Origin: Octopus sinensis
Lineage: Eukaryota
Assembly (NCBI RefSeq): GCF_006345805.1
Contig: NC_043010.1
Location: forward strand, 60,512,001 to 60,576,000
Direction of reading: 5' to 3'
DNA: 64,000 nucleotides
This document shows, piece after piece, positions 1-64,000 of the stretch. The notes under the pieces were generated by a model that made no database searches, had not been told where the DNA came from, and worked only from the letters and a program-made list of their open reading frames with translations. The position numbers were made by a program, and so were the translations under genes. How positions within the stretch are numbered: position 1 is the stretch's first letter; each line of letters starts with the position of its first letter.

Positions 1-686
1 TTCCTAATAATGACCCATACAATCTCGATGTCCACTACCATCCACACAGTAAGAAGGACATCACAATTCTGAGAGCATCTGACAAAGACACTGGAAACAA
101 TGCTTTCCTCACATATGGAATACTGAGATCCAATGATAAAAACCTGTTTACAGTGAACTCACACACTGGTGTGTTATCTTTCTCTCGCACAGTTTACCAA
201 AATGATGCAGGAACATATGAGCTGCAGTTTATAGTGAAAGACGGTGGTACTCCAGTTCAATCAGCAACAACTGCTATAATACTAACACTGTTTGTTAGTA
301 ATGATACATCTCCAATGTTGACTGCTGTGCCATTCCAGTCTGGTCACGACCTGAATATGACTTGGGTAATTATCATTGTAGCAGCAGCTGTAATACTATC
401 TGTGGCTATTGTAGTGTCCATAACACTGTGTGTTTTCAGATGTATTAATCACACAAATAACTCACCCACAACAGCAGAGAATCCCAACTTTCTCTCTCAG
501 ACTGAGATGAGACAATTACTGTATCAGACCAACAATCCTGTTGCAATAACGAGAAATGCAGAAGAGATATTTAACCGAAATCTTCAGACAATAAAATCTA
601 AAAGTCAGTTTTTTCTGGAGATGGAACAGACACCAGATGAATGGAAATTCTCAACAACACAAAGGAGACTTCCACCTGTGCCTCAG
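1..686 (+). CDS. Pcdh: Protocadherin U0, 3' part of large exon (EC6, TM, juxtamembrane tail); 5' end lies outside the window
   Basis: Open frame from position 3 (PNNDPYNLDVHY...RRLPPVPQ), essentially identical to the other copies; donor CAG|GTAAAT at 686/687. Symbol is family-level only. Confidence 0.96.
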
Positions 687-1146
687 GTAAATATTATTTT
701 AAACAATTCTATTGTTTGATAGCATTTTTGTATAACATTCATGAAGACATATTTTAAATATCTAGTTTTATTTACATGTTATGTTCTTTATATTTTCTCA
801 GTGCCCTTTTTGATAGTTTTACATTTTGCAGATGTCTTAAATTTAAAATTTCCAAATATTTTATTAAAGTAGTATCTTTGTTTTGTTTACTCCAAAATAT
901 TTTAATTTGCTTAGTATGTAAATATAATAGATCTAAAATTTTCACATACTTCATTAAATGAGTTTTCCGTTTTGTTTATCACTTCTCCAAGTTCTTTCTA
1001 TTAACTTAGTAGATCTTTAAAATTACATTATTTCTGCACATTTTAACAGCATTCCTTCCTCGAGTCTTACTGGAAACATTCTAGAATATAAATGCGAATG
1101 TTTCTTTGATTTAACATTATGTTTCACTCTGTTTTCTAATCACCAG

Positions 1147-1535
1147 AGATGTGATTCAATCCATAGTCAAGGACGTCGTACCAGTTCCATCATGTCTTAC
1201 AACAGTGACACCTTAACATCCCAAAAGGACAGAGAAGCTAGCAAGAGTAATGGCAAGACTAAACCATATGATGAGATACCTGCAGAACCAGGTAACTTTT
1301 ATCAAAACATAACATATAAATGTAATTGCCTTTATTACTGTAGGACAATATATAATGTTATGCTTAGTGTAATATAAGATCTATGTTTCTATCTTTATAC
1401 ATTGGAGTTGTTATATTGAAATGTAATTTGTGTTTGTATATTTGATATTTTGCAGAATATACCAATGACAATCCAGTGGCAGCCACAATACTAAAGGGAC
1501 AACAAATACAAGATACCTATCTACAGCCAACATAG
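1147..1535 (+). CDS. Pcdh: U0 cytoplasmic exons 2 (1147-1291) and 3 (1456-1535, ends at TAG)
   Basis: Acceptor CACCAG|AGATGT (phase 0, matches exon 1 donor); donor CCAG|GTAAC (phase 1); acceptor TTTTGCAG|AA. Spliced frame RCDSIHSQ...YDEIPAEP-EYTNDNP...TYLQPT* is open. Confidence 0.85.
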
Positions 1536-2798
1536 TAGATGTTCCATGACTATTGTTAAATGATTCTCTCACACACCCAATATTTTACATTGATTTAAAG
1601 CATTAATATGATATTTACCACTCATAAAGCTTTCATTGTCATTGATATTGAGCCCTAATTAACACTAAATAGTACAAATATTGTCCTGTATAACCATCAT
1701 TGGCTTATTTAAAACAGTTGACACCACTCGTTTGTTATGGCTTCATATAACATTAAATGTTACTGCATTTTACTCTACAAAGTATGAAAAATAAAAAAGC
1801 CTGGTCAGGAATTGTCAGATGTTGTTACATAAACAAACAATTATTATAGTTCCACTTATATTAATTAAGCTTCTGATTGTTAATTTTCCCTTTTAGATTT
1901 ATAATTTTCATTTGTATAACAGAAAAACCTCCTGGAGCTAACCAGCAAAATACAATTACACATTATTTAATGTTCCTTTCATGATATAATTTGCCCATAC
2001 GATTCTATAGATTCTTCTAATATCACCAAAAATATTTGAGATAGCTTTACATTATACTACATTGTAACATTTAGTAAGTTAGTTTTGAGAGGGAAACATT
2101 AATATTTTAATAAAAGTAAGAATTAATTTTATTCCTCACCTTTACATTAATATGACTAATAAGCCATGATTCTATTTTGAATAAGAAATATTGCTAAAGG
2201 ATTTTTACATAGGTGAGATATTGAGGTGATAATGGTTAAATATTAAATACATTTCCTCAAAATCACAATGTTCTAACATATTTCTCTTTATTCTTCTATA
2301 CTTTGTATGTCAAAAGCTATGGGTTTGTCACATTCATTTCTTTATAGATAACAAGTAAAATATACAGAACTGTTTAAAAAAAAAATATATTATGACTGAT
2401 TGTAGTTTTGTAGTTACCAATTATAACATTAAATATAAAAAGATATTTCTATTTCAAAAATAATTAAAAGGAATGTAAAGATGAAATGGTTTGATTATTA
2501 AAACTAAATATATAATGTTCTGTGGAAATTATCAGTCTTGTTTATTTTAACACAACTTCTCATATTTGATATGTTTGTGTGACACAGACAACATTGCAGT
2601 AATTTCCTATTGGATGAGAGAGATTTTCTATATTTCTTTCAATATTGAAAGTGAGGCTGATAGCTTTTTTCTTTGTTCATCATACACACAATTGTGTGTG
2701 TGTGTGTGGAGGACATAGAGTTGTAACTAGCACACACCAGCATCTGGCTAACATCTCACCTCCCACTACATACAGCAACTGTCACACTATTATATCAG

Positions 2799-3131
2799 CA
2801 GTTACACAGGAACAGCAGCAGCAGCTGCAGTAACACAGGAACACTACTACAACAGCAGCAGTACCACTATAATACCACTACAGCAGCAGCAGCAGCAGTT
2901 GGAGTGGAACACTACAGCAGGATACACATCATCCATCACACACAACTACAGTGAAGGATTAAACAATGCAGGTAAGTCTCCCCCTCTTTCTCTTTATTAT
3001 CTTTTCATATTCATTATAACATTTATATTATTTGTGTTTCTTAATGAAAGACAGGGTAAGGATAATATCTAAAATGTCTGCCATGTTGTATATATACAGG
3101 GACTGGGACAGTGGAGGATCGAGAGATCTAG
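2799..3131 (+). CDS. U0 putative exons 4 (2799-2971) and 5 (3100-3131); alternative C-terminal tail or spliced 3'UTR
   Basis: Strong donor GCAG|GTAAGT at 2971/2972 and acceptor TATACAG|GG at 3099/3100 in all copies; 5' acceptor (TATATCAG|CAG) and coding status are inferred. Confidence 0.45.
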
Positions 3132-3490
3132 CCATGACTTCCACCATTAACAACATCTGTAGTAGTCATTGTAATACAATTACTTCAAACTGCATTACGT
3201 CTTTTAATATCAAAATCACATAAGATAACATTATAGAAGAGATATGAAACTATATATATTGCTGTGATATCTCTTATATATATTGGCTTAATATAGTCCA
3301 AATTGATATATATATATATATATATATATGCATATATATATGTGGTGTATGTGTGTGTATTATTTAACTGTCAAAACATTGATTATAGCCAATAATACTG
3401 GGTGTTGATAATGTATGTCAATATTGTTTATGTTTTGCCATAATAATTCACTAAAGTTTTAATGACTTCTTACAAATCACTAATATCCTT

Positions 3491-3523
<33 letters not shown>

Positions 3524-5522
3524 CCATTATGTATTCCTTTGTGCATAATAAGGAAAGAATGTTCCTCATAACCATCATCATCCTCATTATCATTACAATG
3601 GATGATAAATATAATCTTGTCTAGCTTTCTTATTCAAAATGTTTTGTGTGAAATATAAACTCATTTTGGGGAGGGTCATTTTTTTTTGTGCCTTATAATG
3701 TAACACACTCACCGGTAAAATTTCCACTTTTTTCTTATTTTTATTTTGTTATCATGATGATCCATAAGAGAGTTTTATTGAAACAATCCTGTTGTTCATC
3801 TGTTCCTCTCGTTTGCAGTTTAAGTGAAGAGATAATGGCTGCAGTCATGTTGTCTATGAGAAGTCTAATTGTAATTGTTCTGGTATCTTCTCTGACTGCC
3901 TCAGTTTCTTTATCTATCCTTTTGTCTACCTCCAATATGTTTACTTCGTCCACCCAGTGTTGTTACCTATCCAGAAGAATAGAGACATGTCTTTTGCCTC
4001 TGAAAAGTTTAACTGAGGCTCACCTTTCTCTCTCCTCTTCTACATATACATCGACTGGCTGCATCTCTACAATCTCTCCAGACCTACCTTTTATTATCTC
4101 AGTCTTCCTGTTGGCAGCCCTGGAGGGATTTGCCTGATAAGAAAAGGAAGAAGATTCCTATTTTGGGCTGGGTTGTTGTTTGAAATTTCTGTTCTGTATT
4201 TAAAAGGAAGTGTGCATTCAATAGAAGACAGTTATGGAGTTTTTCTCCTGTGGTCAGATGTTTCCATCTAATGACTCCGTCACTGTGCATAACATTAATA
4301 TTACAAGTGTTAGTTCTATCTATGCAATGAAAGTTTTATATAATATTGGCAACCATCATAATTTTCACATAGTTCTGTTGGCTGGATACTCTTCCTATGA
4401 TCATCCATTTCACAGTATGTACTAGCTGCATTTTATCATGCCACCATTGCTAAACAGGCTTCTGTCAAGACCAAGCTGCCCCTCTGCCTTCTGTGAGGTT
4501 TTCTCAGAGTTATTTTTCTCCTGGATGGCTTTACTTTGCTACAGCTTTCAGAGTCAACATCTCTTCAGAGTATGGGATTTTTTGAAGTAACTGTTCTCTT
4601 AGATAGATTGCATTTATTGCAGCTTGTAGGGCATATGTCTCCTCTGTGTAGACTTTAACTCAGAATCTATAATACTGCTAGATGTGCTCACAAGGTATCC
4701 AACAAAAATTAATCATAGCTCTCAGTATATTGTAGCAGATAGAGGAGAAAGAGGGTAGAGAAAAGAAACAAGAACATATATAAGGGAGAGAGAGAGAAGA
4801 AAGTGCAAAACTAAGACGGAGAGAGATGTATGGTGGAATATGAGAGAGACAGAGACAGTGATGAAGGAGAATATCATATAAATAGAAGTGATGATACAGA
4901 AATACATATAAGGGGGTTTTGCTTTGTTTCTTATTAGACTGAACTCAAATAAAGGACTCTGGAACCTTGAAATAGTAATTAAAACACTATAGAATCCTTA
5001 AAAAGTCTTTGATGCTCCCTTGTCACTTGGAGCATTTATGTTATTTACAGGCATTATTTATAGGGACATGCCATTTTCGGACATAGAATCTTACAACAAA
5101 AGACCTTGTTCACAACTGAGTCACAGGGGTGTGTTCAATCAAGGTACACATCATTATTTTGATTCTTACTGTTTTGCTTGCTTGTAATATATATATGTGT
5201 GCCTGAAGGTGTTTATATTGGTGTGTGTGCGTGTGTGTGTGTGTGTTGAGGAATGGAGCTTGGCTTCATATTTCTACAGAGAAGTATTACACACACTTCT
5301 ATAAATATAATGATGTGTTTTGCATTACATTTATTCTTTCAACCAGAAATAGAATCATTAACAGTGGTATCAATTAAAATTTTAATATACAGCTACAGTG
5401 TGGATTAAATTCTTATACATCCAAGTTTAATTAAACATTTGTTATGAAGTATCGCAGTGTAACTTGAAGACTCTCAGATGTTTACTCAACATCCTTGGTT
5501 ACTTTAATAGTAAGCCATTGTA

Positions 5523-5725
5523 AGTAGCAAGCAGCCAGAGCCATCAGCACATCAGGTAAAATGCTTTGAGGCATTTCATCCAGCTTCACATTCTGAGGTT
5601 GATTTACCTTTTATCCTTTCAGGGTCAGTCAAATAAATATCAGTTGAGCACTGGGGTCAATGTATGCAAATTAACACTTCCCCCAAAATTGCTAGCCTTG
5701 TGCCATAAATTGAAATCAATATCAA
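5523..5725 (+). mobile_element. Decayed tRNA-derived SINE
   Basis: Aligns by eye with the better copy at 32790-33018 (...ccttttatcctttcagggtc...cactggggtcaatgta...ccttgtgcc). Confidence 0.7.
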
Positions 5726-5856
5726 GCCATTGTCTCTTTCTAAGTACTCTCTGAATAGTAAATTATGAAACTTGTCATGCCAAAATATTCTAAATGCAAT
5801 TCTAAACACAGAAAGGTTGCTGCCTTTTTCCAAAGAAGCGGCATCATCTATATATT
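5726..5856 (+). promoter_or_regulatory. Putative non-coding 5' exon / proximal promoter of U1
   Basis: Near-identical block upstream of U1 and U2 ending in a consensus donor TATT|GTGAGT at 5857; 154-nt intron to the large-exon acceptor. Transcription start unknown. Confidence 0.55.
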
Positions 5857-6048
5857 GTGAGTTAGCTTGTTAGATTAAAAGAAACATTTTGAATTATTTA
5901 GAGCACATGAAAAGACATACAAACAATAATCATTTATATAATGTTTATTATAACTTCGAATGAACTTATTTTATTGTACTTAATGTTTAAATATTTGTTG
6001 TCTTTTCTAGCAATTTCTCCTGCTGAAATGTGATGAAGAATTCCAGAC

Positions 6049-8445
6049 ATGACAGCATATATTGGTCTACTGTGTCTTCTACCTTTACTGATCACCCTTG
6101 TACTGTCCATAGATATTACATACCATGTCAAAGAAGAAGGCAGACCTCACACCTATATAGGAGACATTGCTGTTGACTCCAACTTATCACACCCTCTCAC
6201 ACATCAACAACACACTCTTATTACATTTACACAACTACAAAGGACAGTCGAGAGTGGTTCTCACTTATTTAATGTCACCAACTCAGGAAAACTATACACT
6301 ACTCAAACACTGGATGCTGAGTCTCTGTGTACATACAACAAGGAATGTTCCAGAATAGTTAAAGTCGCAGTGAGGAAAGAAGAAGCATTTATGAAAATTC
6401 TCAAAATAAAAATATTAATAGAAGACATCAATGACCATTCACCAGAATTTCCACAAAATGAAGTTGAAATTGAATTTTCTGAAAGTGATAGTAAAGGAAC
6501 TAGAATCTCTCTTCTGAATGCCATTGATGAAGATATTTCCATAAAAAATTCACAAATTACATATATGATTGAGAAAAGAAAGAGAGAACCCTTTTCTCTC
6601 TCTGTCACAAAACGTGATGGTATTTTTATACCTGAACTAATTCTAGATGACAAATTAGACAGGGAAATAAAAGATTCATATATGTTGACCCTTGAAGCCA
6701 AAGATGGAGGGAACCCACCCAAAACAGCTACACTCAAGGTACATATATTTGTGACAGATGTCAATGATAACATTCCTGTATTTCCTCAGAAACTTTACAA
6801 CATTTCTATCAATAATTCACATCAAAGACATTTACCAATTCTTTCTTTAAAAGCCACAGATCAAGATTCTGGACAAAATGGAAAGGTTTCATATTATTTC
6901 AACCATAAAACATCTCGAAATATCCAGAAATATTTTGTATTAAATAAGAAAACTGGGGATTTATTTTTACATGATAATTTTCAGTTTAGTAAAAAGCAGT
7001 CTTATAAATTATTTATTGAAGCAAGAGATGGAGGCAAGCAACCCAAAAAATCTGTTGCAGCAGTTCAGATTCACGTAGTCAATAACCAAAATAATGCACC
7101 ATTGATAAATATAGATTTTGTATCTCCTTTAACTGAGAGTTCCGCAGCAGTTTCAGAAGCAAGTAAAATTGGTAGTTTTATAGCTTATGTTATGGTCACT
7201 GACACTGATAGTGGACCTAATGGTGAGGTTATCTGTGATTTAAAACATGATAAATTTAAACTTGCCAAAATAGATTCTAAAGAATATAAAATGATTGTTA
7301 AGGGTCATCTTGACAGAGAAATAAGGGACCACTATAAAGTATCTATTATGTGTCATGACATGGGGTCACCTCAACTAGAAAGTAAAAAATATTTCTCTGT
7401 CAAAGTAACTGATGTCAATGATGTAGAACCACATTTTACCAAAGAGACATTCCAATTCCTCACCTATGAAAACCAGAAAGTTGACTTCCCTATTGGCTTC
7501 ATCAATGCTACAGACCCTGATCTTGGAGATGGAGGCCAACTTACATATTCTATCATCAATGATAACAACAATGATAACATTCCTTTCCAACTGACAAAAT
7601 ATGGATTTGTTTCTACATCACAATCAATAGATCGAGAAATGAAAGACATCTATAAGTTCAAGGTTTTAGTGAAAGATAATGGAACACCTTCTCTCAATGA
7701 CACTGCCAATATTGTTATTGAGATTCTAGATAAAAATGATAATGCTCCGTATTTTACGTTTCCTAATAATGACCCTTACAATCTAGATGTCCACTACCAT
7801 CCACACAGTAAGAAGGACATCACTATTCTGAAAGCATCTGACAAAGACACTGGAAACAATGCTTTCCTCACATATGGAATACTGAGATCCAATGATAAAA
7901 ACCTGTTTACAGTGAACTCACACACTGGTGTGTTATCTTTCTCTCGCGCAGTTTACCAAAATGATGCAGGAACATATGAGCTGCAGTTTATAGTGAAAGA
8001 CGGTGGTACTCCAGTTCAATCAGCAACAACTGCTATCATACTAACACTGTTTGTTAGTAATGATACATCTCCAATGTTGACTGCTGTGCCATTCCAGTCT
8101 GGTCACGACCTGAATATGACTTGGGTAATTATCATTGTAGCAGCAGCTGTAATACTATCTGTGGCTATTGTAGTGTCCATAACACTGTGTGTTTTCAGAT
8201 GTATTAATCACACAAATAACTCACCCACAACAGCAGAGAATCCCAACTTTCTCTCTCAGACTGAGATGAGACAATTACTGTATCAGACTAACAATCCTGT
8301 TGCAATAACGAGAAATGCAGAAGAGATATTTAACCGAAATCTTCAGACAATAAAATCTAAAAGTCAGTTTTTTCTGGAGATGGAACAGACACCAGATGAA
8401 TGGAAATTCTCAACAACACAAAGGAGACTTCCACCTGTGCCTCAG
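6049..8445 (+). CDS. Pcdh: Protocadherin U1 large exon (799 aa: signal peptide, EC1-EC6, TM, juxtamembrane tail)
   Basis: Hydrophobic signal peptide; cadherin motifs (DINDHSPEF, LDRE, DVNDNIPVF, ATDQDSG, DKNDNAPYF); EC1 Cys-X5-Cys loop (LCTYNKEC) typical of protocadherins; TM WVIIIVAAAVILSVAIVVSITLCVF; acceptor at 6010/6011, donor at 8445/8446. Confidence 0.97.
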
Positions 8446-8592
8446 GTAAATATATTTGAAGAAATGCAATAATATTTCTACACATTTTAAAAGCATGCCT
8501 TTCTTGTCTTTTATCAGGAACATTCTAGATTACAAATGTTAACATTTCTTGTATTTAACATTATTCCCTCTACTTTGTGTTCTAATCAACAG

Positions 8593-8981
8593 AGATGTGA
8601 TTCAATCCATAGTCAAGAACGTCGCACCAGTTCCATCATGTCTTACAACAGTGACACCTTAACATCCCAAAAGGACAGAGAAGCTAGCAAGAGTAATGGC
8701 AAGACTAAACCATATGATGAGATACCTGCAGAACCAGGTAACTTTTATCAAAACATAACATATAAATGTAATTGCCTTTATTACTGTAGGACAATATATA
8801 ATGTTATGCTTAGTGTAATACAAGATCAATGTTTCTATCTTTATATATTGGAGTTGTTATATTGAAATGTAATTTGTGTGTGTGTATTTGATATTTTACA
8901 GAATATACCAATGACAATCCAGTGGCAGCCACAATACTAAAGGGACAACAAATACAAGATACGTATCTACAGCCAACATAG
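8593..8981 (+). CDS. Pcdh: U1 cytoplasmic exons 2 (8593-8737) and 3 (8902-8981)
   Basis: Same AG/GT sites, phases and lengths (145, 80 nt) as the other copies. Confidence 0.85.
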
Positions 8982-10118
8982 TAGATGTTCCATGACTATT
9001 GTTAAATGATTCTCTCACACACCAAATCTTATACAATACTTTATATTCATATAAAAATATCAACTCTATGTTTCTTTCACACATCACACATAAAGGGCTT
9101 TACAGTGGCATCTATTATGACCCCTAATTTGCAGCACTGATACATGAAACACTACGAACAACCTATTCTGCATTACCAACGTTCATTATTACAAAATAGT
9201 TGTTTTCCTCTCAGTCGTAGTATATACATTTCACTAAACATACACAACTTAATCTGAGTCATTCTCAGAAGTTTAGTTATAGAATTTTAGTTTGATATGA
9301 ATTCTACCATTTAACATTATCATACTCACTTTTACCATTGTTTTATTTTATTTGCATTTCGTCTTTTGTTCATACCATTTTATGTTTTATGTTCAATGTA
9401 TTTTAAATTTTATTCATCAATACCAGCATTAATGGATAAGTGTTGATTCCCACAACATTCAATAAAGTGTTGTCACCTATATTGTTAATATACTAAACTT
9501 ACCGACATATTTATATAGTTTTTTTAAGTATTAAGATTTAAATGTTATATATTTTATGAAATATGACATAAAACATATCAGAATATCATGTGTCTTTTTA
9601 AAATGGAAATAGTTTTGCTTCTCCTAATTTACTTTGTTTATAGTTTGACTAATCATGTAAACTTCTTAAATAATTATGTTTGATGACTTACCATGAAATC
9701 AATTTGTTTCTAATAGAAATCTCGAATATGTATTCTTATAGTCAAGTTAATAATAACCCATCAAATATTAAGAAATATAAGTATATATAAATCTTATTTC
9801 CGAACATTAAATATATAATGTAGTGTTTTTATTAAATAGAAGAAGTAATGCTGCTTGTGTCATTAATATGACTTCTGTTGTTTGATGTGTTTGTGTGACA
9901 CAGACATCATTGCAGTAATTTCCTATTGGATGAGAGAGATTTTCTATATTTCTTTCAATATTGAAAGTGAGGCTGATAGCTTTTTTCTTTGTTCATCATA
10001 CACACAATTGTGTGTGTGTGTGTGTGTGGAGGACATAGAGTTGTAACTAGCACACACCAGCATCTGGCTAACATCTCACCTCCCACTACATACAGCAACT
10101 GTCACACTATTATATCAG

Positions 10119-10450
10119 CAGTTACACAGGAACAGCAGCAGCAGCTGCAGTAACACAGGAACACTACTACAACAGCAGCAGTACCACTATAATACCACTA
10201 CAGCAGCAGCAGCAGCAGTTGGAGTGGAACACTACAGCAGGATACACATCATCCATCACACACAACTACAGTGAAGGATTAAACAATGCAGGTAAGTCTC
10301 TCTCTCTTTCTCTTTATTATCTTTTCATATTCATTATAACATTTATATTATTTGTGTTTCTAATGAAAGACAGGGAAAGGATAATATCTAAAATGTCTGC
10401 CATGTTGTATATATACAGGGACTGGGACAGTGGAGGATCGAGAGATCTAG
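10119..10450 (+). CDS. U1 putative exons 4 (10119-10291) and 5 (10419-10450)
   Basis: GCAG|GTAAGT donor and ATACAG|GG acceptor; coding status inferred. Confidence 0.45.
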
Positions 10451-11394
10451 CCATCACTTCCACCATTGGCAACAACAAAATTTGCAGTAGACATTGTAAT
10501 ACAATTACTTTAATCTGGATTACACCTTTTAATGTCAGAATCACATAAGACAACATTATACAAAGGATATTAAACTATATATCTTATATAGAATTGTTTA
10601 ATATAGTCCAAACTGATATATGTGTGTGCGTGTATGTGTGTGTGTGCATTTATTTAACTATCAAAAAACATTGATTATAGCCAATAAGACGGTGTTAATA
10701 ATTTATGAATTCTAACATTAGTAATATCCCTATATATATATATATATATCCATTATATATTCCTTCGTGCATAATAAGTAAAGAATGTTCCTCATCACCA
10801 TCATCATCCTCATTATCATTACAATGGATGATAAATATAATCTTGTCTAGCTTTCTTATTCAAAATATTTTGTGTGAAATACAAACTTATTTTGTTATCA
10901 TGATGATCCATAAGAGAGTTTTATTGAAACAATCCTGTTGTTCATCTGTTCCTCTCGTTTGCAGTTTAAGTGAAGAGATAATGGCTGCAGTCATGTTGTC
11001 TATGAGAAGTCTAATTGTAATTGTTCTGGTATCTTCTCTGACTGCCTCAGTTTCTTTATCTATCCTTTTGTCTACCTCCAATATGTTTACTTCGTCCACC
11101 CAGTGTTGTTACCTATCCAGAAGAATATAGACTGTTTTGCTTGCCTGTAATATATATGTGTGCCTGAAGGTGTTTATATTGGTGTGTGTATTGAGGAATG
11201 GAACTTGGCTTCATATTTCTACAGAGAAGTATTACACACACTTCTACAATATAAAGATATGTTTTGCATTACATTTATTCTTTCAACCAGAAATAGAATC
11301 ATTAACAGCATTATCAGTTAATATTCCAACATATAACTACAGTGTGGATTAAATTCTAAATATTTAACTGTAAATTGATTACATCTAATCACCA

Positions 11395-11512
11395 TTGTCA
11401 TCATCATTTGATGTCCATTTTTCATGCTAGCATGGGTTGGATGGTTTGGTAGGAACTGACCAGCTGAAAGGCTGTTCAGGCTCCGTGTCTGTTTTGAAAT
11501 GGTTTCTAAGGA
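11395..11512 (-). mobile_element. 3'-end fragment of RTE-type LINE or derived SINE
   Basis: (CAT)n tail plus ttccatgctagcatgggttgga, matching the 3' end of the LINE at 42264-45254. Confidence 0.7.
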
Positions 11513-11627
11513 AGACATGGAGCCTGAACAAGATTAAACATTTGTTACAAAATATCTCAATGAAATATCCTCATCAGATACTCATGGAGTCAACAAAGAT
11601 GTGATATTTCAGTATCAATCTACTGTG

Positions 11628-11849
11628 AGGCAATATGCTGCTAGAATTATTATCTTACCAAGCAAACTGCTCAGCAGTATTTCGTCTGCCTTTACATTCT
11701 GAGTTCAAATTCCACCAGGTTTGACTTTGCCTTTCATCCTTTTGGGGTTAATAAAATAAGTACCAGGTGAGCACTGGGATCGATGTAAGCAACTTAACCC
11801 CTCCCAAAAAACTGCTAGCCTTGTGCCATAATTTGAAATCAATATCAAG
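11628..11849 (+). mobile_element. tRNA-derived SINE, same relative position as 5523-5725
   Basis: B-box GAGTTCAAATTCC; body tgactttgcctttcatcc...taagtaccag...cactggg shared with other copies. Confidence 0.8.
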
Positions 11850-11979
11850 ATGTTGTCCCTTTCTAAGTACTCTCTCAATAGTAAATTATGAAACTTGTCA
11901 TGCCAAAACATTCTAAATGCAATTCTAAACACAGAAAGGTTGCTGCCTTTTTCCAAAGAAGCGGCATCATCTATATATT
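11850..11979 (+). promoter_or_regulatory. Putative non-coding 5' exon / proximal promoter of U2
   Basis: Same block as upstream of U1; donor GTGAGT at 11980. Confidence 0.55.
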
Positions 11980-12172
11980 GTGAGTTAGCTTGTTAGATTA
12001 GAAGAAACATTTTGAATTATTTAGAGCACATGTAAAAGACATACAATCAATAATCATTTATATAATGGTTATTATAACTTCAAATTAACTTATTTTATTC
12101 TACTTAATGTTTAAATATTTGTTGTCTTTTATAGCAAATTCTCCTGCTGAAATGTGATGAAGAATCCCAGAC

Positions 12173-14569
12173 ATGACAGCATATATTGGTCTACTGTGTC
12201 TTCTATATTTACTGATCACCCTTGTACTGTCCATAGATATTATATACCATGTCAATGAAGAAGGCAGTCCTCACACCTATATAGGAGACATTGCTGTTGA
12301 CTCTAACTTATCACACCCTCTCACACATCAACAACACACTCTCATTACATTTACACAACTACAAAGGACAGTCGAGAGTGGTTCTCACTTATTTAATGTC
12401 ACCAACTCAGGAAAACTATACACTACTCAGACACTGGATGCTGAGTCTCTGTGTACATACAACAAGGAATGTTCCAGAATAGTTAAGGTAGCAGTGAGGA
12501 AAGAAGAAACTTTTATGAAAATTCTCAAAATAAAAATATTAATAGAAGACATTAATGACCATTCTCCAGAATTTCCGAAGAATGAAATCACAATAAAGTT
12601 TTTAGAGAGAGATTTTAAAGGTACTAAAATCACTCTTCTAAATGCCATTGATGAAGATATTTCAATAAAAAATTCCCAAATTACATATATGATTAAGAAA
12701 AATAAAAGAGAACCATTTTCTCTCTCTGTTACAAAACAGAAGGGTATTTTCATACCTGATCTCATTCTAGAAGATAGATTAGACAGGGAACTCAAAGACT
12801 ATTATATGTTGAAACTTGAAGCTAAAGATGGAGGGAATCCACCAAAAACAGCTACACTCAAGGTACACATATCTGTGACAGATGTTAATGATAACACACC
12901 TGTATTTCCACAGGAAATCTACAACATCTCTGTAAGTAATTCACATCAAAGACATTTACCAATTCTTACTTTAAAAGCCACAGATCAAGATTCTGGAGAC
13001 AATGGAAAGATTTCTTACCATTTCAACCATAAAACATCTCGAAATATCCAGAAATATTTTGTATTAGATAAGAACACTGGAGATTTGTTTTTACATGATA
13101 ATTTTCAGTTTAATAAAAAGCAGTCTTATAAATTGTTTGTTGAAGCAAGAGATGGAGGAAATCCACCTCTAAAGTCAGTAACCAGAGTTCACATTTATGT
13201 GATTAATAACCAGAATACTGCTCCATTGATAAATATAGATTTTGTATCTCCTTTATCAGAGAGTTCAGCAGCAGTTTCAGAAGCAAGTAAAATTGGTAGT
13301 TTTATAGCTTATGTTATGGTCACTGACACTGATAGTGGACCTAATGGTGAGGTTATCTGTGATTTAAAACATGATAAATTTAAACTTGCCAAAATTGATT
13401 CTAAAGAATATAAAATGATTGTTAAGGGCCCTCTTGACAGAGAAATAAGGGACCACTATAAAGTATCTATTGTGTGTCATGACATGGGGTCACCTCAACT
13501 AGAAAGTAAAAAATATTTCTCTGTCAAAGTAACTGATGTCAATGATGTAGAACCACATTTTACCAAAGAGACATTCCAATTCCTCACCTATGAAAACCAG
13601 AAAGTTGACTTCCCTATTGGCTTCATCAATGCTACAGACCCAGATCTTGGAGATGGAGGCCAACTTACATATTCTATCATCAATGATAACAACAATGATA
13701 ACATTCCTTTCCAACTGACAAAATATGGATTTATTTCTACATCACAACCAATAGATCGAGAAATGAAAGACATCTATAAGTTCAAGGTTTTAGTGAAAGA
13801 TAATGGAACACCTTCTCTCAATGACACTGCCAATATTGTTATTGAGATTCTAGATAAAAATGATAATGCTCCGTATTTTACGTTTCCTAATAATGACCCT
13901 TACAATCTCGATGTCCACTACCATCCACACAGTAAGAAGGACATCACAATTCTGAGAGCATCTGACAAAGACACTGGAAACAATGCTTTCCTCACATATG
14001 GAATACTGAGATCCAATGATAAAAACCTGTTTACAGTGAACTCACACACTGGTGTGTTATCTTTCTCTCGCACAGTTTACCAAAATGATGCAGGAACATA
14101 TGAGCTGCAGTTTATAGTGAAAGACGGTGGTACTCCAGTTCAATCAGCAACAACTGCTATCATACTAACACTGTTTGTTAGTAATGATACATCTCCAATG
14201 TTGACTGCTGTGCCATTCCAGTCTGGTCACGACCTGAATATGACTTGGGTAATTATCATTGTAGCAGCAGCTGTAATACTATCTGTGGCTATTGTAGTGT
14301 CCATAACACTGTGTGTTTTCAGATGTATTAATCACACAAATAACTCACCCACAACAGCAGAGAATCCCAACTTTCTCTCTCAGACTGAGATGAGACAATT
14401 ACTGTATCAGACTAACAATCCTGTTGCAATAACGAGAAATGCAGAAGAGATATTTAACCGAAATCTTCAGACAATAAAATCTAAAAGTCAGTTTTTTCTG
14501 GAGATGGAACAGACACCAGATGAATGGAAATTCTCAACAACACAAAGGAGACTTCCACCTGTGCCTCAG
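12173..14569 (+). CDS. Pcdh: Protocadherin U2 large exon (799 aa)
   Basis: Six cadherin repeats plus TM as in U1; acceptor 12134/12135; donor CAG|GTAAAT 14569/14570. Confidence 0.97.
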
Positions 14570-14716
14570 GTAAATATAGTTGAAGAAATTTCATAATATT
14601 TCTACACATTTTAAAAGCATGCCTTTCTTGTCTTTTATCAGGAACACTCTAGAATACAAATGTTAACATGTCTTGTATTTAACATTATTCACTCTGCTCT
14701 GTTATCTAATCCACAG

Positions 14717-15105
14717 AGATGTGATTCAATCCATAGTCAAGAACGTCGTACCAGTTCCATCATGTCTTACAACAGTGACACCTTAACATCCCAAAAGGAC
14801 AGAGAAGCTAGCAAGAGTAATGGCAAGACTAAACCATACGATGAGATACCTGCAGAACCAGGTAACTTTTATCAAAACATAACATATAAATGTAATTGCC
14901 TTTATTACTGTAGGACAATATATAATGTTATGCTTAGTGTAATATAAGATCAGTGTTTCTATCTTTATGTATTGGAGTTGTTATATTGAAATGTAATTTG
15001 TGTTTGTATATTTGATATTTTGCAGAATATACCAATGACAATCCAGTGGCAGCCACAATACTAAAGGGACAACAAATACAAGATACCTATCTACAGCCAA
15101 CATAG
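14717..15105 (+). CDS. Pcdh: U2 cytoplasmic exons 2 (14717-14861) and 3 (15026-15105)
   Basis: Conserved splice sites and phases. Confidence 0.85.
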
Positions 15106-16078
15106 TAAATTTTCCATGACTATTGTTAAATGATTCTCTCACACACCAAACCTTATACAATACTTTATATTAATATAAAAATATCAACTCTATGTTTCTT
15201 TCACACATCGCACACATAAACGGCCAACAGCATCTTCCTTATGGTGTATTATTTACATCTCTGATACTTAAATAATGTAAATATTTTAAACTATATTAAC
15301 ATATTTTGTTAGTCTGCTTAGATTTATTTTTTCATATTTATTTTAAACTTTTAATTTTACATGAAATGATAATTAGCTTTTAACTTGTCATAATTTTCTT
15401 TTTCTTAAGTACACAATTATATTTCAAAAACACCGAAGGTGATTGTAGAAATAGAACTAATTCTTTTCTCACCATTATATAGATATGATGAGAGACTAAG
15501 CCATTTGTTTATAACGTTATTTTGTGCATCATTTATTGTCATCGTTAATGATAAGATATATTTTCTCAAATTTACAACATTGTCACTTATTTCATTTATC
15601 TCATCCTTCTTATATTTCATCTCAAAAGTTGAGGGTTTTAGTTTAAGTTTAAAATCAATATTAGCATCAAATATAATTTTCAATATAACTAATTATAAAG
15701 ATTAATTTCTTGACTAGAATATCAAATAGTTTATAACTTGAAGATAATTGGAAAATATGAAGTTTCTTTGCTTATTAATATTAAACACAAACGAAATTCT
15801 TAGCACTACAAACTGCTTTACTTCCATGTGGCTTCTGTTATTTGAAGTGTTTGTGTGACACAGACATCATTGCAGTAATTTCCTATTGGATGAGAGAGAT
15901 TTTCTATATTTCTTTCAATATTGAAAGTGAGGCTGATAGCTTTTTTCTTTGTTCATCATACACACAATTGTGTGTGTGTGTGTGTGTGGAGGACATAGAG
16001 TTGTAACTAGCACACACCAGCATCTGGCTAACATCTCACCTCCCACTACACACAGCAACTGTCACACTATTATATCAG

Positions 16079-16418
16079 CAGTTACACAGGAACAGCAGCA
16101 GCAGCAGCAGTAACACAGGAACACTACTACAACAGCAGCAGTACCACTATAATACCACTACAGCAGTAGCAGCAGCAGTTAGAGTGGAACACTACAGCAG
16201 GATACACATCATCCATCACACACAACTACAGTGAAGGATTAAACAATGCAGGTAAGTCTCTCTCTCTCTCTCTCTTTCTCTTTATTATCTTTTCATATTC
16301 ATTATAACATTTATATTATTTGTGTTTCTAATGAAAGACAGGGTAAGGATAATATCTAAAATGTCTGCCATGTTGTATATATACAGGGACTGGGACAGTG
16401 GAGGATCGAGAGATCTAG
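16079..16418 (+). CDS. U2 putative exons 4 (16079-16251) and 5 (16387-16418); in-frame CAG>TAG in the Gln run
   Basis: Conserved donor and acceptor; TAG at about 16167 in the otherwise open frame. Confidence 0.35.
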
Positions 16419-16710
16419 CCATCACTTCCACCATTAACAACACAACTGCAGTAGACATTGTAATATAATTACTTCGAACTGCATTACGTCTTTTAATGTT
16501 GGAATCACACAAGACAACGTTATACAAGAAATATTAAATTATATACATTGCTATGACATATCTTATACATAATTGTTCAATATAGTGATAATGATGTATG
16601 TCAGTATAGTTTATATCTGTTTTGTCGTAATAATTCAGTAATTATATCTTAGTCTCTCTCTAACTTTAATGAACTCAAACCGATGTCAGCATATATATAT
16701 ATATATATAG

Positions 16711-16860
16711 GGGGAGAATTCACAAAGAAACAAAAGACAAAGACAGGTGGTGTAGACAACTAACAGATGTATTAGTTTAACGCTCGGGAAGTGGAAAAGT
16801 CTTTAACTTTTCGAGCCTACACTCTTCCACAGAAAGAAACAAGGAGAGAAAATAAATAAA
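16711..16860. mobile_element. Penelope-like terminal fragment with hammerhead-like motif (paralogous copy at 51066-51225)
   Basis: Minus strand tcttt-CTGTGGA-A-GAGT/GTAG/GCTC-GAAAA-GTT-aaaga; lies between (TA)n runs. Confidence 0.5.
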
Positions 16861-16877
16861 TAAAAAAAAAATTTATT

Positions 16878-16909
<32 letters not shown>

Positions 16910-17046
16910 TATATAGATAGATAGATATATGTAGACAAACATTGTTTGTCTGTCATATATGACAGACAAACAGACAGATAGATATAGACATACATACATA
17001 CTGTTAAATATTTTTCACGTCTTTGTATATCATAAACTCAAAATGT

Positions 17047-17047
<1 letters not shown>

Positions 17048-17121
<74 letters not shown>
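17048..17121. repeat. Compound microsatellite (CAT)n(TAT)n
   Basis: Directly visible; much shorter in the paralogous spacer at about 51389-51413. Confidence 0.95.
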
Positions 17122-17124
<3 letters not shown>

Positions 17125-17989
17125 ATCGTGATAAATATAATGTAGTGTAGATTTATTTAAGGTATTTTGTGTGAGATATAAACTGATGATACTGTCTTGT
17201 GTGGTTAAAATCTATTAGCTCTAACAACAAGAGATGAATGTTGAGAATTGATCAGAAATATATCATTGTCTTTCTACAAACTAACATACATCACATCATT
17301 ATAGTTGTTCTTCACTAAATATAATATAAAAGAAATATTTTTTATGTATAAAATCTTTGTGTTGTAAGTAAATAAGGATTAAATAAATTTTATTACAATT
17401 AATTCAATTAGAAAGAGATCTACATATTTCATGAAGATAATTAATACATCTTTTTCCATCAACAAAATTCACTACTCTATGATCCCCATCTTTGTATCTA
17501 GTTAAAAATATCTTTGTAAAATATTTCCACATAAATTTATAAAGTATTCTGTCTTTGTTATTAATACCACTGTGTTAGGTCTTAATAATTATTTTTATCA
17601 ACATATTTTCAACATTTTATTACATTTGAAGTTTAATATAAAATATTCCTTTAAAATATTGGTTAAACCATCATAATATCCTTTATCCATGTGACATTTC
17701 CCAAATGATTAGCTTTCTAAATTCTAGCTCCTGTTATTAGATTTTCCCCCACAGTATTACATAATAACTTCATTATAATTTATTTTTCATTAAGTTCTAC
17801 TTTAATCTCATAGAACTGTTTTCATTCTCTAATTGTTAATCCTAAATTACATCCACCAGACGAAATAAGATGTAGTTATATTGTTACTAACTTCAGTCTG
17901 AACCTCAAATTTATTTAGTTTCTTTTTCATATGAAATAGTTACCAGACACTTAGGTAAACCTTCTCTGAATTACATAGATTAATGAAGT

Positions 17990-18970
17990 GGGTGTTGACA
18001 TCTAGTTTCTCTACTGGATATGAACCACTGACCTCTCTGCTGGTTGTCCAGTACTTTACCACCTGATTCATACAGTCATTCAACACCAACCAGAGTCAAG
18101 TGTAATTATTGACCATTGTGTAAACTCTTCTCACCACTTCAACCAAAGTGACTACACCCTGATCGTGTTTCTTCCATCTCCTTCCATCTGTGAACTCCTG
18201 AATTAGCTCCTATATTCACCAAACTCTTCAGTCTATTTGTGTCTCTGGTGGTCTACTCAGCTTATTGAAACATTCAAAGCTTTCTTCCTTTCCAAAGAAT
18301 GTCAGGCTGTTAGAAACACTAATTTGTCTGCAAAGTAAAATGTATCAATATATGTTTCACAGTATCAGTCAGATGTTAACACCACTGGTCACAATGCACT
18401 TCCAATTCTTTCTTGATTGCATCCTTCTTCCCTTGTTGTCCCAAATTGTTCAACTAAATTATCTTCTTATCATTGTAAAAGCTTTCTGAATGCCTTTTTT
18501 CTCATATCTTGGATATCACTCAGCAACTGCACAATCCACTGTGAACCTTGTGACACATCCACCCCACTGGAACTTGTGTTGTCAGTGTTCAGCAAATACA
18601 TATTTTCCTCTGTTCTAGTTTCAGATCTCCCCATTTCAGATATGCTCTCCAAGCATGGATCTTTCCATGACCCTTTTTTGTCTCATAGCTAATTGAAATA
18701 CTCGTCCCTCTCCATAGTACCTCATGTCTCATTTGCATATAAATGTTCAGCTAGGTCAATGCTATTGAAGAGCCAGGCTTGTAAAAGGTTTGTCCAGTTT
18801 TGTTATCAAAGTAAATACCTTCCATCTTATCTTCATACTCCTTGAGATTTCAACATCCATGTCTGTGACACATTTCCATTTTATACACCAAGTAGATCTA
18901 CTCCTTTAGCTCCTCAATTTTTTGCTTCCCACCTGTATTCAGTCTTGTCCTTCATTTTCAGACTGCATGG
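17990..18970 (-). repeat. Unclassified ~1-kb repeat with decayed coding-like minus strand (copies at 52290-53275 and, partially, 41368-41715)
   Basis: Near-identical sequence at three sites; less AT-rich than the flanks; minus frames broken by stops. Confidence 0.7.
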
Positions 18971-19786
18971 ATTTTGTTTTTATTCAATTCACTTTAAGTT
19001 TGTTTTTTTTTTTTTTTTCGTGTTTTCATGTAGTTCATTCTTCAAAAAAAAACTATATGAGTTTATTTCAATATCTGTAGACAATATAGTGAAATAAAAG
19101 GTGAATAGACATGCAAAAATATTTACTATCTGAATTTGTTTTTAATTTATTGCGGTCTCTGCTAAAACACATCTTGCAAAAAAATGTATCTTTATTGTAT
19201 TTGCAAGATATTTATTTCCATTATAAATATATAAAGATATATTATCCTCTCTTCCAACCTCTGTAGTGCTTGTGCCATGGCAAAATGTACCCAGCACTCT
19301 CTGTAAGTAAACCATAAGCTGTTAAGAATGTAGATTTAGAAACCGTGGCAAGTGAAGTGTGTTTCCCTGCCTATGTGTAGGAAGGTAGCCACTCCAACTG
19401 GTTCCATTACCTTCCAGAGAAAAATACTTGACTGAACTCTATCAATATATATTTTTAATTCAACATTGAACTTCTACCAGTTCTATATTGAAACTATCGT
19501 GGAATGTCAGGTACTTTGGTCTTTACTGTTCCCTGTTTTTTCTTTTCTGTCATCCATTCGGCCACCACATCACACCCAAGATGTAACTGTCATCAGAAGA
19601 GAAAAGTTGACACATTTTAAATATTTCTGATGAATCTAATAGTATATATTTGGAGATAGAAATAATATTTACAAAGTAGTTTTTGCTTTTATGTGTTATT
19701 TTGTTTTAATTCTACATAAGCTTTAAATATTTTTGTTGTCTTTTGTAGCAATTTCTCCTGCTGAAATGTGATGAAGAATTCCAGAC

Positions 19787-22183
19787 ATGACAGCATATAT
19801 TGGTCTACTGTGTCTTCTACATTTGCTGATCACCCTTGTACTGTCCATAGATATTACATACCATGTCAAGGAAGAAGGCAGACCTCACACCTATATAGGA
19901 GACATTGCTGTTGACTCCAACTTATCACACCCTCTCACACATCAACAACACACTCTCATTACATTTACACAACTACAAAGGACAGTCGAGAGTGGTTCTC
20001 ACTTATTTAATGTCACCAACTCAGGAAAACTATACACTACTCAGACACTGGATGCTGAGTCTCTGTGTACATACAGCAAGGAATGTTCCAGAATAGTTAA
20101 AGTAGCAGTGAGGAAAGAAGAAGCATTTATGAAAATATTAAGAATTAAAATATTAATTGATGACATCAATGATCATTCTCCAGAATTTCCACAGAATGAA
20201 GTTGAAATTGAATTTCTCGAAAGCCAATTTAAAGGTACTAAAATCTCACTTTTAAATGCTATTGATCAAGATATTTCAATACAGAATTCTCAAATTACAT
20301 ATATGATTGAGAAAAGAAAGAGAGAACCATTTTCTCTCTCTGTCACAAAACAAGATGGCATTTTTATACCTGAACTGACTTTAGAAGGAAAATTAAACAG
20401 GGAACTCAAAGACTCATATATCTTGACCCTGGAAGCTAAAGATGGAGGGAATCCTCCCAAAACAGCTACACTCAAGGTACACATATCTGTGACAGATGTT
20501 AATGATAACACACCTGTATTTTCACAGAAACTCTACAACATCTCTATAAGTAATTCACATCAAAGACATTTACCAATTCTTACTTTAAAAGCCACAGATA
20601 AAGATTCTGGAGACAATGGAAAGATTTCTTACCATTTCAACCATAAAACATCTCGAAATATCCAGAAATATTTTGTATTAGATAAGAAAACTGGAGATTT
20701 ATTTCTACATGATAATTTTCATTTTAGTAAAAAGGAGTCTTATAAAATATTTATTGAAGCAAGAGATGGAGGCAAGCAACCCAAAAAATCTGTTGCAGCA
20801 GTTCAGATTCACGTAGTCAATAATCAGAATAATGTTCCATTGATAAATATAGATTTTGTATCTCCTTTATCTGAGAGTTCCACAGCAGTTTCAGAAGCAA
20901 GTAAAATTGGTAGTTTTATAGCTTATGTTATGGTCACTGACAATGATAGTGGACCTAATGGTGAGGTTATCTGTGATTTAAAACATGATAAGTTTAAACT
21001 TGCCAAAATTGATTCTAAAGAATATAAAATGATTGTTAAGGGCCATCTTGACAGAGAAATAAGGGACCACTATAAAGTATCTATTGTGTGTCATGACATG
21101 GGGTCACCTCAACTAGAAAGTAAAAAATATTTCTCTGTCAAAGTAACTGATGTCAATGATGTAGAACCACATTTTACCAAAGAGACATTCCAATTCCTCA
21201 CCTATGAAAACCAGAAAGTTGACTTCCCTATTGGCTTCATCAATGCTACAGACCCTGATCTTGGAGATGGAGGCCAACTTACATATTCTATCATCAATGA
21301 TAACAACAATGATAACATTCCTTTCCAACTGACAAAATATGGATTTATTTCTACATCACAACCAATAGATCGAGAAATGAAAGACATCTATAAGTTCAAG
21401 GTTTTAGTGAAAGATAATGGAACACCTTCTCTCAATGACACTGCCAATATTGTTATTGAGATTCTAGATAAAAATGATAATGCTCCGTATTTTACGTTTC
21501 CTAATAATGACCCTTACAATCTCGATGTCCACTACCATCCACACAGTAAGAAGGACATCACAATTCTGAGAGCATCTGACAAAGACACTGGAAACAATGC
21601 TTTCCTCACATATGGAATACTGAGATCCAATGATAAAAACCTGTTTACAGTGAACTCACACACTGGTGTGTTATCTTTCTCTCGCACAGTTTACCAAAAT
21701 GATGCAGGAACATATGAGCTGCAGTTTATAGTGAAAGACGGTGGTACTCCAGTTCAATCAGCAACAACTGCTATCATACTAACACTGTTTGTTAGTAATG
21801 ATACATCTCCAATGTTGACTGCTGTGCCATTCCAGTCTGGTCACGACCTGAATATGACTTGGGTAATTATCATTGTAGCAGCAGCTGTAATACTATCTGT
21901 GGCTATTGTAGTGTCCATAACACTGTGTGTTTTCAGATGTATTAATCACACAAATAACTCACCCACAACAGCAGAGAATCCCAACTTTCTCTCTCAGACT
22001 GAGATGAGACAATTACTGTATCAGACTAACAATCCTGTTGCAATAACGAGAAATGCAGAAGAGATATTTAACCGAAATCTTCAGACAATAAAATCTAAAA
22101 GTCAGTTTTATCTGGAGATGGAACAGACACCAGATGAATGGAAATTCTCGACAACACAAAGGAGACTTCCACCTGTGCCTCAG
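19787..22183 (+). CDS. Pcdh: Protocadherin U3 large exon (799 aa)
   Basis: Six cadherin repeats plus TM; acceptor 19748/19749; donor CAG|GTAAAG 22183/22184. Confidence 0.97.
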
Positions 22184-22264
22184 GTAAAGTTTTTTCACTA
22201 ATTCAGTTGTTGAATAATAAATTTCTATGATTTATTTGAAAGCACATTTTAGATATGTAGATTA

Positions 22265-23432
22265 TGAGGGTGGTCTGAAAATGTCATAGGCTGACAATGA
22301 AGGAGAGATGCTAGAGCAGTGAATTATTGCATGCATTAATTTTAGCCCTTCTTATTTATAGCTGCTAGTTACTTCAGAAGTAACTAGTAGTGACTTCTCT
22401 TGAAAATGGACCAAATTTGTCATCAAGTACCTGCAGAAAAAGGGTTTAGCCACCAAGAACATTCATGCAGACATGCTTGCCTCATCAGAAGATGACAACT
22501 GTAATACCAGTGCAAAAGTGTGCAGCTGAATTTAGGAGTGAAAGGGAGAGTCTTGTAAACCTCCAAAGTTTGGATTCCCTGCAACTGCCATCACTAAGGA
22601 AAACATTGATTGTTTTCACCACATGATGATGGATGACAGGTTATTGATATAAATCAAATAGTCAATGTTAGTAATATATCCATTGCAAGAGTTGAGAATA
22701 TTCTGCATAATGAACTTAGCTTGAAGAAGGTTTCTGCATGGTGGGTACCATCTCTTCTGACACCTGACTAAAATCACACTAGGTTGATTACATCACAAGA
22801 AAATCTGACTTTGTTTGAGGCCAATCCAGCTGGTTTCCGTAAGCATTTCCTTCCCTAGGTTGAGCGTTGCTTTCATCACTTTGAGCTAGAGACAAAGAGA
22901 CATTCCATGCAGTAGAAACAGCCCTTCTCATCTGCTCCAAAGAAGGCCAAAGTCATTTCATCTGCTAGAAAGATGATGGCTGCAGTTTTTTGGGGAATGC
23001 AAAAAGCATTGTTTATCGACTATCTTCAAAAAGGCTACAGCATTAATGGTGTGGCAGTTGCTGAGGCAGTTACACAAAGCTATCAAGTTCAAACACCCAG
23101 GAAAACTGACAAACGGAGTCATATTTCATAGAACAATGCTACAAGTCCTTGGTTTCAATGACTGTTGTTTTGAACTGGTGGCTCACCCTCCTTATTCTCC
23201 TGATTTGGCCACATCTGACTATCATCTGTTTCCCAATTTGAAAAAACACTTGGCTGCGAACCAGTATCATAGTGATAGTGATGTCATGTCTGCTTTTCAT
23301 AACTTTTTTTGACCAACAAAATGAAATGAGAACACTGATGAAAGAAGTGTGTGGTCTGCAAGAGTGACTATGTTGCAAAATAAATATTGTTTGGTCACAT
23401 TCTATATGAGGATCTTGTTTAGCCGACCCTTG
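22265..23432 (+). mobile_element. Decayed mariner (Tc1/mariner) DNA transposon in U3 intron 1
   Basis: Transposase motifs SAWWVP (about 22733) and HPPYSPDLATSDYHLFPNLK (about 23185); TA at both ends with imperfect terminal inverted repeats (TGAGGGT... / ...ACCCTTG); many stops and frameshifts. Confidence 0.9.
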
Positions 23433-23779
23433 TATTTGTTACATATTATATTCCATTTCATATATTTTGTACATTTAAGTGATTTATTACAAAAATATAC
23501 TGGATTTATTTCGTGCAAGTTTCAATGATTTTCTCATTTTATACTTAACCAAATAAATATATTTAAAATTTGTGCATTAATATCTAACCTATACATTTGT
23601 TATGATTTATTTTTACTCTAATGCATTTTAATTAAATAAGAAGATATTTAATTATAATATTTTTTATTTTGAAAAATAAAATGTTCCTTTTTTCTATAAC
23701 ACAGGAAATATACTAGAATGCAAATGTAGATGTTTTTCGCTTTTTAACATTATGTTTCACTCTGTTTTCTAATCACCAG

Positions 23780-24168
23780 AGATGTGATTCAATCCATAGT
23801 CAAGAACGTCGCACCAGTTCCATTATGTCTTTCAACAGTGACACCTTAACATCCCAAAAGGACAGAGAACCTAGCAAGAGTAATGGCAAGACTAAACCAT
23901 ATGATGAGATACCTGCAGAACCAGGTAACTTTTATCAAAACATAACATATAAATGTAATTGCCTTTATTACTGTAGGACAATATATAATGTTATGCTTAG
24001 TGTAATATAAGATCAATGTTTCTATCTTTATATATTGGAGTTGTTATATTGAAATGTAATTTGTGTTTGTATATTTGATATTTTGCAGAATATACCAATG
24101 ACAATCCAGTGGCAGCCACAATACTAAAGGGACAACAAATACAAGATACCTATCTACAGCCAACATAG
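23780..24168 (+). CDS. Pcdh: U3 cytoplasmic exons 2 (23780-23924) and 3 (24089-24168)
   Basis: Conserved splice sites and phases; intron 1 enlarged by a mariner insertion. Confidence 0.85.
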
Positions 24169-25296
24169 TAGATGTTCCATGACTATTGTTAAATGATTCT
24201 CTCACACACCAAATCTTATACAATACTTTATATTTATATAAAAATATCAACTCTATGTCTCTTTCACCCATCACACACATAAAGGGCCTTACAGTGGCAT
24301 CTATTATGACCTAATTTCCATCTGAGGTAAATTAAATATTTCAAAACACCCTACTTTATATTAACATACTAAGTTCTTATAAAATAGTTATTTTACTCTC
24401 AGTTTTAGTGTAGTCATTTCATTAAACATAAAATAATCTGAGTTATCCTAGAAAGTTTAGGTATAGTATCTTTTAGTTCGATACCAAATCTACCATCAAT
24501 TAGTATCATACTAGATTCTACCATTGATTTACTTTATTGACATTTTGTCTTTTGTTCCCATCTGGTTTTTTTATATTCAGTTTATTTTGAATTTTACTAA
24601 TTGATATCATTATACATAGATAAGTGTTGATTCACACAAATTCCAATAAAGTAGTCATGTATATTAGTAACATATTAAAACTACCAACTTAGAAATTCCA
24701 AAAGTTCCATATTTTATTAAGTATAATATAGAAATTATAAGAAAAAAACTTGTTTTAATTTTTTAATTTGAAAATATTATAATTCCTCTTGATTCACTTT
24801 CTTTACAGTTCCTCTAATCATGTAAACTTCTTAAAAAATGAAATCTTTGGTGACTTAGTCTGAAATCAATTTGTTTCTGATAGAAATCCTGAATATGTAT
24901 TCTTATAGTGAAGTTAATAATAACTCATTAAATATCAAGAAATATTATAAATCTCATATCTTAATACAAATCTCTTATTTCCTAACATTAGATATGTAAA
25001 CTTAGTGTTTTTATTAGATAGAAAAAGTGATGCTGCTTCTGTTTAACATGACTTCTCTTATTTGATGTGTTTGTGTGACACAGACAACATTGCAGTAATT
25101 TCCTATTGGATGAGAGAGATTTTCTATATTTCTTTCAATATTGAAAGTGAGGCTGATAGCTTTTTTCTTTGTTCATCATACACACAATTGGGTGTGTGTG
25201 TGTGTGGAGGACATAGAGTTGTAACTAGCACACACCAGCATCTGGCTAACATCTCACCTCCCACTACATACAGCAACTGTCACACTATTATATCAG

Positions 25297-25638
25297 CAGT
25301 TACACAGGAACATCAGCAGCAGCAGCAGTAACACAGGAACACTACTACAACAGCAGCAGTACCACTATAATACCACTACAGCAGCAGCAGCAGCAGTTCG
25401 AGTGGAACACTACAGCAGGATACACATCATCCATCACACACAACTACAGTGAAGGATTAAACAATGCAGGTAAGTCTCTCTCTCTCTCCCTCTCTTTCTC
25501 TTTATTATCTTTTCATATTCATTATAACATTTATATTATTTGTGTTTCTAATGAAAGACAGGGTAAGGATAATATCTAAAATGTCTGCCATGTTGTATAT
25601 ATACAGGGACTGGGACAGTGGAGGATCGAGAGATCTAG
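25297..25638 (+). CDS. U3 putative exons 4 (25297-25469) and 5 (25607-25638)
   Basis: Conserved donor and acceptor; coding status inferred. Confidence 0.45.
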
Positions 25639-25970
25639 CCATCACTTCCACCATTAACAACAACAATAACTGCAGTAGTCATTGTAATACAATTACTTCA
25701 AACTGTATTACGTATTTTAATCTCAGAATCACACAAGACACGTTATACAAGAAATATTAGACTATATACATATATATTGCTATGATATATTTTATATGTA
25801 ATATTGGTCTAATATAGTCCAAACTAGAGGTATATATATATTTATTTCACTGTCAGAAAACATTGATTGAAAGCCATAAGACTGAGTGTTAATAATGTAT
25901 GTCAGTACAGCTCATACTCTGTTAAATAACTTTTTAATATTTCTTTGTATTTATAATAAGCTAAGAGTGT

Positions 25971-25983
25971 TTTGTTGTTGTTG

Positions 25984-26030
<47 letters not shown>
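25971..26030. repeat. (TTG)n(TTA)n microsatellite
   Basis: Directly visible. Confidence 0.95.
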
Positions 26031-26032
<2 letters not shown>

Positions 26033-26402
26033 GATAAATATAATGTGGTGTATGTTTGTTATCTAAGATATTTAGTGTAAGATGTAAACTAATAATATTG
26101 TCATGTGTTTTTAAAATATATTAACTCTAACAACAATCAATGAATGTTGTTCATTTGAGAATTGATCAGAAATAGTAACATCTTTCTACAAACTAACATA
26201 CATCACATTATTATTCTTGTTATTTTCTAAATATATTATATTTAGCAGTATGATATAAAACCTACAAAACATTTATGAATGGGGATTAACTTATTTTTCT
26301 TTCACTTCACTTAATATCCCTGTCTAATAATTATAGATGATTTTTTCATCAATAACCTAAAATGAAATATTTTATAATTCCTATTATTGTATCTATGAAA
26401 TA

Positions 26403-26640
26403 TCATTATCATCATCATCGTTTAAGGTCCGTTTTCCATGCTAGCATGGGTTGGACGGTTCAACAGGGGTCTGGGAAGCCAGGGGGCTGCACCAGGCCCC
26501 AGTCTGATCTGGCAGTGTTTCTACAGCTGGATGCTCTTCCTAATGCCAACCACTCTGTGAGTGTAGTGGCTGCTATTTATGTGCCACCAGCACAAGGACC
26601 AGAGGAGGCTGGCAAATGGCCACGATCAGTTGGTGCTTTT
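26403..26640 (-). mobile_element. 3'-end fragment of the RTE LINE family
   Basis: Matches 42264-42480 ((CAT)n tail, cagtctgatctggcagtgtttcta, one minisatellite-like unit). Confidence 0.85.
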
Positions 26641-27214
26641 ATATATATATATATACATACACACACACACACATATGCATCCTTTGTTAGTGTATTTAAT
26701 GAGTCCATAACTTCTTTGAATATTTATTAGTTTGAATGGGAGTTTTCCTCTTGATTCTTGGGAATAGACAAAAAAGAAAAAGTGGAAGTGTTCTTTCTGA
26801 GCTAAGAATGAATGTTATTATATTCCAGCCTGTAGCAATCCTTATAACTGTTCAAACATTGTACATTCCAAAATTGTTCTTGGAACAGGAAAAAGTAACT
26901 GTATCGTTAGAATTGTGATGGCAGATATTTTTATCAAATGATTTCTGTAATCGGTCAGAGGGTTGGGACAAGCAATTTAAATTTAATTCCAGACATGTCA
27001 TGTCTCACTTTGATACTCATTTCTATATAGTGTTTTATTATTTCTGTATAGATATATTTTTGAAGAAATACATTAATCTATTCATGAATTATGAACATTA
27101 AACCTAAAACATGATGATTGCTAACGTTTAATCCAACAACAGAATTTTCTGAGAGACACAGCGTAAAACATTGAGACTAGATAAACAACACAATATTTAA
27201 GATAAATGAGTGAG

Positions 27215-27243
27215 GTTTATTCGAGGGAGATAACTCTCGTTAT
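27215..27243. promoter_or_regulatory. Conserved 29-bp motif GTTTATTCGAGGGAGATAACTCTCGTTAT upstream of U4 (also about 32660-32688 and 63378-63406)
   Basis: Identical in three flanks; imperfect palindrome with central AGATAA. Confidence 0.5.
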
Positions 27244-27429
27244 CTTGTAGATTGTCAGATCCCAGAGGACTATACAGTTGGGACTTATGGAACACGTTTA
27301 CAGACAGAAATATGTTTCATAATGATTATTATAAATAAAATTAGATTTGTTGAATTATACTTAAACTTTAAATGTTTCTGGTGTTTTGTAGAAATTTCTC
27401 CTGCTGAAATGTGATGAAGAATCCCAGAC

Positions 27430-29828
27430 ATGACAGCATATATTGGTCTACTGTGTCTTCTACCTTTACTGATTACCCTTGTACTGTCCATAGATATTAC
27501 GTACTATGTCAAGGAAGAAGACAGTCCTCACACCTATATAGGAGACGTTGCTGTTGACTCCAACTTATCACACCCTCTCACACATCAACAACACACTCCC
27601 ATTACATTTACACAACTACAAAGGACAGTCGAGAGTGGTTCTCATTTATTTAATGTCACCAACTCAGGAAAACTCTACACTACTCAAACACTGGATGCTG
27701 AGTCTCTGTGTACATACAACAAGGAATGTTCCAGAACAGTGAAAGTAGCAGTGAGGAAAGGAAAAACGTTTATGAAGATTCTAAGGATAAAAATATTAAT
27801 AGAAGACATCAATGACCATTCTCCAGAGTTTCCACAGAATGAAGTTGAAATTGAATTTCTCGAAAGCCAATTTAAAGGGACTAAAATCTCACTTTTAAAT
27901 GCCATTGATCAAGATATTTCAATAAAGAATTCTCAAATTACATATATGATTAAGAAAAGTAAAAGAGAACCATTTTCCCTCTCAGTTGAAAAGCGATATG
28001 ATGGTGTTTTCATACCAGCTCTAGTGTTAGGAGACAAATTAGACAGGGAACTCAAAGACTCTTACATGTTGACACTGGAAGCTAAAGATGGAGGATATCC
28101 TTCAAAAACAGCTACACTCAAAGTACACATATCTGTGACAGATGTTAATGATAACACACCTGTATTTTCACAGAAACTCTATAACATCTCTATAAATAAT
28201 TCACATCAAAGACATTTACCAATTCTTACTTTAAAAGCCACAGATAAAGATTCTGGACAAAATGGAAAGATTTCTTACCATTTCAACCATAAAACATCTC
28301 GAAATATTCCGAAATATTTTGTATTAGATAAGAAAACGGGAGATCTATTTTTACATGATAATTTTCATTTTAGTAAAAAGCAATCTTATAAATTATTTAT
28401 TGAAGCACAGGATGAAGGAAATCCACCCTTAAGTTCTGTAACCAAAGTCCAGATTCTCATTATTAATAACCAGAATACTGCTCCATTGATAAATATAGAT
28501 TTTGTATCTCCTTTGTCAGAGAGCTCAGCAGCAGTTTCAGAAGACAGTGAAGTAGATAGTTTTATAGCTTATGTTATGGTCACTGACACTGATAGTGGAC
28601 CTAATGGTGAGGTTATCTGTGATTTAAAACATGATAAATTTAAACTTGCCAAAATAGATTCTAAAGAATATAAAATGATTGTTAAGGGCCATCTTGACAG
28701 AGAAATAAGGGACCACTATAAAGTATCTATTGTGTGTCATGACATGGGGTCACCTCAACTAGAAAGTAAAAAATATTTCTCTGTCAAAGTAACTGATGTC
28801 AATGATGTAGAACCACATTTTACCAAAGAGACATTCCAATTCCTCACCTATGAAAACCAGAAAGTTGACTTCCCTATTGGCTTCATCAATGCTACAGACC
28901 CTGATCTTGGAGATGGAGGCCAACTTACATATTCTATCATCAATGATAACAACAATGATAACATTCCTTTCCAACTGACAAAATATGGATTTATTTCTAC
29001 ATCACAATCAATAGATCGAGAAATGAAAGACATCTATAAGTTCCAGGTTTTAGTGAAAGATAATGGAACACCTTCTCTCAATGACACTGCCAATATTGTT
29101 ATTGAGATTCTAGATAAAAATGATAATGCTCCGTATTTTACGTTTCCTAATAATGACCCTTACAATCTCGATGTCCACTACCATCCACACAGTAAGAAGG
29201 ACATCACAATTCTGAGAGCATCTGACAAAGACACTGGAAACAATGCTTTCCTCACATATGGAATACTGAGATCCAATGATAAAAACCTGTTTACAGTGAA
29301 CTCACACACTGGTGTGTTATCTTTCTCTCGCACAGTTTACCAAAATGATGCAGGAACATATGAGCTGCAGTTTATAGTGAAAGACGGTGGTACTCCAGTT
29401 CAATCAGCAACAACTGCTATCATACTAACACTGTTTGTTAGTAATGATACATCTCCAATGTTGACTGCTGTGCCATTCCAGTCTGGTCACGACCTGAATA
29501 TGACTTGGGTAATTATCATTGTAGCAGCAGCTGTAATACTATCTGTGGCTATTGTAGTGTCCATAACACTGTGTGTTTTCAGATGTATTAATCACACAAT
29601 AACTCACCCACAACAGCAGAGAATCCCAACTTTCTCTCTCAGACTGAGATGAGACAATTACTGTATCAGACTAACAATCCTGTTGCAATAACGAGAAATG
29701 CAGAAGAGATATTTAACCGAAATCTTCAGACAATAAAATCTAAAAGTCAGTTTTTCCTGGAGATGGAACAGACACCAGATGAGTGGAAATTCTCAACAAC
29801 ACAAAGGAGACTTCCACCTGTGCCTCAG
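27430..29828 (+). pseudogene. Pcdh: Protocadherin U4 large exon with a 1-nt deletion just after the TM (truncated-tail gene, pseudogene, or assembly error)
   Basis: CACACAATAAC at about 29593-29603 versus CACACAAATAAC in all other copies. Exon length from ATG is 2399 nt instead of 2400; the frame ends at 29652 (...INHTITHPQQQRIPTFSLRLR*). Ectodomain and TM are intact. Confidence 0.85.
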
Positions 29829-29975
29829 GTAAATATAGTTGAAGAAATTTCATAATATTTCTACACATTTTAAAAGCATGCCTTTCTTGTCTTTTATCAG
29901 GAACACTCTAGAATACAAATATTAATGTTTCTTCTATTTAACATTATTCACTCAGCTCTGTTTTTTAATCAACAG

Positions 29976-30364
29976 AGATGTGATTCAATCCATAGTCAAG
30001 GACGTCGTACCAGTTCCATCATGTCTTACAACAGTGACACCTTAACATCCCAAAAGGACAGAGAAGCTAGCAAGAGTAATGGCAAGACTAAACCATACGA
30101 TGAGATACCTGCAGAACCAGGTAACTTTTATCAAAACATAACATATAAATGTAATTGCCTTTATTACTGTAGGACAATATATAATGTTATGCTTAGTGTA
30201 ATATAAGATCAGTGTTTCTATCTTTATGTATTGGAGTTGCTATATTGAAATGTAATTTGTGTTTGTATATTTGATATTTTGCAGAATATACCAATGACAA
30301 TCCAGTGGCAGCCACAATACTAAAGGGACAACAAATACAAGATACCTATCTACAGCCAACATAG
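29976..30364 (+). CDS. Pcdh: U4 cytoplasmic exons 2 (29976-30120) and 3 (30285-30364); out of frame if the deletion is real
   Basis: Conserved splice sites, intact sequence. Confidence 0.75.
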
Positions 30365-31232
30365 TAGATGTTCCATGACTATTGCTAAATTATTCTCTCA
30401 CACACCAAATCTTATACAATACTTTATATTCATGTAAAAATATCAACTCTATGTTTTTTTCACACATCGCACACATAAACGGCCAACAGTATCTTCCTTA
30501 TGGTGTATAATTTCCATGTCTGATACTTAAATAATGTCAATATTTTAAACTATATTTCCATACTTCTTTAGTTTGTTTCAACTGTTATAGATTTTATTTT
30601 TCTCATATTCATCTAAAAACCCTAATTTTACATGAAGTAGTTCATAACTCATTTCATAATATTTACCTGAAATATATGATTATATTTCAAAACCAACTAA
30701 GGAAATTGTATATTTATTGTATTATAGAATTTGTAAGTTAAGTATCAGACAAACTCATAAATATTCAAAGATAAAAAGTTAGAATTAATTATTTTCCACC
30801 ATTATATAGAAGTTTAAAATCAATATTAGCGTCAAATATAATTTTGAATTTAAATAATTATAAAGACTAGACTAGAATATCAAATAGTTTATAACTTGAA
30901 GATAAAAAGAAAATATGAAGTTTCTTTGCTTATTAATATTAAACACAAATGAAATTCTTAGCACTACAAACTGCTTTACTTCCATGTGGCTTCTGTTATT
31001 TGAAGTGTTTGTGTGACACAGACATCATTGCAGTAATTTCCTATTGGATGAGAGAGATTTTCTATATTTCTTTCAATATTGAAAGTGAGGCTGATAGCTT
31101 TTTTCTTTGTTCATCATACACACAATTGGGTGTGTGTGTGTGGAGGACATAGAGTTGTAACTAGCACACACCAGCATCTGGCTAACATCTCACCTCCCAC
31201 TACATACAGCAACTGTCACACTATTATATCAG

Positions 31233-31631
31233 CAGTTACACAGGAACAGCAGCAGCAGCAGCAGTAACACAGGAACACTACTACAACAGCAGCAGTACCA
31301 CTATAATACCACTACAGCAGTAGCAGCAGCAGTTAGAGTGGAACACTACAGCAGGATACACATCATCCATCACACACAACTACAGTGAAGGATTAAACAA
31401 TGCAGGTAAGTCTCTCTCTCTCTCTCTCTTTCTCTTTATTATCTTTTCATATTCATTATAACATTTATATTATTTGTGTTTCTAATGAAAGACAGGGTAA
31501 GGATAATATCTAAAATATCTGCCATGTTGTGTGTGTGTATATACATATATATAATCAAAATAAGCCTATGTATATGTGTGTGTGTGTGTGTGTATACAGG
31601 GATTGGGACAGTGGAGGATCGAGAGATCTAG
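31233..31631 (+). CDS. U4 putative exons 4 (31233-31405, CAG>TAG as in U2) and 5 (31600-31631)
   Basis: Conserved donor and acceptor; intron 4 lengthened by GT/AT repeats. Confidence 0.35.
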
Positions 31632-32028
31632 CCATCACTTCCACCATTAACAACACAACTGCAGTAGACATTGTAATGCAATTACTTCAATCTGGATTAC
31701 ACCTTTTAATGTCAGAATCACACAAGACAACATTATACAAGAAATATTAAAAAACATATATATTGCTATAAAGAATATTGCTCTAATATAGTCTAAACTA
31801 GTTGTATATATATATATTTATTTCACTGTCAGAAGACATCACTAACCAGTAAGACTGGGTGTTGACTAATGTATGTCAGTATAGTTTATATCTGTTTTGT
31901 TGTAATAACTCACTAATTAAATTTTCAATGTACTGTGATAGATTATTAATATCCATTTTATAGATATACATATATATATTGTATATAATAAACTAAGGAT
32001 GTTTATTGTTATTACTGATATTATTTTC

Positions 32029-32215
32029 AAGGTGGCAAGTTTGCAGAATTATTTACAGACAACAGAAAATGCTTTATGGCATTTTATTTGTCTTTACCTT
32101 CTGATTTCAAAGACTGCCAGGATGAAATAAGTACCAGATAAGCAGTGGGGTTGATGTAATCAATTAACCCTTACCCATCCAAAATTTCAGGCTTTGTGCT
32201 TATGGTAGAAAGGTT
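32029..32215 (+). mobile_element. Decayed tRNA-derived SINE
   Basis: ggtggcaag head; aaataagtaccag...gtggggttgatgtaatc body shared with other copies. Confidence 0.7.
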
Positions 32216-32789
32216 TATATTTTATAATTAAGATGTTGATAAATATTATTAATGTAGATTTGTTATTTAAGGTATTTATTGTGAGTTAGAAACTGACGAT
32301 ATTGTCAACTGTTGTTAAAATCTATTAACTCTGACAACAATTGATGAATTTTGAGAATCAGAAATAATATCATCGTCTTTCAACAAACTATCATACATCA
32401 CATTAATGTAGTTGTTATTATAATTTAAATTGAGCTCCAGACATGTCATATCTCACTTTGATACTCATTTCTATATAGTGTTTTATTATTTCTGTATAGA
32501 TATATTTTTGAAGAAATACATTAATCTATGGGTAAATTATGAACATTAAACCTAAAACATGATGATTGCTAACGTTTAATCCAACAACAGAATTTTCTGA
32601 GAGACACAGCGTAAAACATTGAGACTAGATAAACACAATAATTAAGATAAATGAGTGAGGTTTATTCGAGGGAGATAACTCTCGTTATTGTATTGTCTTG
32701 TTGATTGTCAGATCACGGAAGACTATTCAGTAGGGTGGAGCGAAAAATGCAACTTTCGAAATTGGTAACCAAGAATCGATATTTTGTTG

Positions 32790-33018
32790 CGGTGAGCTGG
32801 CAGAAACGTTAACATGCTGGGCGAATTGCATAGCAGTATTTCGTCTGTCATTACATTGTGAGTTCAAATTCCGCCGAAGTCGACTTTGCCTTTCATCCTT
32901 TCGGGGTCGATAAATTAAGTACCAGTTATGCACTGGGATTGATGTAATCGACTTAATACCTATGTCTGTCCTTGTCTGTCCCCTCTGTGTTTAGCCCCTT
33001 ATGCGTAATAAAGAAATA
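32790..33018 (+). mobile_element. tRNA-derived SINE with 12-bp target-site duplication
   Basis: Head GGTGAGCTGGCAGAA (A-box-like), B-box GAGTTCAAATTCC; TSD GATATTTTGTTG at 32778-32789 and 33019-33030. Confidence 0.9.
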
Positions 33019-33705
33019 GATATTTTGTTGTGAATTAGGTTAAAAAGAAAGGTGTATAAAGAACATTGCGATTAAATATGCTTTTCAGGCTCCGCAACAC
33101 AATTGAAAAATTTAAAAATCGCTATTTTTGGTCAAATTTTGGATTTCATGGATTATAAGTTGTAATGTATATATATTTCTACATAGCAAAATGCAAAACA
33201 GTAAATATAGTATCCTTAAGAGGTTGCATACCAAGTTTCAATACAATTGAATAATATCTTGAGGTTCGCACTGACTATATAGAAAACGGGAGTGTGAACT
33301 TCTCTACAGTGCCACTGCAGCAGTCATTGTGTGTGGATGTACATGGTACGTGTGAAGTTTTCTGCTTTGTACCTTGACTTTAGGCCATTGTATTAAAATT
33401 AACGATCATGTTAAATTTAGTGTTGTTTACATTTAGTGATGACTCATAAGCCAATAACGCACCATGATATTGAATGCCCAATATTTGGTACTCCATATGA
33501 TCTTAGCAAGTGAGTTTTGCCAACTAGGTAGGACATGCTAAAATGTGTTTTATTTGAACAAGATAAAGAAAAGAATATAGTTAAGAAAGATCCTTCATTT
33601 AAACAAATTTTCGAGATTGAGGCAGAAAAGATAATACTTCTTTGGCCATACGCATCCATCCCTTGTGTTACAATTGAGTCAGTTAAACTAAAAATCTTGA
33701 ACTTT

Positions 33706-34558
33706 TATCTAAAGTACCAAGCATTACTAAAATCTGGGAGAAATAGAAAAAATGTTCCATCATTTCAATCAGTGTAATGTGTTTAAGAAAAATGCAACAA
33801 AAGATTTATTTGACATTTTTTATTGGAAATATTATTTTTATCACCAAAATGTATCAAGAATCAAAAATTGGTTTCTATGTAATTTTATTTTAATGTGTGT
33901 GTGATCTAGACCTCATGTAACACATATATTCAGTGACCTAGTATTAAAAATAATAAAGTCACAAAGTCTATTTCTTTCACATAATTTCGAAATTTCAAGT
34001 GCGTTGTGAAGCCTGAAGATATAATTTGTAGACCTTGAGATTTTAACACTCTTGTTTTTAAATAATTTCGCAAAAGAAAATCAATTTGTAACAATGAATA
34101 TAAAAAATAAAATGAGGAATGGCACATGTGTTATAAATTGATTTTTTGCTCATTATTCAAAATTTCACGTGGGCTGTGGAGCCTGAAGATGTATATTTAA
34201 GAACTTCAGATTTTAACACAGTTGTTTTTAAAGGATTTTGCAATGAAAAATATATTTTTGAAAACATATTTAAAAAAACTGTGTAAAAAGTACCTTTTTT
34301 TGCTCCACGTTTATTTTTAATACTAGGTCACTGAATATATGTGTTGCATGAGGTCTAGATCACACACACATTAAAATAAAATTACATATAAACCAATTTT
34401 TGATTCTTGACACATTTTGGTGATAAAAATAATATTTCCAATAAAAAATGTCAAATAAATCTTTTGTTGCATTTTTCTTAAACACATTACACTGTTTGAA
34501 ATGATGGAACATTTTTTCTATTTCTCCCAGATTTTAGTAATGCTTGGTACTTTAGATA
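33706..34558. mobile_element. Foldback/MITE-like element with ~248-bp inverted arms
   Basis: 33706-33953 is the near-perfect reverse complement of 34311-34558; the spacer holds two diverged ~90-bp direct repeats. Confidence 0.85.
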
Positions 34559-34682
34559 GAAATAGAAGTGTCACAGTGATTATTGTAAATATAATTAGAT
34601 TTGTTGAATTATAAATAAACTTTAAATGTATTTCTCATGTTTTGTAGAAATTTCTCCTCAAATGTGATGAAGAATTCCAGAC

Positions 34683-37079
34683 ATGACAGCATATATTGGT
34701 CTACTGTGTCTTCTACCTTTACTGATCACCCTTGTACTGTCCATAGATATTACATACCATGTCAAGGAAGAAGGCAGACCTCACACCTATATAGGAGACA
34801 TTGCTGTTGACTCCAACTTATCACACCCTCTCACACATCAACAACACACTCTCATTACATTTACACAACTACAAAGGACAGTCGAGAGTGGTTCTCACTT
34901 ATTTAATGTCACCAACTCAGGAAAACTCTACACTACTCAGACACTGGATGCTGAGTCTCTGTGTACATACAACAAGGAATGTTCCAGAACAGTTAAAGTA
35001 GCAGTGAGGAAAGGAAAAACGTTTATGAAGATTCTAAAAATTAAAATATTAATAGAAGACATCAATGACCATTCACCAGAATTTCCACAGAATGAAGTTG
35101 AAATTGAATTTTCTGAGAAAGACAGAAAAGGGGAAATGGTCTCCCTTCTAAATGCCATTGATCAGGATATTTCAGTCAAAAATTCTCAAATTACATATAT
35201 GGTTAAGAAAAGTAAAAGAGAACCATTTTCTCTCTCTGTCACAAAACACAAAGGTATTTTCACACCTGAAATAATTCTTGAAGATAAGTTAGACAGGGAA
35301 GTAAAAGACTCATACATGTTAACCTTGGAAGCTAAAGATGGAGGGAATCCTCCCAAAACAGCTTCACTCAAGGTACACATATCTGTAACTGATGTCAATG
35401 ATAACACACCTGTATTTTCACACGACCTGTACAACACATCTGTAAGTAATTCACATCAAAGACATTTACCAATTCTTACTTTAAAAGCCACAGATAAAGA
35501 TTCTGGAGACAATGGAAAGATTTCTTTTCATTTCAACCATAAAACATCTCGAAATATCCAGAAATATTTTGTATTAGATAAGAAAACTGGAGATTTATTT
35601 CTACATGATAATTTTCATTTTAGTAAAAAGCAGTCTTATAAGTTATTTATTGAAGCAAGAGATGGAGGCAAGCCACCCAAAAAATCTGTTGCAGCAGTTC
35701 AGATTCATGTAGTCAATAACCAAAATAATGCACCATTGATAAATATAGATTTTGTATCTCCTTTATCAGGGAGCTCAGCAGCAGTTTCTGAAGACAGTGA
35801 AGTAGATAGTTTTATAGCTTATGTTATGGTCACTGACACTGATAGTGGACCTAATGGTGAGGTTATCTGTGATTTAAAACATGATAAGTTTAAACTTGCC
35901 AAAATAGATTCTAAAGAATATAAAATGATTGTTAAGGGCCATCTTGACAGAGAAATAAGGGACCACTATAAAGTATCTATTGTGTGTCATGATATGGGGT
36001 CACCTCAACTAGAAAGTAAAAAATATTTCTCTGTCAAAGTAACTGATGTCAATGATGTAGAACCACATTTTACCAAAGAGACATTCCAATTCCTCACCTA
36101 TGAAAACCAGAAAGTTGACTTCCCTATTGGCTTCATCAATGCTACAGACCCAGATCTTGGAGATGGAGGCCAACTTACATATTCTATCATCAATGATAAC
36201 AACAATGATAACATTCCTTTCCAACTGACAAAATATGGATTTATTTCTACATCACAATCAATAGATCGAGAAATGAAAGACATCTATAAGTTCCAGGTTT
36301 TAGTGAAAGATAATGGAACACCTTCTCTCAATGACACTGCCAATATTGTTATTGAGATTCTAGATAAAAATGATAATGCTCCGTATTTTACGTTTCCTAA
36401 TAATGACCCTTACAATCTCGATGTCCACTACCATCCACACAGTAAGAAGGACATCACAATTCTGAGAGCATCTGACAAAGACACTGGAAACAATGCTTTC
36501 CTCACATATGGAATACTGAGATCCAATGATAAAAACCTGTTTACAGTGAACTCACACACTGGTGTGTTATCTTTCTCTCGCACAGTTTACCAAAATGATG
36601 CAGGAACATATGAGCTGCAGTTTATAGTGAAAGACGGTGGTACTCCAGTTCAATCAGCAACAACTGCTATCATACTAACACTGTTTGTTAGTAATGATAC
36701 ATCTCCAATGTTGACTGCTGTGCCATTCCAGTCTGGTCACGACCTGAATATGACTTGGGTAATTATCATTGTAGCAGCAGCTGTAATACTATCTGTGGCT
36801 ATTGTAGTGTCCATAACACTGTGTGTTTTCAGATGTATTAATCACACAAATAACTCACCCACAACAGCAGAGAATCCCAACTTTCTCTCTCAGACTGAGA
36901 TGAGACAATTACTGTATCAGACCAACAATCCTGTTGCAATAACGAGAAATGCAGAAGAGATATTTAACCGAAATCTTCAGACAATAAAATCTAAAAGTCA
37001 GTTTTTTCTGGAGATGGAACAGACACCAGATGAATGGAAATTCTCAACAACACAAAGGAGACTTCCACCTGTGCCTCAG
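34683..37079 (+). CDS. Pcdh: Protocadherin U5 large exon (799 aa)
   Basis: Six cadherin repeats plus TM; acceptor 34647/34648; donor 37079/37080. Confidence 0.97.
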
Positions 37080-37443
37080 GTAAATATATTTTGAAATGAT
37101 CCAGTTGTTGCATCACATTTTTTTACAATATTCCTGAAAACGTATGCTATACATCTTGTTTTATTTAAATGTCATATCCCTTTCTTATATTTTTTCCTTA
37201 AAAGATGAAAGATGTTTCATAATTTTACTTTTTACTAGTAATACCCATTTAAAATTTGCATATAAGTATTTCATTGAACAATATTTTCATTTTATTTAAT
37301 TGTGAATTCCAGTTTATTTTTATTAATTAAAAAATTTAATTATAACATTTCAACTCCATAAAAGTATTCCTTTCTTTGTCTTACCAAGCACATTCTAGAA
37401 ATGAAATGTGAATGTTTCTTCTGCTTTTTTTTCTAATCAACAG

Positions 37444-37832
37444 AGATGTGATTCAATCCATAGTCAAGGACGTCGTACCAGTTCCATCATGTCTTACAAC
37501 AGTGACACCTTAACATCCCAAAAGGACAGAGAAGCTAGCAAGAGTAATGGCAAGACTAAACCATATGATGAGATACCTGCAGAACCAGGTAACTTTTATC
37601 GAAACATTACATATAAATGTAATTGCCTTTATTACTGTAGGACAATATATAATGTTATGCTTAGTGTAATATAAGATCAATGTTTCTATCTTTATATATT
37701 GGAGTTGTTATATTGAAATGTAATTAGTGTTTTTATATTTGATATTTTGCAGAATATACCAATGACAATCCAGTGGCAGCCACAATACTAAAGGGACAAC
37801 AAATACAAGATACCTATCTACAGCCAACATAG
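37444..37832 (+). CDS. Pcdh: U5 cytoplasmic exons 2 (37444-37588) and 3 (37753-37832)
   Basis: Conserved splice sites and phases. Confidence 0.85.
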
Positions 37833-38970
37833 TAGATGTTCCATGACTATTGTTAAATGATTCTCTCACACACCAAATCTTATACAATACTTTATATTCA
37901 TGTAAAAATATCAACTCTATGTTTCTTCACACGTCACACTTAAAGAGCCTACCTGTGGCATCCATTATACTGCTAATTTACATCTCTGATTCATTAACTA
38001 TCACAAAGTCCCTACCCTACTTACCATAATCCACTATTATAAAATAGTAATTTTCCTCTCAGTCTTAGTATAGACATTTCACTAAACATAGGTAAATTTG
38101 TTTGAGCCATCTTAGAATGTTTAGTTGTTGTGTCTTTTGGTTTGATATCAATTCTACCATAAATTACAATATTCCACTTTTGGTTTCTCCTCTTCTTTTA
38201 TGTTTAGTGTGTATTGAATTTTACTAATTACTAATGAATATAAATATAGGTAATTACTAGTTAATATAAGTATAGGTAATTGTTAGCTCCCATAACATCC
38301 AATAATGTACTGTTACCTATATTGGTAAAGCTGTCAATTCATTTTTGAAGTTTTCTTAGAAATTCTAAAAGTTTCATATTTTATTATGTATAAAGTAAAG
38401 TAAGTATCAGAAAATCGTGTTTTTTTTAATTTTTAGCACAAAAATACTTTTGTTTCTCCTAATTTACTTAGTTTACAGTTTATCTAATCTTGTAAACTCC
38501 TTAAATTATGAAATCTTTGAAGACTTCTTTTAAAATCAATTTCCTTCTGATAGAAATCCTGAAAATGTATTCTCATAGTGAAGTTAATAATAACCCATTA
38601 AATATCAAGAAATATTATAAATCTCATATTTTAATACAAATCTCTTATTTCCTAGCATTAGATATATAAATTTATTGTTTTTATTAAATAGAAAAAGTGA
38701 TGTTGCCTCTGTTTAACATGAATTCTGTTGTTTGATGTGTTTGTGTGACACAGACATCATTGCAGTAATTTCCTATTGGATGAGAGAGATTTTCTATATT
38801 TCTTTCAATATTGAAAGTGAGGCTGATAGCTTTTTTCTTTGTTCATCATACACGCAATTGTGTGTGTGTGTGTGTGTGTGGAGGACATAGAGTTGTAACT
38901 AGCACACACCAGCATCTGGCTAACATCTCACCTCCCACTACATACAGCAACTGTCACACTATTATATCAG

Positions 38971-39298
38971 CAGTTACACAGGAACAGCAGCAGCAGTAAC
39001 ACAGGAGCACTACTACAACAGCAGCAGTACCACTATAATACCACTACAGCAGCAGCAGTTGGAGTGGAACACTACAGCAGGATACACATCATCCATCACA
39101 CACAACTACAGTGAAGAATTAAACAATGCAGGTAAGTCTCTCTCTCTCTCTCTCTCTCTCTTTATTATCTTTTCATATTCATTATAACATTTATATTATT
39201 TGTGTTTCTAATGAAAGACAGGGTAAGGATAATATCTAAAATGTCTGCCATGTTGTATATATACAGGGACTGGGACAGTGGAGGATTGAGAGATCTAG
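38971..39298 (+). CDS. U5 putative exons 4 (38971-39131) and 5 (39267-39298; CGA>TGA at 39287)
   Basis: Conserved donor and acceptor; exon 4 is 12 nt shorter in its CAG runs. Confidence 0.4.
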
Positions 39299-39764
39299 CC
39301 ATCACTTCCACCATTAACAACACAACTGCAGTAGTCATTGTAATACAATTACTTCAAACTGCATTACATTTTTTAGTGTCAGAATCAAACATGAAACATT
39401 ATACAAGATATTTTAAACTATATATATTGCTAAAATATGTTTTATATATAATATTTATATTATATTGTTCAAACTATGTGTATATATATTTATTTCACTG
39501 ACAGAAATCATGAGATTGATAGCCAAAAAGACTGGATGATAATAATGTATGTCAATATATTTTATATCTATTTTGTTGTAATAATTCACTGATTAAGTCT
39601 TAATCTTTCTCTACCTTCAATGAACACTAACAGATCACTAATATCCCTATAGATAGATAGATTGATAGAATACAGATAGATACATACAGATATATTCTGT
39701 TAAGAGTTTATGTCTTTTTTAGTATATAATAAACCAAGAATGTTTTGTTATTATTATTATTAAG

Positions 39765-39966
39765 AAGGTGAGCTGGCAGAATTATTATCACACCAGTCGA
39801 AATGCTTATGTTCTGAGTTCAGATTTCACTGGGGTCGACTTTGCCTTTCATCCCTTCGGTGGTCGATAAAATAAGTACCAGTGAAATACTGGGGTCAGCG
39901 TAATCAACTATTCCCCGTCTCCAAATATCAGGCCTTGTGCCTATAGTAGAAAGGATTATTATTATT
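39765..39966 (+). mobile_element. tRNA-derived SINE
   Basis: GGTGAGCTGGCAGAA head, gtcgactttgcctttcatcc body, (ATT)n tail. Confidence 0.85.
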
Positions 39967-40237
39967 AAGTGAATGGTATTTCAGCATCTAGTGTACCTTT
40001 CACAGGTTCAAAAAATAAACATGTCAATCTACTTCATTTTTGGTAATATTTTATAGGATTGCGGTAACTCCTCTAGTAGGTATACAGAAGCAAAGTTTAT
40101 TTTTTGAACTTGTGGAAGTCACACTAGATGCAGAAATATTGTTCACTTGATAACAATAGCACTCTTCTTATTTTTACTTCTGTATACATACTGGAGGACT
40201 TACCTCAATCCTATAAATTATTATTATTATTATTATT

Positions 40238-40823
40238 CAGTAGTTTTATTTTTATAGCGTGCTTTCACTTCACTACCGAGTACAGCTGTGTGTGCTTTGG
40301 GTATGTGCTGTGGTTTGTTGTGATGCTCTGATGGTTACTGTATGGAAAGTGTTTAGCATAGGATGTGTGCAGTGCCCAGTAGTGCAATTTTCTGTATGTT
40401 ATATATATTTGTAAGTCCTGATGTTTTTGTTATGTATTTGTCTGAATATCTTTTTATCATACTTAATGCGCTGACTATGATAGGAATTGTTTCTGCTTTT
40501 AGATTCCACATTCGAGTTACCTCTGTTTCCAGGTCTTTGCATTTTGAAAGTTTCTCCATTTCTTTTACAGAAACATTGTCATCTGCTGGTATTGATACAT
40601 CAATTAGAAAACATTTTTTTCTTCATGATCTCTGATAACTATATCTGGCCTATTGGCCTTAATTTCTTTATCTGTGTGTATTGGCATATCCCAGCGTATG
40701 GTTGCTTTCTCGTTTTCTGTGACCTTTTCTGGTGTGTGTCTATACCATCTTTTTTCTGTTGTTATTCCATAGTGTTGGCATAGCTTCCAGTGTATGTAGG
40801 TCCCAACTCTGTCGTATCTGTGA
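40238..40823 (-). mobile_element. 3' fragment of an RLE-type non-LTR retrotransposon (R4/Dong-like) inside a (TAA)n tract
   Basis: Minus translation YIHWKLCQHYG...WYRHTPEKV.EN...WDMPIHTD..IKANRPDIVI...LIDVSIP...QKIALLGTAHIL (restriction-like endonuclease domain); (ATT)n on both sides. Confidence 0.85.
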
Positions 40824-40826
40824 ATA

Positions 40827-40869
<43 letters not shown>

Positions 40870-42434
40870 CTATTCAGATGACAATAAATATAATTTAGTA
40901 TAATTTTGTTATTTAAGATATTTTGTGTGATATATAAAATGATGATAGTGTCATGTTTTATTAAAATATATTAATTCTGACAATCGATGATTGTAGATTT
41001 TTTTTTTTTTTGAGAATTGATCAGAAATAATATCATCGTCTTTCTTCAAACTACAGACATCATATTATAGTTGTTCCTTACTAAATGTAACATAGCAAAA
41101 GTATTTTACATGTATAAAATCTACATATTATATGAAAATAGGGATTAAATTAATTTGATAAGAAAGAGATCCACATATTTTATGAAGATAATTATATTTT
41201 TCCATCATCAACATTCACTCCACCATTTTCTAATCTCAATCATTCTATCTAGTAAAAGATATCTTTGTGAAATATTTCCACATAATTTTATAAACTATTC
41301 TGTCATCATCATTTAACATCTGTTTTCTATGCTGGCATGGGTGGGTAGGTTACTTTGACTGATCTCCCCATTTCAGATATGCTCTCCAAGCATGGATCTT
41401 TCCATGACCCTTTGTTGTCTCATAGCTAATTGATATTCTTCCCCCTCCATTGTACCTCATGTCTTATTTGCATATACATGTTCAGCTAGGTCAATGCTAT
41501 TGAAGAGACAGGCTTGTAGAGGTTTGTCCAGTTTTGTTATCAAAGTAAATACCTTCCATCTTATCTTCATACTCCTTGAGATTTCAACATCCATGCCTGT
41601 GACACATTTCCATTTCATACACCAAATAGATCTACTCCTTTAGCTCCTCAAGTTTTTTTGCTTCCCACCTCTATTCAGTCTTGTCCTTCATTTTCAGACG
41701 GCATGGATTTTGTTTTCATGGAGTTCATTTTCAGGTTTTTTTTTTTTTTTTCGTGTTTTCATGTAGTTCATTCTTCAAAAAAAAACTATATGAGTTTATT
41801 TCAATATCTGTAGACAATATAGTGAAATAAAAGGTGAATAGACATGCAAAAATATTTACTATCTGAATTTGTTTTTAATTTATTGCGGTCTCTGCTAAAA
41901 CACATCTTGCAAAAAAATGTATCTTTATTGTATTTGCAAGATATTTATTTCCATTATAAATATATAAAGATATATTATCCTCTCTTCCAACCTCTGTAGT
42001 GCTTGTGCCATGGCAAAATGTACCCAGCACTCTCTGTAAGTAAACCATAAGCTTTATTTATGTTATTTACATTTGACGGATATTTGTCCTCATCTTCTTT
42101 CTGGTTAACACGTTTCAGCTGGTATACCCCCCAGCCTTCATCAGGTGTCTTGAGGAAAGAAGGCTGGAGATTATATCAGCCAAATCGTTGTATTAACAAC
42201 AAAGATGGGGAAAAATATCTGTCAAATGTAAATAATGTACATAATTTCTCATCTCTTAAATATCATCATCATCATCATCATCGTTTAGCGTCCGCTTTCC
42301 ATGCTAGCATGGGTTGGACGGGTCAACTGGGGTCTGTGAAGCTGGAAGGCTTCGTCAGACCCAGTCAGATCTGGCAGTGTTTCTACGGCTGGATGCCCTT
42401 CCTAACGCCAACCACTCCGCGAGTGTAGTGGGTG

Positions 42435-43215
42435 TTTTTTACGTGCCACCTGCACAGGTGCCAGACAGAGCTGGCGAACGGATGGTGCTTTTACGTGTCA
42501 CCGGCACGGGGCCAGGCGATGCTGGCAACGGACACGAACGGATGGTGCTTTTACGTGCCACCGACACGGGGCCAGACAGAGCTGGCAACCGGCCACGAAA
42601 GGACAGTGCTTTTACGTGTCACCGGCACGGGGGCCAGCCGAGGCTGGCAACGGACGCGAACGGATGGTGCTTTTATGTGCCACCGACACAGTTGCCAGAC
42701 AGAGCTGGCAAACGGCCACGAACGGACGGTGCTTTTACGTGTCACCGGCACGGTGCCAGGCGAGGCTGGCAACGAACACGAACGGATGGTGCTTTTACGT
42801 GCCACCGACACGGGGCCAGACAGAGCTGGCAACCGGCCACGAACGGACAGTGCTTTTACGTGTCACCGGCATGGGGGCCAGCCGAGGCTGGCAACAGACG
42901 CGAACGGATGGTGCTTTTACGTGCCACCGACACAGTTGCCAGACAGAGCTGGCAAACGGCCACGAACGGATGGTGCTTTTACGTGCCACCGACACGGGGC
43001 CAGACAGAGCTGGCAAACGGCCACGAACGGACGGTGCTTTTACGTGTCACCGGCACGGTGCCAGGCGAGGCTGGCAACGAACACGAATGGATGGTGCTTT
43101 TACGTGCCACCGACACGGGGCCAGGCAGAGCTGGCAAACGGCCACGAGCGAATGGTGCTTTTACGTATCACCGGCACGGGTGCCAGACGAGGCTGACAGC
43201 GGACACGAACGGATG
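42435..43215. repeat. ~60-bp minisatellite (about 13 units) in the LINE 3'UTR
   Basis: Unit GAACGGATGGTGCTTTTACGTG(T/C)CACCG(G/A)CAC...GCCAG...GCTGGCAA; two alternating unit types. Confidence 0.95.
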
Positions 43216-43263
43216 GGTCACTTAACCCCTGCTTTCTGATATATGATTTGATTTTGATTGTTC

Positions 43264-45239
43264 TCACTGGTCTTGCTGGGTCTTCTCACGCACAGCATAC
43301 TTCCATAGGTCTCGGTCTCTGGTCATTTCCTTGGTGAGACCTAGAGTTCGAAGGTCGTGCTTCACCACCTCGACCCAGGTTTTCCTGGGTCTACCTCTTC
43401 CACAGGTCCCCTCAACTGCCAGGGTGTGGCACTTTTTCACACACCTATCTTCATCCATTCTCACCACATGACCATACCAGCGCAATCGTCTCTCTTGCAC
43501 ACAACATCTGATTCCTCTTAGGTCCAACTTTTCTCTCAAGGTACTTACACTCTGTCGACTATGAACACTGACATTACACATCCAACGGAGCATACTAGCT
43601 TCATTTCTTGCGAGCTTACGCATGTCCTCAGCAGTCACGGCCCATGTTTCACTGCCATGTAGCATGGCTGTTCGTACACATGCATCATACAGTCTGCCTT
43701 TTACTCTGAGCGAGAGGCCTTTAGTCACCAACAGAGGTAAGAGCTCCCTAAACTTTGCCCAGGCTATTGTTACTCTAGCCGTTACACTTTCAGCACACCC
43801 ACCCCCACTACTGACTTGGTCACCAAGATAACGGAAGCTATCAACTACTTCTAGTTTTTCCCCCTGGAGAGTGACGGAAGTTGTTTTCTGCAGATTTTCA
43901 GAGGTTAATGCTCCCGAGCATCTGCCACATACAAAAACCATCTTCCTAGTTAGCCTTCCTATGACATTGCTGCACCTCTTATGTGTCCATAGCTTACACT
44001 TGGTGCATCTTATAGAGTTTCTACCTACACCTTTTCTACAGATCGAGCAGGGCCATCTACCTGAAGGCGTTTGTGATTTGTCTACCTTCCTACTTATTAG
44101 GACTTTGGTTTTAGCTAGGTTGACTCTAAGGCCCTTCGATTCTAAACCATGCTTCCACACCTGAAACTTCTTCTCCAGTTCTGATAATGACTCAGCAATT
44201 AGAGCAAGGTCATCAGCATAGAGGAGCTCCCAGGGGCATCCTGTCTTGAATTCCTCCGTTATTGCCTGGAGGACTATGATAAATAGGAGGGGGCTGAGGA
44301 CTGAGCCTTGGTGGACCCCTACCTCTACCCGGAATTCTTCACTGTACTCATTTCCAACCCTCACCTTACTAGCAGCGTCCCTGTACATGGCTTGCACAGC
44401 TCTCACTAACCATTCATCTATTCCTAGTTTCCTCATTGACCACCATATGAGGGATCGGGGGACCCTGTCGAAGGCTTTCTCCATGTCAACAAAAGCCAGG
44501 TACAGGGCCTTATCTTTGGCTAGGTATTTCTCCTGCAGCTGCCTTACCAGGAATATAGCATCAGTGGTACTTTTCCCTGGCACGAAACCAAACTGCATCT
44601 CATCTAAACTAACTCTCTCTCTAATTAGTTGGCTTATGACCCTCTCTGTAACCTTCATCACCTGATCCAACAGCTTGATACCTCTGTAATTATTTGTATC
44701 TAGGGCATCACCTTTACCTTTGTAGCAGTTGACTATTATGCTGCTACACCAGTCATTGGGTATGACTCCTTCATGTATCACCTGATTAACTATACAGGTG
44801 ACTAGGCTATAGCCGACACTACCAGATATTTGAGCATCTCTGCAGTGATACCTGATGGGCCTGGGGCTTTCCCTGTCTTCATGCTTCTAATTGCCTTAGC
44901 TACTAAGGAACTATCAACCCTGATAGCTGGTCCCTCTGTTGGGTCAATGTTCGGCAGACTCTCTTTATCCCATTCATTTTCTTTATTCAGCAACCTTTCA
45001 TAGTGGCATCTCCAAGCCTCTCTTTTTGCATCCTCGTTTAGCGCAAGTGAACCATCTTCCATGCGAACACACTTTTCTCCCACCACATCACAATTCTCTC
45101 TCACACACTGTCTTGCAACGCGAAACACCTCCAGTCTTTGGTCCTCACGGCGCAGAACATTGGCAAATTTTTTCTTATCTGCTTCCCCTCTGGCTAGATA
45201 GACCTGTCTCCTAGCTTCCCTTTTAGCAGTCTGATACAA
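43264..45239 (-). CDS. LINE reverse transcriptase ORF (43264-44781 joined to 44802-45239 by one frameshift near 44830)
   Basis: GKAPGPSGITAEML, NYRGIKLL, QFGFVPGKSTTDAIF, FVDMEKAFDRV, GVHQGSVLSPLLF, YADDLAL, FRYLG; Cys-rich C..C...C..C..W.H..C..C..C insert. Confidence 0.93.
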
Positions 45240-45747
45240 TTCCCTGCTACCACCAATATAGAACTGTATAAACCATAAGCTGTTAAGAATATAGATTTAG
45301 AAATTATGGCAAGTGAAGTGTGTTCCCCTGACTACGTGTAGGAAGGTAGCCACTCCAACTGGTTCCATTAACTTCCGTAGAAAAATACTTGACTGAACTC
45401 TATCAATATATATTTTTAATTCAACATTGAACTTCTAGCAGTTCTATATTGAAACTATCGTGGAATGTCAGGTACTTTGGTCTTTACTGTTCCCTGTTTT
45501 TTCTTTCCTGTCATCCATTCGGCCACCACATCACACCCAAGATGTAACTGTCATCAGAAGAGAAAAGTTGACACATTTTGAGTAGTTCTGATGAATCTAA
45601 AGGTATATATTTGGAGATAGAAATAATGTTTAGACTGCAGTTTTTGCTTTTATGCCTTATTTTGTTTTAATTCTACATAAGCTTTAAATATTTTTGTTGT
45701 CTTTTATAGCAATTTCTCCTGCTGAAATGTGATGAAGAATTCCAGAC

Positions 45748-48147
45748 ATGACAGCATATATTGGTCTACTGTGTCTTCTACATTTACTGATCACCCTTGT
45801 ACTGTCCATAGATATTACATACCATGTCAATGAAGAAGGCAGACCTCACACCTACATAGGAGAAGTTGCTGTTGACTCCAACTTATCACATCCTCTCACA
45901 CATCAACAACACACTCTCATTACATTTACACAACTACAAAGGACAGTCGAGAGTGGTTCTCACTTATTTAATGTCACCAACTCAGGAAAACTATACACTA
46001 CTCAGACACTGGATGCTGAGTCTCTGTGTACGTACAACAGGGAATGTTCCAGAACAGTTAAAGTAGCAGTGAGGAAAGAAGAAGCATTTATGAAAATTCT
46101 CAAAATAAAAATATTAATAGAAGACATCAATGACCATTCTCCAGAATTTCCACAGAATGAAGTTGAAATTGAATTTTCTGAAATAGGTAGAAAAGGAGAT
46201 AAAATACCTCTTCTAAATGCCATTGATAAAGATATTTCAATACAAAATTCTCAAATTACATATATGATTAAGAAAAGTAAAAGAGAACCATTTTCTCTCT
46301 CAGTTGAAAAGCGTTATGATGGTGTTTACATACCTACTCTAGTTCTAGGAGATAAATTAGACAGGGAACTTAAAGACTCATATATGTTGACCCTGGAAGC
46401 TAAAGATGGAGGGAACCCTCCCAAAACAGCTACACTCAAGGTACACATATCTGTAACAGATGTCAATGATAACGTACCTGTATTTTCCCAGAAAGTCTAC
46501 AACATCTCAATAAATAATTCACATCAAAGACATTTACCAATTCTTACTTTAAAAGCCACAGATCAAGATTCTGGAGACAATGGAAAGATTTCTTATCATT
46601 TCAACCATAAAACATCTCAAAATGTCCAGAAATATTTTGTTTTAGATAAGAAAACTGGAGATTTATTTTTAAATGATAATTTTCAGGTTAGTAAAAAGCA
46701 GTCTTATAAATTATTTATTGAAGCACGAGATGGAGGAAAACCTCCCCTTAGTTCTTTAACCAAAGTCCAGATTCATGTAGTCAATAATCAGAATAATGCT
46801 CCATTAATTAATATAGATTTTGTATCTCCTTTATCAGAGAGCTCAGCAGCAGTTTCAGAAGCAAGTAAAATTGGTAGTTTTATAGCTTATGTTATGGTCA
46901 CTGACACTGATAGTGGACCTAATGGTGAGGTTATCTGTGATTTAAAACATGATAAGTTTAAACTTGCCAAAATAGATTCTAAAGAATATAAAATGATTGT
47001 TAAGGGCCATCTTGACAGAGAAATAAGGGACCACTATAAAGTGTCTATTATGTGTCATGACATGGGGTCACCTCAACTAGAAAGTAAAAAATATTTCTCT
47101 GTTAAAGTAACTGATGTCAATGATGTAGAGCCACATTTTACCAAAGAGACATTCCAATTCCTCACCTATGAAAACCAGAAAGTTGACTTCCCTATTGGCT
47201 TCATCAATGCTACAGACCCAGATCTTGGAGATGGAGGCCAACTTACATATTCTATCATCAATGATAACAACAATGATAACATTCCTTTCCAACTGACAAA
47301 ATATGGATTTATTTCTACATCACAATCAATAGATCGAGAAATGAAAGACATCTATAAGTTCCAGGTTTTAGTGAAAGATAATGGAACACCTTCTCTCAAT
47401 GACACTGCCAATATTGTTATTGAGATTCTAGATAAAAATGATAATGCTCCGTATTTTACGTTTCCTAATAATGACCCTTACAATCTCGATGTCCACTACC
47501 ATCCACACAGTAAGAAGGACATCACAATTCTGAGAGCATCTGACAAAGACACTGGAAACAATGCTTTCCTCACATATGGAATACTGAGATCCAATGATAA
47601 AAACCTGTTTACAGTGAACTCACACACTGGTGTGTTATCTTTCTCTCGCACAGTTTACCAAAATGATGCAGGAACATATGAGCTGCAGTTTATAGTGAAA
47701 GACGGTGGTACTCCAGTTCAATCAGCAACAACTGCTATCATACTAACACTGTTTGTTAGTAATGATACATCTCCAATGTTGACTGCTGTGCCATTCCAGT
47801 CTGGTCACGACCTGAATATGACTTGGGTAATTATCATTGTAGCAGCAGCTGTAATACTATCTGTGGCTATTGTAGTGTCCATAACACTGTGTGTTTTCAG
47901 ATGTATTAATCACACAAATAACTCACCCACAACAGCAGAGAATCCCAACTTTCTCTCTCAGACTGAGATGAGACAATTACTGTATCAGACTAACAATCCT
48001 GTTGCAATAACGAGAAATGCAGAAGAGATATTTAACCGAAATCTTCAGACAATAAAATCTAAAAGTCAGTTTTTTCTGGAGATGGAACAGACACCAGATG
48101 AGTGGAAATTCTCAACAACACAAAGGAGACTTCCACCTGTGCCTCAG
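45748..48147 (+). CDS. Pcdh: Protocadherin U6 large exon (800 aa)
   Basis: Six cadherin repeats plus TM; acceptor 45709/45710; donor 48147/48148. Confidence 0.97.
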
Positions 48148-48374
48148 GTAAATATTATTTTATGTCTGATACCCTTTTGATTTTAAATACAAAAGTATGT
48201 TATCCATTATTCACATGTTCAAATATATTCATAAACTATCAACTTCAGATTCTCATACATATGAAAATTTCTTACTTTAATCAAAATTGATAGTTAATCT
48301 GTGACTTTGCATTAATTAATCATTATTGTCTTAATGATAGCAGAGCAGTTATAATATTTAGTATCACCTTCATA

Positions 48375-48450
48375 ATCATTGTTTAACATCCATCTTCCAT
48401 GCTGGCATAGGTTGGACGACTAGACAGGAAATGACCAGGCAGGATTCTGC
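48375..48450 (-). mobile_element. Decayed RTE-family 3'-end fragment
   Basis: tttaacatccatcttccatgctggcataggttggacg resembles the LINE 3' end. Confidence 0.6.
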
Positions 48451-48492
48451 ACCAACGCTTTATATAAGGACTGTTTTATTAGCTGTAATTTA

Positions 48493-49003
48493 ATAATAAT
48501 AATAATAATAATTGTGTACAGTGCTCAGGTGCACTACAACTCATCTAAAGTGTATATATAATCAGGTGAAGTTTCGGCGGATTTCGGAAAGCATGAGGGC
48601 CTTAAAAGATGCAGTGTCATGGCAGTCAACAACTGACGCAGGCAGTTTATTCCATGCTTCAGCAACTCTGAGCGTGAAAAAATGTTTCCGAAAGTCATGG
48701 GAGCTGTATTGTTTTCTGACTTGTAGGCATGTCCACGTGTGTTAGACACATGGAGATCAAAAAGGTGTTCAGTGTTGTTGTTGGTGAGGTGGTTGATAAC
48801 TTTGTTGGTGTTTACCAAGTCCGTCGCCAAACGCCGGAGCTTCAGTGAATCCATGCCCAGGGAAACAAGGCGCTCAGAATATGGTAGGTGTCTGATGGAG
48901 GGTATGCGTTTGGTTGCACGTCTCTGGACAGATTCCAGGAGGTCAATGTTCTGTGCAAGATAGGGGTTCCAAACTGATGATGCGAATTCCAAGTGTGGTC
49001 GTA
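48493..49003 (-). mobile_element. 3' fragment of a CR1/L2-like LINE in U6 intron 1
   Basis: Minus translation RPHLEFASSVWNP...IDLLESVQRRATKRI...YSERL..LGMDSLKLRR..DL...NTRGH; (AAT)n tail at 48493-48512. Confidence 0.88.
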
Positions 49004-49050
49004 CCTAAACTTGTATTTGATACAAGATTAATTTTTTCTATAATCCACAG

Positions 49051-49439
49051 AGATGTGATTCAATCCATAGTCAAGAACGTCGTACCAGTTCCATCATGTC
49101 TTACAACAGTGACACCTTAACATCCCAAAAGGACAGAGAAGCTAGCAAGAGTAATGGCAAGACTAAACCATATGATGAGATACCTGCAGAACCAGGTAAC
49201 TTTTATCAAAACATAACATATAAATGTAATTGCCTTTATTACTGTAGGACAATATATAATGTTATGCTTAGTGTAATACAAGATCAATGTTTCTATCTTT
49301 ATATATTGGAGTTGTTATATTGAAATGTAATTTGTGTTTGTATATTTGATATTTTGCAGAATATACCAATGACAATCCAGTTGCAGCCACAATACTAAAG
49401 GGACAACAAATACAAGATACCTATCTACAGCCAACATAG
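49051..49439 (+). CDS. Pcdh: U6 cytoplasmic exons 2 (49051-49195) and 3 (49360-49439)
   Basis: Conserved splice sites and phases. Confidence 0.85.
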
Positions 49440-50402
49440 TAGATGTTCCATGACTATTGTTAAATGATTCTCTCACACACCAAATCTTATACAATAATTT
49501 ATATTCATATAAAAATATCAACTCTATGTTTCTTTCACACATCGCACACATAAAGGGCCCACAGCATCTTACTTATGATGTATTATTTACATCTCTGATA
49601 CTTAATGTAAATATTTAAACTATATTAACATACTTTGTTAGTTTGTTTAGATTATTTTTTCATATTTATTTTCAACTTACATTTTACATGAAATGATAAT
49701 TAGCTTTTAACTTGTCATAATTTTCTTTTTCTTGAGTATACAATTATATTTCAAAAACACTGAAGGAGATTGTAGAAATAGAACTAATTCTTTTCTCACA
49801 ATTATATAGACATGATTTAGAGACTAAGCCATTTGTTTATAATGTTATTTTATGCATCATTTATTGTCATCGTTAATGATAAGATGTATTTTCTCAAATT
49901 TACAACATTGTAGCTTATTTCATTTATCTCATCCTTCTTATATTTCATCTCAAAAGTTGAGGGTTTTAGTTTAAGTTTAAAATCAATATTAGCGTCAAAT
50001 ATAATTTTGAATTTAAATAATTATAAAGATTAATTTCTAGACTAGAATATCAAATAGTTTATAACTTGAAGATAATTGGAAAATATGAAGTTTCTTTGCT
50101 TATTAATATTAAACACAAACGAAATTCTTAGCACTACAAACTGCTTTACTTCCATGTGGCTTCTTTTATTTGATGTGTTTGTGTGACACAGACATCATTG
50201 CAGTAATTTCCTATTGGATGAGAGAGATTTTCTATATTTCTTTCAATATTGAAAGTGAGGCTGATAGCTTTTTTCTTTGTTCATCATACACACAATTGTG
50301 TGTGTGTGTGTGGAGGACATAGAGTTGTAACTAGCACACACCAGCATCTGGCTAACATCTCACCTCCCACTACATACAGCAACTGTCACACTATTATATC
50401 AG

Positions 50403-50563
50403 CAGTTACACAGGAACAGCAGCAGCAGTAACACAGGAGCACTACTACAACAGCAGCAGTACCACTATAATACCACTACAGCAGCAGCAGTTGGAGTGGA
50501 ACACTACAGCAGGATACACATCATCCATCACACACAACTACAGTGAAGAATTAAACAATGCAG

Positions 50564-50595
<32 letters not shown>

Positions 50596-50732
50596 TTATT
50601 ATCTTTTCATATTCATTATAACATTTATATTATTTGAGTTTCTAATGAAAGACAGGGTAAGGATAATATCTAAAATGTCTGCCATGTTGTATATATACAG
50701 GGACTGGGACAGTGGAGGATCGAGAGATCTAG
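50403..50732 (+). CDS. U6 putative exons 4 (50403-50563) and 5 (50701-50732)
   Basis: Conserved donor and acceptor; coding status inferred. Confidence 0.45.
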
Positions 50733-51008
50733 CCATCACTTCCACCATTAACAACATCTGTAGTAGTCATTGTAATACAATTACATCAATGTGGATTACG
50801 TCTTTTAATATCAGAATCTCAGAAGAAACATTATACAAGAGATATTAAACTATATACATTGCTATGACATATTTTATACATAATTGATTAAAATAGTGAT
50901 AATGATGTATGTCAGTATAGTTTATATCTGTTTTGTCGTAATAATTCAGTAATTATATCTTAGTCTCTCTCTAACTTTAATGAACTCAAACCTATCACTA
51001 ATATCAGC

Positions 51009-51068
<60 letters not shown>

Positions 51069-53564
51069 GAAGAATTCACAAGGAAACAAAAGACGAAGAC
51101 AAGTGATGTAGACAACAAACAGATGTATTAGTTTAACGCTTGGGAAGTGAAAAAGTCTTTAATGTTTTGAGCCTACACTCTTCCACAGAAAGAAACTAGG
51201 AGAGAAAATAAAGAGAGAAAAAAAATATATATATATATATACACACATATACATATATAGATAGATATATCTAGACAAACATTGTTTGTCTGTCATATAT
51301 GACAGACAAACAGACAGATAGATACAGACATACATACATACTGTTAAATATCTTTTATGTCTTTGTATATCATAAACTCAAAATGTTTCATCATCATCAT
51401 CATTATTATTATTCAGATGGTGATAAATATAATGTAGTGTAGATTTGTTATTTAAGGTATTTTGTTTGCAATATAAACTGATGATACTGTCTTGTGTTGT
51501 TAAAATATATTAATCCTGACAACAATCGATGAATGTTGAGAATTGATCAGAAATATATCATTGTCTTTCTACAAACTAACATACATCACATCATTATAGT
51601 TGTTCTTCACTAAATATAATATAAAAGAAATATTTTTTTATGTATAAAATCTTTGTGTTGTAAGTAAATAAGGATTAAATAAATTTTATTACAATTAATT
51701 CAATTAGAAAGAGATCTACATATTTCATGAAGATAATTAATACATCTTTTTCCATCAACAAAATTCACTACTCTATGATCCCCATCTTTGTATCTAGTTA
51801 AAAATATCTTTGTAAAATATTTCCACATAAATTTATAAAGTATTCTGTCTTTGTTATTAATACCACTGTGTTAGGTCTTAATAATTAGTTTTATCAACAT
51901 ATTTTCAACATTTTATTACATTTGAAGTTTAATGTAAAATATTCCTTTAAAACATTGGTTAAACCATCATAATATCCTATATCCATGTGACATTTCCCAA
52001 ATGATTAGCTTTCTAAATTCTAGCTCCTGTTATTAGATTTTCCCCCACAGTATTACATAATAACTTCATTACAATTTATTTTTCATTAAGTTCTACTTTA
52101 ATCTCACAGAACTGTTTTCATTCTCTAATTGTTAATCCTAAATTACATCCACCAGACGATATAAGATGTAGTTATATTGTTACTAACTTCAGTCTGAACC
52201 TCAAATTTATTTAGTTTCTTTTTCATATGAAATAGTTACCAGACACTTAGGTAAACCTTCTCTGAATTACATAGATTAATGAAGTGGGTGTTGACATCCA
52301 GTTTCTCTACTGGATATGAACCACTGACCTCTCTGCTGGTTGTCCAGTACTTTACCACCTGATTCATACAGTCATTCAACACCAACCAGAGTCAAGTGTA
52401 ATTATTGACCATTGTGTAAACTCTTCTCACCACTTCAACCCAAGTGACTACACTCTGATTGTGTTTCTTCCATCTCCTTCCATCTGTGAACGCCTGAATT
52501 AGCTCCTATATTCACCAAACTCTTCAGTCTATTTGTGTCTCTGGTAGTCTACTCAGCTTATTGAAACATTCAAAGCTTTCTTCCTTTCCAAAGAATGTCA
52601 GGCTGTTAGAAACGACTAATTTGTCTGCAAAGTAAAATGTATCAATATATGTTTCACAGTATCAGTCAGATGTTAACACCACTGGTCACAATGCACTTCC
52701 ACTTCTTTCTCGATTGCATCCTTCTTCCCTTGTTGTCCCAAATTGTTCAACTAAATTATCTTCTTATCATTGTGAAGGCTTTCTGAATGCCTTTTTTCTC
52801 ATATCTTGGATATCACTCAGCAACTGCACAAGTCCACTGTGAACCTTGTGACACATCCACCCCAGTGGAACTTGTGTTGTCAGTGTTCAGCAAATACATA
52901 TTTTCCTCTGTTCCAGTCTCAGATCTCCCCATTTCAGATATGCTCTCCAAGCATGGATCTTTCCATGACTCTTTTTTGTCTCATAGCTAATTGAAATACT
53001 TGTCCCTCTCCATAGTACCTCATGTCTCATTTGCATATACATGTTCAGCTAGGTCAATGCTATTGAAGAGACAGGCTTGTAGAGGTTTGTCCAGTTTTGT
53101 TATCAAAGTAAATACCTTCCATCTTATCTTCATACTCCTTGAGATTTCAACATCCATGTCTGTGACACATTTCCATTTTATACACCAAGTAGATCTACTC
53201 CTTTAGCTCCTCAATTTTTTGCTTCCCACCTGTATTCAGTCTTGTCCTTCATTTTCAGACTGCATGGATTTTGTTTTTATTCAATTCACTTTAAGTTTGT
53301 TTTTTGTTTTTTTTTCATGTTTTCATGTTCATTTTTTACCCATGACAGAAAAACCTACATATGAGTTTATTTCAATATCTATAGACAATATAGTGAAATA
53401 AAGGGAGAATAGATTTTGAAAAATATGTACTATCTCTCCTTAAACAGATTATGCAAAAAATATCTTTTATTTATATACTTGTTTCCTTTATTGTTGATGT
53501 TATGAAGGGCATCTACTGTAAAAACCAAACCAGTTCTGACTAGAAACAGATACATCTCTCCAGC

Positions 53565-53635
53565 TTATCAGTTCCAGTCAAACGGTCTAACCCATACTAG
53601 CATGGAAATCAGATGCTAAATGATGATGATGATGA
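53565..53635 (+). mobile_element. RTE-family 3'-end fragment
   Basis: ctaacccatactagcatggaaa...(TGA)n, the reverse complement of the LINE tail. Confidence 0.65.
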
Positions 53636-54120
53636 AATTGTACTCAGTACTCCCTATAAATAAACCATAAGATGTTTAGAATGTAGATGTAGAAGCCATG
53701 CCAAGTGAAACATAGTCCACTGACCAGATGTATGAACTCGGTCACACCAACTGGTTTCATTATCTTCCTTAGAAAAGTACTTGGATGTCTTCTATCAATA
53801 TATTTTTTAATCCAGCATTGCACTTCTAGCAGTAGAAGTTCAATGTTCAGTTACTTTTGGACTTCACTTTTCTACGGCTTTTGTTTCCTATCATCCATTC
53901 AGCCACGTCGTCACAACAAAGACAGCTGTAACTGTTATCAGAAGAGAAAAGTTGACATATTTTAAATAGTTCTGATGATTCTGATGGTATATATTTGAGG
54001 ATAGAAATAATATTTACAAAATAGTTTTTGCTTTTATGCCTTATTTTGTTTTAATTCTACATAATATTTTTATCTTTTGTAGCAATTTCTCCTGCTAAAG
54101 TGTGATGAAGAATTCCAGAC

Positions 54121-56520
54121 ATGACAGCATATATTGGTCTACTGTGTCTTCTACATTTACTGATCACCCTTGTACTGTCCATAGATATTATATACCATGT
54201 CAATGAAGAAGGCAGTCCTCACACCTATATTGGAGACATTGCTGTTGACTCCAACTTATCACACCCTCTCACACATCAACAACACACTCTCATTACATTT
54301 ACACAACTACAAAGGACAGTCGAGAGTGGTTCTCACTTATTTAATGTCACCAACTCAGGAAAACTATACACTACTCAAACACTGGATGCTGAGTCTCTGT
54401 GTACATACAACAAGGAATGTTCCAGAATAGTTAAAGTAGCAGTGAGGAAAGAAGAAACATTTATGAAAATATTAAAAATAAGAATATTAATAGATGACAT
54501 TAATGACCATTCTCCAGAATTTCTAAAGAATGAAGTTCAAATTGAATTTTCTGAGCGGGAGAGTAAAGGTACTAAAATTCCTCTTCCAAATGCCATTGAT
54601 AAAGATATTTCAATAAAGAATTCTCAAATAACATATATGATCAAGAAAAATAAAAGAGAACCATTTTCTATCTCAATCAAAAAAAGACATGATGGTGTCT
54701 CCATACCTGAATTAATATTGGAAGATAAATTAGACAGAGAACTCAAAGACAAATATATATTGACTTTGGAAGCTAAAGATGGAGGCTACCCTCCCAAAAC
54801 AGCTACACTCAAGGTACACATATCTGTGACAGATGTCAATGATAATACACCTGCATTTTCACAGAAACTCTACAACATCTCTATAAGTAATTCACATCAA
54901 AGACATTTACCAATTCTTACTTTAAAAGCCACAGATCAAGATTCAGGAGACAATGGAAAGATTTCTTACCATTTCAACCATAAAACATCTCAAAATGTCC
55001 TGACATATTTTGTATTAAATGAGAAGTCTGGAGATCTATTTTTACATGATAATTTTCATTTTAGTAAAAAGCAGTCTTATAAATTATTTATTGAAGCACG
55101 AGATGGAGGAAATCCACCCTTAAGTTCTGTAACTAAAGTCCAGATTTACATTATTAATAACCAGAATAATGCTCCATTGATTAATATAGATTTTGTATCT
55201 CCTTTATCAGAGAGTTCAGCAGCTGTTTCAGAAGCAAGTAAAATTGGTAGTTTTATAGCTTATGTTATGGTCACTGACACTGATAGTGGACCTAATGGTG
55301 AGGTTATCTGTGATTTAAAACATGATAAATTTAAACTTGCCAAAATAGATTCTAAAGAATATAAAATGATTGTTAAGGGCCATCTTGACAGAGAAATAAG
55401 GGACCACTATAAAGTATCTATTGTGTGTCATGACATGGGGTCACCTCAACTAGAAAGTAAAAAATATTTCTCTGTCAAAGTAACTGATGTCAATGATGTA
55501 GAACCACATTTTACCAAAGAGACATTCCAATTCCTCACCTATGAAAACCAGAAAGTTGACTTCCCTATTGGCTTCATCAACGCTACAGACCCTGATCTTG
55601 GAGATGGAGGCCAACTTACATATTCTATCATCAATGATAACAACAATGATAACATTCCTTTCCAACTGACAAAATATGGATTCATTTCTACATCACAATC
55701 AATAGATCGAGAAATGAAAGACATCTATAAGTTCAAGGTTTTAGTGAAAGATAATGGAACACCTTCTCTCAATGACACTGCCAATATTGTTATTGAGATT
55801 CTAGATAAAAATGATAATGCTCCGTATTTTACATTTCCTAATAATGACCCTTACAATCTAGATGTCCACTACCATCCACACAGTAAGAAGGACATCACAA
55901 TTCTGAGAGCATCTGACAAAGACACTGGAAACAATGCTTTCCTCACATATGGAATACTGAGATCCAATGATAAAAACCTGTTTACAGTGAACTCACACAC
56001 TGGTGTGTTATCTTTCTCTCGCACAGTTTACCAAAATGATGCAGGAACATATGAGCTGCAGTTTATAGTGAAAGACGGTGGTACTCCAGTTCAATCAGCA
56101 ACAACTGCTATCATACTAACACTGTTTGTTAGTAATGATACATCTCCAATGTTGACTGCTGTGCCATTCCAGTCTGGTCACGACCTGAATATGACTTGGG
56201 TAATTATCATTGTAGCAGCAGCTGTAATACTATCTGTGGCTATTGTAGTGTCCATAACACTGTGTGTTTTCAGATGTATTAATCACACAAATAACTCACC
56301 CACAACAGCAGAGAATCCCAACTTTCTCTCTCAGACTGAGATGAGACAATTACTGTATCAGACTAACAATCCTGTTGCAATAACGAGAAATGCAGAAGAG
56401 ATATTTAACCGAAATCTTCAGACAATAAAATCTAAAAGTCAGTTTTTCCTGGAGATGGAACAGACACCGGATGAGTGGAAATTCTCCACAACACAAAGGA
56501 GACTTCCACCTGTGCCTCAG
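54121..56520 (+). CDS. Pcdh: Protocadherin U7 large exon (800 aa)
   Basis: Six cadherin repeats plus TM; acceptor 54082/54083; donor 56520/56521. Confidence 0.97.
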
Positions 56521-56838
56521 GTAAATATTATTTTGGGTAATAGATGTTTTTGTTTTATTTCTTATTATAAAAATATTCTATCCATTATTGACATATGTAC
56601 AATTATTGCTACAGAAAACTCAACTTCAGTCCCTCTTGTGTACAAATTTTTTTATGTCTTTAGTTAATATTTTTTGTATAGCTTTTGCTGTTTGAATTGA
56701 TTATTTTGTATAATGTTACAGATATCAAAACAGTTACAGTATTCATTATAGAAATGCAATACACTTTATATACAAACAAATAATTAGGAGTGATCTAAAC
56801 TTGTATTGATATAAGATTCCTCTTTCTATAATCCACAG

Positions 56839-57229
56839 AGATGTGATTCAATCCATAGTCAAGAACGTCGCACCAGTTCCATCATGTCTTACAACAGTGA
56901 CACCTTAACATCCCAAAAGGACAGAGAAGCTAGCAAGAGTAATGGCAAGACTAAACCATATGATGAGATACCTGCAGAACCAGGTAACTTTTATCAAAAC
57001 ATAACATATAAATGTAATTGCCTTTATTACTGTAGGACAATATATAATGTTATGCTTAGTGTAATACAAGATCAATGTTTCTATCTTTATATATTGGAGT
57101 TGTTATATTGAAATGTAATTTGTGTGTTTGTATATTTGATATTTTGCAGAATATACCAATGACAATCCAGTTGCAGCCACAATACTAAAGGGACAACAAA
57201 TACAAGATACCTATCTACAGCCAACATAG
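56839..57229 (+). CDS. Pcdh: U7 cytoplasmic exons 2 (56839-56983) and 3 (57150-57229)
   Basis: Conserved splice sites and phases. Confidence 0.85.
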
Positions 57230-57868
57230 TAGATGTTCCATGACTATTGTTAAATGATTCTCTCACACACCAAATCTTATACAATACTTTATATACAGAT
57301 AAAAATATCAACTCTGTGTTTCTTTCATCCATCACATATAAAGGGCCTTACAGTGGCATCTATTATGACCCCTAATTTACATCTCTGACGCATGAAATAT
57401 AATAAACACCCTACTCTACATTACCATAGTTAATATTATTAAACATTTATTTTACTGTCAGTTTTAGTATAGACATTTCACTAAACTTAGATAAATTAAC
57501 CTGACTTAACCTAAAATTTTAAGTTATAGTATCTTTTAGTTTGATACTAATTCTACTGTTAGTGTCATACTAAATTTGGCCATTATTTTATTTTTATTTT
57601 GGATATTCCTCTTTTGGTTTTTCCTCTTTTTCTTTTATATTCAATTTATATTAAATTTTACTATAAACTAATCAACATCAGTCCACACAAATAACTGTTG
57701 GTTCCCACACCTAGCAATATAGTCTTGGTCATAAGCTAAAACTAACTCAGTTTTGAAGTTTGCTTTGACTTTGAAATTCAAAAGTTTCATATTTTATGAA
57801 GTATAAAGTATAAAATATCAGAAAATCATGTGTTTTTTAAATTTTTAACTCAGAAATATATTTGTTTC

Positions 57869-58375
57869 TCCTAATTTACTTTGTATACAGTTTCTCTAAT
57901 CATGAAAACTCCTTAAATAATGAAATCTTCTAAAATCATTTTGTTTCTGATAGGAATCCTGGATATGTATTCTTATAGTGAAATTAATAATAACCTTTCA
58001 AATATGAAAAAATATTATGAATCTTATATTTGATTACAAAACTCTTATTTCCTAACATTAGATATGTAAACTTAGTGTTTTTATTAAATAGAAAAAGTGA
58101 AGTTGCTTCTGTTTAACATGAATCCTAATTTACTTCGTTTATAGTTTCTCTAATCATGAAAACTTCTTAAATAATGAAATTTTTGTTGACTTACTCTAAA
58201 ATTAATTTGTTTCTGATAGAAATCCTGAGTATGTATTCTTATAGTGAAGTTAATATCAAGAAATATTATTATAAATCTTATATTTTAATACAAATCTCTT
58301 ATTTCCTAACATTAGATATGTAAACTTAGTGTTTTTATTAAATAGAAAAAGTGAAGTTGCTTCTGTTTAACATGA
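57869..58375. repeat. ~250-bp local tandem duplication in U7 intron 3
   Basis: cctaatttact...ctctaatcatgaaaact...gaagttgcttctgtttaacatga occurs twice in succession. Confidence 0.85.
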
Positions 58376-58618
58376 CTTCTCTTATTTGATGTGTTTGTGT
58401 GACACAGACAACATTGCAGTAATTTCCTATTGGATGAGAGAGATTTTCTATATTTCTTTCAATATTGAAAGTGAGGCTGATAGCTTTTTTCTTTGTTCAT
58501 CATACACACAATTGTGTGTGTGTGTGTGGAGGACATAGAGTTGTAACTAGCACACACCAGCATCTGGCTAACATCTCACCTCCCACTACATACAGCAACT
58601 GTCACACTATTATATCAG

Positions 58619-58944
58619 CAGTTACACAGGAACAGCAGCAGCAGTAACGCAGGAACACTACTACAACAGCAGCAGTACCACTATAATACCACTACAGCAG
58701 CAGCAGCAGCAGTTGGAGTGGAACACTACAGCAGGATACACATCATCCATCACACACAACTACAGTGAAGGATTAAACAATGCAGGTAAGTCTCTCTCTC
58801 TTTCTCTTTATTATCTTTTCATATTCATTATAACATTTATATTATTTGTGTTTCTAATGAAAGACAGGGTAAGGATAATATCTAAAATGTCTGCCATGTT
58901 GTATATATACAGGGACTGGGACAGTGGAGGATCGAGAGATCTAG
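58619..58944 (+). CDS. U7 putative exons 4 (58619-58785) and 5 (58913-58944)
   Basis: Conserved donor and acceptor; coding status inferred. Confidence 0.45.
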
Positions 58945-59300
58945 CCATCACTTCCACCATTAACAACACAACTGCAGTAGTCATTGTAATACAATTACTT
59001 CAATCTGGATTACTTCTTTTAATGTTGGAATCACTCAAGGCAACATTAAACAAGAGATATTAGACTATATACATATATATTGCTATGATATATTTTATAT
59101 ATAATATTGGTTTAATATAGTCCAAACTAGGTGTATATATATTTATTTAACCGTTAGAAAACATTGATTGAAAGCCAGTAAGACTGGGTGTTAATAATGC
59201 CTGTTATTATAGTTTATATTTTTTTTGTCATAATAATTCACTTAAATCTTAATCTTTGTCTAGTTTGAATAATCTCTTACAGATCACTAATATCCTTTTA

Positions 59301-59407
<107 letters not shown>

Positions 59408-62075
59408 GTAGATAGATAAAGAGATAGATAGATAAATACCTGCCCTGTTAAATATCTATGATACATTTCTTTGTATGCAATTAAAGAAAAGTGTATTTTG
59501 TTATTATTATTATTGTTATTTTTAAGATGTTGATTTATTTAGAATAGTAGAATAGTTATTTAAGATATTTGTTGTGAGATATAAACTGACAATATTGTCC
59601 TGTGTTGTTAAAATATATTAACTCTGACAACAATCAATGAGCTTTGTAAATTTTTTGAGAATTGATCAGAAATGATATCCTCTTTCTACAAAGTAATAGA
59701 CATCACAATTATATTATGCGTAGCAGTATGATATAAAGCCTACAAAATATATCTAAATGGGGTTAAATTATTATTATTATTATTACGCTTAGTAAATAGA
59801 TCTCAATATTTCTTGGTGATAATTATAGATAAATTTTTATAAACAATCTCTGCTGAAATATTTTACAGTCCCTATTTTTGTACCTTTAAGATATATTGTG
59901 AAATATTCAACATTATTTTATAAATTATTCTGTGTTATTTATGTCAAATTTTAATAATCCTTTTTTTTTTCTTTTCAACAAATTAAATATTCCTTAAAGA
60001 TATTGGATGAATAAGTTTTCTAAATATCCTCTATCAAGTTTAACAACATCCTCTGATCCATTTGTACAAAATTTTATACCAATAATATTCTATTAATTGT
60101 TTTCAGTATTCTCTAAATGTATTTGTAACACTTTTTAGGATTAGAAGAAATATTTTTCTTGGCCTAAAATGAAGCAGCTGACAGTGAGAGAAGTCAACTA
60201 GAGCTTGTCATGTTATATTTGTTGAAAAATGTATATTTGTATATATATATATAGCAATTAAAAAATATATAGTTTTTGTTAAGTTGGCTGATAATTCACT
60301 GAGATTTTCTGGCCTCTCCCATTAATGATAAGAGACTTTTTGTAATTCTCATTGATACATTTTACATCTGGTTATCAAAGTTTTCATGGTTGTTTTCCCT
60401 CTCATTTCACTCTGCTGTAGAGATTGTTCTTGACTTTATGAGTTAATTATCCTTTATTAATCAAGAACTTGTAAAGTAGTCTGTGAGATTTTGTTTACTT
60501 GTACTTTCACATGCTAGTAAGAGAATGGCACATTGAACTGAAGCAAATATTAGAGTCCTAAGAAGAGGAGTTTCATGGTGCCAATACTCTCTTATGGGAT
60601 TGATTCTGGTTTAGTTTCAGCTGACAGACCTATTCCTTTGCTCTCACAATATTTTCTGAGTAGCACGTTTTGTCACCAGGGTGTTTCTTTCTCCACTTCA
60701 ATTTTCAATTTATTTAGAACCATTTTGTATACAACATTCAGTGCATCAAACCTTTATTTATTGCTCTTTGATGCCATTGTCACATTGGAATTATTTCCCT
60801 GATCTCCTTGTCTTTTAATTATGAAAATAATAATGGTGAAAAGTTATTCATAAGTCGTTTCCTCTATATGCAATGACTTTGTCAAATGATGAGAATGCTC
60901 TTTTAGACTATGCTATGCTGATGATGCCTAAGAGACTGAAACATGGAAACAGTTAATGCAAACATTATACATTCCTTGCCGTGAGCATGTAAATGAACAT
61001 TGAGAGATGATTTCCAAATTTCTTGAAATGATCTCACTTGTTACTGTTATTAACATTTCCCACTTGGTTTTTGTTCATGTTTTCCAGTTAAGCAGGAAAT
61101 TGTATGGAATTTTATGTATATTTTAGTCAGTACATCCACTCTTAATTTAATAATAAAATAATATTTCAACTGTAAACTGAAGCAATCATAAGTAATATCT
61201 ATTATCATTATATTGTCCTTGTGAATTACATCCACCAAATGCTACCTCTTTTAATGGTGTCCTGAGATTTGTTTGCTACAGAGGTAGTTTTTGACTTAAC
61301 TATTTAATTTATTCTTAATTAATGTTCATTAATAGAGAACACAGCAGACCTTTGAGTGAAGCCCTTTTCTATCAACCATCACAAGATATTTTATAGCCAA
61401 AATCATATCTATTACCCTTATCTTGTTTCCTTCTCGTAGCTTATGTCCATCTAGGTTTGATGTCTGCTGCCCCTTTCAGTGGTGTCCTGAGAGACTCTTG
61501 CTACAGATGTATTTCTTGACTTATTGATTTATTTCATTCCTAATTAATGTTCGTTAAAGAGAGCTTGTAAATTAAAGGAAATCAGTCTAAGATATTCACT
61601 TCCTGATCACAGAAGGTTTTGTTGAATTGAAGCAAATAGGATTGTGCTGGGTCTGGGAGACTGGATGTTACAGGCAGTCACTTATGTTATATGGCATTTG
61701 ATTCATCTGACAGATATATATATATATATATATTATTTATCAACAGAGACATGGTTATTGCATTAGTTGATGTTTGATGGAGAAAATTCTTGTGAGGATG
61801 TGAGCATTAGAAATGCAAAATGTAAGAGCTACTTATATATGCATATATGTATGTACATATAGTCAGAAGATTGATGGAGGTGAAAGTGTTGGGAAGATGA
61901 CTTTTGGGAGGGATGTGTTTTAAGAAGGTAAATTGTATGAGAGGAGAGATTTGTCAGGGACAGATTGGGTGCAGAGCATAGACATAGGAGATATGCTTTT
62001 AGAAATTCATTTTTGATTAAATGTTCTCAAGTACAGTGCATTTGTTCTTGTGTTCAAACTAGCCGTATGTATATA

Positions 62076-62705
62076 CAGGCATGGCTGTGTGGTAAGAAGC
62101 TTGCTTTCCAACCACATGATTCTGGGTTCAGTTCCTCTGTATGGCACCTTATGCAAGTGTCTTCTACTATGGCCTTAGGACATAGTATATATATATTGAG
62201 ACCCCCTTCGGTCATGAATGACCGTGGGATTGCACCTAGAAAGTTACCCTCCCAGGCACAAGTCCGGGCAAAGTTTTTCATGGAAGACCAGCAGTCGCCC
62301 ATGCATACTGGCCTCCCCTCTCCACACCACCAGTGTTATCCAAGGGAAAGGCAAAGGCCGATACAGCTTGGCACCAGTGATGTCACAACTCATTTCTACA
62401 GTTGAGTGAACTGGAGCAACGTGAAATAAAGTGTCTTTCTCAAGAACACAACACGCAGCCCGGTCCGGGCTTCAAACTCACAACTTCACGATCGTAAGCT
62501 CAACGCTCTAACCACTGAGCCATGCGCCTTCTGTATATATATATATATATACATACATATATATGTGTGTGTGTGTGTGTTCCCCTGCCATCATTTGACA
62601 ACCGATGTTGATGTGTTTACATCCCTGTAACTTGGCAGTTCATCAAAAGAGAATGATAGAATAAATACTGGGCTTACAAAGAATCAGTTCTGAAACAAAT
62701 AAGAG
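62076..62705 (+). mobile_element. tRNA-derived SINE (second family) split by a nested minus-strand SINE
   Basis: Head GGCATGGCTGTGTGGTAAGAAGCTTGC...GGGTTCAGTTCC at 62076-62180; body resumes after the TA/TG repeat at about 62575-62705. Confidence 0.75.
62198..62529 (-). mobile_element. tRNA-derived SINE (third family), minus strand
   Basis: Minus 5' end AGGCGCATGGCTCAGTGGTTAGAGCG...GAGTTTGAAGCCC (A- and B-box-like), then a non-tRNA body. Confidence 0.85.
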
Positions 62706-63012
62706 AATATATCTGCATACATAGAAATACACGAGAGAGAACAAATGAAAGAATGAGCACTCAACACATTTAGTTACATGTCGATGTGGTGTGTGTGTGT
62801 GTGTGTGGCTTGTCCATAAGTTACTTGGTGGCATAGCTGGAGCAAGTGCAACATGAAAGGCAACCGGTACTCAATGTATAGTGTTTGGAAACAAGAAGGG
62901 TATCCAGCCATGGAAACAATGCTAAGCAATTTGAGTTTAATTCCAAGATATTTAGTATCTCACTTTGGTATTCATCTTTTCTATATTAGTTTACAATACA
63001 TCAGTATACCTG

Positions 63013-63210
63013 AAGGTGGCAAGCTAGCAGATTCATTAGTAACCTGGACAGAATACTGTCAATACATTCTGTGTTGAAATACTGCCAAGGTCAGCTCTGC
63101 CATACATCCTTTCAGTAAAATATGCACCAGTTGAAAACTGGGACCAATGTAATAAACTTAACCCCACCCAGGAAATTGCTGGCCTTCTGCCAAAATTTGG
63201 AACCGTTATT
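63013..63210 (+). mobile_element. Decayed tRNA-derived SINE
   Basis: aaggtggcaagctagcaga head; caccagttgaaaactgggaccaatgtaa body; ggccttctgcc near the end. Confidence 0.65.
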
Positions 63211-63586
63211 TCAGTTTATATATATTTTTTAAGAAATATGTGAATCTGTTCAGGAGTTATCGTCATTAAACCTGAAATTTTTAATTGCTAACTCTGAAAA
63301 TAGACTGAATTTTCACGGAAAAGCACAATGAAAAACAACGTAAACATGACGTTTACTATTTCAGATTAAGATGGAACGTTTATTCGAGGGAGATAACTCT
63401 CGTTATGTATGGTCTTAAGGATTGTCAGATCTCAGAAGACTATACAAATTGCAGCTAATGGAATAGAAGTTTCACAATGATTATTATAAATAGAATGAAG
63501 TTGGTTAAATTATACATAAACTTTAAATGTGTTTCTGGTGTTTTGTAGAAATTTCTCCTGCTGAAATGTGATGAAGAATTCCAGAC

Positions 63587-64000
63587 ATGACAGCATATAT
63601 TGGTCTACTGTGTCTTCTACATTTACTGATCACCCTTGTACTGTCCATAGATATTACATACCATGTCAAGGAAGAAGACAGACCTCACACCTATATTGGA
63701 GACATTGCTGTTGACTCCAACTTATCACACCCTCTCACACATCAACAACACACTCTCATTACATTTACACAACTACAAAGGACAGTCGAGAGTGGTTCTC
63801 ACTTATTTAATGTCACCAACTCAGGAAAACTATACACTACTCAAACACTGGACGCTGAGTCTCTGTGTACCTACAACAAGGAATGTTCCAGAATAGTTAA
63901 AGTAGCTGTGAGAAAAGGACAAACCTTTATGAAAATCCTTAAAATAAAAATATTGATACAGGACATCAATGACCATTCTCCAGAATTTCCACAGAATGAA
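63587..64000 (+). CDS. Pcdh: Protocadherin U8, start of large exon (signal peptide and EC1); continues beyond the window
   Basis: MTAYIGLLCLLHLLITLVLSIDITYHVKEEDRP...RKGQTFMKILKIKILIQDINDHSPEFPQNE; acceptor at 63548/63549. Confidence 0.95.
   Translation, partial: MTAYIGLLCLLHLLITLVLSIDITYHVKEEDRPHTYIGDIAVDSNLSHPLTHQQHTLITFTQLQRTVESGSHLFNVTNSGKLYTTQTLDAESLCTYNKECSRIVKVAVRKGQTFMKILKIKILIQDINDHSPEFPQNE

What the first reader, a model, noticed from the sequence alone, without database searches (positions are those of the whole stretch)
1..64000. Tandem protocadherin array with a built-in variable (EC2-EC3) / constant (EC1, EC4-tail) code
Seen: at least 9 head-to-tail copies. About 1.3 kb from EC4 to the exon end (e.g. 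7150-8445) differs at only scattered positions between copies, including third codon positions, and most of EC1 is equally uniform. EC2-EC3 carry dense replacement changes: EC2 SESDSKGTRIS / LERDFKGTKIT / LESQFKGTKIS / SEKDRKGEMVS / SEIGRKGDKIP / SERESKGTKIP; EC3 KQPKKSVAAVQIHVV / NPPLKSVTRVHIYVI / NPPLSSVTKVQILII. Established: vertebrate clustered protocadherins bind homophilically through antiparallel EC1:EC4 and EC2:EC3 contacts, EC2-EC3 are the most diversified, and cephalopod protocadherins expanded independently. Inference: a convergently evolved cell-identity barcode array.
Basis: partly seen in the sequence, partly recalled or inferred. Interest (0 to 1): 0.85.

Follow-up and report, generated by a model that had tools for sequence, protein, structure and literature searches.

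The report
Octopus protocadherin array with regional gene conversion
This is part of the known octopus protocadherin gene array. Most of each gene is kept nearly identical between copies by DNA copying (gene conversion), and only the EC2-EC3 part stays old and different, the pattern already known from vertebrate protocadherin clusters.

Summary
The window (Octopus sinensis-like chromosome contig C14, 60.512-60.576 Mb) holds 9 head-to-tail protocadherin copies: 7 full (one frameshifted) and 2 cut by the window ends. They belong to a ~26-unit subfamily inside a >1.6 Mb same-strand array.

Each unit is a complete gene, not a variable exon. It has an inferred non-coding 5' exon with its own promoter, a 2.4-kb exon (six EC domains, TM, proximal tail) and two small private C-terminal exons.

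Four blocks per unit are ~98-99% identical between copies:
- the promoter/5' exon block;
- the leader plus residues 1-94;
- EC4 to the end of the big exon;
- exon 3-intron-exon 4.

Two of these blocks include non-coding DNA. Synonymous divergence is 0.04-0.06 in the constant coding parts and 0.5-0.6 in residues 95-218 and 294-368. dN/dS is about 0.2-0.3 everywhere, and M1a/M2a site models find no positive selection.

Argonauta paralogs share 35 fixed species-specific residues, all in constant parts. An independent O. vulgaris assembly shows the same pattern.

So the "variable/constant code" comes from region-restricted gene conversion. EC2-EC3 is old, purified and mosaic, not fast-evolving. 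The recognition-barcode function is plausible by homology but untested. Cephalopod arrays and vertebrate regional conversion are both published, so novelty is modest.

The parts
1..686 (+). 3' part of the big exon of gene 0 (EC6, TM, proximal tail); its ATG lies upstream of the window at C14:60510311 (L018)
1147..1535 (+). Gene 0: exon 3 (1147-1291), 164-nt intron, exon 4 with TAG (1456-1535); homogenised C-terminal block
2571..2971 (+). Conserved non-coding block: inferred promoter (inverted CCAAT at 2603) and 5' non-coding exon ending AATGCAG|GTAAGT, for the gene at 6049
6011..8445 (+). Gene 1 big exon: acceptor YnTAG|, 38-nt leader, ATG 6049, signal peptide, EC1-EC6, TM, proximal tail, donor CAG|GTAAAT
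6331..7152 (+). Gene 1 divergent block (residues 95-368: end of EC1, EC2, EC3, first strand of EC4)
8593..8981 (+). Gene 1 exon 3 (8593-8737), intron, exon 4 with stop (8902-8981)
9887..10291 (+). Promoter/5' exon block for the gene at 12173
12135..14569 (+). Gene 2 big exon (ATG 12173)
12455..13276 (+). Gene 2 divergent block
14717..15105 (+). Gene 2 exon 3-intron-exon 4
15847..16251 (+). Promoter/5' exon block for the gene at 19787
19749..22183 (+). Gene 3 big exon (ATG 19787)
20069..20890 (+). Gene 3 divergent block
23780..24168 (+). Gene 3 exon 3-intron-exon 4 (preceding intron 1.6 kb)
25067..25469 (+). Promoter/5' exon block for the gene at 27430
27392..29828 (+). Gene 4 big exon (ATG 27430); 1-nt deletion near 29597 shifts the frame in the juxtamembrane tail (pseudogene or assembly indel)
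27712..28536 (+). Gene 4 divergent block
29976..30364 (+). Gene 4 exon 3-intron-exon 4
31005..31405 (+). Promoter/5' exon block for the gene at 34683
34645..37079 (+). Gene 5 big exon (ATG 34683)
34965..35786 (+). Gene 5 divergent block
37444..37832 (+). Gene 5 exon 3-intron-exon 4
38737..39131 (+). Promoter/5' exon block for the gene at 45748; its 6.6-kb intron carries the retroelement insertion
45710..48147 (+). Gene 6 big exon (ATG 45748)
46030..46854 (+). Gene 6 divergent block
49051..49439 (+). Gene 6 exon 3-intron-exon 4
50175..50563 (+). Promoter/5' exon block for the gene at 54121
54083..56520 (+). Gene 7 big exon (ATG 54121)
54403..55227 (+). Gene 7 divergent block
56839..57229 (+). 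Gene 7 exon 3-intron-exon 4
58391..58785 (+). Promoter/5' exon block for the gene at 63587
63549..64000 (+). Gene 8 big exon, 5' part (ATG 63587); beyond the window this copy shifts frame at residue ~576 (L041)

Best explanation
The window is a stretch of the octopus protocadherin super-array. Each ~6-11 kb unit is a complete, separately promoted gene.

Shown:
- A 2.4-kb exon encodes the signal peptide, six cadherin repeats, the TM helix and the proximal tail. It is bounded by a splice acceptor 38 nt before the ATG and by a CAG|GTAAAT donor.
- Two small private exons encode the last 74 residues.

Inferred:
- A ~400-nt non-coding 5' exon with a near-identical promoter lies 1.8-6.6 kb upstream of each big exon.

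Shown by sequence statistics: the copies evolve in concert through region-restricted interlocus gene conversion. Four blocks are kept ~98-99% identical:
- the promoter/5' exon block;
- the leader plus residues 1-94;
- residues 369-799;
- exon 3-intron-exon 4.

The segments between them are old (the promoter-distal intron, residues 95-368, the intron after the big exon, the intergenic DNA). EC2-EC3 is therefore variable because it is not homogenised. It keeps dS of about 0.5-0.6 under ordinary purifying selection (omega about 0.2). Short conversion patches reshuffle EC2 and EC3 cassettes among paralogs. Longer-range patches also link subfamilies: EC5/EC6 across 60-200 kb, and EC1 across 0.5 Mb.

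Inferred from homology to vertebrate clustered and delta protocadherins: the proteins form antiparallel EC1-4 trans dimers. The ~25 distinct EC2-EC3 versions in this subfamily would set isoform-level specificity. The uniform EC1, EC4, EC5-6, TM and tail would keep binding geometry, cis-assembly and signalling interchangeable. Concerted evolution would then do the job that shared constant exons do in vertebrate alpha/gamma clusters. The reason EC2-EC3 escapes is also inferred. The likeliest cause is selection against loss of distinct specificities, reinforced by divergence blocking heteroduplex formation.
For: Anatomy:
- Searches give the acceptor, the donor and an exon of 2397-2400 nt.
- every unit has its own exons 3 and 4. 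There are 27 exon-3 copies on C14 in the array and no single shared copy downstream.
- the 405-nt block ending AATGCAG|GTAAGT differs by p=0.011 among 8 units. It is found only in this array (26 copies on C14). One copy lies before the first gene and none after the last.

Conversion:
- dS is 0.037 (residues 369-799) and 0.063 (20-94), against 0.62 and 0.50 in the two divergent cores.
- Non-coding intron 2 differs by p=0.024, like its flanking exons (0.016 and 0.008). The intron after the big exon differs by 0.3-0.46, and DNA beyond about -100 upstream of the ATG by ~0.6.
- There are 35 fixed differences between 14 O. sinensis and 10 Argonauta hians paralogs. All lie in constant parts and none in residues 95-368.
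- Consensus GC3 is 0.318 in constant parts and 0.215 in the variable part, Fisher p=0.002.
- Segment trees are incongruent: AU p<1e-30 for HV1 against HV2, and p about 0.02 against the middle segment.
- Distant paralog L045 has pS 0.01-0.04 only at residues 51-100. L048 has pS 0.02-0.07 at residues 476-550. Four other distant paralogs are saturated throughout and serve as controls.
- Three adjacent paralogs in an independent O. vulgaris assembly show p=0.018-0.028 in the constant part and 0.10-0.16 in the variable cores.

Protein family.

Functional analogy: PMC5001838 and PMC5106212 for EC2:EC3 specificity. PMC1852091 and PMC4978886 for regional conversion sparing EC2-EC3 in vertebrates.
Against: - No transcript evidence was available, so the 5' exon and promoter assignment rests on splice motifs and position only.
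- No binding or expression data exist for these genes, so the recognition-code function is an analogy.
- Single-cell data in O. vulgaris show about 19 PCDH genes per cell. Some are cell-type specific and some broad (PMC9712504). That neither proves nor excludes stochastic choice.
- The site-model test was my own fixed-topology implementation on 25 sequences. Its power is limited and it is sensitive to recombination, so weak positive selection at a few sites (e.g. 144, 276) is not excluded.
- Selection and a divergence barrier could not be separated as the cause of EC2-EC3 escape.
- In vertebrates EC1:EC4 also contributes to specificity (PMC5106212). A uniform EC1/EC4 is a difference from the vertebrate code, not a copy of it.
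- At least five copies in the subfamily carry frameshifts or stops. These could be pseudogenes or long-read indel errors.
Confidence: 0.8

Rival explanations
1. A very recent burst of tandem duplication, followed by diversifying (positive) selection or local hypermutation that drove EC2-EC3 apart while the rest stayed as duplicated.
For: Replacement differences are dense in EC2-EC3 (dN 0.10-0.15 against 0.007 in the constant part). A published whole-gene analysis dates a recent octopod expansion to 8-14 Ma (PMC9795677). About 20% of HV1 and MID codons fall in a neutral class.
Against: - Synonymous divergence is raised as much as replacement divergence, so omega is 0.20-0.29 in both compartments.
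- M2a is not better than M1a.
- Promoter-distal, intronic and intergenic DNA is unalignable between most units, so the units are old.
- Species-specific residues shared by all paralogs need homogenisation after speciation.
- Near-identical patches inside otherwise saturated distant paralogs cannot come from recent whole-gene duplication.
Confidence: 0.05
2. The uniform segments are an assembly or polishing artefact: collapsed repeats, or consensus polishing with mismapped reads.
For: The assembly has unplaced contigs (C11541, C11250) that duplicate part of the region. Several copies carry single-base frameshifts typical of long-read errors.
Against: - The same constant/variable contrast appears in an independent O. 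vulgaris assembly, GCA_951406725.2.
- It also appears among Argonauta hians paralogs, with species-specific fixed residues.
- Constant regions still carry scattered private differences and patchwork dimorphisms, e.g. A.KIG against D.EVD at residues 371-376.
- Each unit has a unique flank.
Confidence: 0.03
3. The constant parts are uniform because of extreme constraint on the DNA or RNA itself, for example conserved double-stranded RNA structures needed for the heavy A-to-I editing of cephalopod neural transcripts. No gene conversion is involved.
For: From my own knowledge, not tested here: coleoid editing is reported to slow synonymous evolution around edited sites, and protocadherins are reported among edited transcripts. 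Identity stops sharply at exon borders at both ends of the big exon.
Against: - Constraint cannot make 14 paralogs acquire the same 35 lineage-specific substitutions.
- It cannot create near-identity patches between otherwise saturated genes while other paralogs of equal protein conservation stay saturated.
- A non-transcribed or 5' non-coding promoter block and an intron are equally uniform.
- GC3 is raised, as expected for biased conversion.
- Constraint may still help keep converted tracts intact.
Confidence: 0.05
4. Homogenisation comes only from unequal crossing-over (whole-unit birth and death), without short-tract conversion.
For: Tandem same-strand arrays with near-identical blocks are good substrates. 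Unit spacing and intron lengths vary (6.1-11.1 kb). The unplaced contigs suggest structural variants.
Against: Single unequal crossovers homogenise whole units, including the variable block and the spacers. Here a divergent internal block is flanked on both sides by homogenised blocks, and EC2 and EC3 have different genealogies. That needs internal patches, meaning conversion or double exchanges. Unequal crossing-over probably contributes to copy-number change as well.
Confidence: 0.07

Closest known systems
Cephalopod protocadherin arrays (Octopus bimaculoides chromosome 14, O. vulgaris, O. sinensis, Amphioctopus; Albertin 2015 as cited in PMC6339937; PMC9068888; PMC9795677)
   Same: This window is a piece of that array in an O. 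sinensis-like genome: multi-exonic complete genes, head-to-tail, on one chromosome. Homogenisation by gene conversion has already been suggested in general terms.
   Different: I found no paper in the searched library that resolves which domains are homogenised. None reports the uniform promoter/5' exon block or the cross-subfamily patches. Published dating of the expansions used whole-gene trees.
Vertebrate clustered protocadherins with regional gene conversion (zebrafish, fugu, mammals, Xenopus; PMC1852091, PMC4978886)
   Same: - A ~2.4-kb exon encodes six EC domains, the TM and a short tail.
- The array is tandem and same-strand, with one promoter per unit.
- The 3' part (EC4/5 to the end) is ~99% identical in nucleotides with a discrete boundary.
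- EC2-EC3 has the highest dS and escapes conversion.
- GC3 is raised in converted parts.
   Different: - There are no shared constant exons. Each octopus gene has private C-terminal exons kept alike by conversion.
- The N-terminal two thirds of EC1 and the promoter block are also homogenised.
- A non-coding 5' exon precedes the big exon.
- The expansion has an independent origin.
- No positive selection was detected in EC2-EC3 here.
Mammalian Pcdh-beta cluster
   Same: A tandem array of complete protocadherin genes without constant exons.
   Different: Beta genes are single-exon. The octopus genes have four exons, including two small C-terminal coding exons.
Delta-2 protocadherins (PCDH8, 10, 17, 18, 19)
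   Same: Six EC domains. They are equally good sequence and fold matches (6vg1, 6vg4). The antiparallel EC1-4 dimer is shared (PMC5001838).
   Different: They are non-clustered single genes without paralog arrays or concerted evolution.
Dscam1 (insects) and clustered sDscam (chelicerates)
   Same: A functional analogue as a diversified homophilic recognition family. The chelicerate version uses tandem 5' cassettes and promoter choice (PMC6339937).
   Different: They belong to the immunoglobulin superfamily. Diversity comes from alternative splicing or alternative promoters within one gene.

Membership tests
Protocadherin (six-EC, clustered/delta-2-like) | Six consecutive extracellular cadherin repeats with calcium-binding linker motifs | tested here: met
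   Pfam Cadherin E=7e-74 plus Cadherin_2 at the N-terminus. Full-length alignment to Pcdh-gammaB4 EC1-6 at E=6e-92, and to Pcdh8.1 and PCDH10. The AF2 model shows six beta-sandwich domains, and Foldseek top hits are 6vg1, 6vg4 and 6e6b. DxNDxxP linkers are invariant across 78 homologs.
Protocadherin (six-EC, clustered/delta-2-like) | Single-pass TM and a cytoplasmic tail without the classical cadherin catenin-binding domain | tested here: met
   Predicted helix at 690-719 and a disordered tail. No classical cadherin cytoplasmic-domain family appears among the Pfam hits.
Protocadherin (six-EC, clustered/delta-2-like) | The whole ectodomain and TM are encoded by one large exon | tested here: met
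   An uninterrupted exon of 2397-2400 nt lies between an acceptor and a CAG|GTAAAT donor.
Vertebrate-type clustered Pcdh locus (alpha/gamma architecture) | Many variable first exons spliced to one shared set of constant exons | tested here: not met
   Each unit has its own exon 3 and exon 4, 0.15-1.6 kb downstream of its big exon. There are 8 copies in the window and 27 on C14 in the array. This agrees with PMC9068888.
Vertebrate-type clustered Pcdh locus (alpha/gamma architecture) | Tandem, same-orientation units, each with its own conserved promoter | tested here: inconclusive
   Orientation and tandem order are met. One ~540-bp near-identical block per unit, with an inverted CCAAT and a 5' splice donor, is consistent with a private promoter plus 5' exon. 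No transcript or TSS data were available.
Vertebrate-type clustered Pcdh locus (alpha/gamma architecture) | Common descent with the vertebrate clusters | not tested
   The literature states independent expansions (PMC9068888, PMC4978886). PDB hits are equally close to delta-2 and clustered types.
Vertebrate-type clustered Pcdh locus (alpha/gamma architecture) | Stochastic promoter choice giving single-cell identity; homophilic trans binding that needs matching EC1-4 | not testable with these tools
   This needs single-cell isoform-resolved expression and aggregation assays.
Concerted evolution by interlocus gene conversion | In the converted region, paralogs within a species are more alike than homologs between species | tested here: met
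   Within-species divergence is 0.3-8%, against 10-17% between O. sinensis and A. hians. There are 35 fixed species differences in constant parts and none in residues 95-368.
Concerted evolution by interlocus gene conversion | Low synonymous and non-coding divergence inside tracts, high outside, with discrete boundaries | tested here: met
   dS is 0.037 against 0.5-0.6. Intron 2 differs by p=0.024 and the promoter block by p=0.011, against 0.3-0.6 for the flanks. Identical tracts exceed expectation in 120 of 120 pairs.
Concerted evolution by interlocus gene conversion | Different genealogies for adjacent segments (mosaicism) | tested here: met
   AU tests reject each segment's tree on the other segments' data. 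The HV1/HV2 rejections are at p<1e-30. For the middle-segment data the other trees are rejected at p about 0.02. Patch identity with distant paralogs L045 and L048.
Concerted evolution by interlocus gene conversion | GC enrichment at third positions in converted tracts | tested here: met
   Consensus GC3 is 0.318 against 0.215, Fisher p=0.002. Amino-acid composition also differs, so this is supportive only.
Diversifying positive selection on a recognition interface | A codon class with dN/dS above 1, or regional dN/dS above the rest of the gene | tested here: not met
   Regional omega is 0.20-0.29 in variable parts and 0.20 in the constant part. M0 omega is 0.13-0.27. The M2a against M1a LRT is 2.6, 2.6 and 0.0. 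Power is limited.

The most novel reading that the evidence does not exclude
The array is a two-tier recognition system maintained by selection on where conversion may act.
- Identical promoters would give every isoform the same chance of being chosen.
- Uniform EC1, EC4, EC5-6, TM and tail would keep all isoforms of a subfamily compatible in binding geometry, cis-assembly and signalling. Concerted evolution would act here as a substitute for constant exons.
- Short-patch conversion would shuffle old EC2 and EC3 cassettes to create new homophilic specificities.
This would be a cephalopod solution to neuronal self/non-self coding that converged on the vertebrate EC2:EC3 logic from an independent gene expansion.
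Probability: 0.3. Interest if true: 0.8.

Novelty: new member of a known kind. Interest (0 to 1): 0.5.

Why it matters
- It gives a concrete, testable map for cephalopod protocadherin function. In this subfamily only residues ~95-368 distinguish ~25 isoforms, so EC2-EC3 swaps are the decisive experiment for a recognition code that evolved independently of vertebrates.
- It shows that a "virtual constant region" can be maintained by concerted evolution instead of by splicing to shared exons.
- Whole-gene trees will under-date these duplications. dS differs ~17-fold between compartments, which bears on the published 8-14 Ma "recent expansion".
- Short reads from the constant blocks (3' two thirds of the coding sequence, exons 3-4, the 5' exon) are expected to be hard to assign to one paralog, so expression studies should target the variable block or the unique 3' UTR.

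Tried and rejected
- Shared constant exons. I searched the window and the genome for the 74-residue C-terminal tail of annotated models. It is present once per unit, so the vertebrate alpha/gamma architecture is rejected.
- Conserved intergenic block as a transposon. Rejected: it occurs only inside this array, once per unit, and is absent after the last gene.
I did not try it another way and used pairwise Nei-Gojobori counts and marginal-likelihood site models instead.
- Gene range of an annotated O. sinensis model, to confirm the 5' exon. It is not on record.
- Mapping variable residues onto the vertebrate trans interface. Only partial: gammaB position 125 aligns to octopus L156, at the edge of the hypervariable stretch 136-154. 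Its partner 253 aligns to H286, which is invariant here.
- Unplaced contigs C11541 and C11250 as simple alternative haplotypes. Unclear: they are collinear, but variable blocks differ by 0%, 4.3% and 8.5%, and one upstream flank matches a neighbouring unit.
- One-to-one orthology of variable blocks between Octopus and Argonauta. Not found: the nearest cross-species distance is about the same as the nearest within-species distance. It is found for some O. vulgaris/O. sinensis pairs.
- The Albertin 2015 and Noonan 2004 papers are not held in the library. They are cited only through papers that quote them.

Full report
**What is in the window**

The window is G000:C14:60512001-60576000, in a 2.72-Gb genome of 13,516 contigs. 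The best named protein matches are Octopus sinensis "protocadherin beta-15-like", followed by Argonauta hians and O. vulgaris.

Nine copies of one protocadherin gene lie head to tail on the + strand:
- a 3' fragment at 1-686;
- seven complete large exons with ATGs at 6049, 12173, 19787, 27430, 34683, 45748 and 54121;
- a 5' fragment from 63587 to the window end.

The copy at 27430 has a 1-nt deletion near 29597 that shifts the frame. The product has six cadherin repeats and aligns over its length to mouse Pcdh-gammaB4 EC1-6 at E=6e-92. It aligns almost as well to delta-2 protocadherins. An AlphaFold model (pLDDT 74) shows six beta-sandwich domains, a TM helix at 690-719 and a disordered tail. 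Its best fold matches are Pcdh8.1, PCDH10 and gammaB4.

**The unit is a whole gene, not a variable exon**

The large exon ends at a CAG|GTAAAT donor, and similarity collapses immediately after it. Annotated O. sinensis models carry 74 further residues. These are encoded once per unit by a 145-nt exon and a final exon (77 coding nt plus the TAG stop) that lie 0.15-1.6 kb downstream of each large exon. There are 8 copies in the window and 27 on C14 in the array. There is therefore no shared constant region of the vertebrate alpha/gamma type, as PMC9068888 states for cephalopods in general.

Upstream, similarity begins exactly at a polypyrimidine-TAG acceptor 38 nt before the ATG. The large exon is therefore not the first exon.

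Each spacer contains one ~540-bp block that is nearly identical between units. Divergence is p=0.011 over the 405 nt ending in AATGCAG|GTAAGT and 0.018 over the next 130 nt. It is 0.28 upstream and 0.26 further downstream. The block occurs only in this array. It has 26 copies on C14, one before the first gene of the subfamily and none after the last. It contains an inverted CCAAT box. I infer that it is the private promoter and non-coding 5' exon of the downstream gene. No transcript data were available to confirm this.

**The constant/variable contrast is real and lies at the DNA level**

I used 16 intact copies of the subfamily from C14. Nei-Gojobori estimates with bootstrap intervals were:

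| Region (residues) | dS | dN/dS |
|---|---|---|
| 20-94 (EC1, constant) | 0.063 | 0.29 |
| 95-218 | 0.62 | 0.24 |
| 219-293 | 0.20 | 0.29 |
| 294-368 | 0.50 | 0.20 |
| 369-799 (constant) | 0.037 | 0.20 |

So dN/dS is the same in both compartments. In all 120 pairs the longest identical tract (median 455 nt) exceeds the 99th percentile of a uniform scatter of that pair's differences.

Non-coding DNA inside the uniform blocks is just as uniform:
- intron 2: p=0.024, between exons at 0.016 and 0.008;
- the promoter block: p=0.011;
- the intron after the large exon: 0.3-0.46;
- the 3' flank, within ~150 bp of the stop: rising to about 0.3-0.4;
- the region beyond about -100 upstream of the ATG: ~0.6, effectively unalignable.

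Purifying selection on the protein cannot explain this pattern. Consensus GC3 is 0.318 in the uniform parts and 0.215 in the divergent part (Fisher p=0.002). The same sign was used for fugu protocadherin conversion (PMC1852091).

**Concerted evolution across species, and not an assembly artefact**

I compared ten Argonauta hians paralogs with fourteen O. sinensis paralogs. They show 35 positions where all copies of one species differ from all copies of the other. Three lie in EC1, 32 in residues 369-799, and none in residues 95-368.

Within-species divergence in the constant parts is 0.3-8%, against 10-17% between species. In residues 95-368, within-species divergence (17-27%) is comparable to between-species divergence (27%).

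Three adjacent paralogs in an independent O. vulgaris assembly (GCA_951406725.2) show p=0.018-0.028 in the constant part and 0.10-0.16 in the divergent cores. They have the same 5'-exon donor motif upstream of each gene. Some O. vulgaris proteins match single O. sinensis copies in the variable block (0/184 and 14/232 differences), while the next-nearest copy is far away. The variable blocks therefore behave as stable identities over that short time.

**No sign of diversifying selection**

I fitted GY94 site models (my own implementation; fixed iqtree topologies; one tree per segment; 25 distinct copies). M0 omega was 0.18, 0.27 and 0.13. M2a against M1a gave LRTs of 2.6, 2.6 and 0.0. About 20% of codons in the first two segments fell in a neutral class.

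EC2-EC3 is old, not fast-evolving.

Amino-acid variability is highest at residues 136-154, 161-177, 186-214, 299-318 and 330-347. It often falls on alternating positions of predicted beta strands, which suggests surface side chains. Mapping to the vertebrate interface was only partial.

**The variable block is a mosaic, and conversion reaches between subfamilies**

Trees for residues 100-218, 219-293 and 294-368 conflict. The AU test gives p<1e-30 for the first and third segments against each other, and about 0.02 for the middle segment's data against the other two trees. Blocks such as EMV/Q/V, YQK.D..TES..LTKTIP, KK..AA and A.KIG/D.EVD are shared in different combinations. All 25 copies examined still have distinct variable blocks, with at least 34 nt differences in about 800 nt.

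Against the neighbouring 73-75%-identical subfamily (60.29-60.41 Mb), dS is saturated in EC2-EC4. It is only 0.01-0.07 in residues 469-518 and 594-668.

Two more distant paralogs also carry near-identical patches:
- A 59%-identical gene 0.5 Mb away (L045) has synonymous difference 0.01-0.04 only at residues 51-100.
- A 66%-identical gene (L048) has 0.02-0.07 only at residues 476-550 and 0.01 at residues 651-675.

Four other distant paralogs are saturated everywhere. This shows that protein conservation alone does not give low synonymous difference.

**Most likely mechanism**

Shown: region-restricted interlocus gene conversion keeps four blocks per unit alike, and unequal crossing-over probably changes copy number. 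The segment encoding the end of EC1, EC2 and EC3 escapes homogenisation and is only patch-shuffled.

Inferred: the escape reflects selection against losing distinct specificities. It would be reinforced by divergence and indels that stop heteroduplex extension. The same barrier explains why tracts end at exon borders, where introns have diverged by insertions.

Inferred by homology: these proteins form antiparallel EC1-4 dimers, with EC2:EC3 giving isoform specificity (PMC5001838). In vertebrates EC1:EC4 contributes subfamily-level specificity (PMC5106212). That fits EC4 being uniform within the subfamily but different from the neighbouring one.

Rivals are scored low for the reasons given in their entries: a recent burst plus selection, an assembly artefact, pure RNA-level constraint, and unequal crossing-over alone.

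**Comparison with what is known**

Cephalopod protocadherin arrays, their full-gene duplication mode and a general suggestion of gene conversion are published (PMC9068888, PMC6339937, PMC9795677). Regional conversion of EC4-6 and the tail, with EC2-EC3 escaping, is well described in vertebrates (PMC1852091, PMC4978886).

Three full-text searches found no domain-resolved description for cephalopods. What this window adds is:
- the same regional pattern in the independent octopus expansion;
- the extra homogenised EC1 and promoter blocks;
- private C-terminal exons kept uniform by conversion;
- long-range patches between subfamilies.

I therefore file it as a new member of a known kind. It is not a vertebrate-type clustered locus, because the shared-constant-exon feature was tested and not met.

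**Consequences and limits**

Whole-gene phylogenies will under-date these duplications. This bears on the published 8-14 Ma "recent expansion" (PMC9795677). Reads from the constant blocks are unlikely to map uniquely, which may matter for the reported ~19 PCDH genes per cell (PMC9712504).

Limits:
- no RNA, read-level or functional data;
- the site-model test is approximate;
- ancestral reconstruction was not available and was not attempted otherwise;
- frameshifts in at least five copies (L021, L026, L041, L043, L044) may be real pseudogenes or indel errors;
- the status of unplaced contigs C11541 and C11250 is unresolved.

Noticed in passing
window 42475-44658: A 5'-truncated non-LTR retrotransposon fragment lies on the minus strand. 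It has a reverse-transcriptase ORF at 43264-44658 (RVT_1 E=7.6e-29, with a PHD/C1-like zinc finger). Its 3' side is followed by a GC-rich 61-bp tandem repeat of 12 copies (42475-43216). GC here is 52% against ~32% elsewhere. It sits in the inferred 5' intron of the gene at 45748 and explains the longest unit spacing (11 kb).
   Followed up: partly
window ~29597 (gene at 27430); also L026, L041, L043, L044 elsewhere in the array: A single-base deletion (CACAAATAAC becomes CACAATAAC) shifts the frame in the juxtamembrane tail. At least four other subfamily copies have frameshifts or stops while their variable blocks are intact. These are either a sizeable pseudogene fraction or long-read indel errors.
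   Followed up: partly
window 6011-6048 and the same leader in every copy: The 38-nt leader of the big exon carries two conserved upstream ATGs. One is a minimal ATG-TGA. The other is an out-of-frame ATGAAG... that overlaps the main start and reads on for more than 35 codons. One database model (P0004) starts from it. This may be translational control.
   Followed up: no
window 9990-10290 and the equivalent 5' exon blocks: The inferred 5' exon holds a (TG)n run and several CAG/CAA repeat runs. Their lengths differ between units by 2-6 nt. These are almost the only differences in an otherwise identical block.
   Followed up: no
G000 contigs C11541 (42.6 kb) and C11250 (26.5 kb): These unplaced contigs are collinear with the left part of the window region. 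Relative to their C14 counterparts, one gene is identical in the variable block but has 5 differences in the constant block. Two others differ by 4.3% and 8.5% in the variable block. One upstream flank matches the neighbouring unit instead. They are either an alternative haplotype with a different conversion history or an unplaced duplicate.
   Followed up: partly
L045 (C14:59987900-59990600), residues 51-100: A ~150-nt EC1 patch is essentially identical at synonymous sites to the window's genes. The surrounding gene is otherwise saturated (59% protein identity) and lies 0.5 Mb away. EC1 homogenisation therefore reaches well beyond the subfamily.
   Followed up: partly
window 1-19 residues of each copy; L018 and L020: The two most upstream members of the subfamily have unrelated signal peptides (MNENVFYL..., MNGNIIYL...) but the same EC1 from residue ~20. 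A conversion boundary therefore sits just after the signal peptide in those genes.
   Followed up: no
window 6303-6773, minus strand: A 156-codon antisense ORF lies inside the big exon of the first gene. I take it to be a chance ORF in AT-rich coding DNA. It was not checked in the other copies.
   Followed up: no

Follow-up and report, generated by a model that had tools for sequence, protein, structure and literature searches.

Octopus protocadherins (Pcdhs) expanded independently of those of vertebrates, and to my knowledge nobody has shown how they recognise one another. The literature searched contained no paper on contacts or covariation between EC1 and EC4 in cephalopod Pcdhs. The locus analysed here, a 64,000-nucleotide stretch of Octopus sinensis DNA (hereafter the window), is a portion of a ∼27-unit protocadherin array. 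An earlier note on this DNA had pointed to two short motifs of differing charge, one in EC1 and one in EC4, that appeared to change together. This raises the question of whether these islands are coupled through a contact between partner molecules, or whether the copies carrying them simply share ancestry.

The array and its two islands

The units are delta2-like Pcdhs arranged in tandem, each comprising six cadherin repeats followed by one transmembrane (TM) segment. Each possesses one large exon, ending near PQVNI, to which public gene models add ∼60 residues. The large exons in the window are:

3..719, + strand, U0, 3' end (EC6, TM, start of cytoplasmic tail)
6049..8472, + strand, U1 (signal peptide, EC1-EC6, TM), type EA: RKEEAF + EASKIG
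12173..14596, + strand, U2, type EA: RKEETF + EASKIG
19787..22201, + strand, U3, type EA: RKEEAF + EASKIG
27430..29652, + strand, U4, type KD: RKGKTF + EDSEVD
34683..37094, + strand, U5, type KD: RKGKTF + EDSEVD
45748..48180, + strand, U6, type EA: RKEEAF + EASKIG
54121..56667, + strand, U7, type EA: RKEETF + EASKIG
63587..64000, + strand, U8, 5' part only, EC1 = RKGQTF

The 5' part of U0 lies upstream of the window, and this unit is of the RKGKTF + EDSEVD type. In U4, loss of 1 nt near exon nt 2166 breaks the frame. Such 1-nt indels are found in many units, indicating that the array region is imperfectly polished, and frameshifts affect 11 of the 27 units in this assembly (12 in U12, one in U8). 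Dismissing the "mixed" units U8 and U12 as pseudogenes was considered and rejected, as indels are common array-wide and the U8 type is kept in O. vulgaris.

Pfam identifies five Cadherin stretches and an N-terminal Cadherin_2 domain (E 7e-74), and a hydrophobic TM stretch, WVIIIVAAAVILSVAIVVSITLCVF, follows EC6. The best phmmer match is Xenopus pcdh8.1 (6vg1, E 3.7e-87); one CELSR1 chain ranks second, and the other matches after pcdh8.1 are gamma, delta2 and alpha Pcdhs. With Foldseek, all of the top 41 matches are Pcdh structures, spanning EC1-4, EC1-5 or EC1-6. The Cys-x5-Cys disulfide loop of EC1 is present, with C73 and C79 (mature EC1, LCTYNKEC) invariant in 67 cephalopod sequences. Canonical DxNDxxP sequences form the EC1-2, EC2-3 and EC4-5 calcium linkers; between EC3 and EC4, the family instead has the non-canonical NNQNNAP or NQQNNAP, with replacement of the xEx and DRE acids of EC3 as well.

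Both dimorphisms described in the earlier note are present, within 3 nt of where it had placed them. In U1, U2, U3, U6 and U7, VRKEE[A/T]F is at 6370, 12494, 20108, 46069 and 54442, and SEASKIGSF at 7153, 13277, 20891, 46855 and 55228, respectively. VRKGKTF spans 27751-27771 in U4 and 35004-35024 in U5, with SEDSEVDSF at 28537-28563 and 35787-35813, and U8 has VRKGQTF at 63908-63928. The difference between types comes down to codons 111-112 in EC1 (2-3 mismatches in 6 nt) and codons 371-375 in EC4 (6 changes in 13 nt), two islands located 780 nt apart:

6379..6384, + strand, U1 EC1 island, codons 111-112, GAA GAA (Glu-Glu), F-G hairpin tip
12503..12508, + strand, U2 EC1 island, Glu-Glu
20117..20122, + strand, U3 EC1 island, Glu-Glu
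27760..27765, + strand, U4 EC1 island, GGA AAA (Gly-Lys)
35013..35018, + strand, U5 EC1 island, Gly-Lys
46078..46083, + strand, U6 EC1 island, Glu-Glu
54451..54456, + strand, U7 EC1 island, Glu-Glu
63917..63922, + strand, U8 EC1 island, GGA CAA (Gly-Gln); Lys lost, no acid gained
7159..7173, + strand, U1 EC4 island, codons 371-375, GCA AGT AAA ATT GGT (ASKIG)
13283..13297, + strand, U2 EC4 island, ASKIG
20897..20911, + strand, U3 EC4 island, ASKIG
28543..28557, + strand, U4 EC4 island, GAC AGT GAA GTA GAT (DSEVD)
35793..35807, + strand, U5 EC4 island, DSEVD
46861..46875, + strand, U6 EC4 island, ASKIG
55234..55248, + strand, U7 EC4 island, ASKIG

In U1, the EC4 island forms the A'-B loop immediately before Phe377, and residue 371 immediately follows the conserved calcium-binding Glu370. 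The earlier note had described EC1 and EC4 as otherwise uniform, and this is nearly so for EC1 upstream of its island and EC4 downstream of its own (pi 0.01-0.04); nt 300-1140 are variable, with pi of 0.1-0.24.

Coupling of Lys112 with an acidic EC4

For the seven units of the window alone, the coincidence would arise by chance 1 time in 21. I therefore extended the count to 31 O. sinensis copies, adding to the units of the window those found elsewhere in the array (256 kb) and 4 on the unplaced contig C11541 (3.4-kb loci). The covariation proposed in the earlier note is genuine: Lys112 (EC1 RKGKTF) is found if and only if EC4 is EDSEVD, in 31 of 31 copies, with 17 possessing both Lys112 and Asp371 and 14 neither (naive p = 3.8e-9). 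The association also holds in the 24 copies that the author of the note had not seen (p = 7.6e-7), and the four EC1/EC4 combinations do not occur freely among the 31 copies tabulated.

The division is not the one originally drawn. In the 14 copies with an EASKIG or ESSKIG EC4, residue 112 is Glu, Gln or Thr, and the EC1 states Gly-Gln, Gly-Thr and Gly-Glu each occur with an EASKIG-type EC4, so there are more than just two types. The EC4 of U8, located 1.1 kb past the end of the window, was predicted from RKGQTF to be of the EDSEVD type, but it reads EASKIGSF. U8 nonetheless fits a refined rule, as it has no Lys112 and a non-acidic EC4. The decisive pair is Lys versus non-Lys at 112 with Asp371, rather than RKEE versus RKGK.

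When all 449 positions were scanned blindly against changes of charge at residue 112, using 19 pairs that are phylogenetically independent, the top three opposite-sign partners were 371 (0 same-sign to 13 opposite-sign changes), 373 and 375 (sign test p = 2-5e-4, or ∼0.03 with well-supported branches only). By mutual information (MI-APC) on 121 sequences, the pair 112-371 ranks 1423 of 98,346, which is in the top 1.4% but not near the top. In the cephalopod family, the top MI pairs are EC1-EC4 pairs on the expected faces, and other EC1-EC4 charge swaps are found, for example K119:E412 versus E119:K412. Within 74 more distant cephalopod Pcdhs, Asp371 is retained in 9 of the 21 with an acid at 112; for these proteins alone the independent pairs are 5:0, and 112-371 is not top-ranked. 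Distant paralogues show the same charge logic with other residues (E112 with K371, and K111 with E371). For the distant proteins the 5:0 count is only suggestive; the signal is weaker outside the close subfamily, and I do not claim a family-wide law.

The rule recurs in other octopods. It is obeyed in an independent assembly of O. vulgaris, in 12 units read as DNA since most protein models of this species begin at Met115, just past the EC1 island. The O. vulgaris orthologue of U8 likewise combines RKGQTF with EASKIG. The rule is also obeyed in 3 Argonauta hians units, and in close-subfamily proteins from four species. In a tree of the C-terminal region, 23 of 23 Argonauta proteins group apart from Octopus, and both types are present in each group. 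In both types, the sequences flanking the EC4 island are specific to the lineage, and the island itself, GAC..GAA versus GCA..AAA, is retained in both the Octopus and Argonauta lineages.

The coupling is independent of shared ancestry

Linkage disequilibrium (LD) between paralogues decays to its noise floor (mean r2 ∼0.05) by 30-100 nt. The EC1 and EC4 islands are nevertheless correlated with an r2 of 0.71, and show no correlation with sites between or beside them: among 315 informative alleles, an r2 of at least 0.4 with either type is found only at island sites. No other pair of sites more than 600 nt apart exceeds an r2 of 0.56 in the O. sinensis array. The sole long-range LD in the array is between the EC1 and EC4 islands, and between EC2 and EC3, and the midpoints of these long-range pairs fall at the EC2/EC3 junction.

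All four gametes are found for the EC1 island with common polymorphisms 5-25 nt away, and for the EC4 island with those lying 20 nt on its upstream side and 33 nt on its downstream side. On a maximum-likelihood (ML) tree of the intervening 759 nt, each trait switches 10 times, always jointly (5 of 5 on well-supported branches), bearing in mind that trees of mosaic paralogues are unreliable and that such "independent switches" in the array represent reshuffling and not separate mutations. The types are intermixed in trees built from either the intervening DNA or the 3' flanks, and 3 of the 6 reciprocal-best pairs of 3' flanks are cross-type. A comparison of U6 with U21 reveals the EC4 island as a lone patch of difference within ∼200 nt of identity, so that the island was moved or replaced on a shared background.

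Shared ancestry, which the earlier note had offered for U4 and U5 as another explanation, is therefore not the explanation of the island pattern. I reject a simple two-clade history on the basis of the LD scan, the ML tree, the four-gamete sites and the 3'-flank pairs.

A candidate electrostatic contact between EC1 and EC4

When the units are aligned with Xenopus pcdh8.1 by phmmer, each island is found immediately ahead of a residue that corresponds to the centre of the EC1:EC4 contact:

27778..27780, + strand, U4 Ile117, EC1 G strand, aligned with Leu86 of Xenopus pcdh8.1
28561..28563, + strand, U4 Phe (Phe377, U1 numbering), first EC4 B-strand residue, aligned with Phe344 of pcdh8.1

The EC1:EC4 interface of the pcdh8.1 crystal is centred on these two residues, Leu86 and Phe344 (PMC7082078), and Phe377 (F356 in mature numbering) is invariant. 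An AlphaFold2 model places residues 111-112 at the EC1 F-G turn and 370-376 in the EC4 A'-B loop; it was used for secondary structure only, as the monomer is bent and its inter-domain geometry unreliable (pTM 0.51; RMSD ∼50 Å to crystal structures). Among the interface elements reported as common are the F-G hairpin of EC1 and the A-B hairpin of EC4 (PMC5115871), and in clustered Pcdhs EC4 is contacted by the β6-β7 loop of EC1 (PMC5001838). By alignment, the two sites map to these contact elements of the solved delta and clustered Pcdh dimers, a point in favour of the interpretation in the earlier note. The position of EC4 may differ from that in the vertebrate templates, because the cephalopod proteins have no canonical DxNDN acids between EC3 and EC4.

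Short-tract gene conversion keeps shuffling and homogenising the array, and two islands, the EC1 F-G turn (111-112) and the EC4 A'-B loop (371-375), escape conversion and remain coupled. For this I propose the following mechanism. In an antiparallel EC1-4 "forearm handshake", the top of EC1 would lie level with the bottom of the partner's EC4, such that the hairpin tip and the A'-B loop would oppose each other across the dimer, beside a conserved hydrophobic Ile117:Phe377 contact. In the KD type, Lys112 would face Asp371, Glu373 and Asp375; in the EA type, Glu111 and Glu112 would face Ala371, Lys373 and Gly375. Each type would be self-complementary, and a KD-EA pair would bring like charges together at both EC1:EC4 contacts, so the swap would partition the array into classes unable to bind each other, on top of the EC2-EC3 diversity. 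Loss of Lys112 with no acid gained (Gln, Thr, Gly-Glu) would be tolerated only with a non-acidic EC4. The islands would in this way touch physically and affect binding specificity. Judging from the sequences, an electrostatic contact maintained by selection, and splitting the array into non-cross-binding classes, is the probable explanation. That a lock between 112 and 371/373/375 has been retained in octopodids and argonautids despite conversion, by means of mutually non-binding recognition classes, is plausible, and I hold it tentatively, at a little less than even confidence.

Alternatively, the islands may touch, but serve affinity alone, leaving any separation of KD from EA to EC2-EC3. 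This would agree with work on vertebrate clustered Pcdhs, where EC1:EC4 is seen mainly as contributing affinity without selectivity (PMC5001838), and the tolerated intermediates suggest a soft constraint. However, the dimorphism is stable in Octopus and Argonauta amid homogenisation, which suggests that both states are maintained, and not a one-off repair, and a full two-sided sign reversal is proposed to block heterophilic pairing between delta1 and delta2 Pcdhs (PMC5115871). I consider a role restricted to affinity unlikely.

The coupling could also be indirect. Both islands might respond to a common third partner or to a contact in cis or in a lattice, or the acidic A'-B loop might influence the neighbouring EC4-EC5 calcium site, with the effect balanced elsewhere. 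Residue 371 does adjoin the calcium-binding Glu370, and the unusual EC3-EC4 linker permits a geometry unlike that of the templates. Yet the charge changes are strictly opposite in sign, as a direct electrostatic pair predicts, the islands map beside the pair of residues in contact in all solved trans dimers of delta-Pcdhs, and the other top covarying pairs are also EC1-EC4 pairs on the expected faces. Indirect coupling is thus distinctly unlikely.

A neutral history would have the islands as relics of two ancestral genes, never crossed by conversion, for instance because dense mismatches stop heteroduplex extension, so that every copy would have retained its original pair. The EC4 island is mismatch-dense, each island marks a border of the variable cassette at which tracts of conversion coming from the conserved flanks would stop, and the true duplication genealogy is not recoverable from shuffled sequence. 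The EC1 island, however, is no denser in mismatches than its freely shuffled neighbourhood (pi 0.12-0.24), and neither the isolated U6/U21 patch nor the 3' flanks, which have no structure by type, fit such relics. The changes of Lys112 to Glu, Gln or Thr solely in copies with a non-acidic EC4, and the same charge logic achieved by other residues in distant paralogues, also argue against it, making this history quite improbable. Lastly, an artefact of collapsed or chimeric tandem copies, which the many 1-nt indels might bring to mind, is scarcely credible, as mis-assembly would destroy rather than create the association, and the same pairs, including RKGQTF + EASKIG, occur in the independent O. 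vulgaris assembly, with pairs found in Argonauta as well.

The electrostatic contact proposed here has several parallels. Among clustered Pcdhs, EC1:EC4 specificity pairs have been described at 86:369 in gammaB and 79:340 in gammaA8/A9, for which the homodimer is favourable and heterodimers unfavourable (Goodman et al., 2016, PMC5106212). As in the octopus, variation at an EC4 residue is correlated, among tandem paralogues, with that at an EC1 residue close to the G strand or F-G loop. Those vertebrate pairs, however, are mostly size-complementary and use other EC4 positions (B strand, D-E region), whereas the octopus pair would be electrostatic, between the F-G hairpin tip and the A'-B loop, in cephalopod genes that are nearest to delta2 Pcdhs by sequence. 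The delta1 and delta2 Pcdhs are set apart by a charge-swapped EC2:EC3 salt bridge (Cooper et al., 2016, PMC5115871), a two-sided charge reversal likewise proposed to restore homophilic binding and prevent cross-class binding; that swap separates ancient subfamilies, whereas the octopus swap is in EC1:EC4 and separates ∼95%-identical neighbours in one array.

Another parallel is found in pcdh9 and pcdh11. There, Lys356 lies three residues ahead of the central Leu of EC4, and its proposed partner is an acid at position 90, which precedes the central Leu94 of EC1 by four residues (Harrison et al., 2020, PMC7082078). The octopus islands fall at these structural spots too, a few residues before the centres of the EC4 B strand and EC1 G strand. 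Because the F-G loop of the octopus has two extra residues, these are neighbouring positions and not strict equivalents, and the pcdh9/pcdh11 pair was inferred by alignment onto pcdh1, not analysed as covariation. Finally, the antiparallel EC1-EC4 dimer was itself predicted from coevolution (Nicoludis et al., 2015/2016, PMC5001838; bioRxiv 10.1101/493106), using global statistical models on thousands of vertebrate sequences; the octopus signal is instead LD among ∼30 paralogues of one gene-converting array, plus ∼120 cephalopod proteins. EC1-EC4 covariation would indicate contact between molecules, given that a rod-like monomer does not allow its own EC1 and EC4 to touch.

In the octopus array, homogenisation affects the membrane-proximal and C-terminal parts, and diversity is retained in the N-terminal recognition domains. 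This resembles vertebrate protocadherin clusters, for which gene conversion was reportedly described by Noonan and colleagues in 2004; I know of no small coupled islands across the homogenised/diverse boundary in that work.

These observations provide sequence-level evidence that octopus Pcdhs share the antiparallel EC1-4 interface, and they name two short swappable patches, the exchange of which should switch the binding class. As a method, they suggest that long-range correlations surviving in a gene-converting tandem array point to interface contacts; if so, LD among tandem paralogues could be read as a contact map. If the proposed contact is true, the independently expanded Pcdhs of cephalopods would use the same EC1-4 handshake as those of vertebrates, with EC1:EC4 employed for specificity.

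Units of the array and their island types

The window (60512001–60576000, within a 2.72-Gb assembly) contains the tail of U0, seven whole units (U1–U7) and the start of U8, all tandem protocadherin units. Each is a single open frame of ∼2.4 kb whose product has a signal peptide, six cadherin repeats and a transmembrane segment. The closest solved relative in a phmmer search is Xenopus pcdh8.1, a delta2 protocadherin (structure 6vg1, E 3.7e-87), followed by one CELSR1 chain at rank 2 and otherwise by gamma, delta2 and alpha protocadherins. Several kb of repeats separate the units; a 61-bp satellite and a reverse-transcriptase ORF are among them.

42475–43216: 61-bp tandem repeat, G+C-rich, ∼12 copies, open in three frames
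43264–44886, minus strand: reverse-transcriptase ORF, 540 amino acids, between U5 and U6 (RVT_1, E 3e-32)
44802–45296, minus strand: ORF upstream of the 540-residue ORF, between U5 and U6
10072–10548 (after U1) and 58572–59063 (after U7): shared intergenic sequence, with a spurious ORF carrying a poly-Gln run

The two minus-strand ORFs are a non-LTR retrotransposon insertion; the longer also matches a PHD-like zinc finger, though weakly and below the Pfam cut-off (E 5e-4). The 61-bp repeat, with its three open frames, explains three overlapping "ORFs" at 42308–43239. U1 and U7 have closely matching 3′ flanks, and this likeness, with the shared intergenic sequence, is a trace of block duplication inside the array. 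Homology among units runs for kilobases downstream and ends 50–130 nt before the ATG upstream, so that a shared promoter element would have to be very short or located elsewhere.

The island motifs, located to within 3 nt in the earlier note, are VRKEE[A/T]F with SEASKIGSF in U1, U2, U3, U6 and U7, VRKGKTF with SEDSEVDSF in U4 and U5, and VRKGQTF in EC1 of U8. The EC1 island (codons 111–112, U1 numbering) reads GGA AAA in one type, hereafter KD (RKGKTF + EDSEVD), versus GAA GAA in the other, EA (RKEE[A/T]F + EASKIG). The EC4 island (codons 371–375) reads GAC AGT GAA GTA GAT versus GCA AGT AAA ATT GGT, six changes within 13 nt. I then typed 27 units in 256 kb around the window.

Island types in the 27-unit array
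KD: U0, U4, U5, U10, U11, U14, U16–U23, U25
EA: U1–U3, U6, U7, U9, U13, U15, U24
RENKRF + EDSEVD: Um1
Mixed: U8 (RKGQTF + EASKIG), U12 (RKGTTF + ESSKIG)

Another four copies lie on an unplaced contig, probably from the other haplotype; three of them are EA and one is KD. Units with 95–97.5% identity to U1, U2, U4 and U5 form a parallel run on the unplaced contigs C11541 (42.6 kb) and C11250 (26.5 kb) (loci L005, L008, L011, L026). The run is probably an alternative haplotype that is one unit shorter; although U4 itself is KD, its nearest copy there has the EA type at each island.

Lys112 is present if and only if EC4 has Asp371 (EDSEVD) in all 31 copies (17 versus 14), a naive probability of 3.8e-9, or 7.6e-7 for the 24 copies that the earlier note had not covered. 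The coupling proposed there thus extends across the array. Its two subclasses do not cover every EC1 state (Gln in U8, Thr in U12), and the EDSEVD-type EC4 it predicted for U8 proved to be EASKIG in the adjoining sequence. KD is the older state, since Lys112 and Asp371 are what the outgroup units and the majority of the wider family carry.

Frameshifting indels of 1–2 nt were found in 11 of the 27 units: in U4, near 29595, and beyond the window in U8, U10–U12, U15, U18, U19, U22, U23 and U25. The adjacent U10, U11 and U12 have 13, 5 and 12 of them. Substitution divergence is so low that inadequate polishing of a long-read assembly seems a better account than decay, though there may be pseudogenes among these units.

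Coupling of the islands in a mosaic family

The upstream part of EC1 and the downstream part of EC4 are nearly invariant among units (π 0.01–0.04), while π reaches 0.1–0.24 across exon nt 300–1140; the two islands therefore mark the two edges of a variable cassette.

Shared ancestry as the sole source of the pattern, the alternative offered in the earlier note, is contradicted by several lines of evidence. Linkage disequilibrium (LD) between paralogues drops to the level of independent sites (mean r2 ∼0.05) inside 30–100 nt, and among 315 informative alleles in 24 core units only island sites reach r2 ≥ 0.4 to either type. The two islands show r2 0.71, and every other pair more than 600 nt apart ≤0.56. 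Common polymorphisms close to the EC4 island, one lying 20 nt before it (nt 1092) and one 33 nt after it (nt 1157), form all four gametes with it, and sites 5–25 nt off the EC1 island do so with that island. In a maximum-likelihood tree of the 759 nt between the islands, a rough guide only for mosaic paralogues, the types are intermixed and require 8–10 switches, the same as shuffled labels; well-supported cross-type sisters are U6–U21, U20–U24 and U7–(U17,U18), and each switch of Lys112 comes with one of Asp371 (5/5 supported branches, 10/10 overall). Between U6 and U21, the EC4 island is an isolated patch of six differences in ∼200 nt of identity. The 3′ non-coding flanks are likewise unstructured by type, three of six reciprocal-best pairs being cross-type. 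The family is thoroughly mosaic, and two islands of 6–15 nt, 780 nt apart, remain together.

A second coupling joins EC2 and EC3.

Exon nt 541–621 and 961–1035 of each unit: EC2/EC3 coupled segments
27970–28053 and 28393–28467: the same segments in U4

EC2 loops that carry one inserted codon (xR[Y/H]DGV) always occur with the EC3 F-G loop PL[S/T][S/T]VTKV (12/12 units), and the short loop (TKxxGIF) always with P[K/L]K[S/T]V (12/12), with r2 up to 1.0 at ∼420 nt. This may be due in part to real clades of the middle segment. All long-range LD pairs, EC1–EC4 included, have their midpoints at the EC2/EC3 junction, which is the anti-diagonal that an antiparallel dimer would give.

Covariation across the family and in other octopods

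The family-wide test used an alignment of 120 cephalopod protocadherins and a tree computed with the motif columns removed. Nineteen phylogenetically independent pairs differ in charge at 112; in 12–13 of them the acidic state of 371 shifts so as to compensate, and in none does it shift the other way (p = 2–5e-4), the count being 5–6 versus 0–1 on well-supported branches only (p ∼0.03). When all 449 positions were scanned blind, 371, 373 and 375 came out as the best three opposite-sign partners of 112. Most of the 112/371 signal comes from the close subfamily (9:0). Among 74 more distant proteins the count is 5:0, with 371 not uniquely top, and Asp371 is retained in 9 of 21 with an acid at 112. 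A basic 371 occurs there in 0/30 proteins with basic 112 versus 6/21 with acidic 112 (p = 0.003), the remaining two cases having an uncharged 112. By plain MI-APC, 112–371 ranks in the top 1.4%, no higher. The top MI-APC pairs are other clean charge swaps between EC1 and EC4, among residues 65, 105 and 119 (F and G strands of EC1) and 356, 382 and 412 (A, B and D-E elements of EC4): K119:E412 (95 sequences) versus E119:K/R412 (16, which may be a single clade), K105 with E412 and M/I382 versus D/E105 with K412 and K382, and R65:D356 versus Q65:N356.

The independently assembled O. vulgaris array, in which 12 units were read, contains RKGKTF + EDSEVD four times, RKEETF + EASKIG five times, and RKGETF + EASKIG and RKGQTF + EASKIG once each. 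The last is flanked by two EA units exactly as U8 is, so the U8 combination is real. Most O. vulgaris gene models for the array begin at Met115 (MKILK...), just past the EC1 island, and leave out the signal peptide along with most of EC1, even though the frame stays open upstream (OX597827.1, L053–L056); annotation truncation is likely.

Argonauta hians, of another octopod family, has RKGKTF + EDSELD and R[K/R]EE[I/T]F + EASKVN. In a tree of the C-terminal 330 residues, all 23 Argonauta proteins form one clade apart from Octopus, and both types occur in each. In both types, the DNA flanking the EC4 island by 30–60 nt each way is lineage-specific, while the island itself keeps its type-specific bases (GAC..GAA versus GCA..AAA) in both lineages. 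From these comparisons, the dimorphism either is older than the Octopus/Argonauta split and has withstood concerted evolution, or has arisen twice; in each case selection on the island pair is indicated.

Structural placing and a proposed class label

In the phmmer alignment to 6vg1, Ile117 corresponds to Leu86 and Phe377 to Phe344, with no gap problem at the key points; Leu86 and Phe344 are the central residues of the EC1:EC4 interface in the pcdh8.1 crystal (PMC7082078). The EC1 island lies 5–6 residues ahead of Ile117, and the EC4 island 2–6 ahead of Phe377. In an AlphaFold2 model of U1 (residues 22–475, pLDDT 82), 111–112 form the two-residue turn of the F-G hairpin, and 370–376 the A′-B loop into the B strand beginning at Phe377. 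The G-strand:B-strand EC1:EC4 contact is conserved in all delta protocadherins (Harrison et al., 2020; PMC7082078), the EC1 F-G and EC4 A-B hairpins are among the elements listed as common to all solved Pcdh trans interfaces (Cooper et al., 2016; PMC5115871), and the EC1 beta6-beta7 loop touches EC4 (Nicoludis et al., PMC5001838). For pcdh9 and pcdh11, an acid at position 90, which precedes the central Leu94 of EC1 by four residues, is the proposed partner of a Lys that precedes the central Leu of EC4 by three (PMC7082078). By inference, an antiparallel dimer would align the top of EC1 with the bottom of EC4; the EC1 G strand and EC4 B strand would then run in the same direction, placing the residues ahead of both central residues on the same side.

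In KD units, Lys112 would pair with the acidic loop Asp371/Glu373/Asp375; in EA units these acids are lost, and Glu111/Glu112 would pair with Lys373. Each type would be self-complementary in a homophilic dimer, and a KD × EA dimer would bring like charges together at both of its EC1:EC4 contacts. Neutral or Gly-Glu EC1 states are confined to units whose EC4 is non-acidic, as would be expected if a Lys-Lys clash is avoided. Much as in the earlier note, the island pair would add a class label to the EC2–EC3 code, though EC1 takes more than two states and the key residues are 112 and 371. The vertebrate literature describes EC1:EC4 as mainly an affinity contact (PMC5001838).

7078–7101: EC3–EC4 linker of U1 (VNNQNNAP)

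This linker lacks the canonical DxNDN acids in all 120 cephalopod protocadherins (NNQNNAP, NQQNNAP or NQHNNPP), and the xEx and DRE acids of EC3 are likewise replaced; the other linkers are canonical. The EC4 orientation may therefore differ from that in the vertebrate templates, and the motifs suggest that the presumed recognition region has at its middle a joint poor in calcium and possibly flexible.

Gene conversion is known in Pcdh clusters, and the cephalopod protocadherin expansion is independent. Compensatory pairs across Pcdh trans interfaces have been described (PMC5106212, PMC7082078, PMC5115871), and the EC1:EC4 contact has been predicted from covariation (bioRxiv 10.1101/493106). 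No paper on cephalopod EC1/EC4 contacts was found in the literature searched. The EC1/EC4 compensatory pair would be a new instance, in cephalopods, and its island pairing yields a directly testable prediction.
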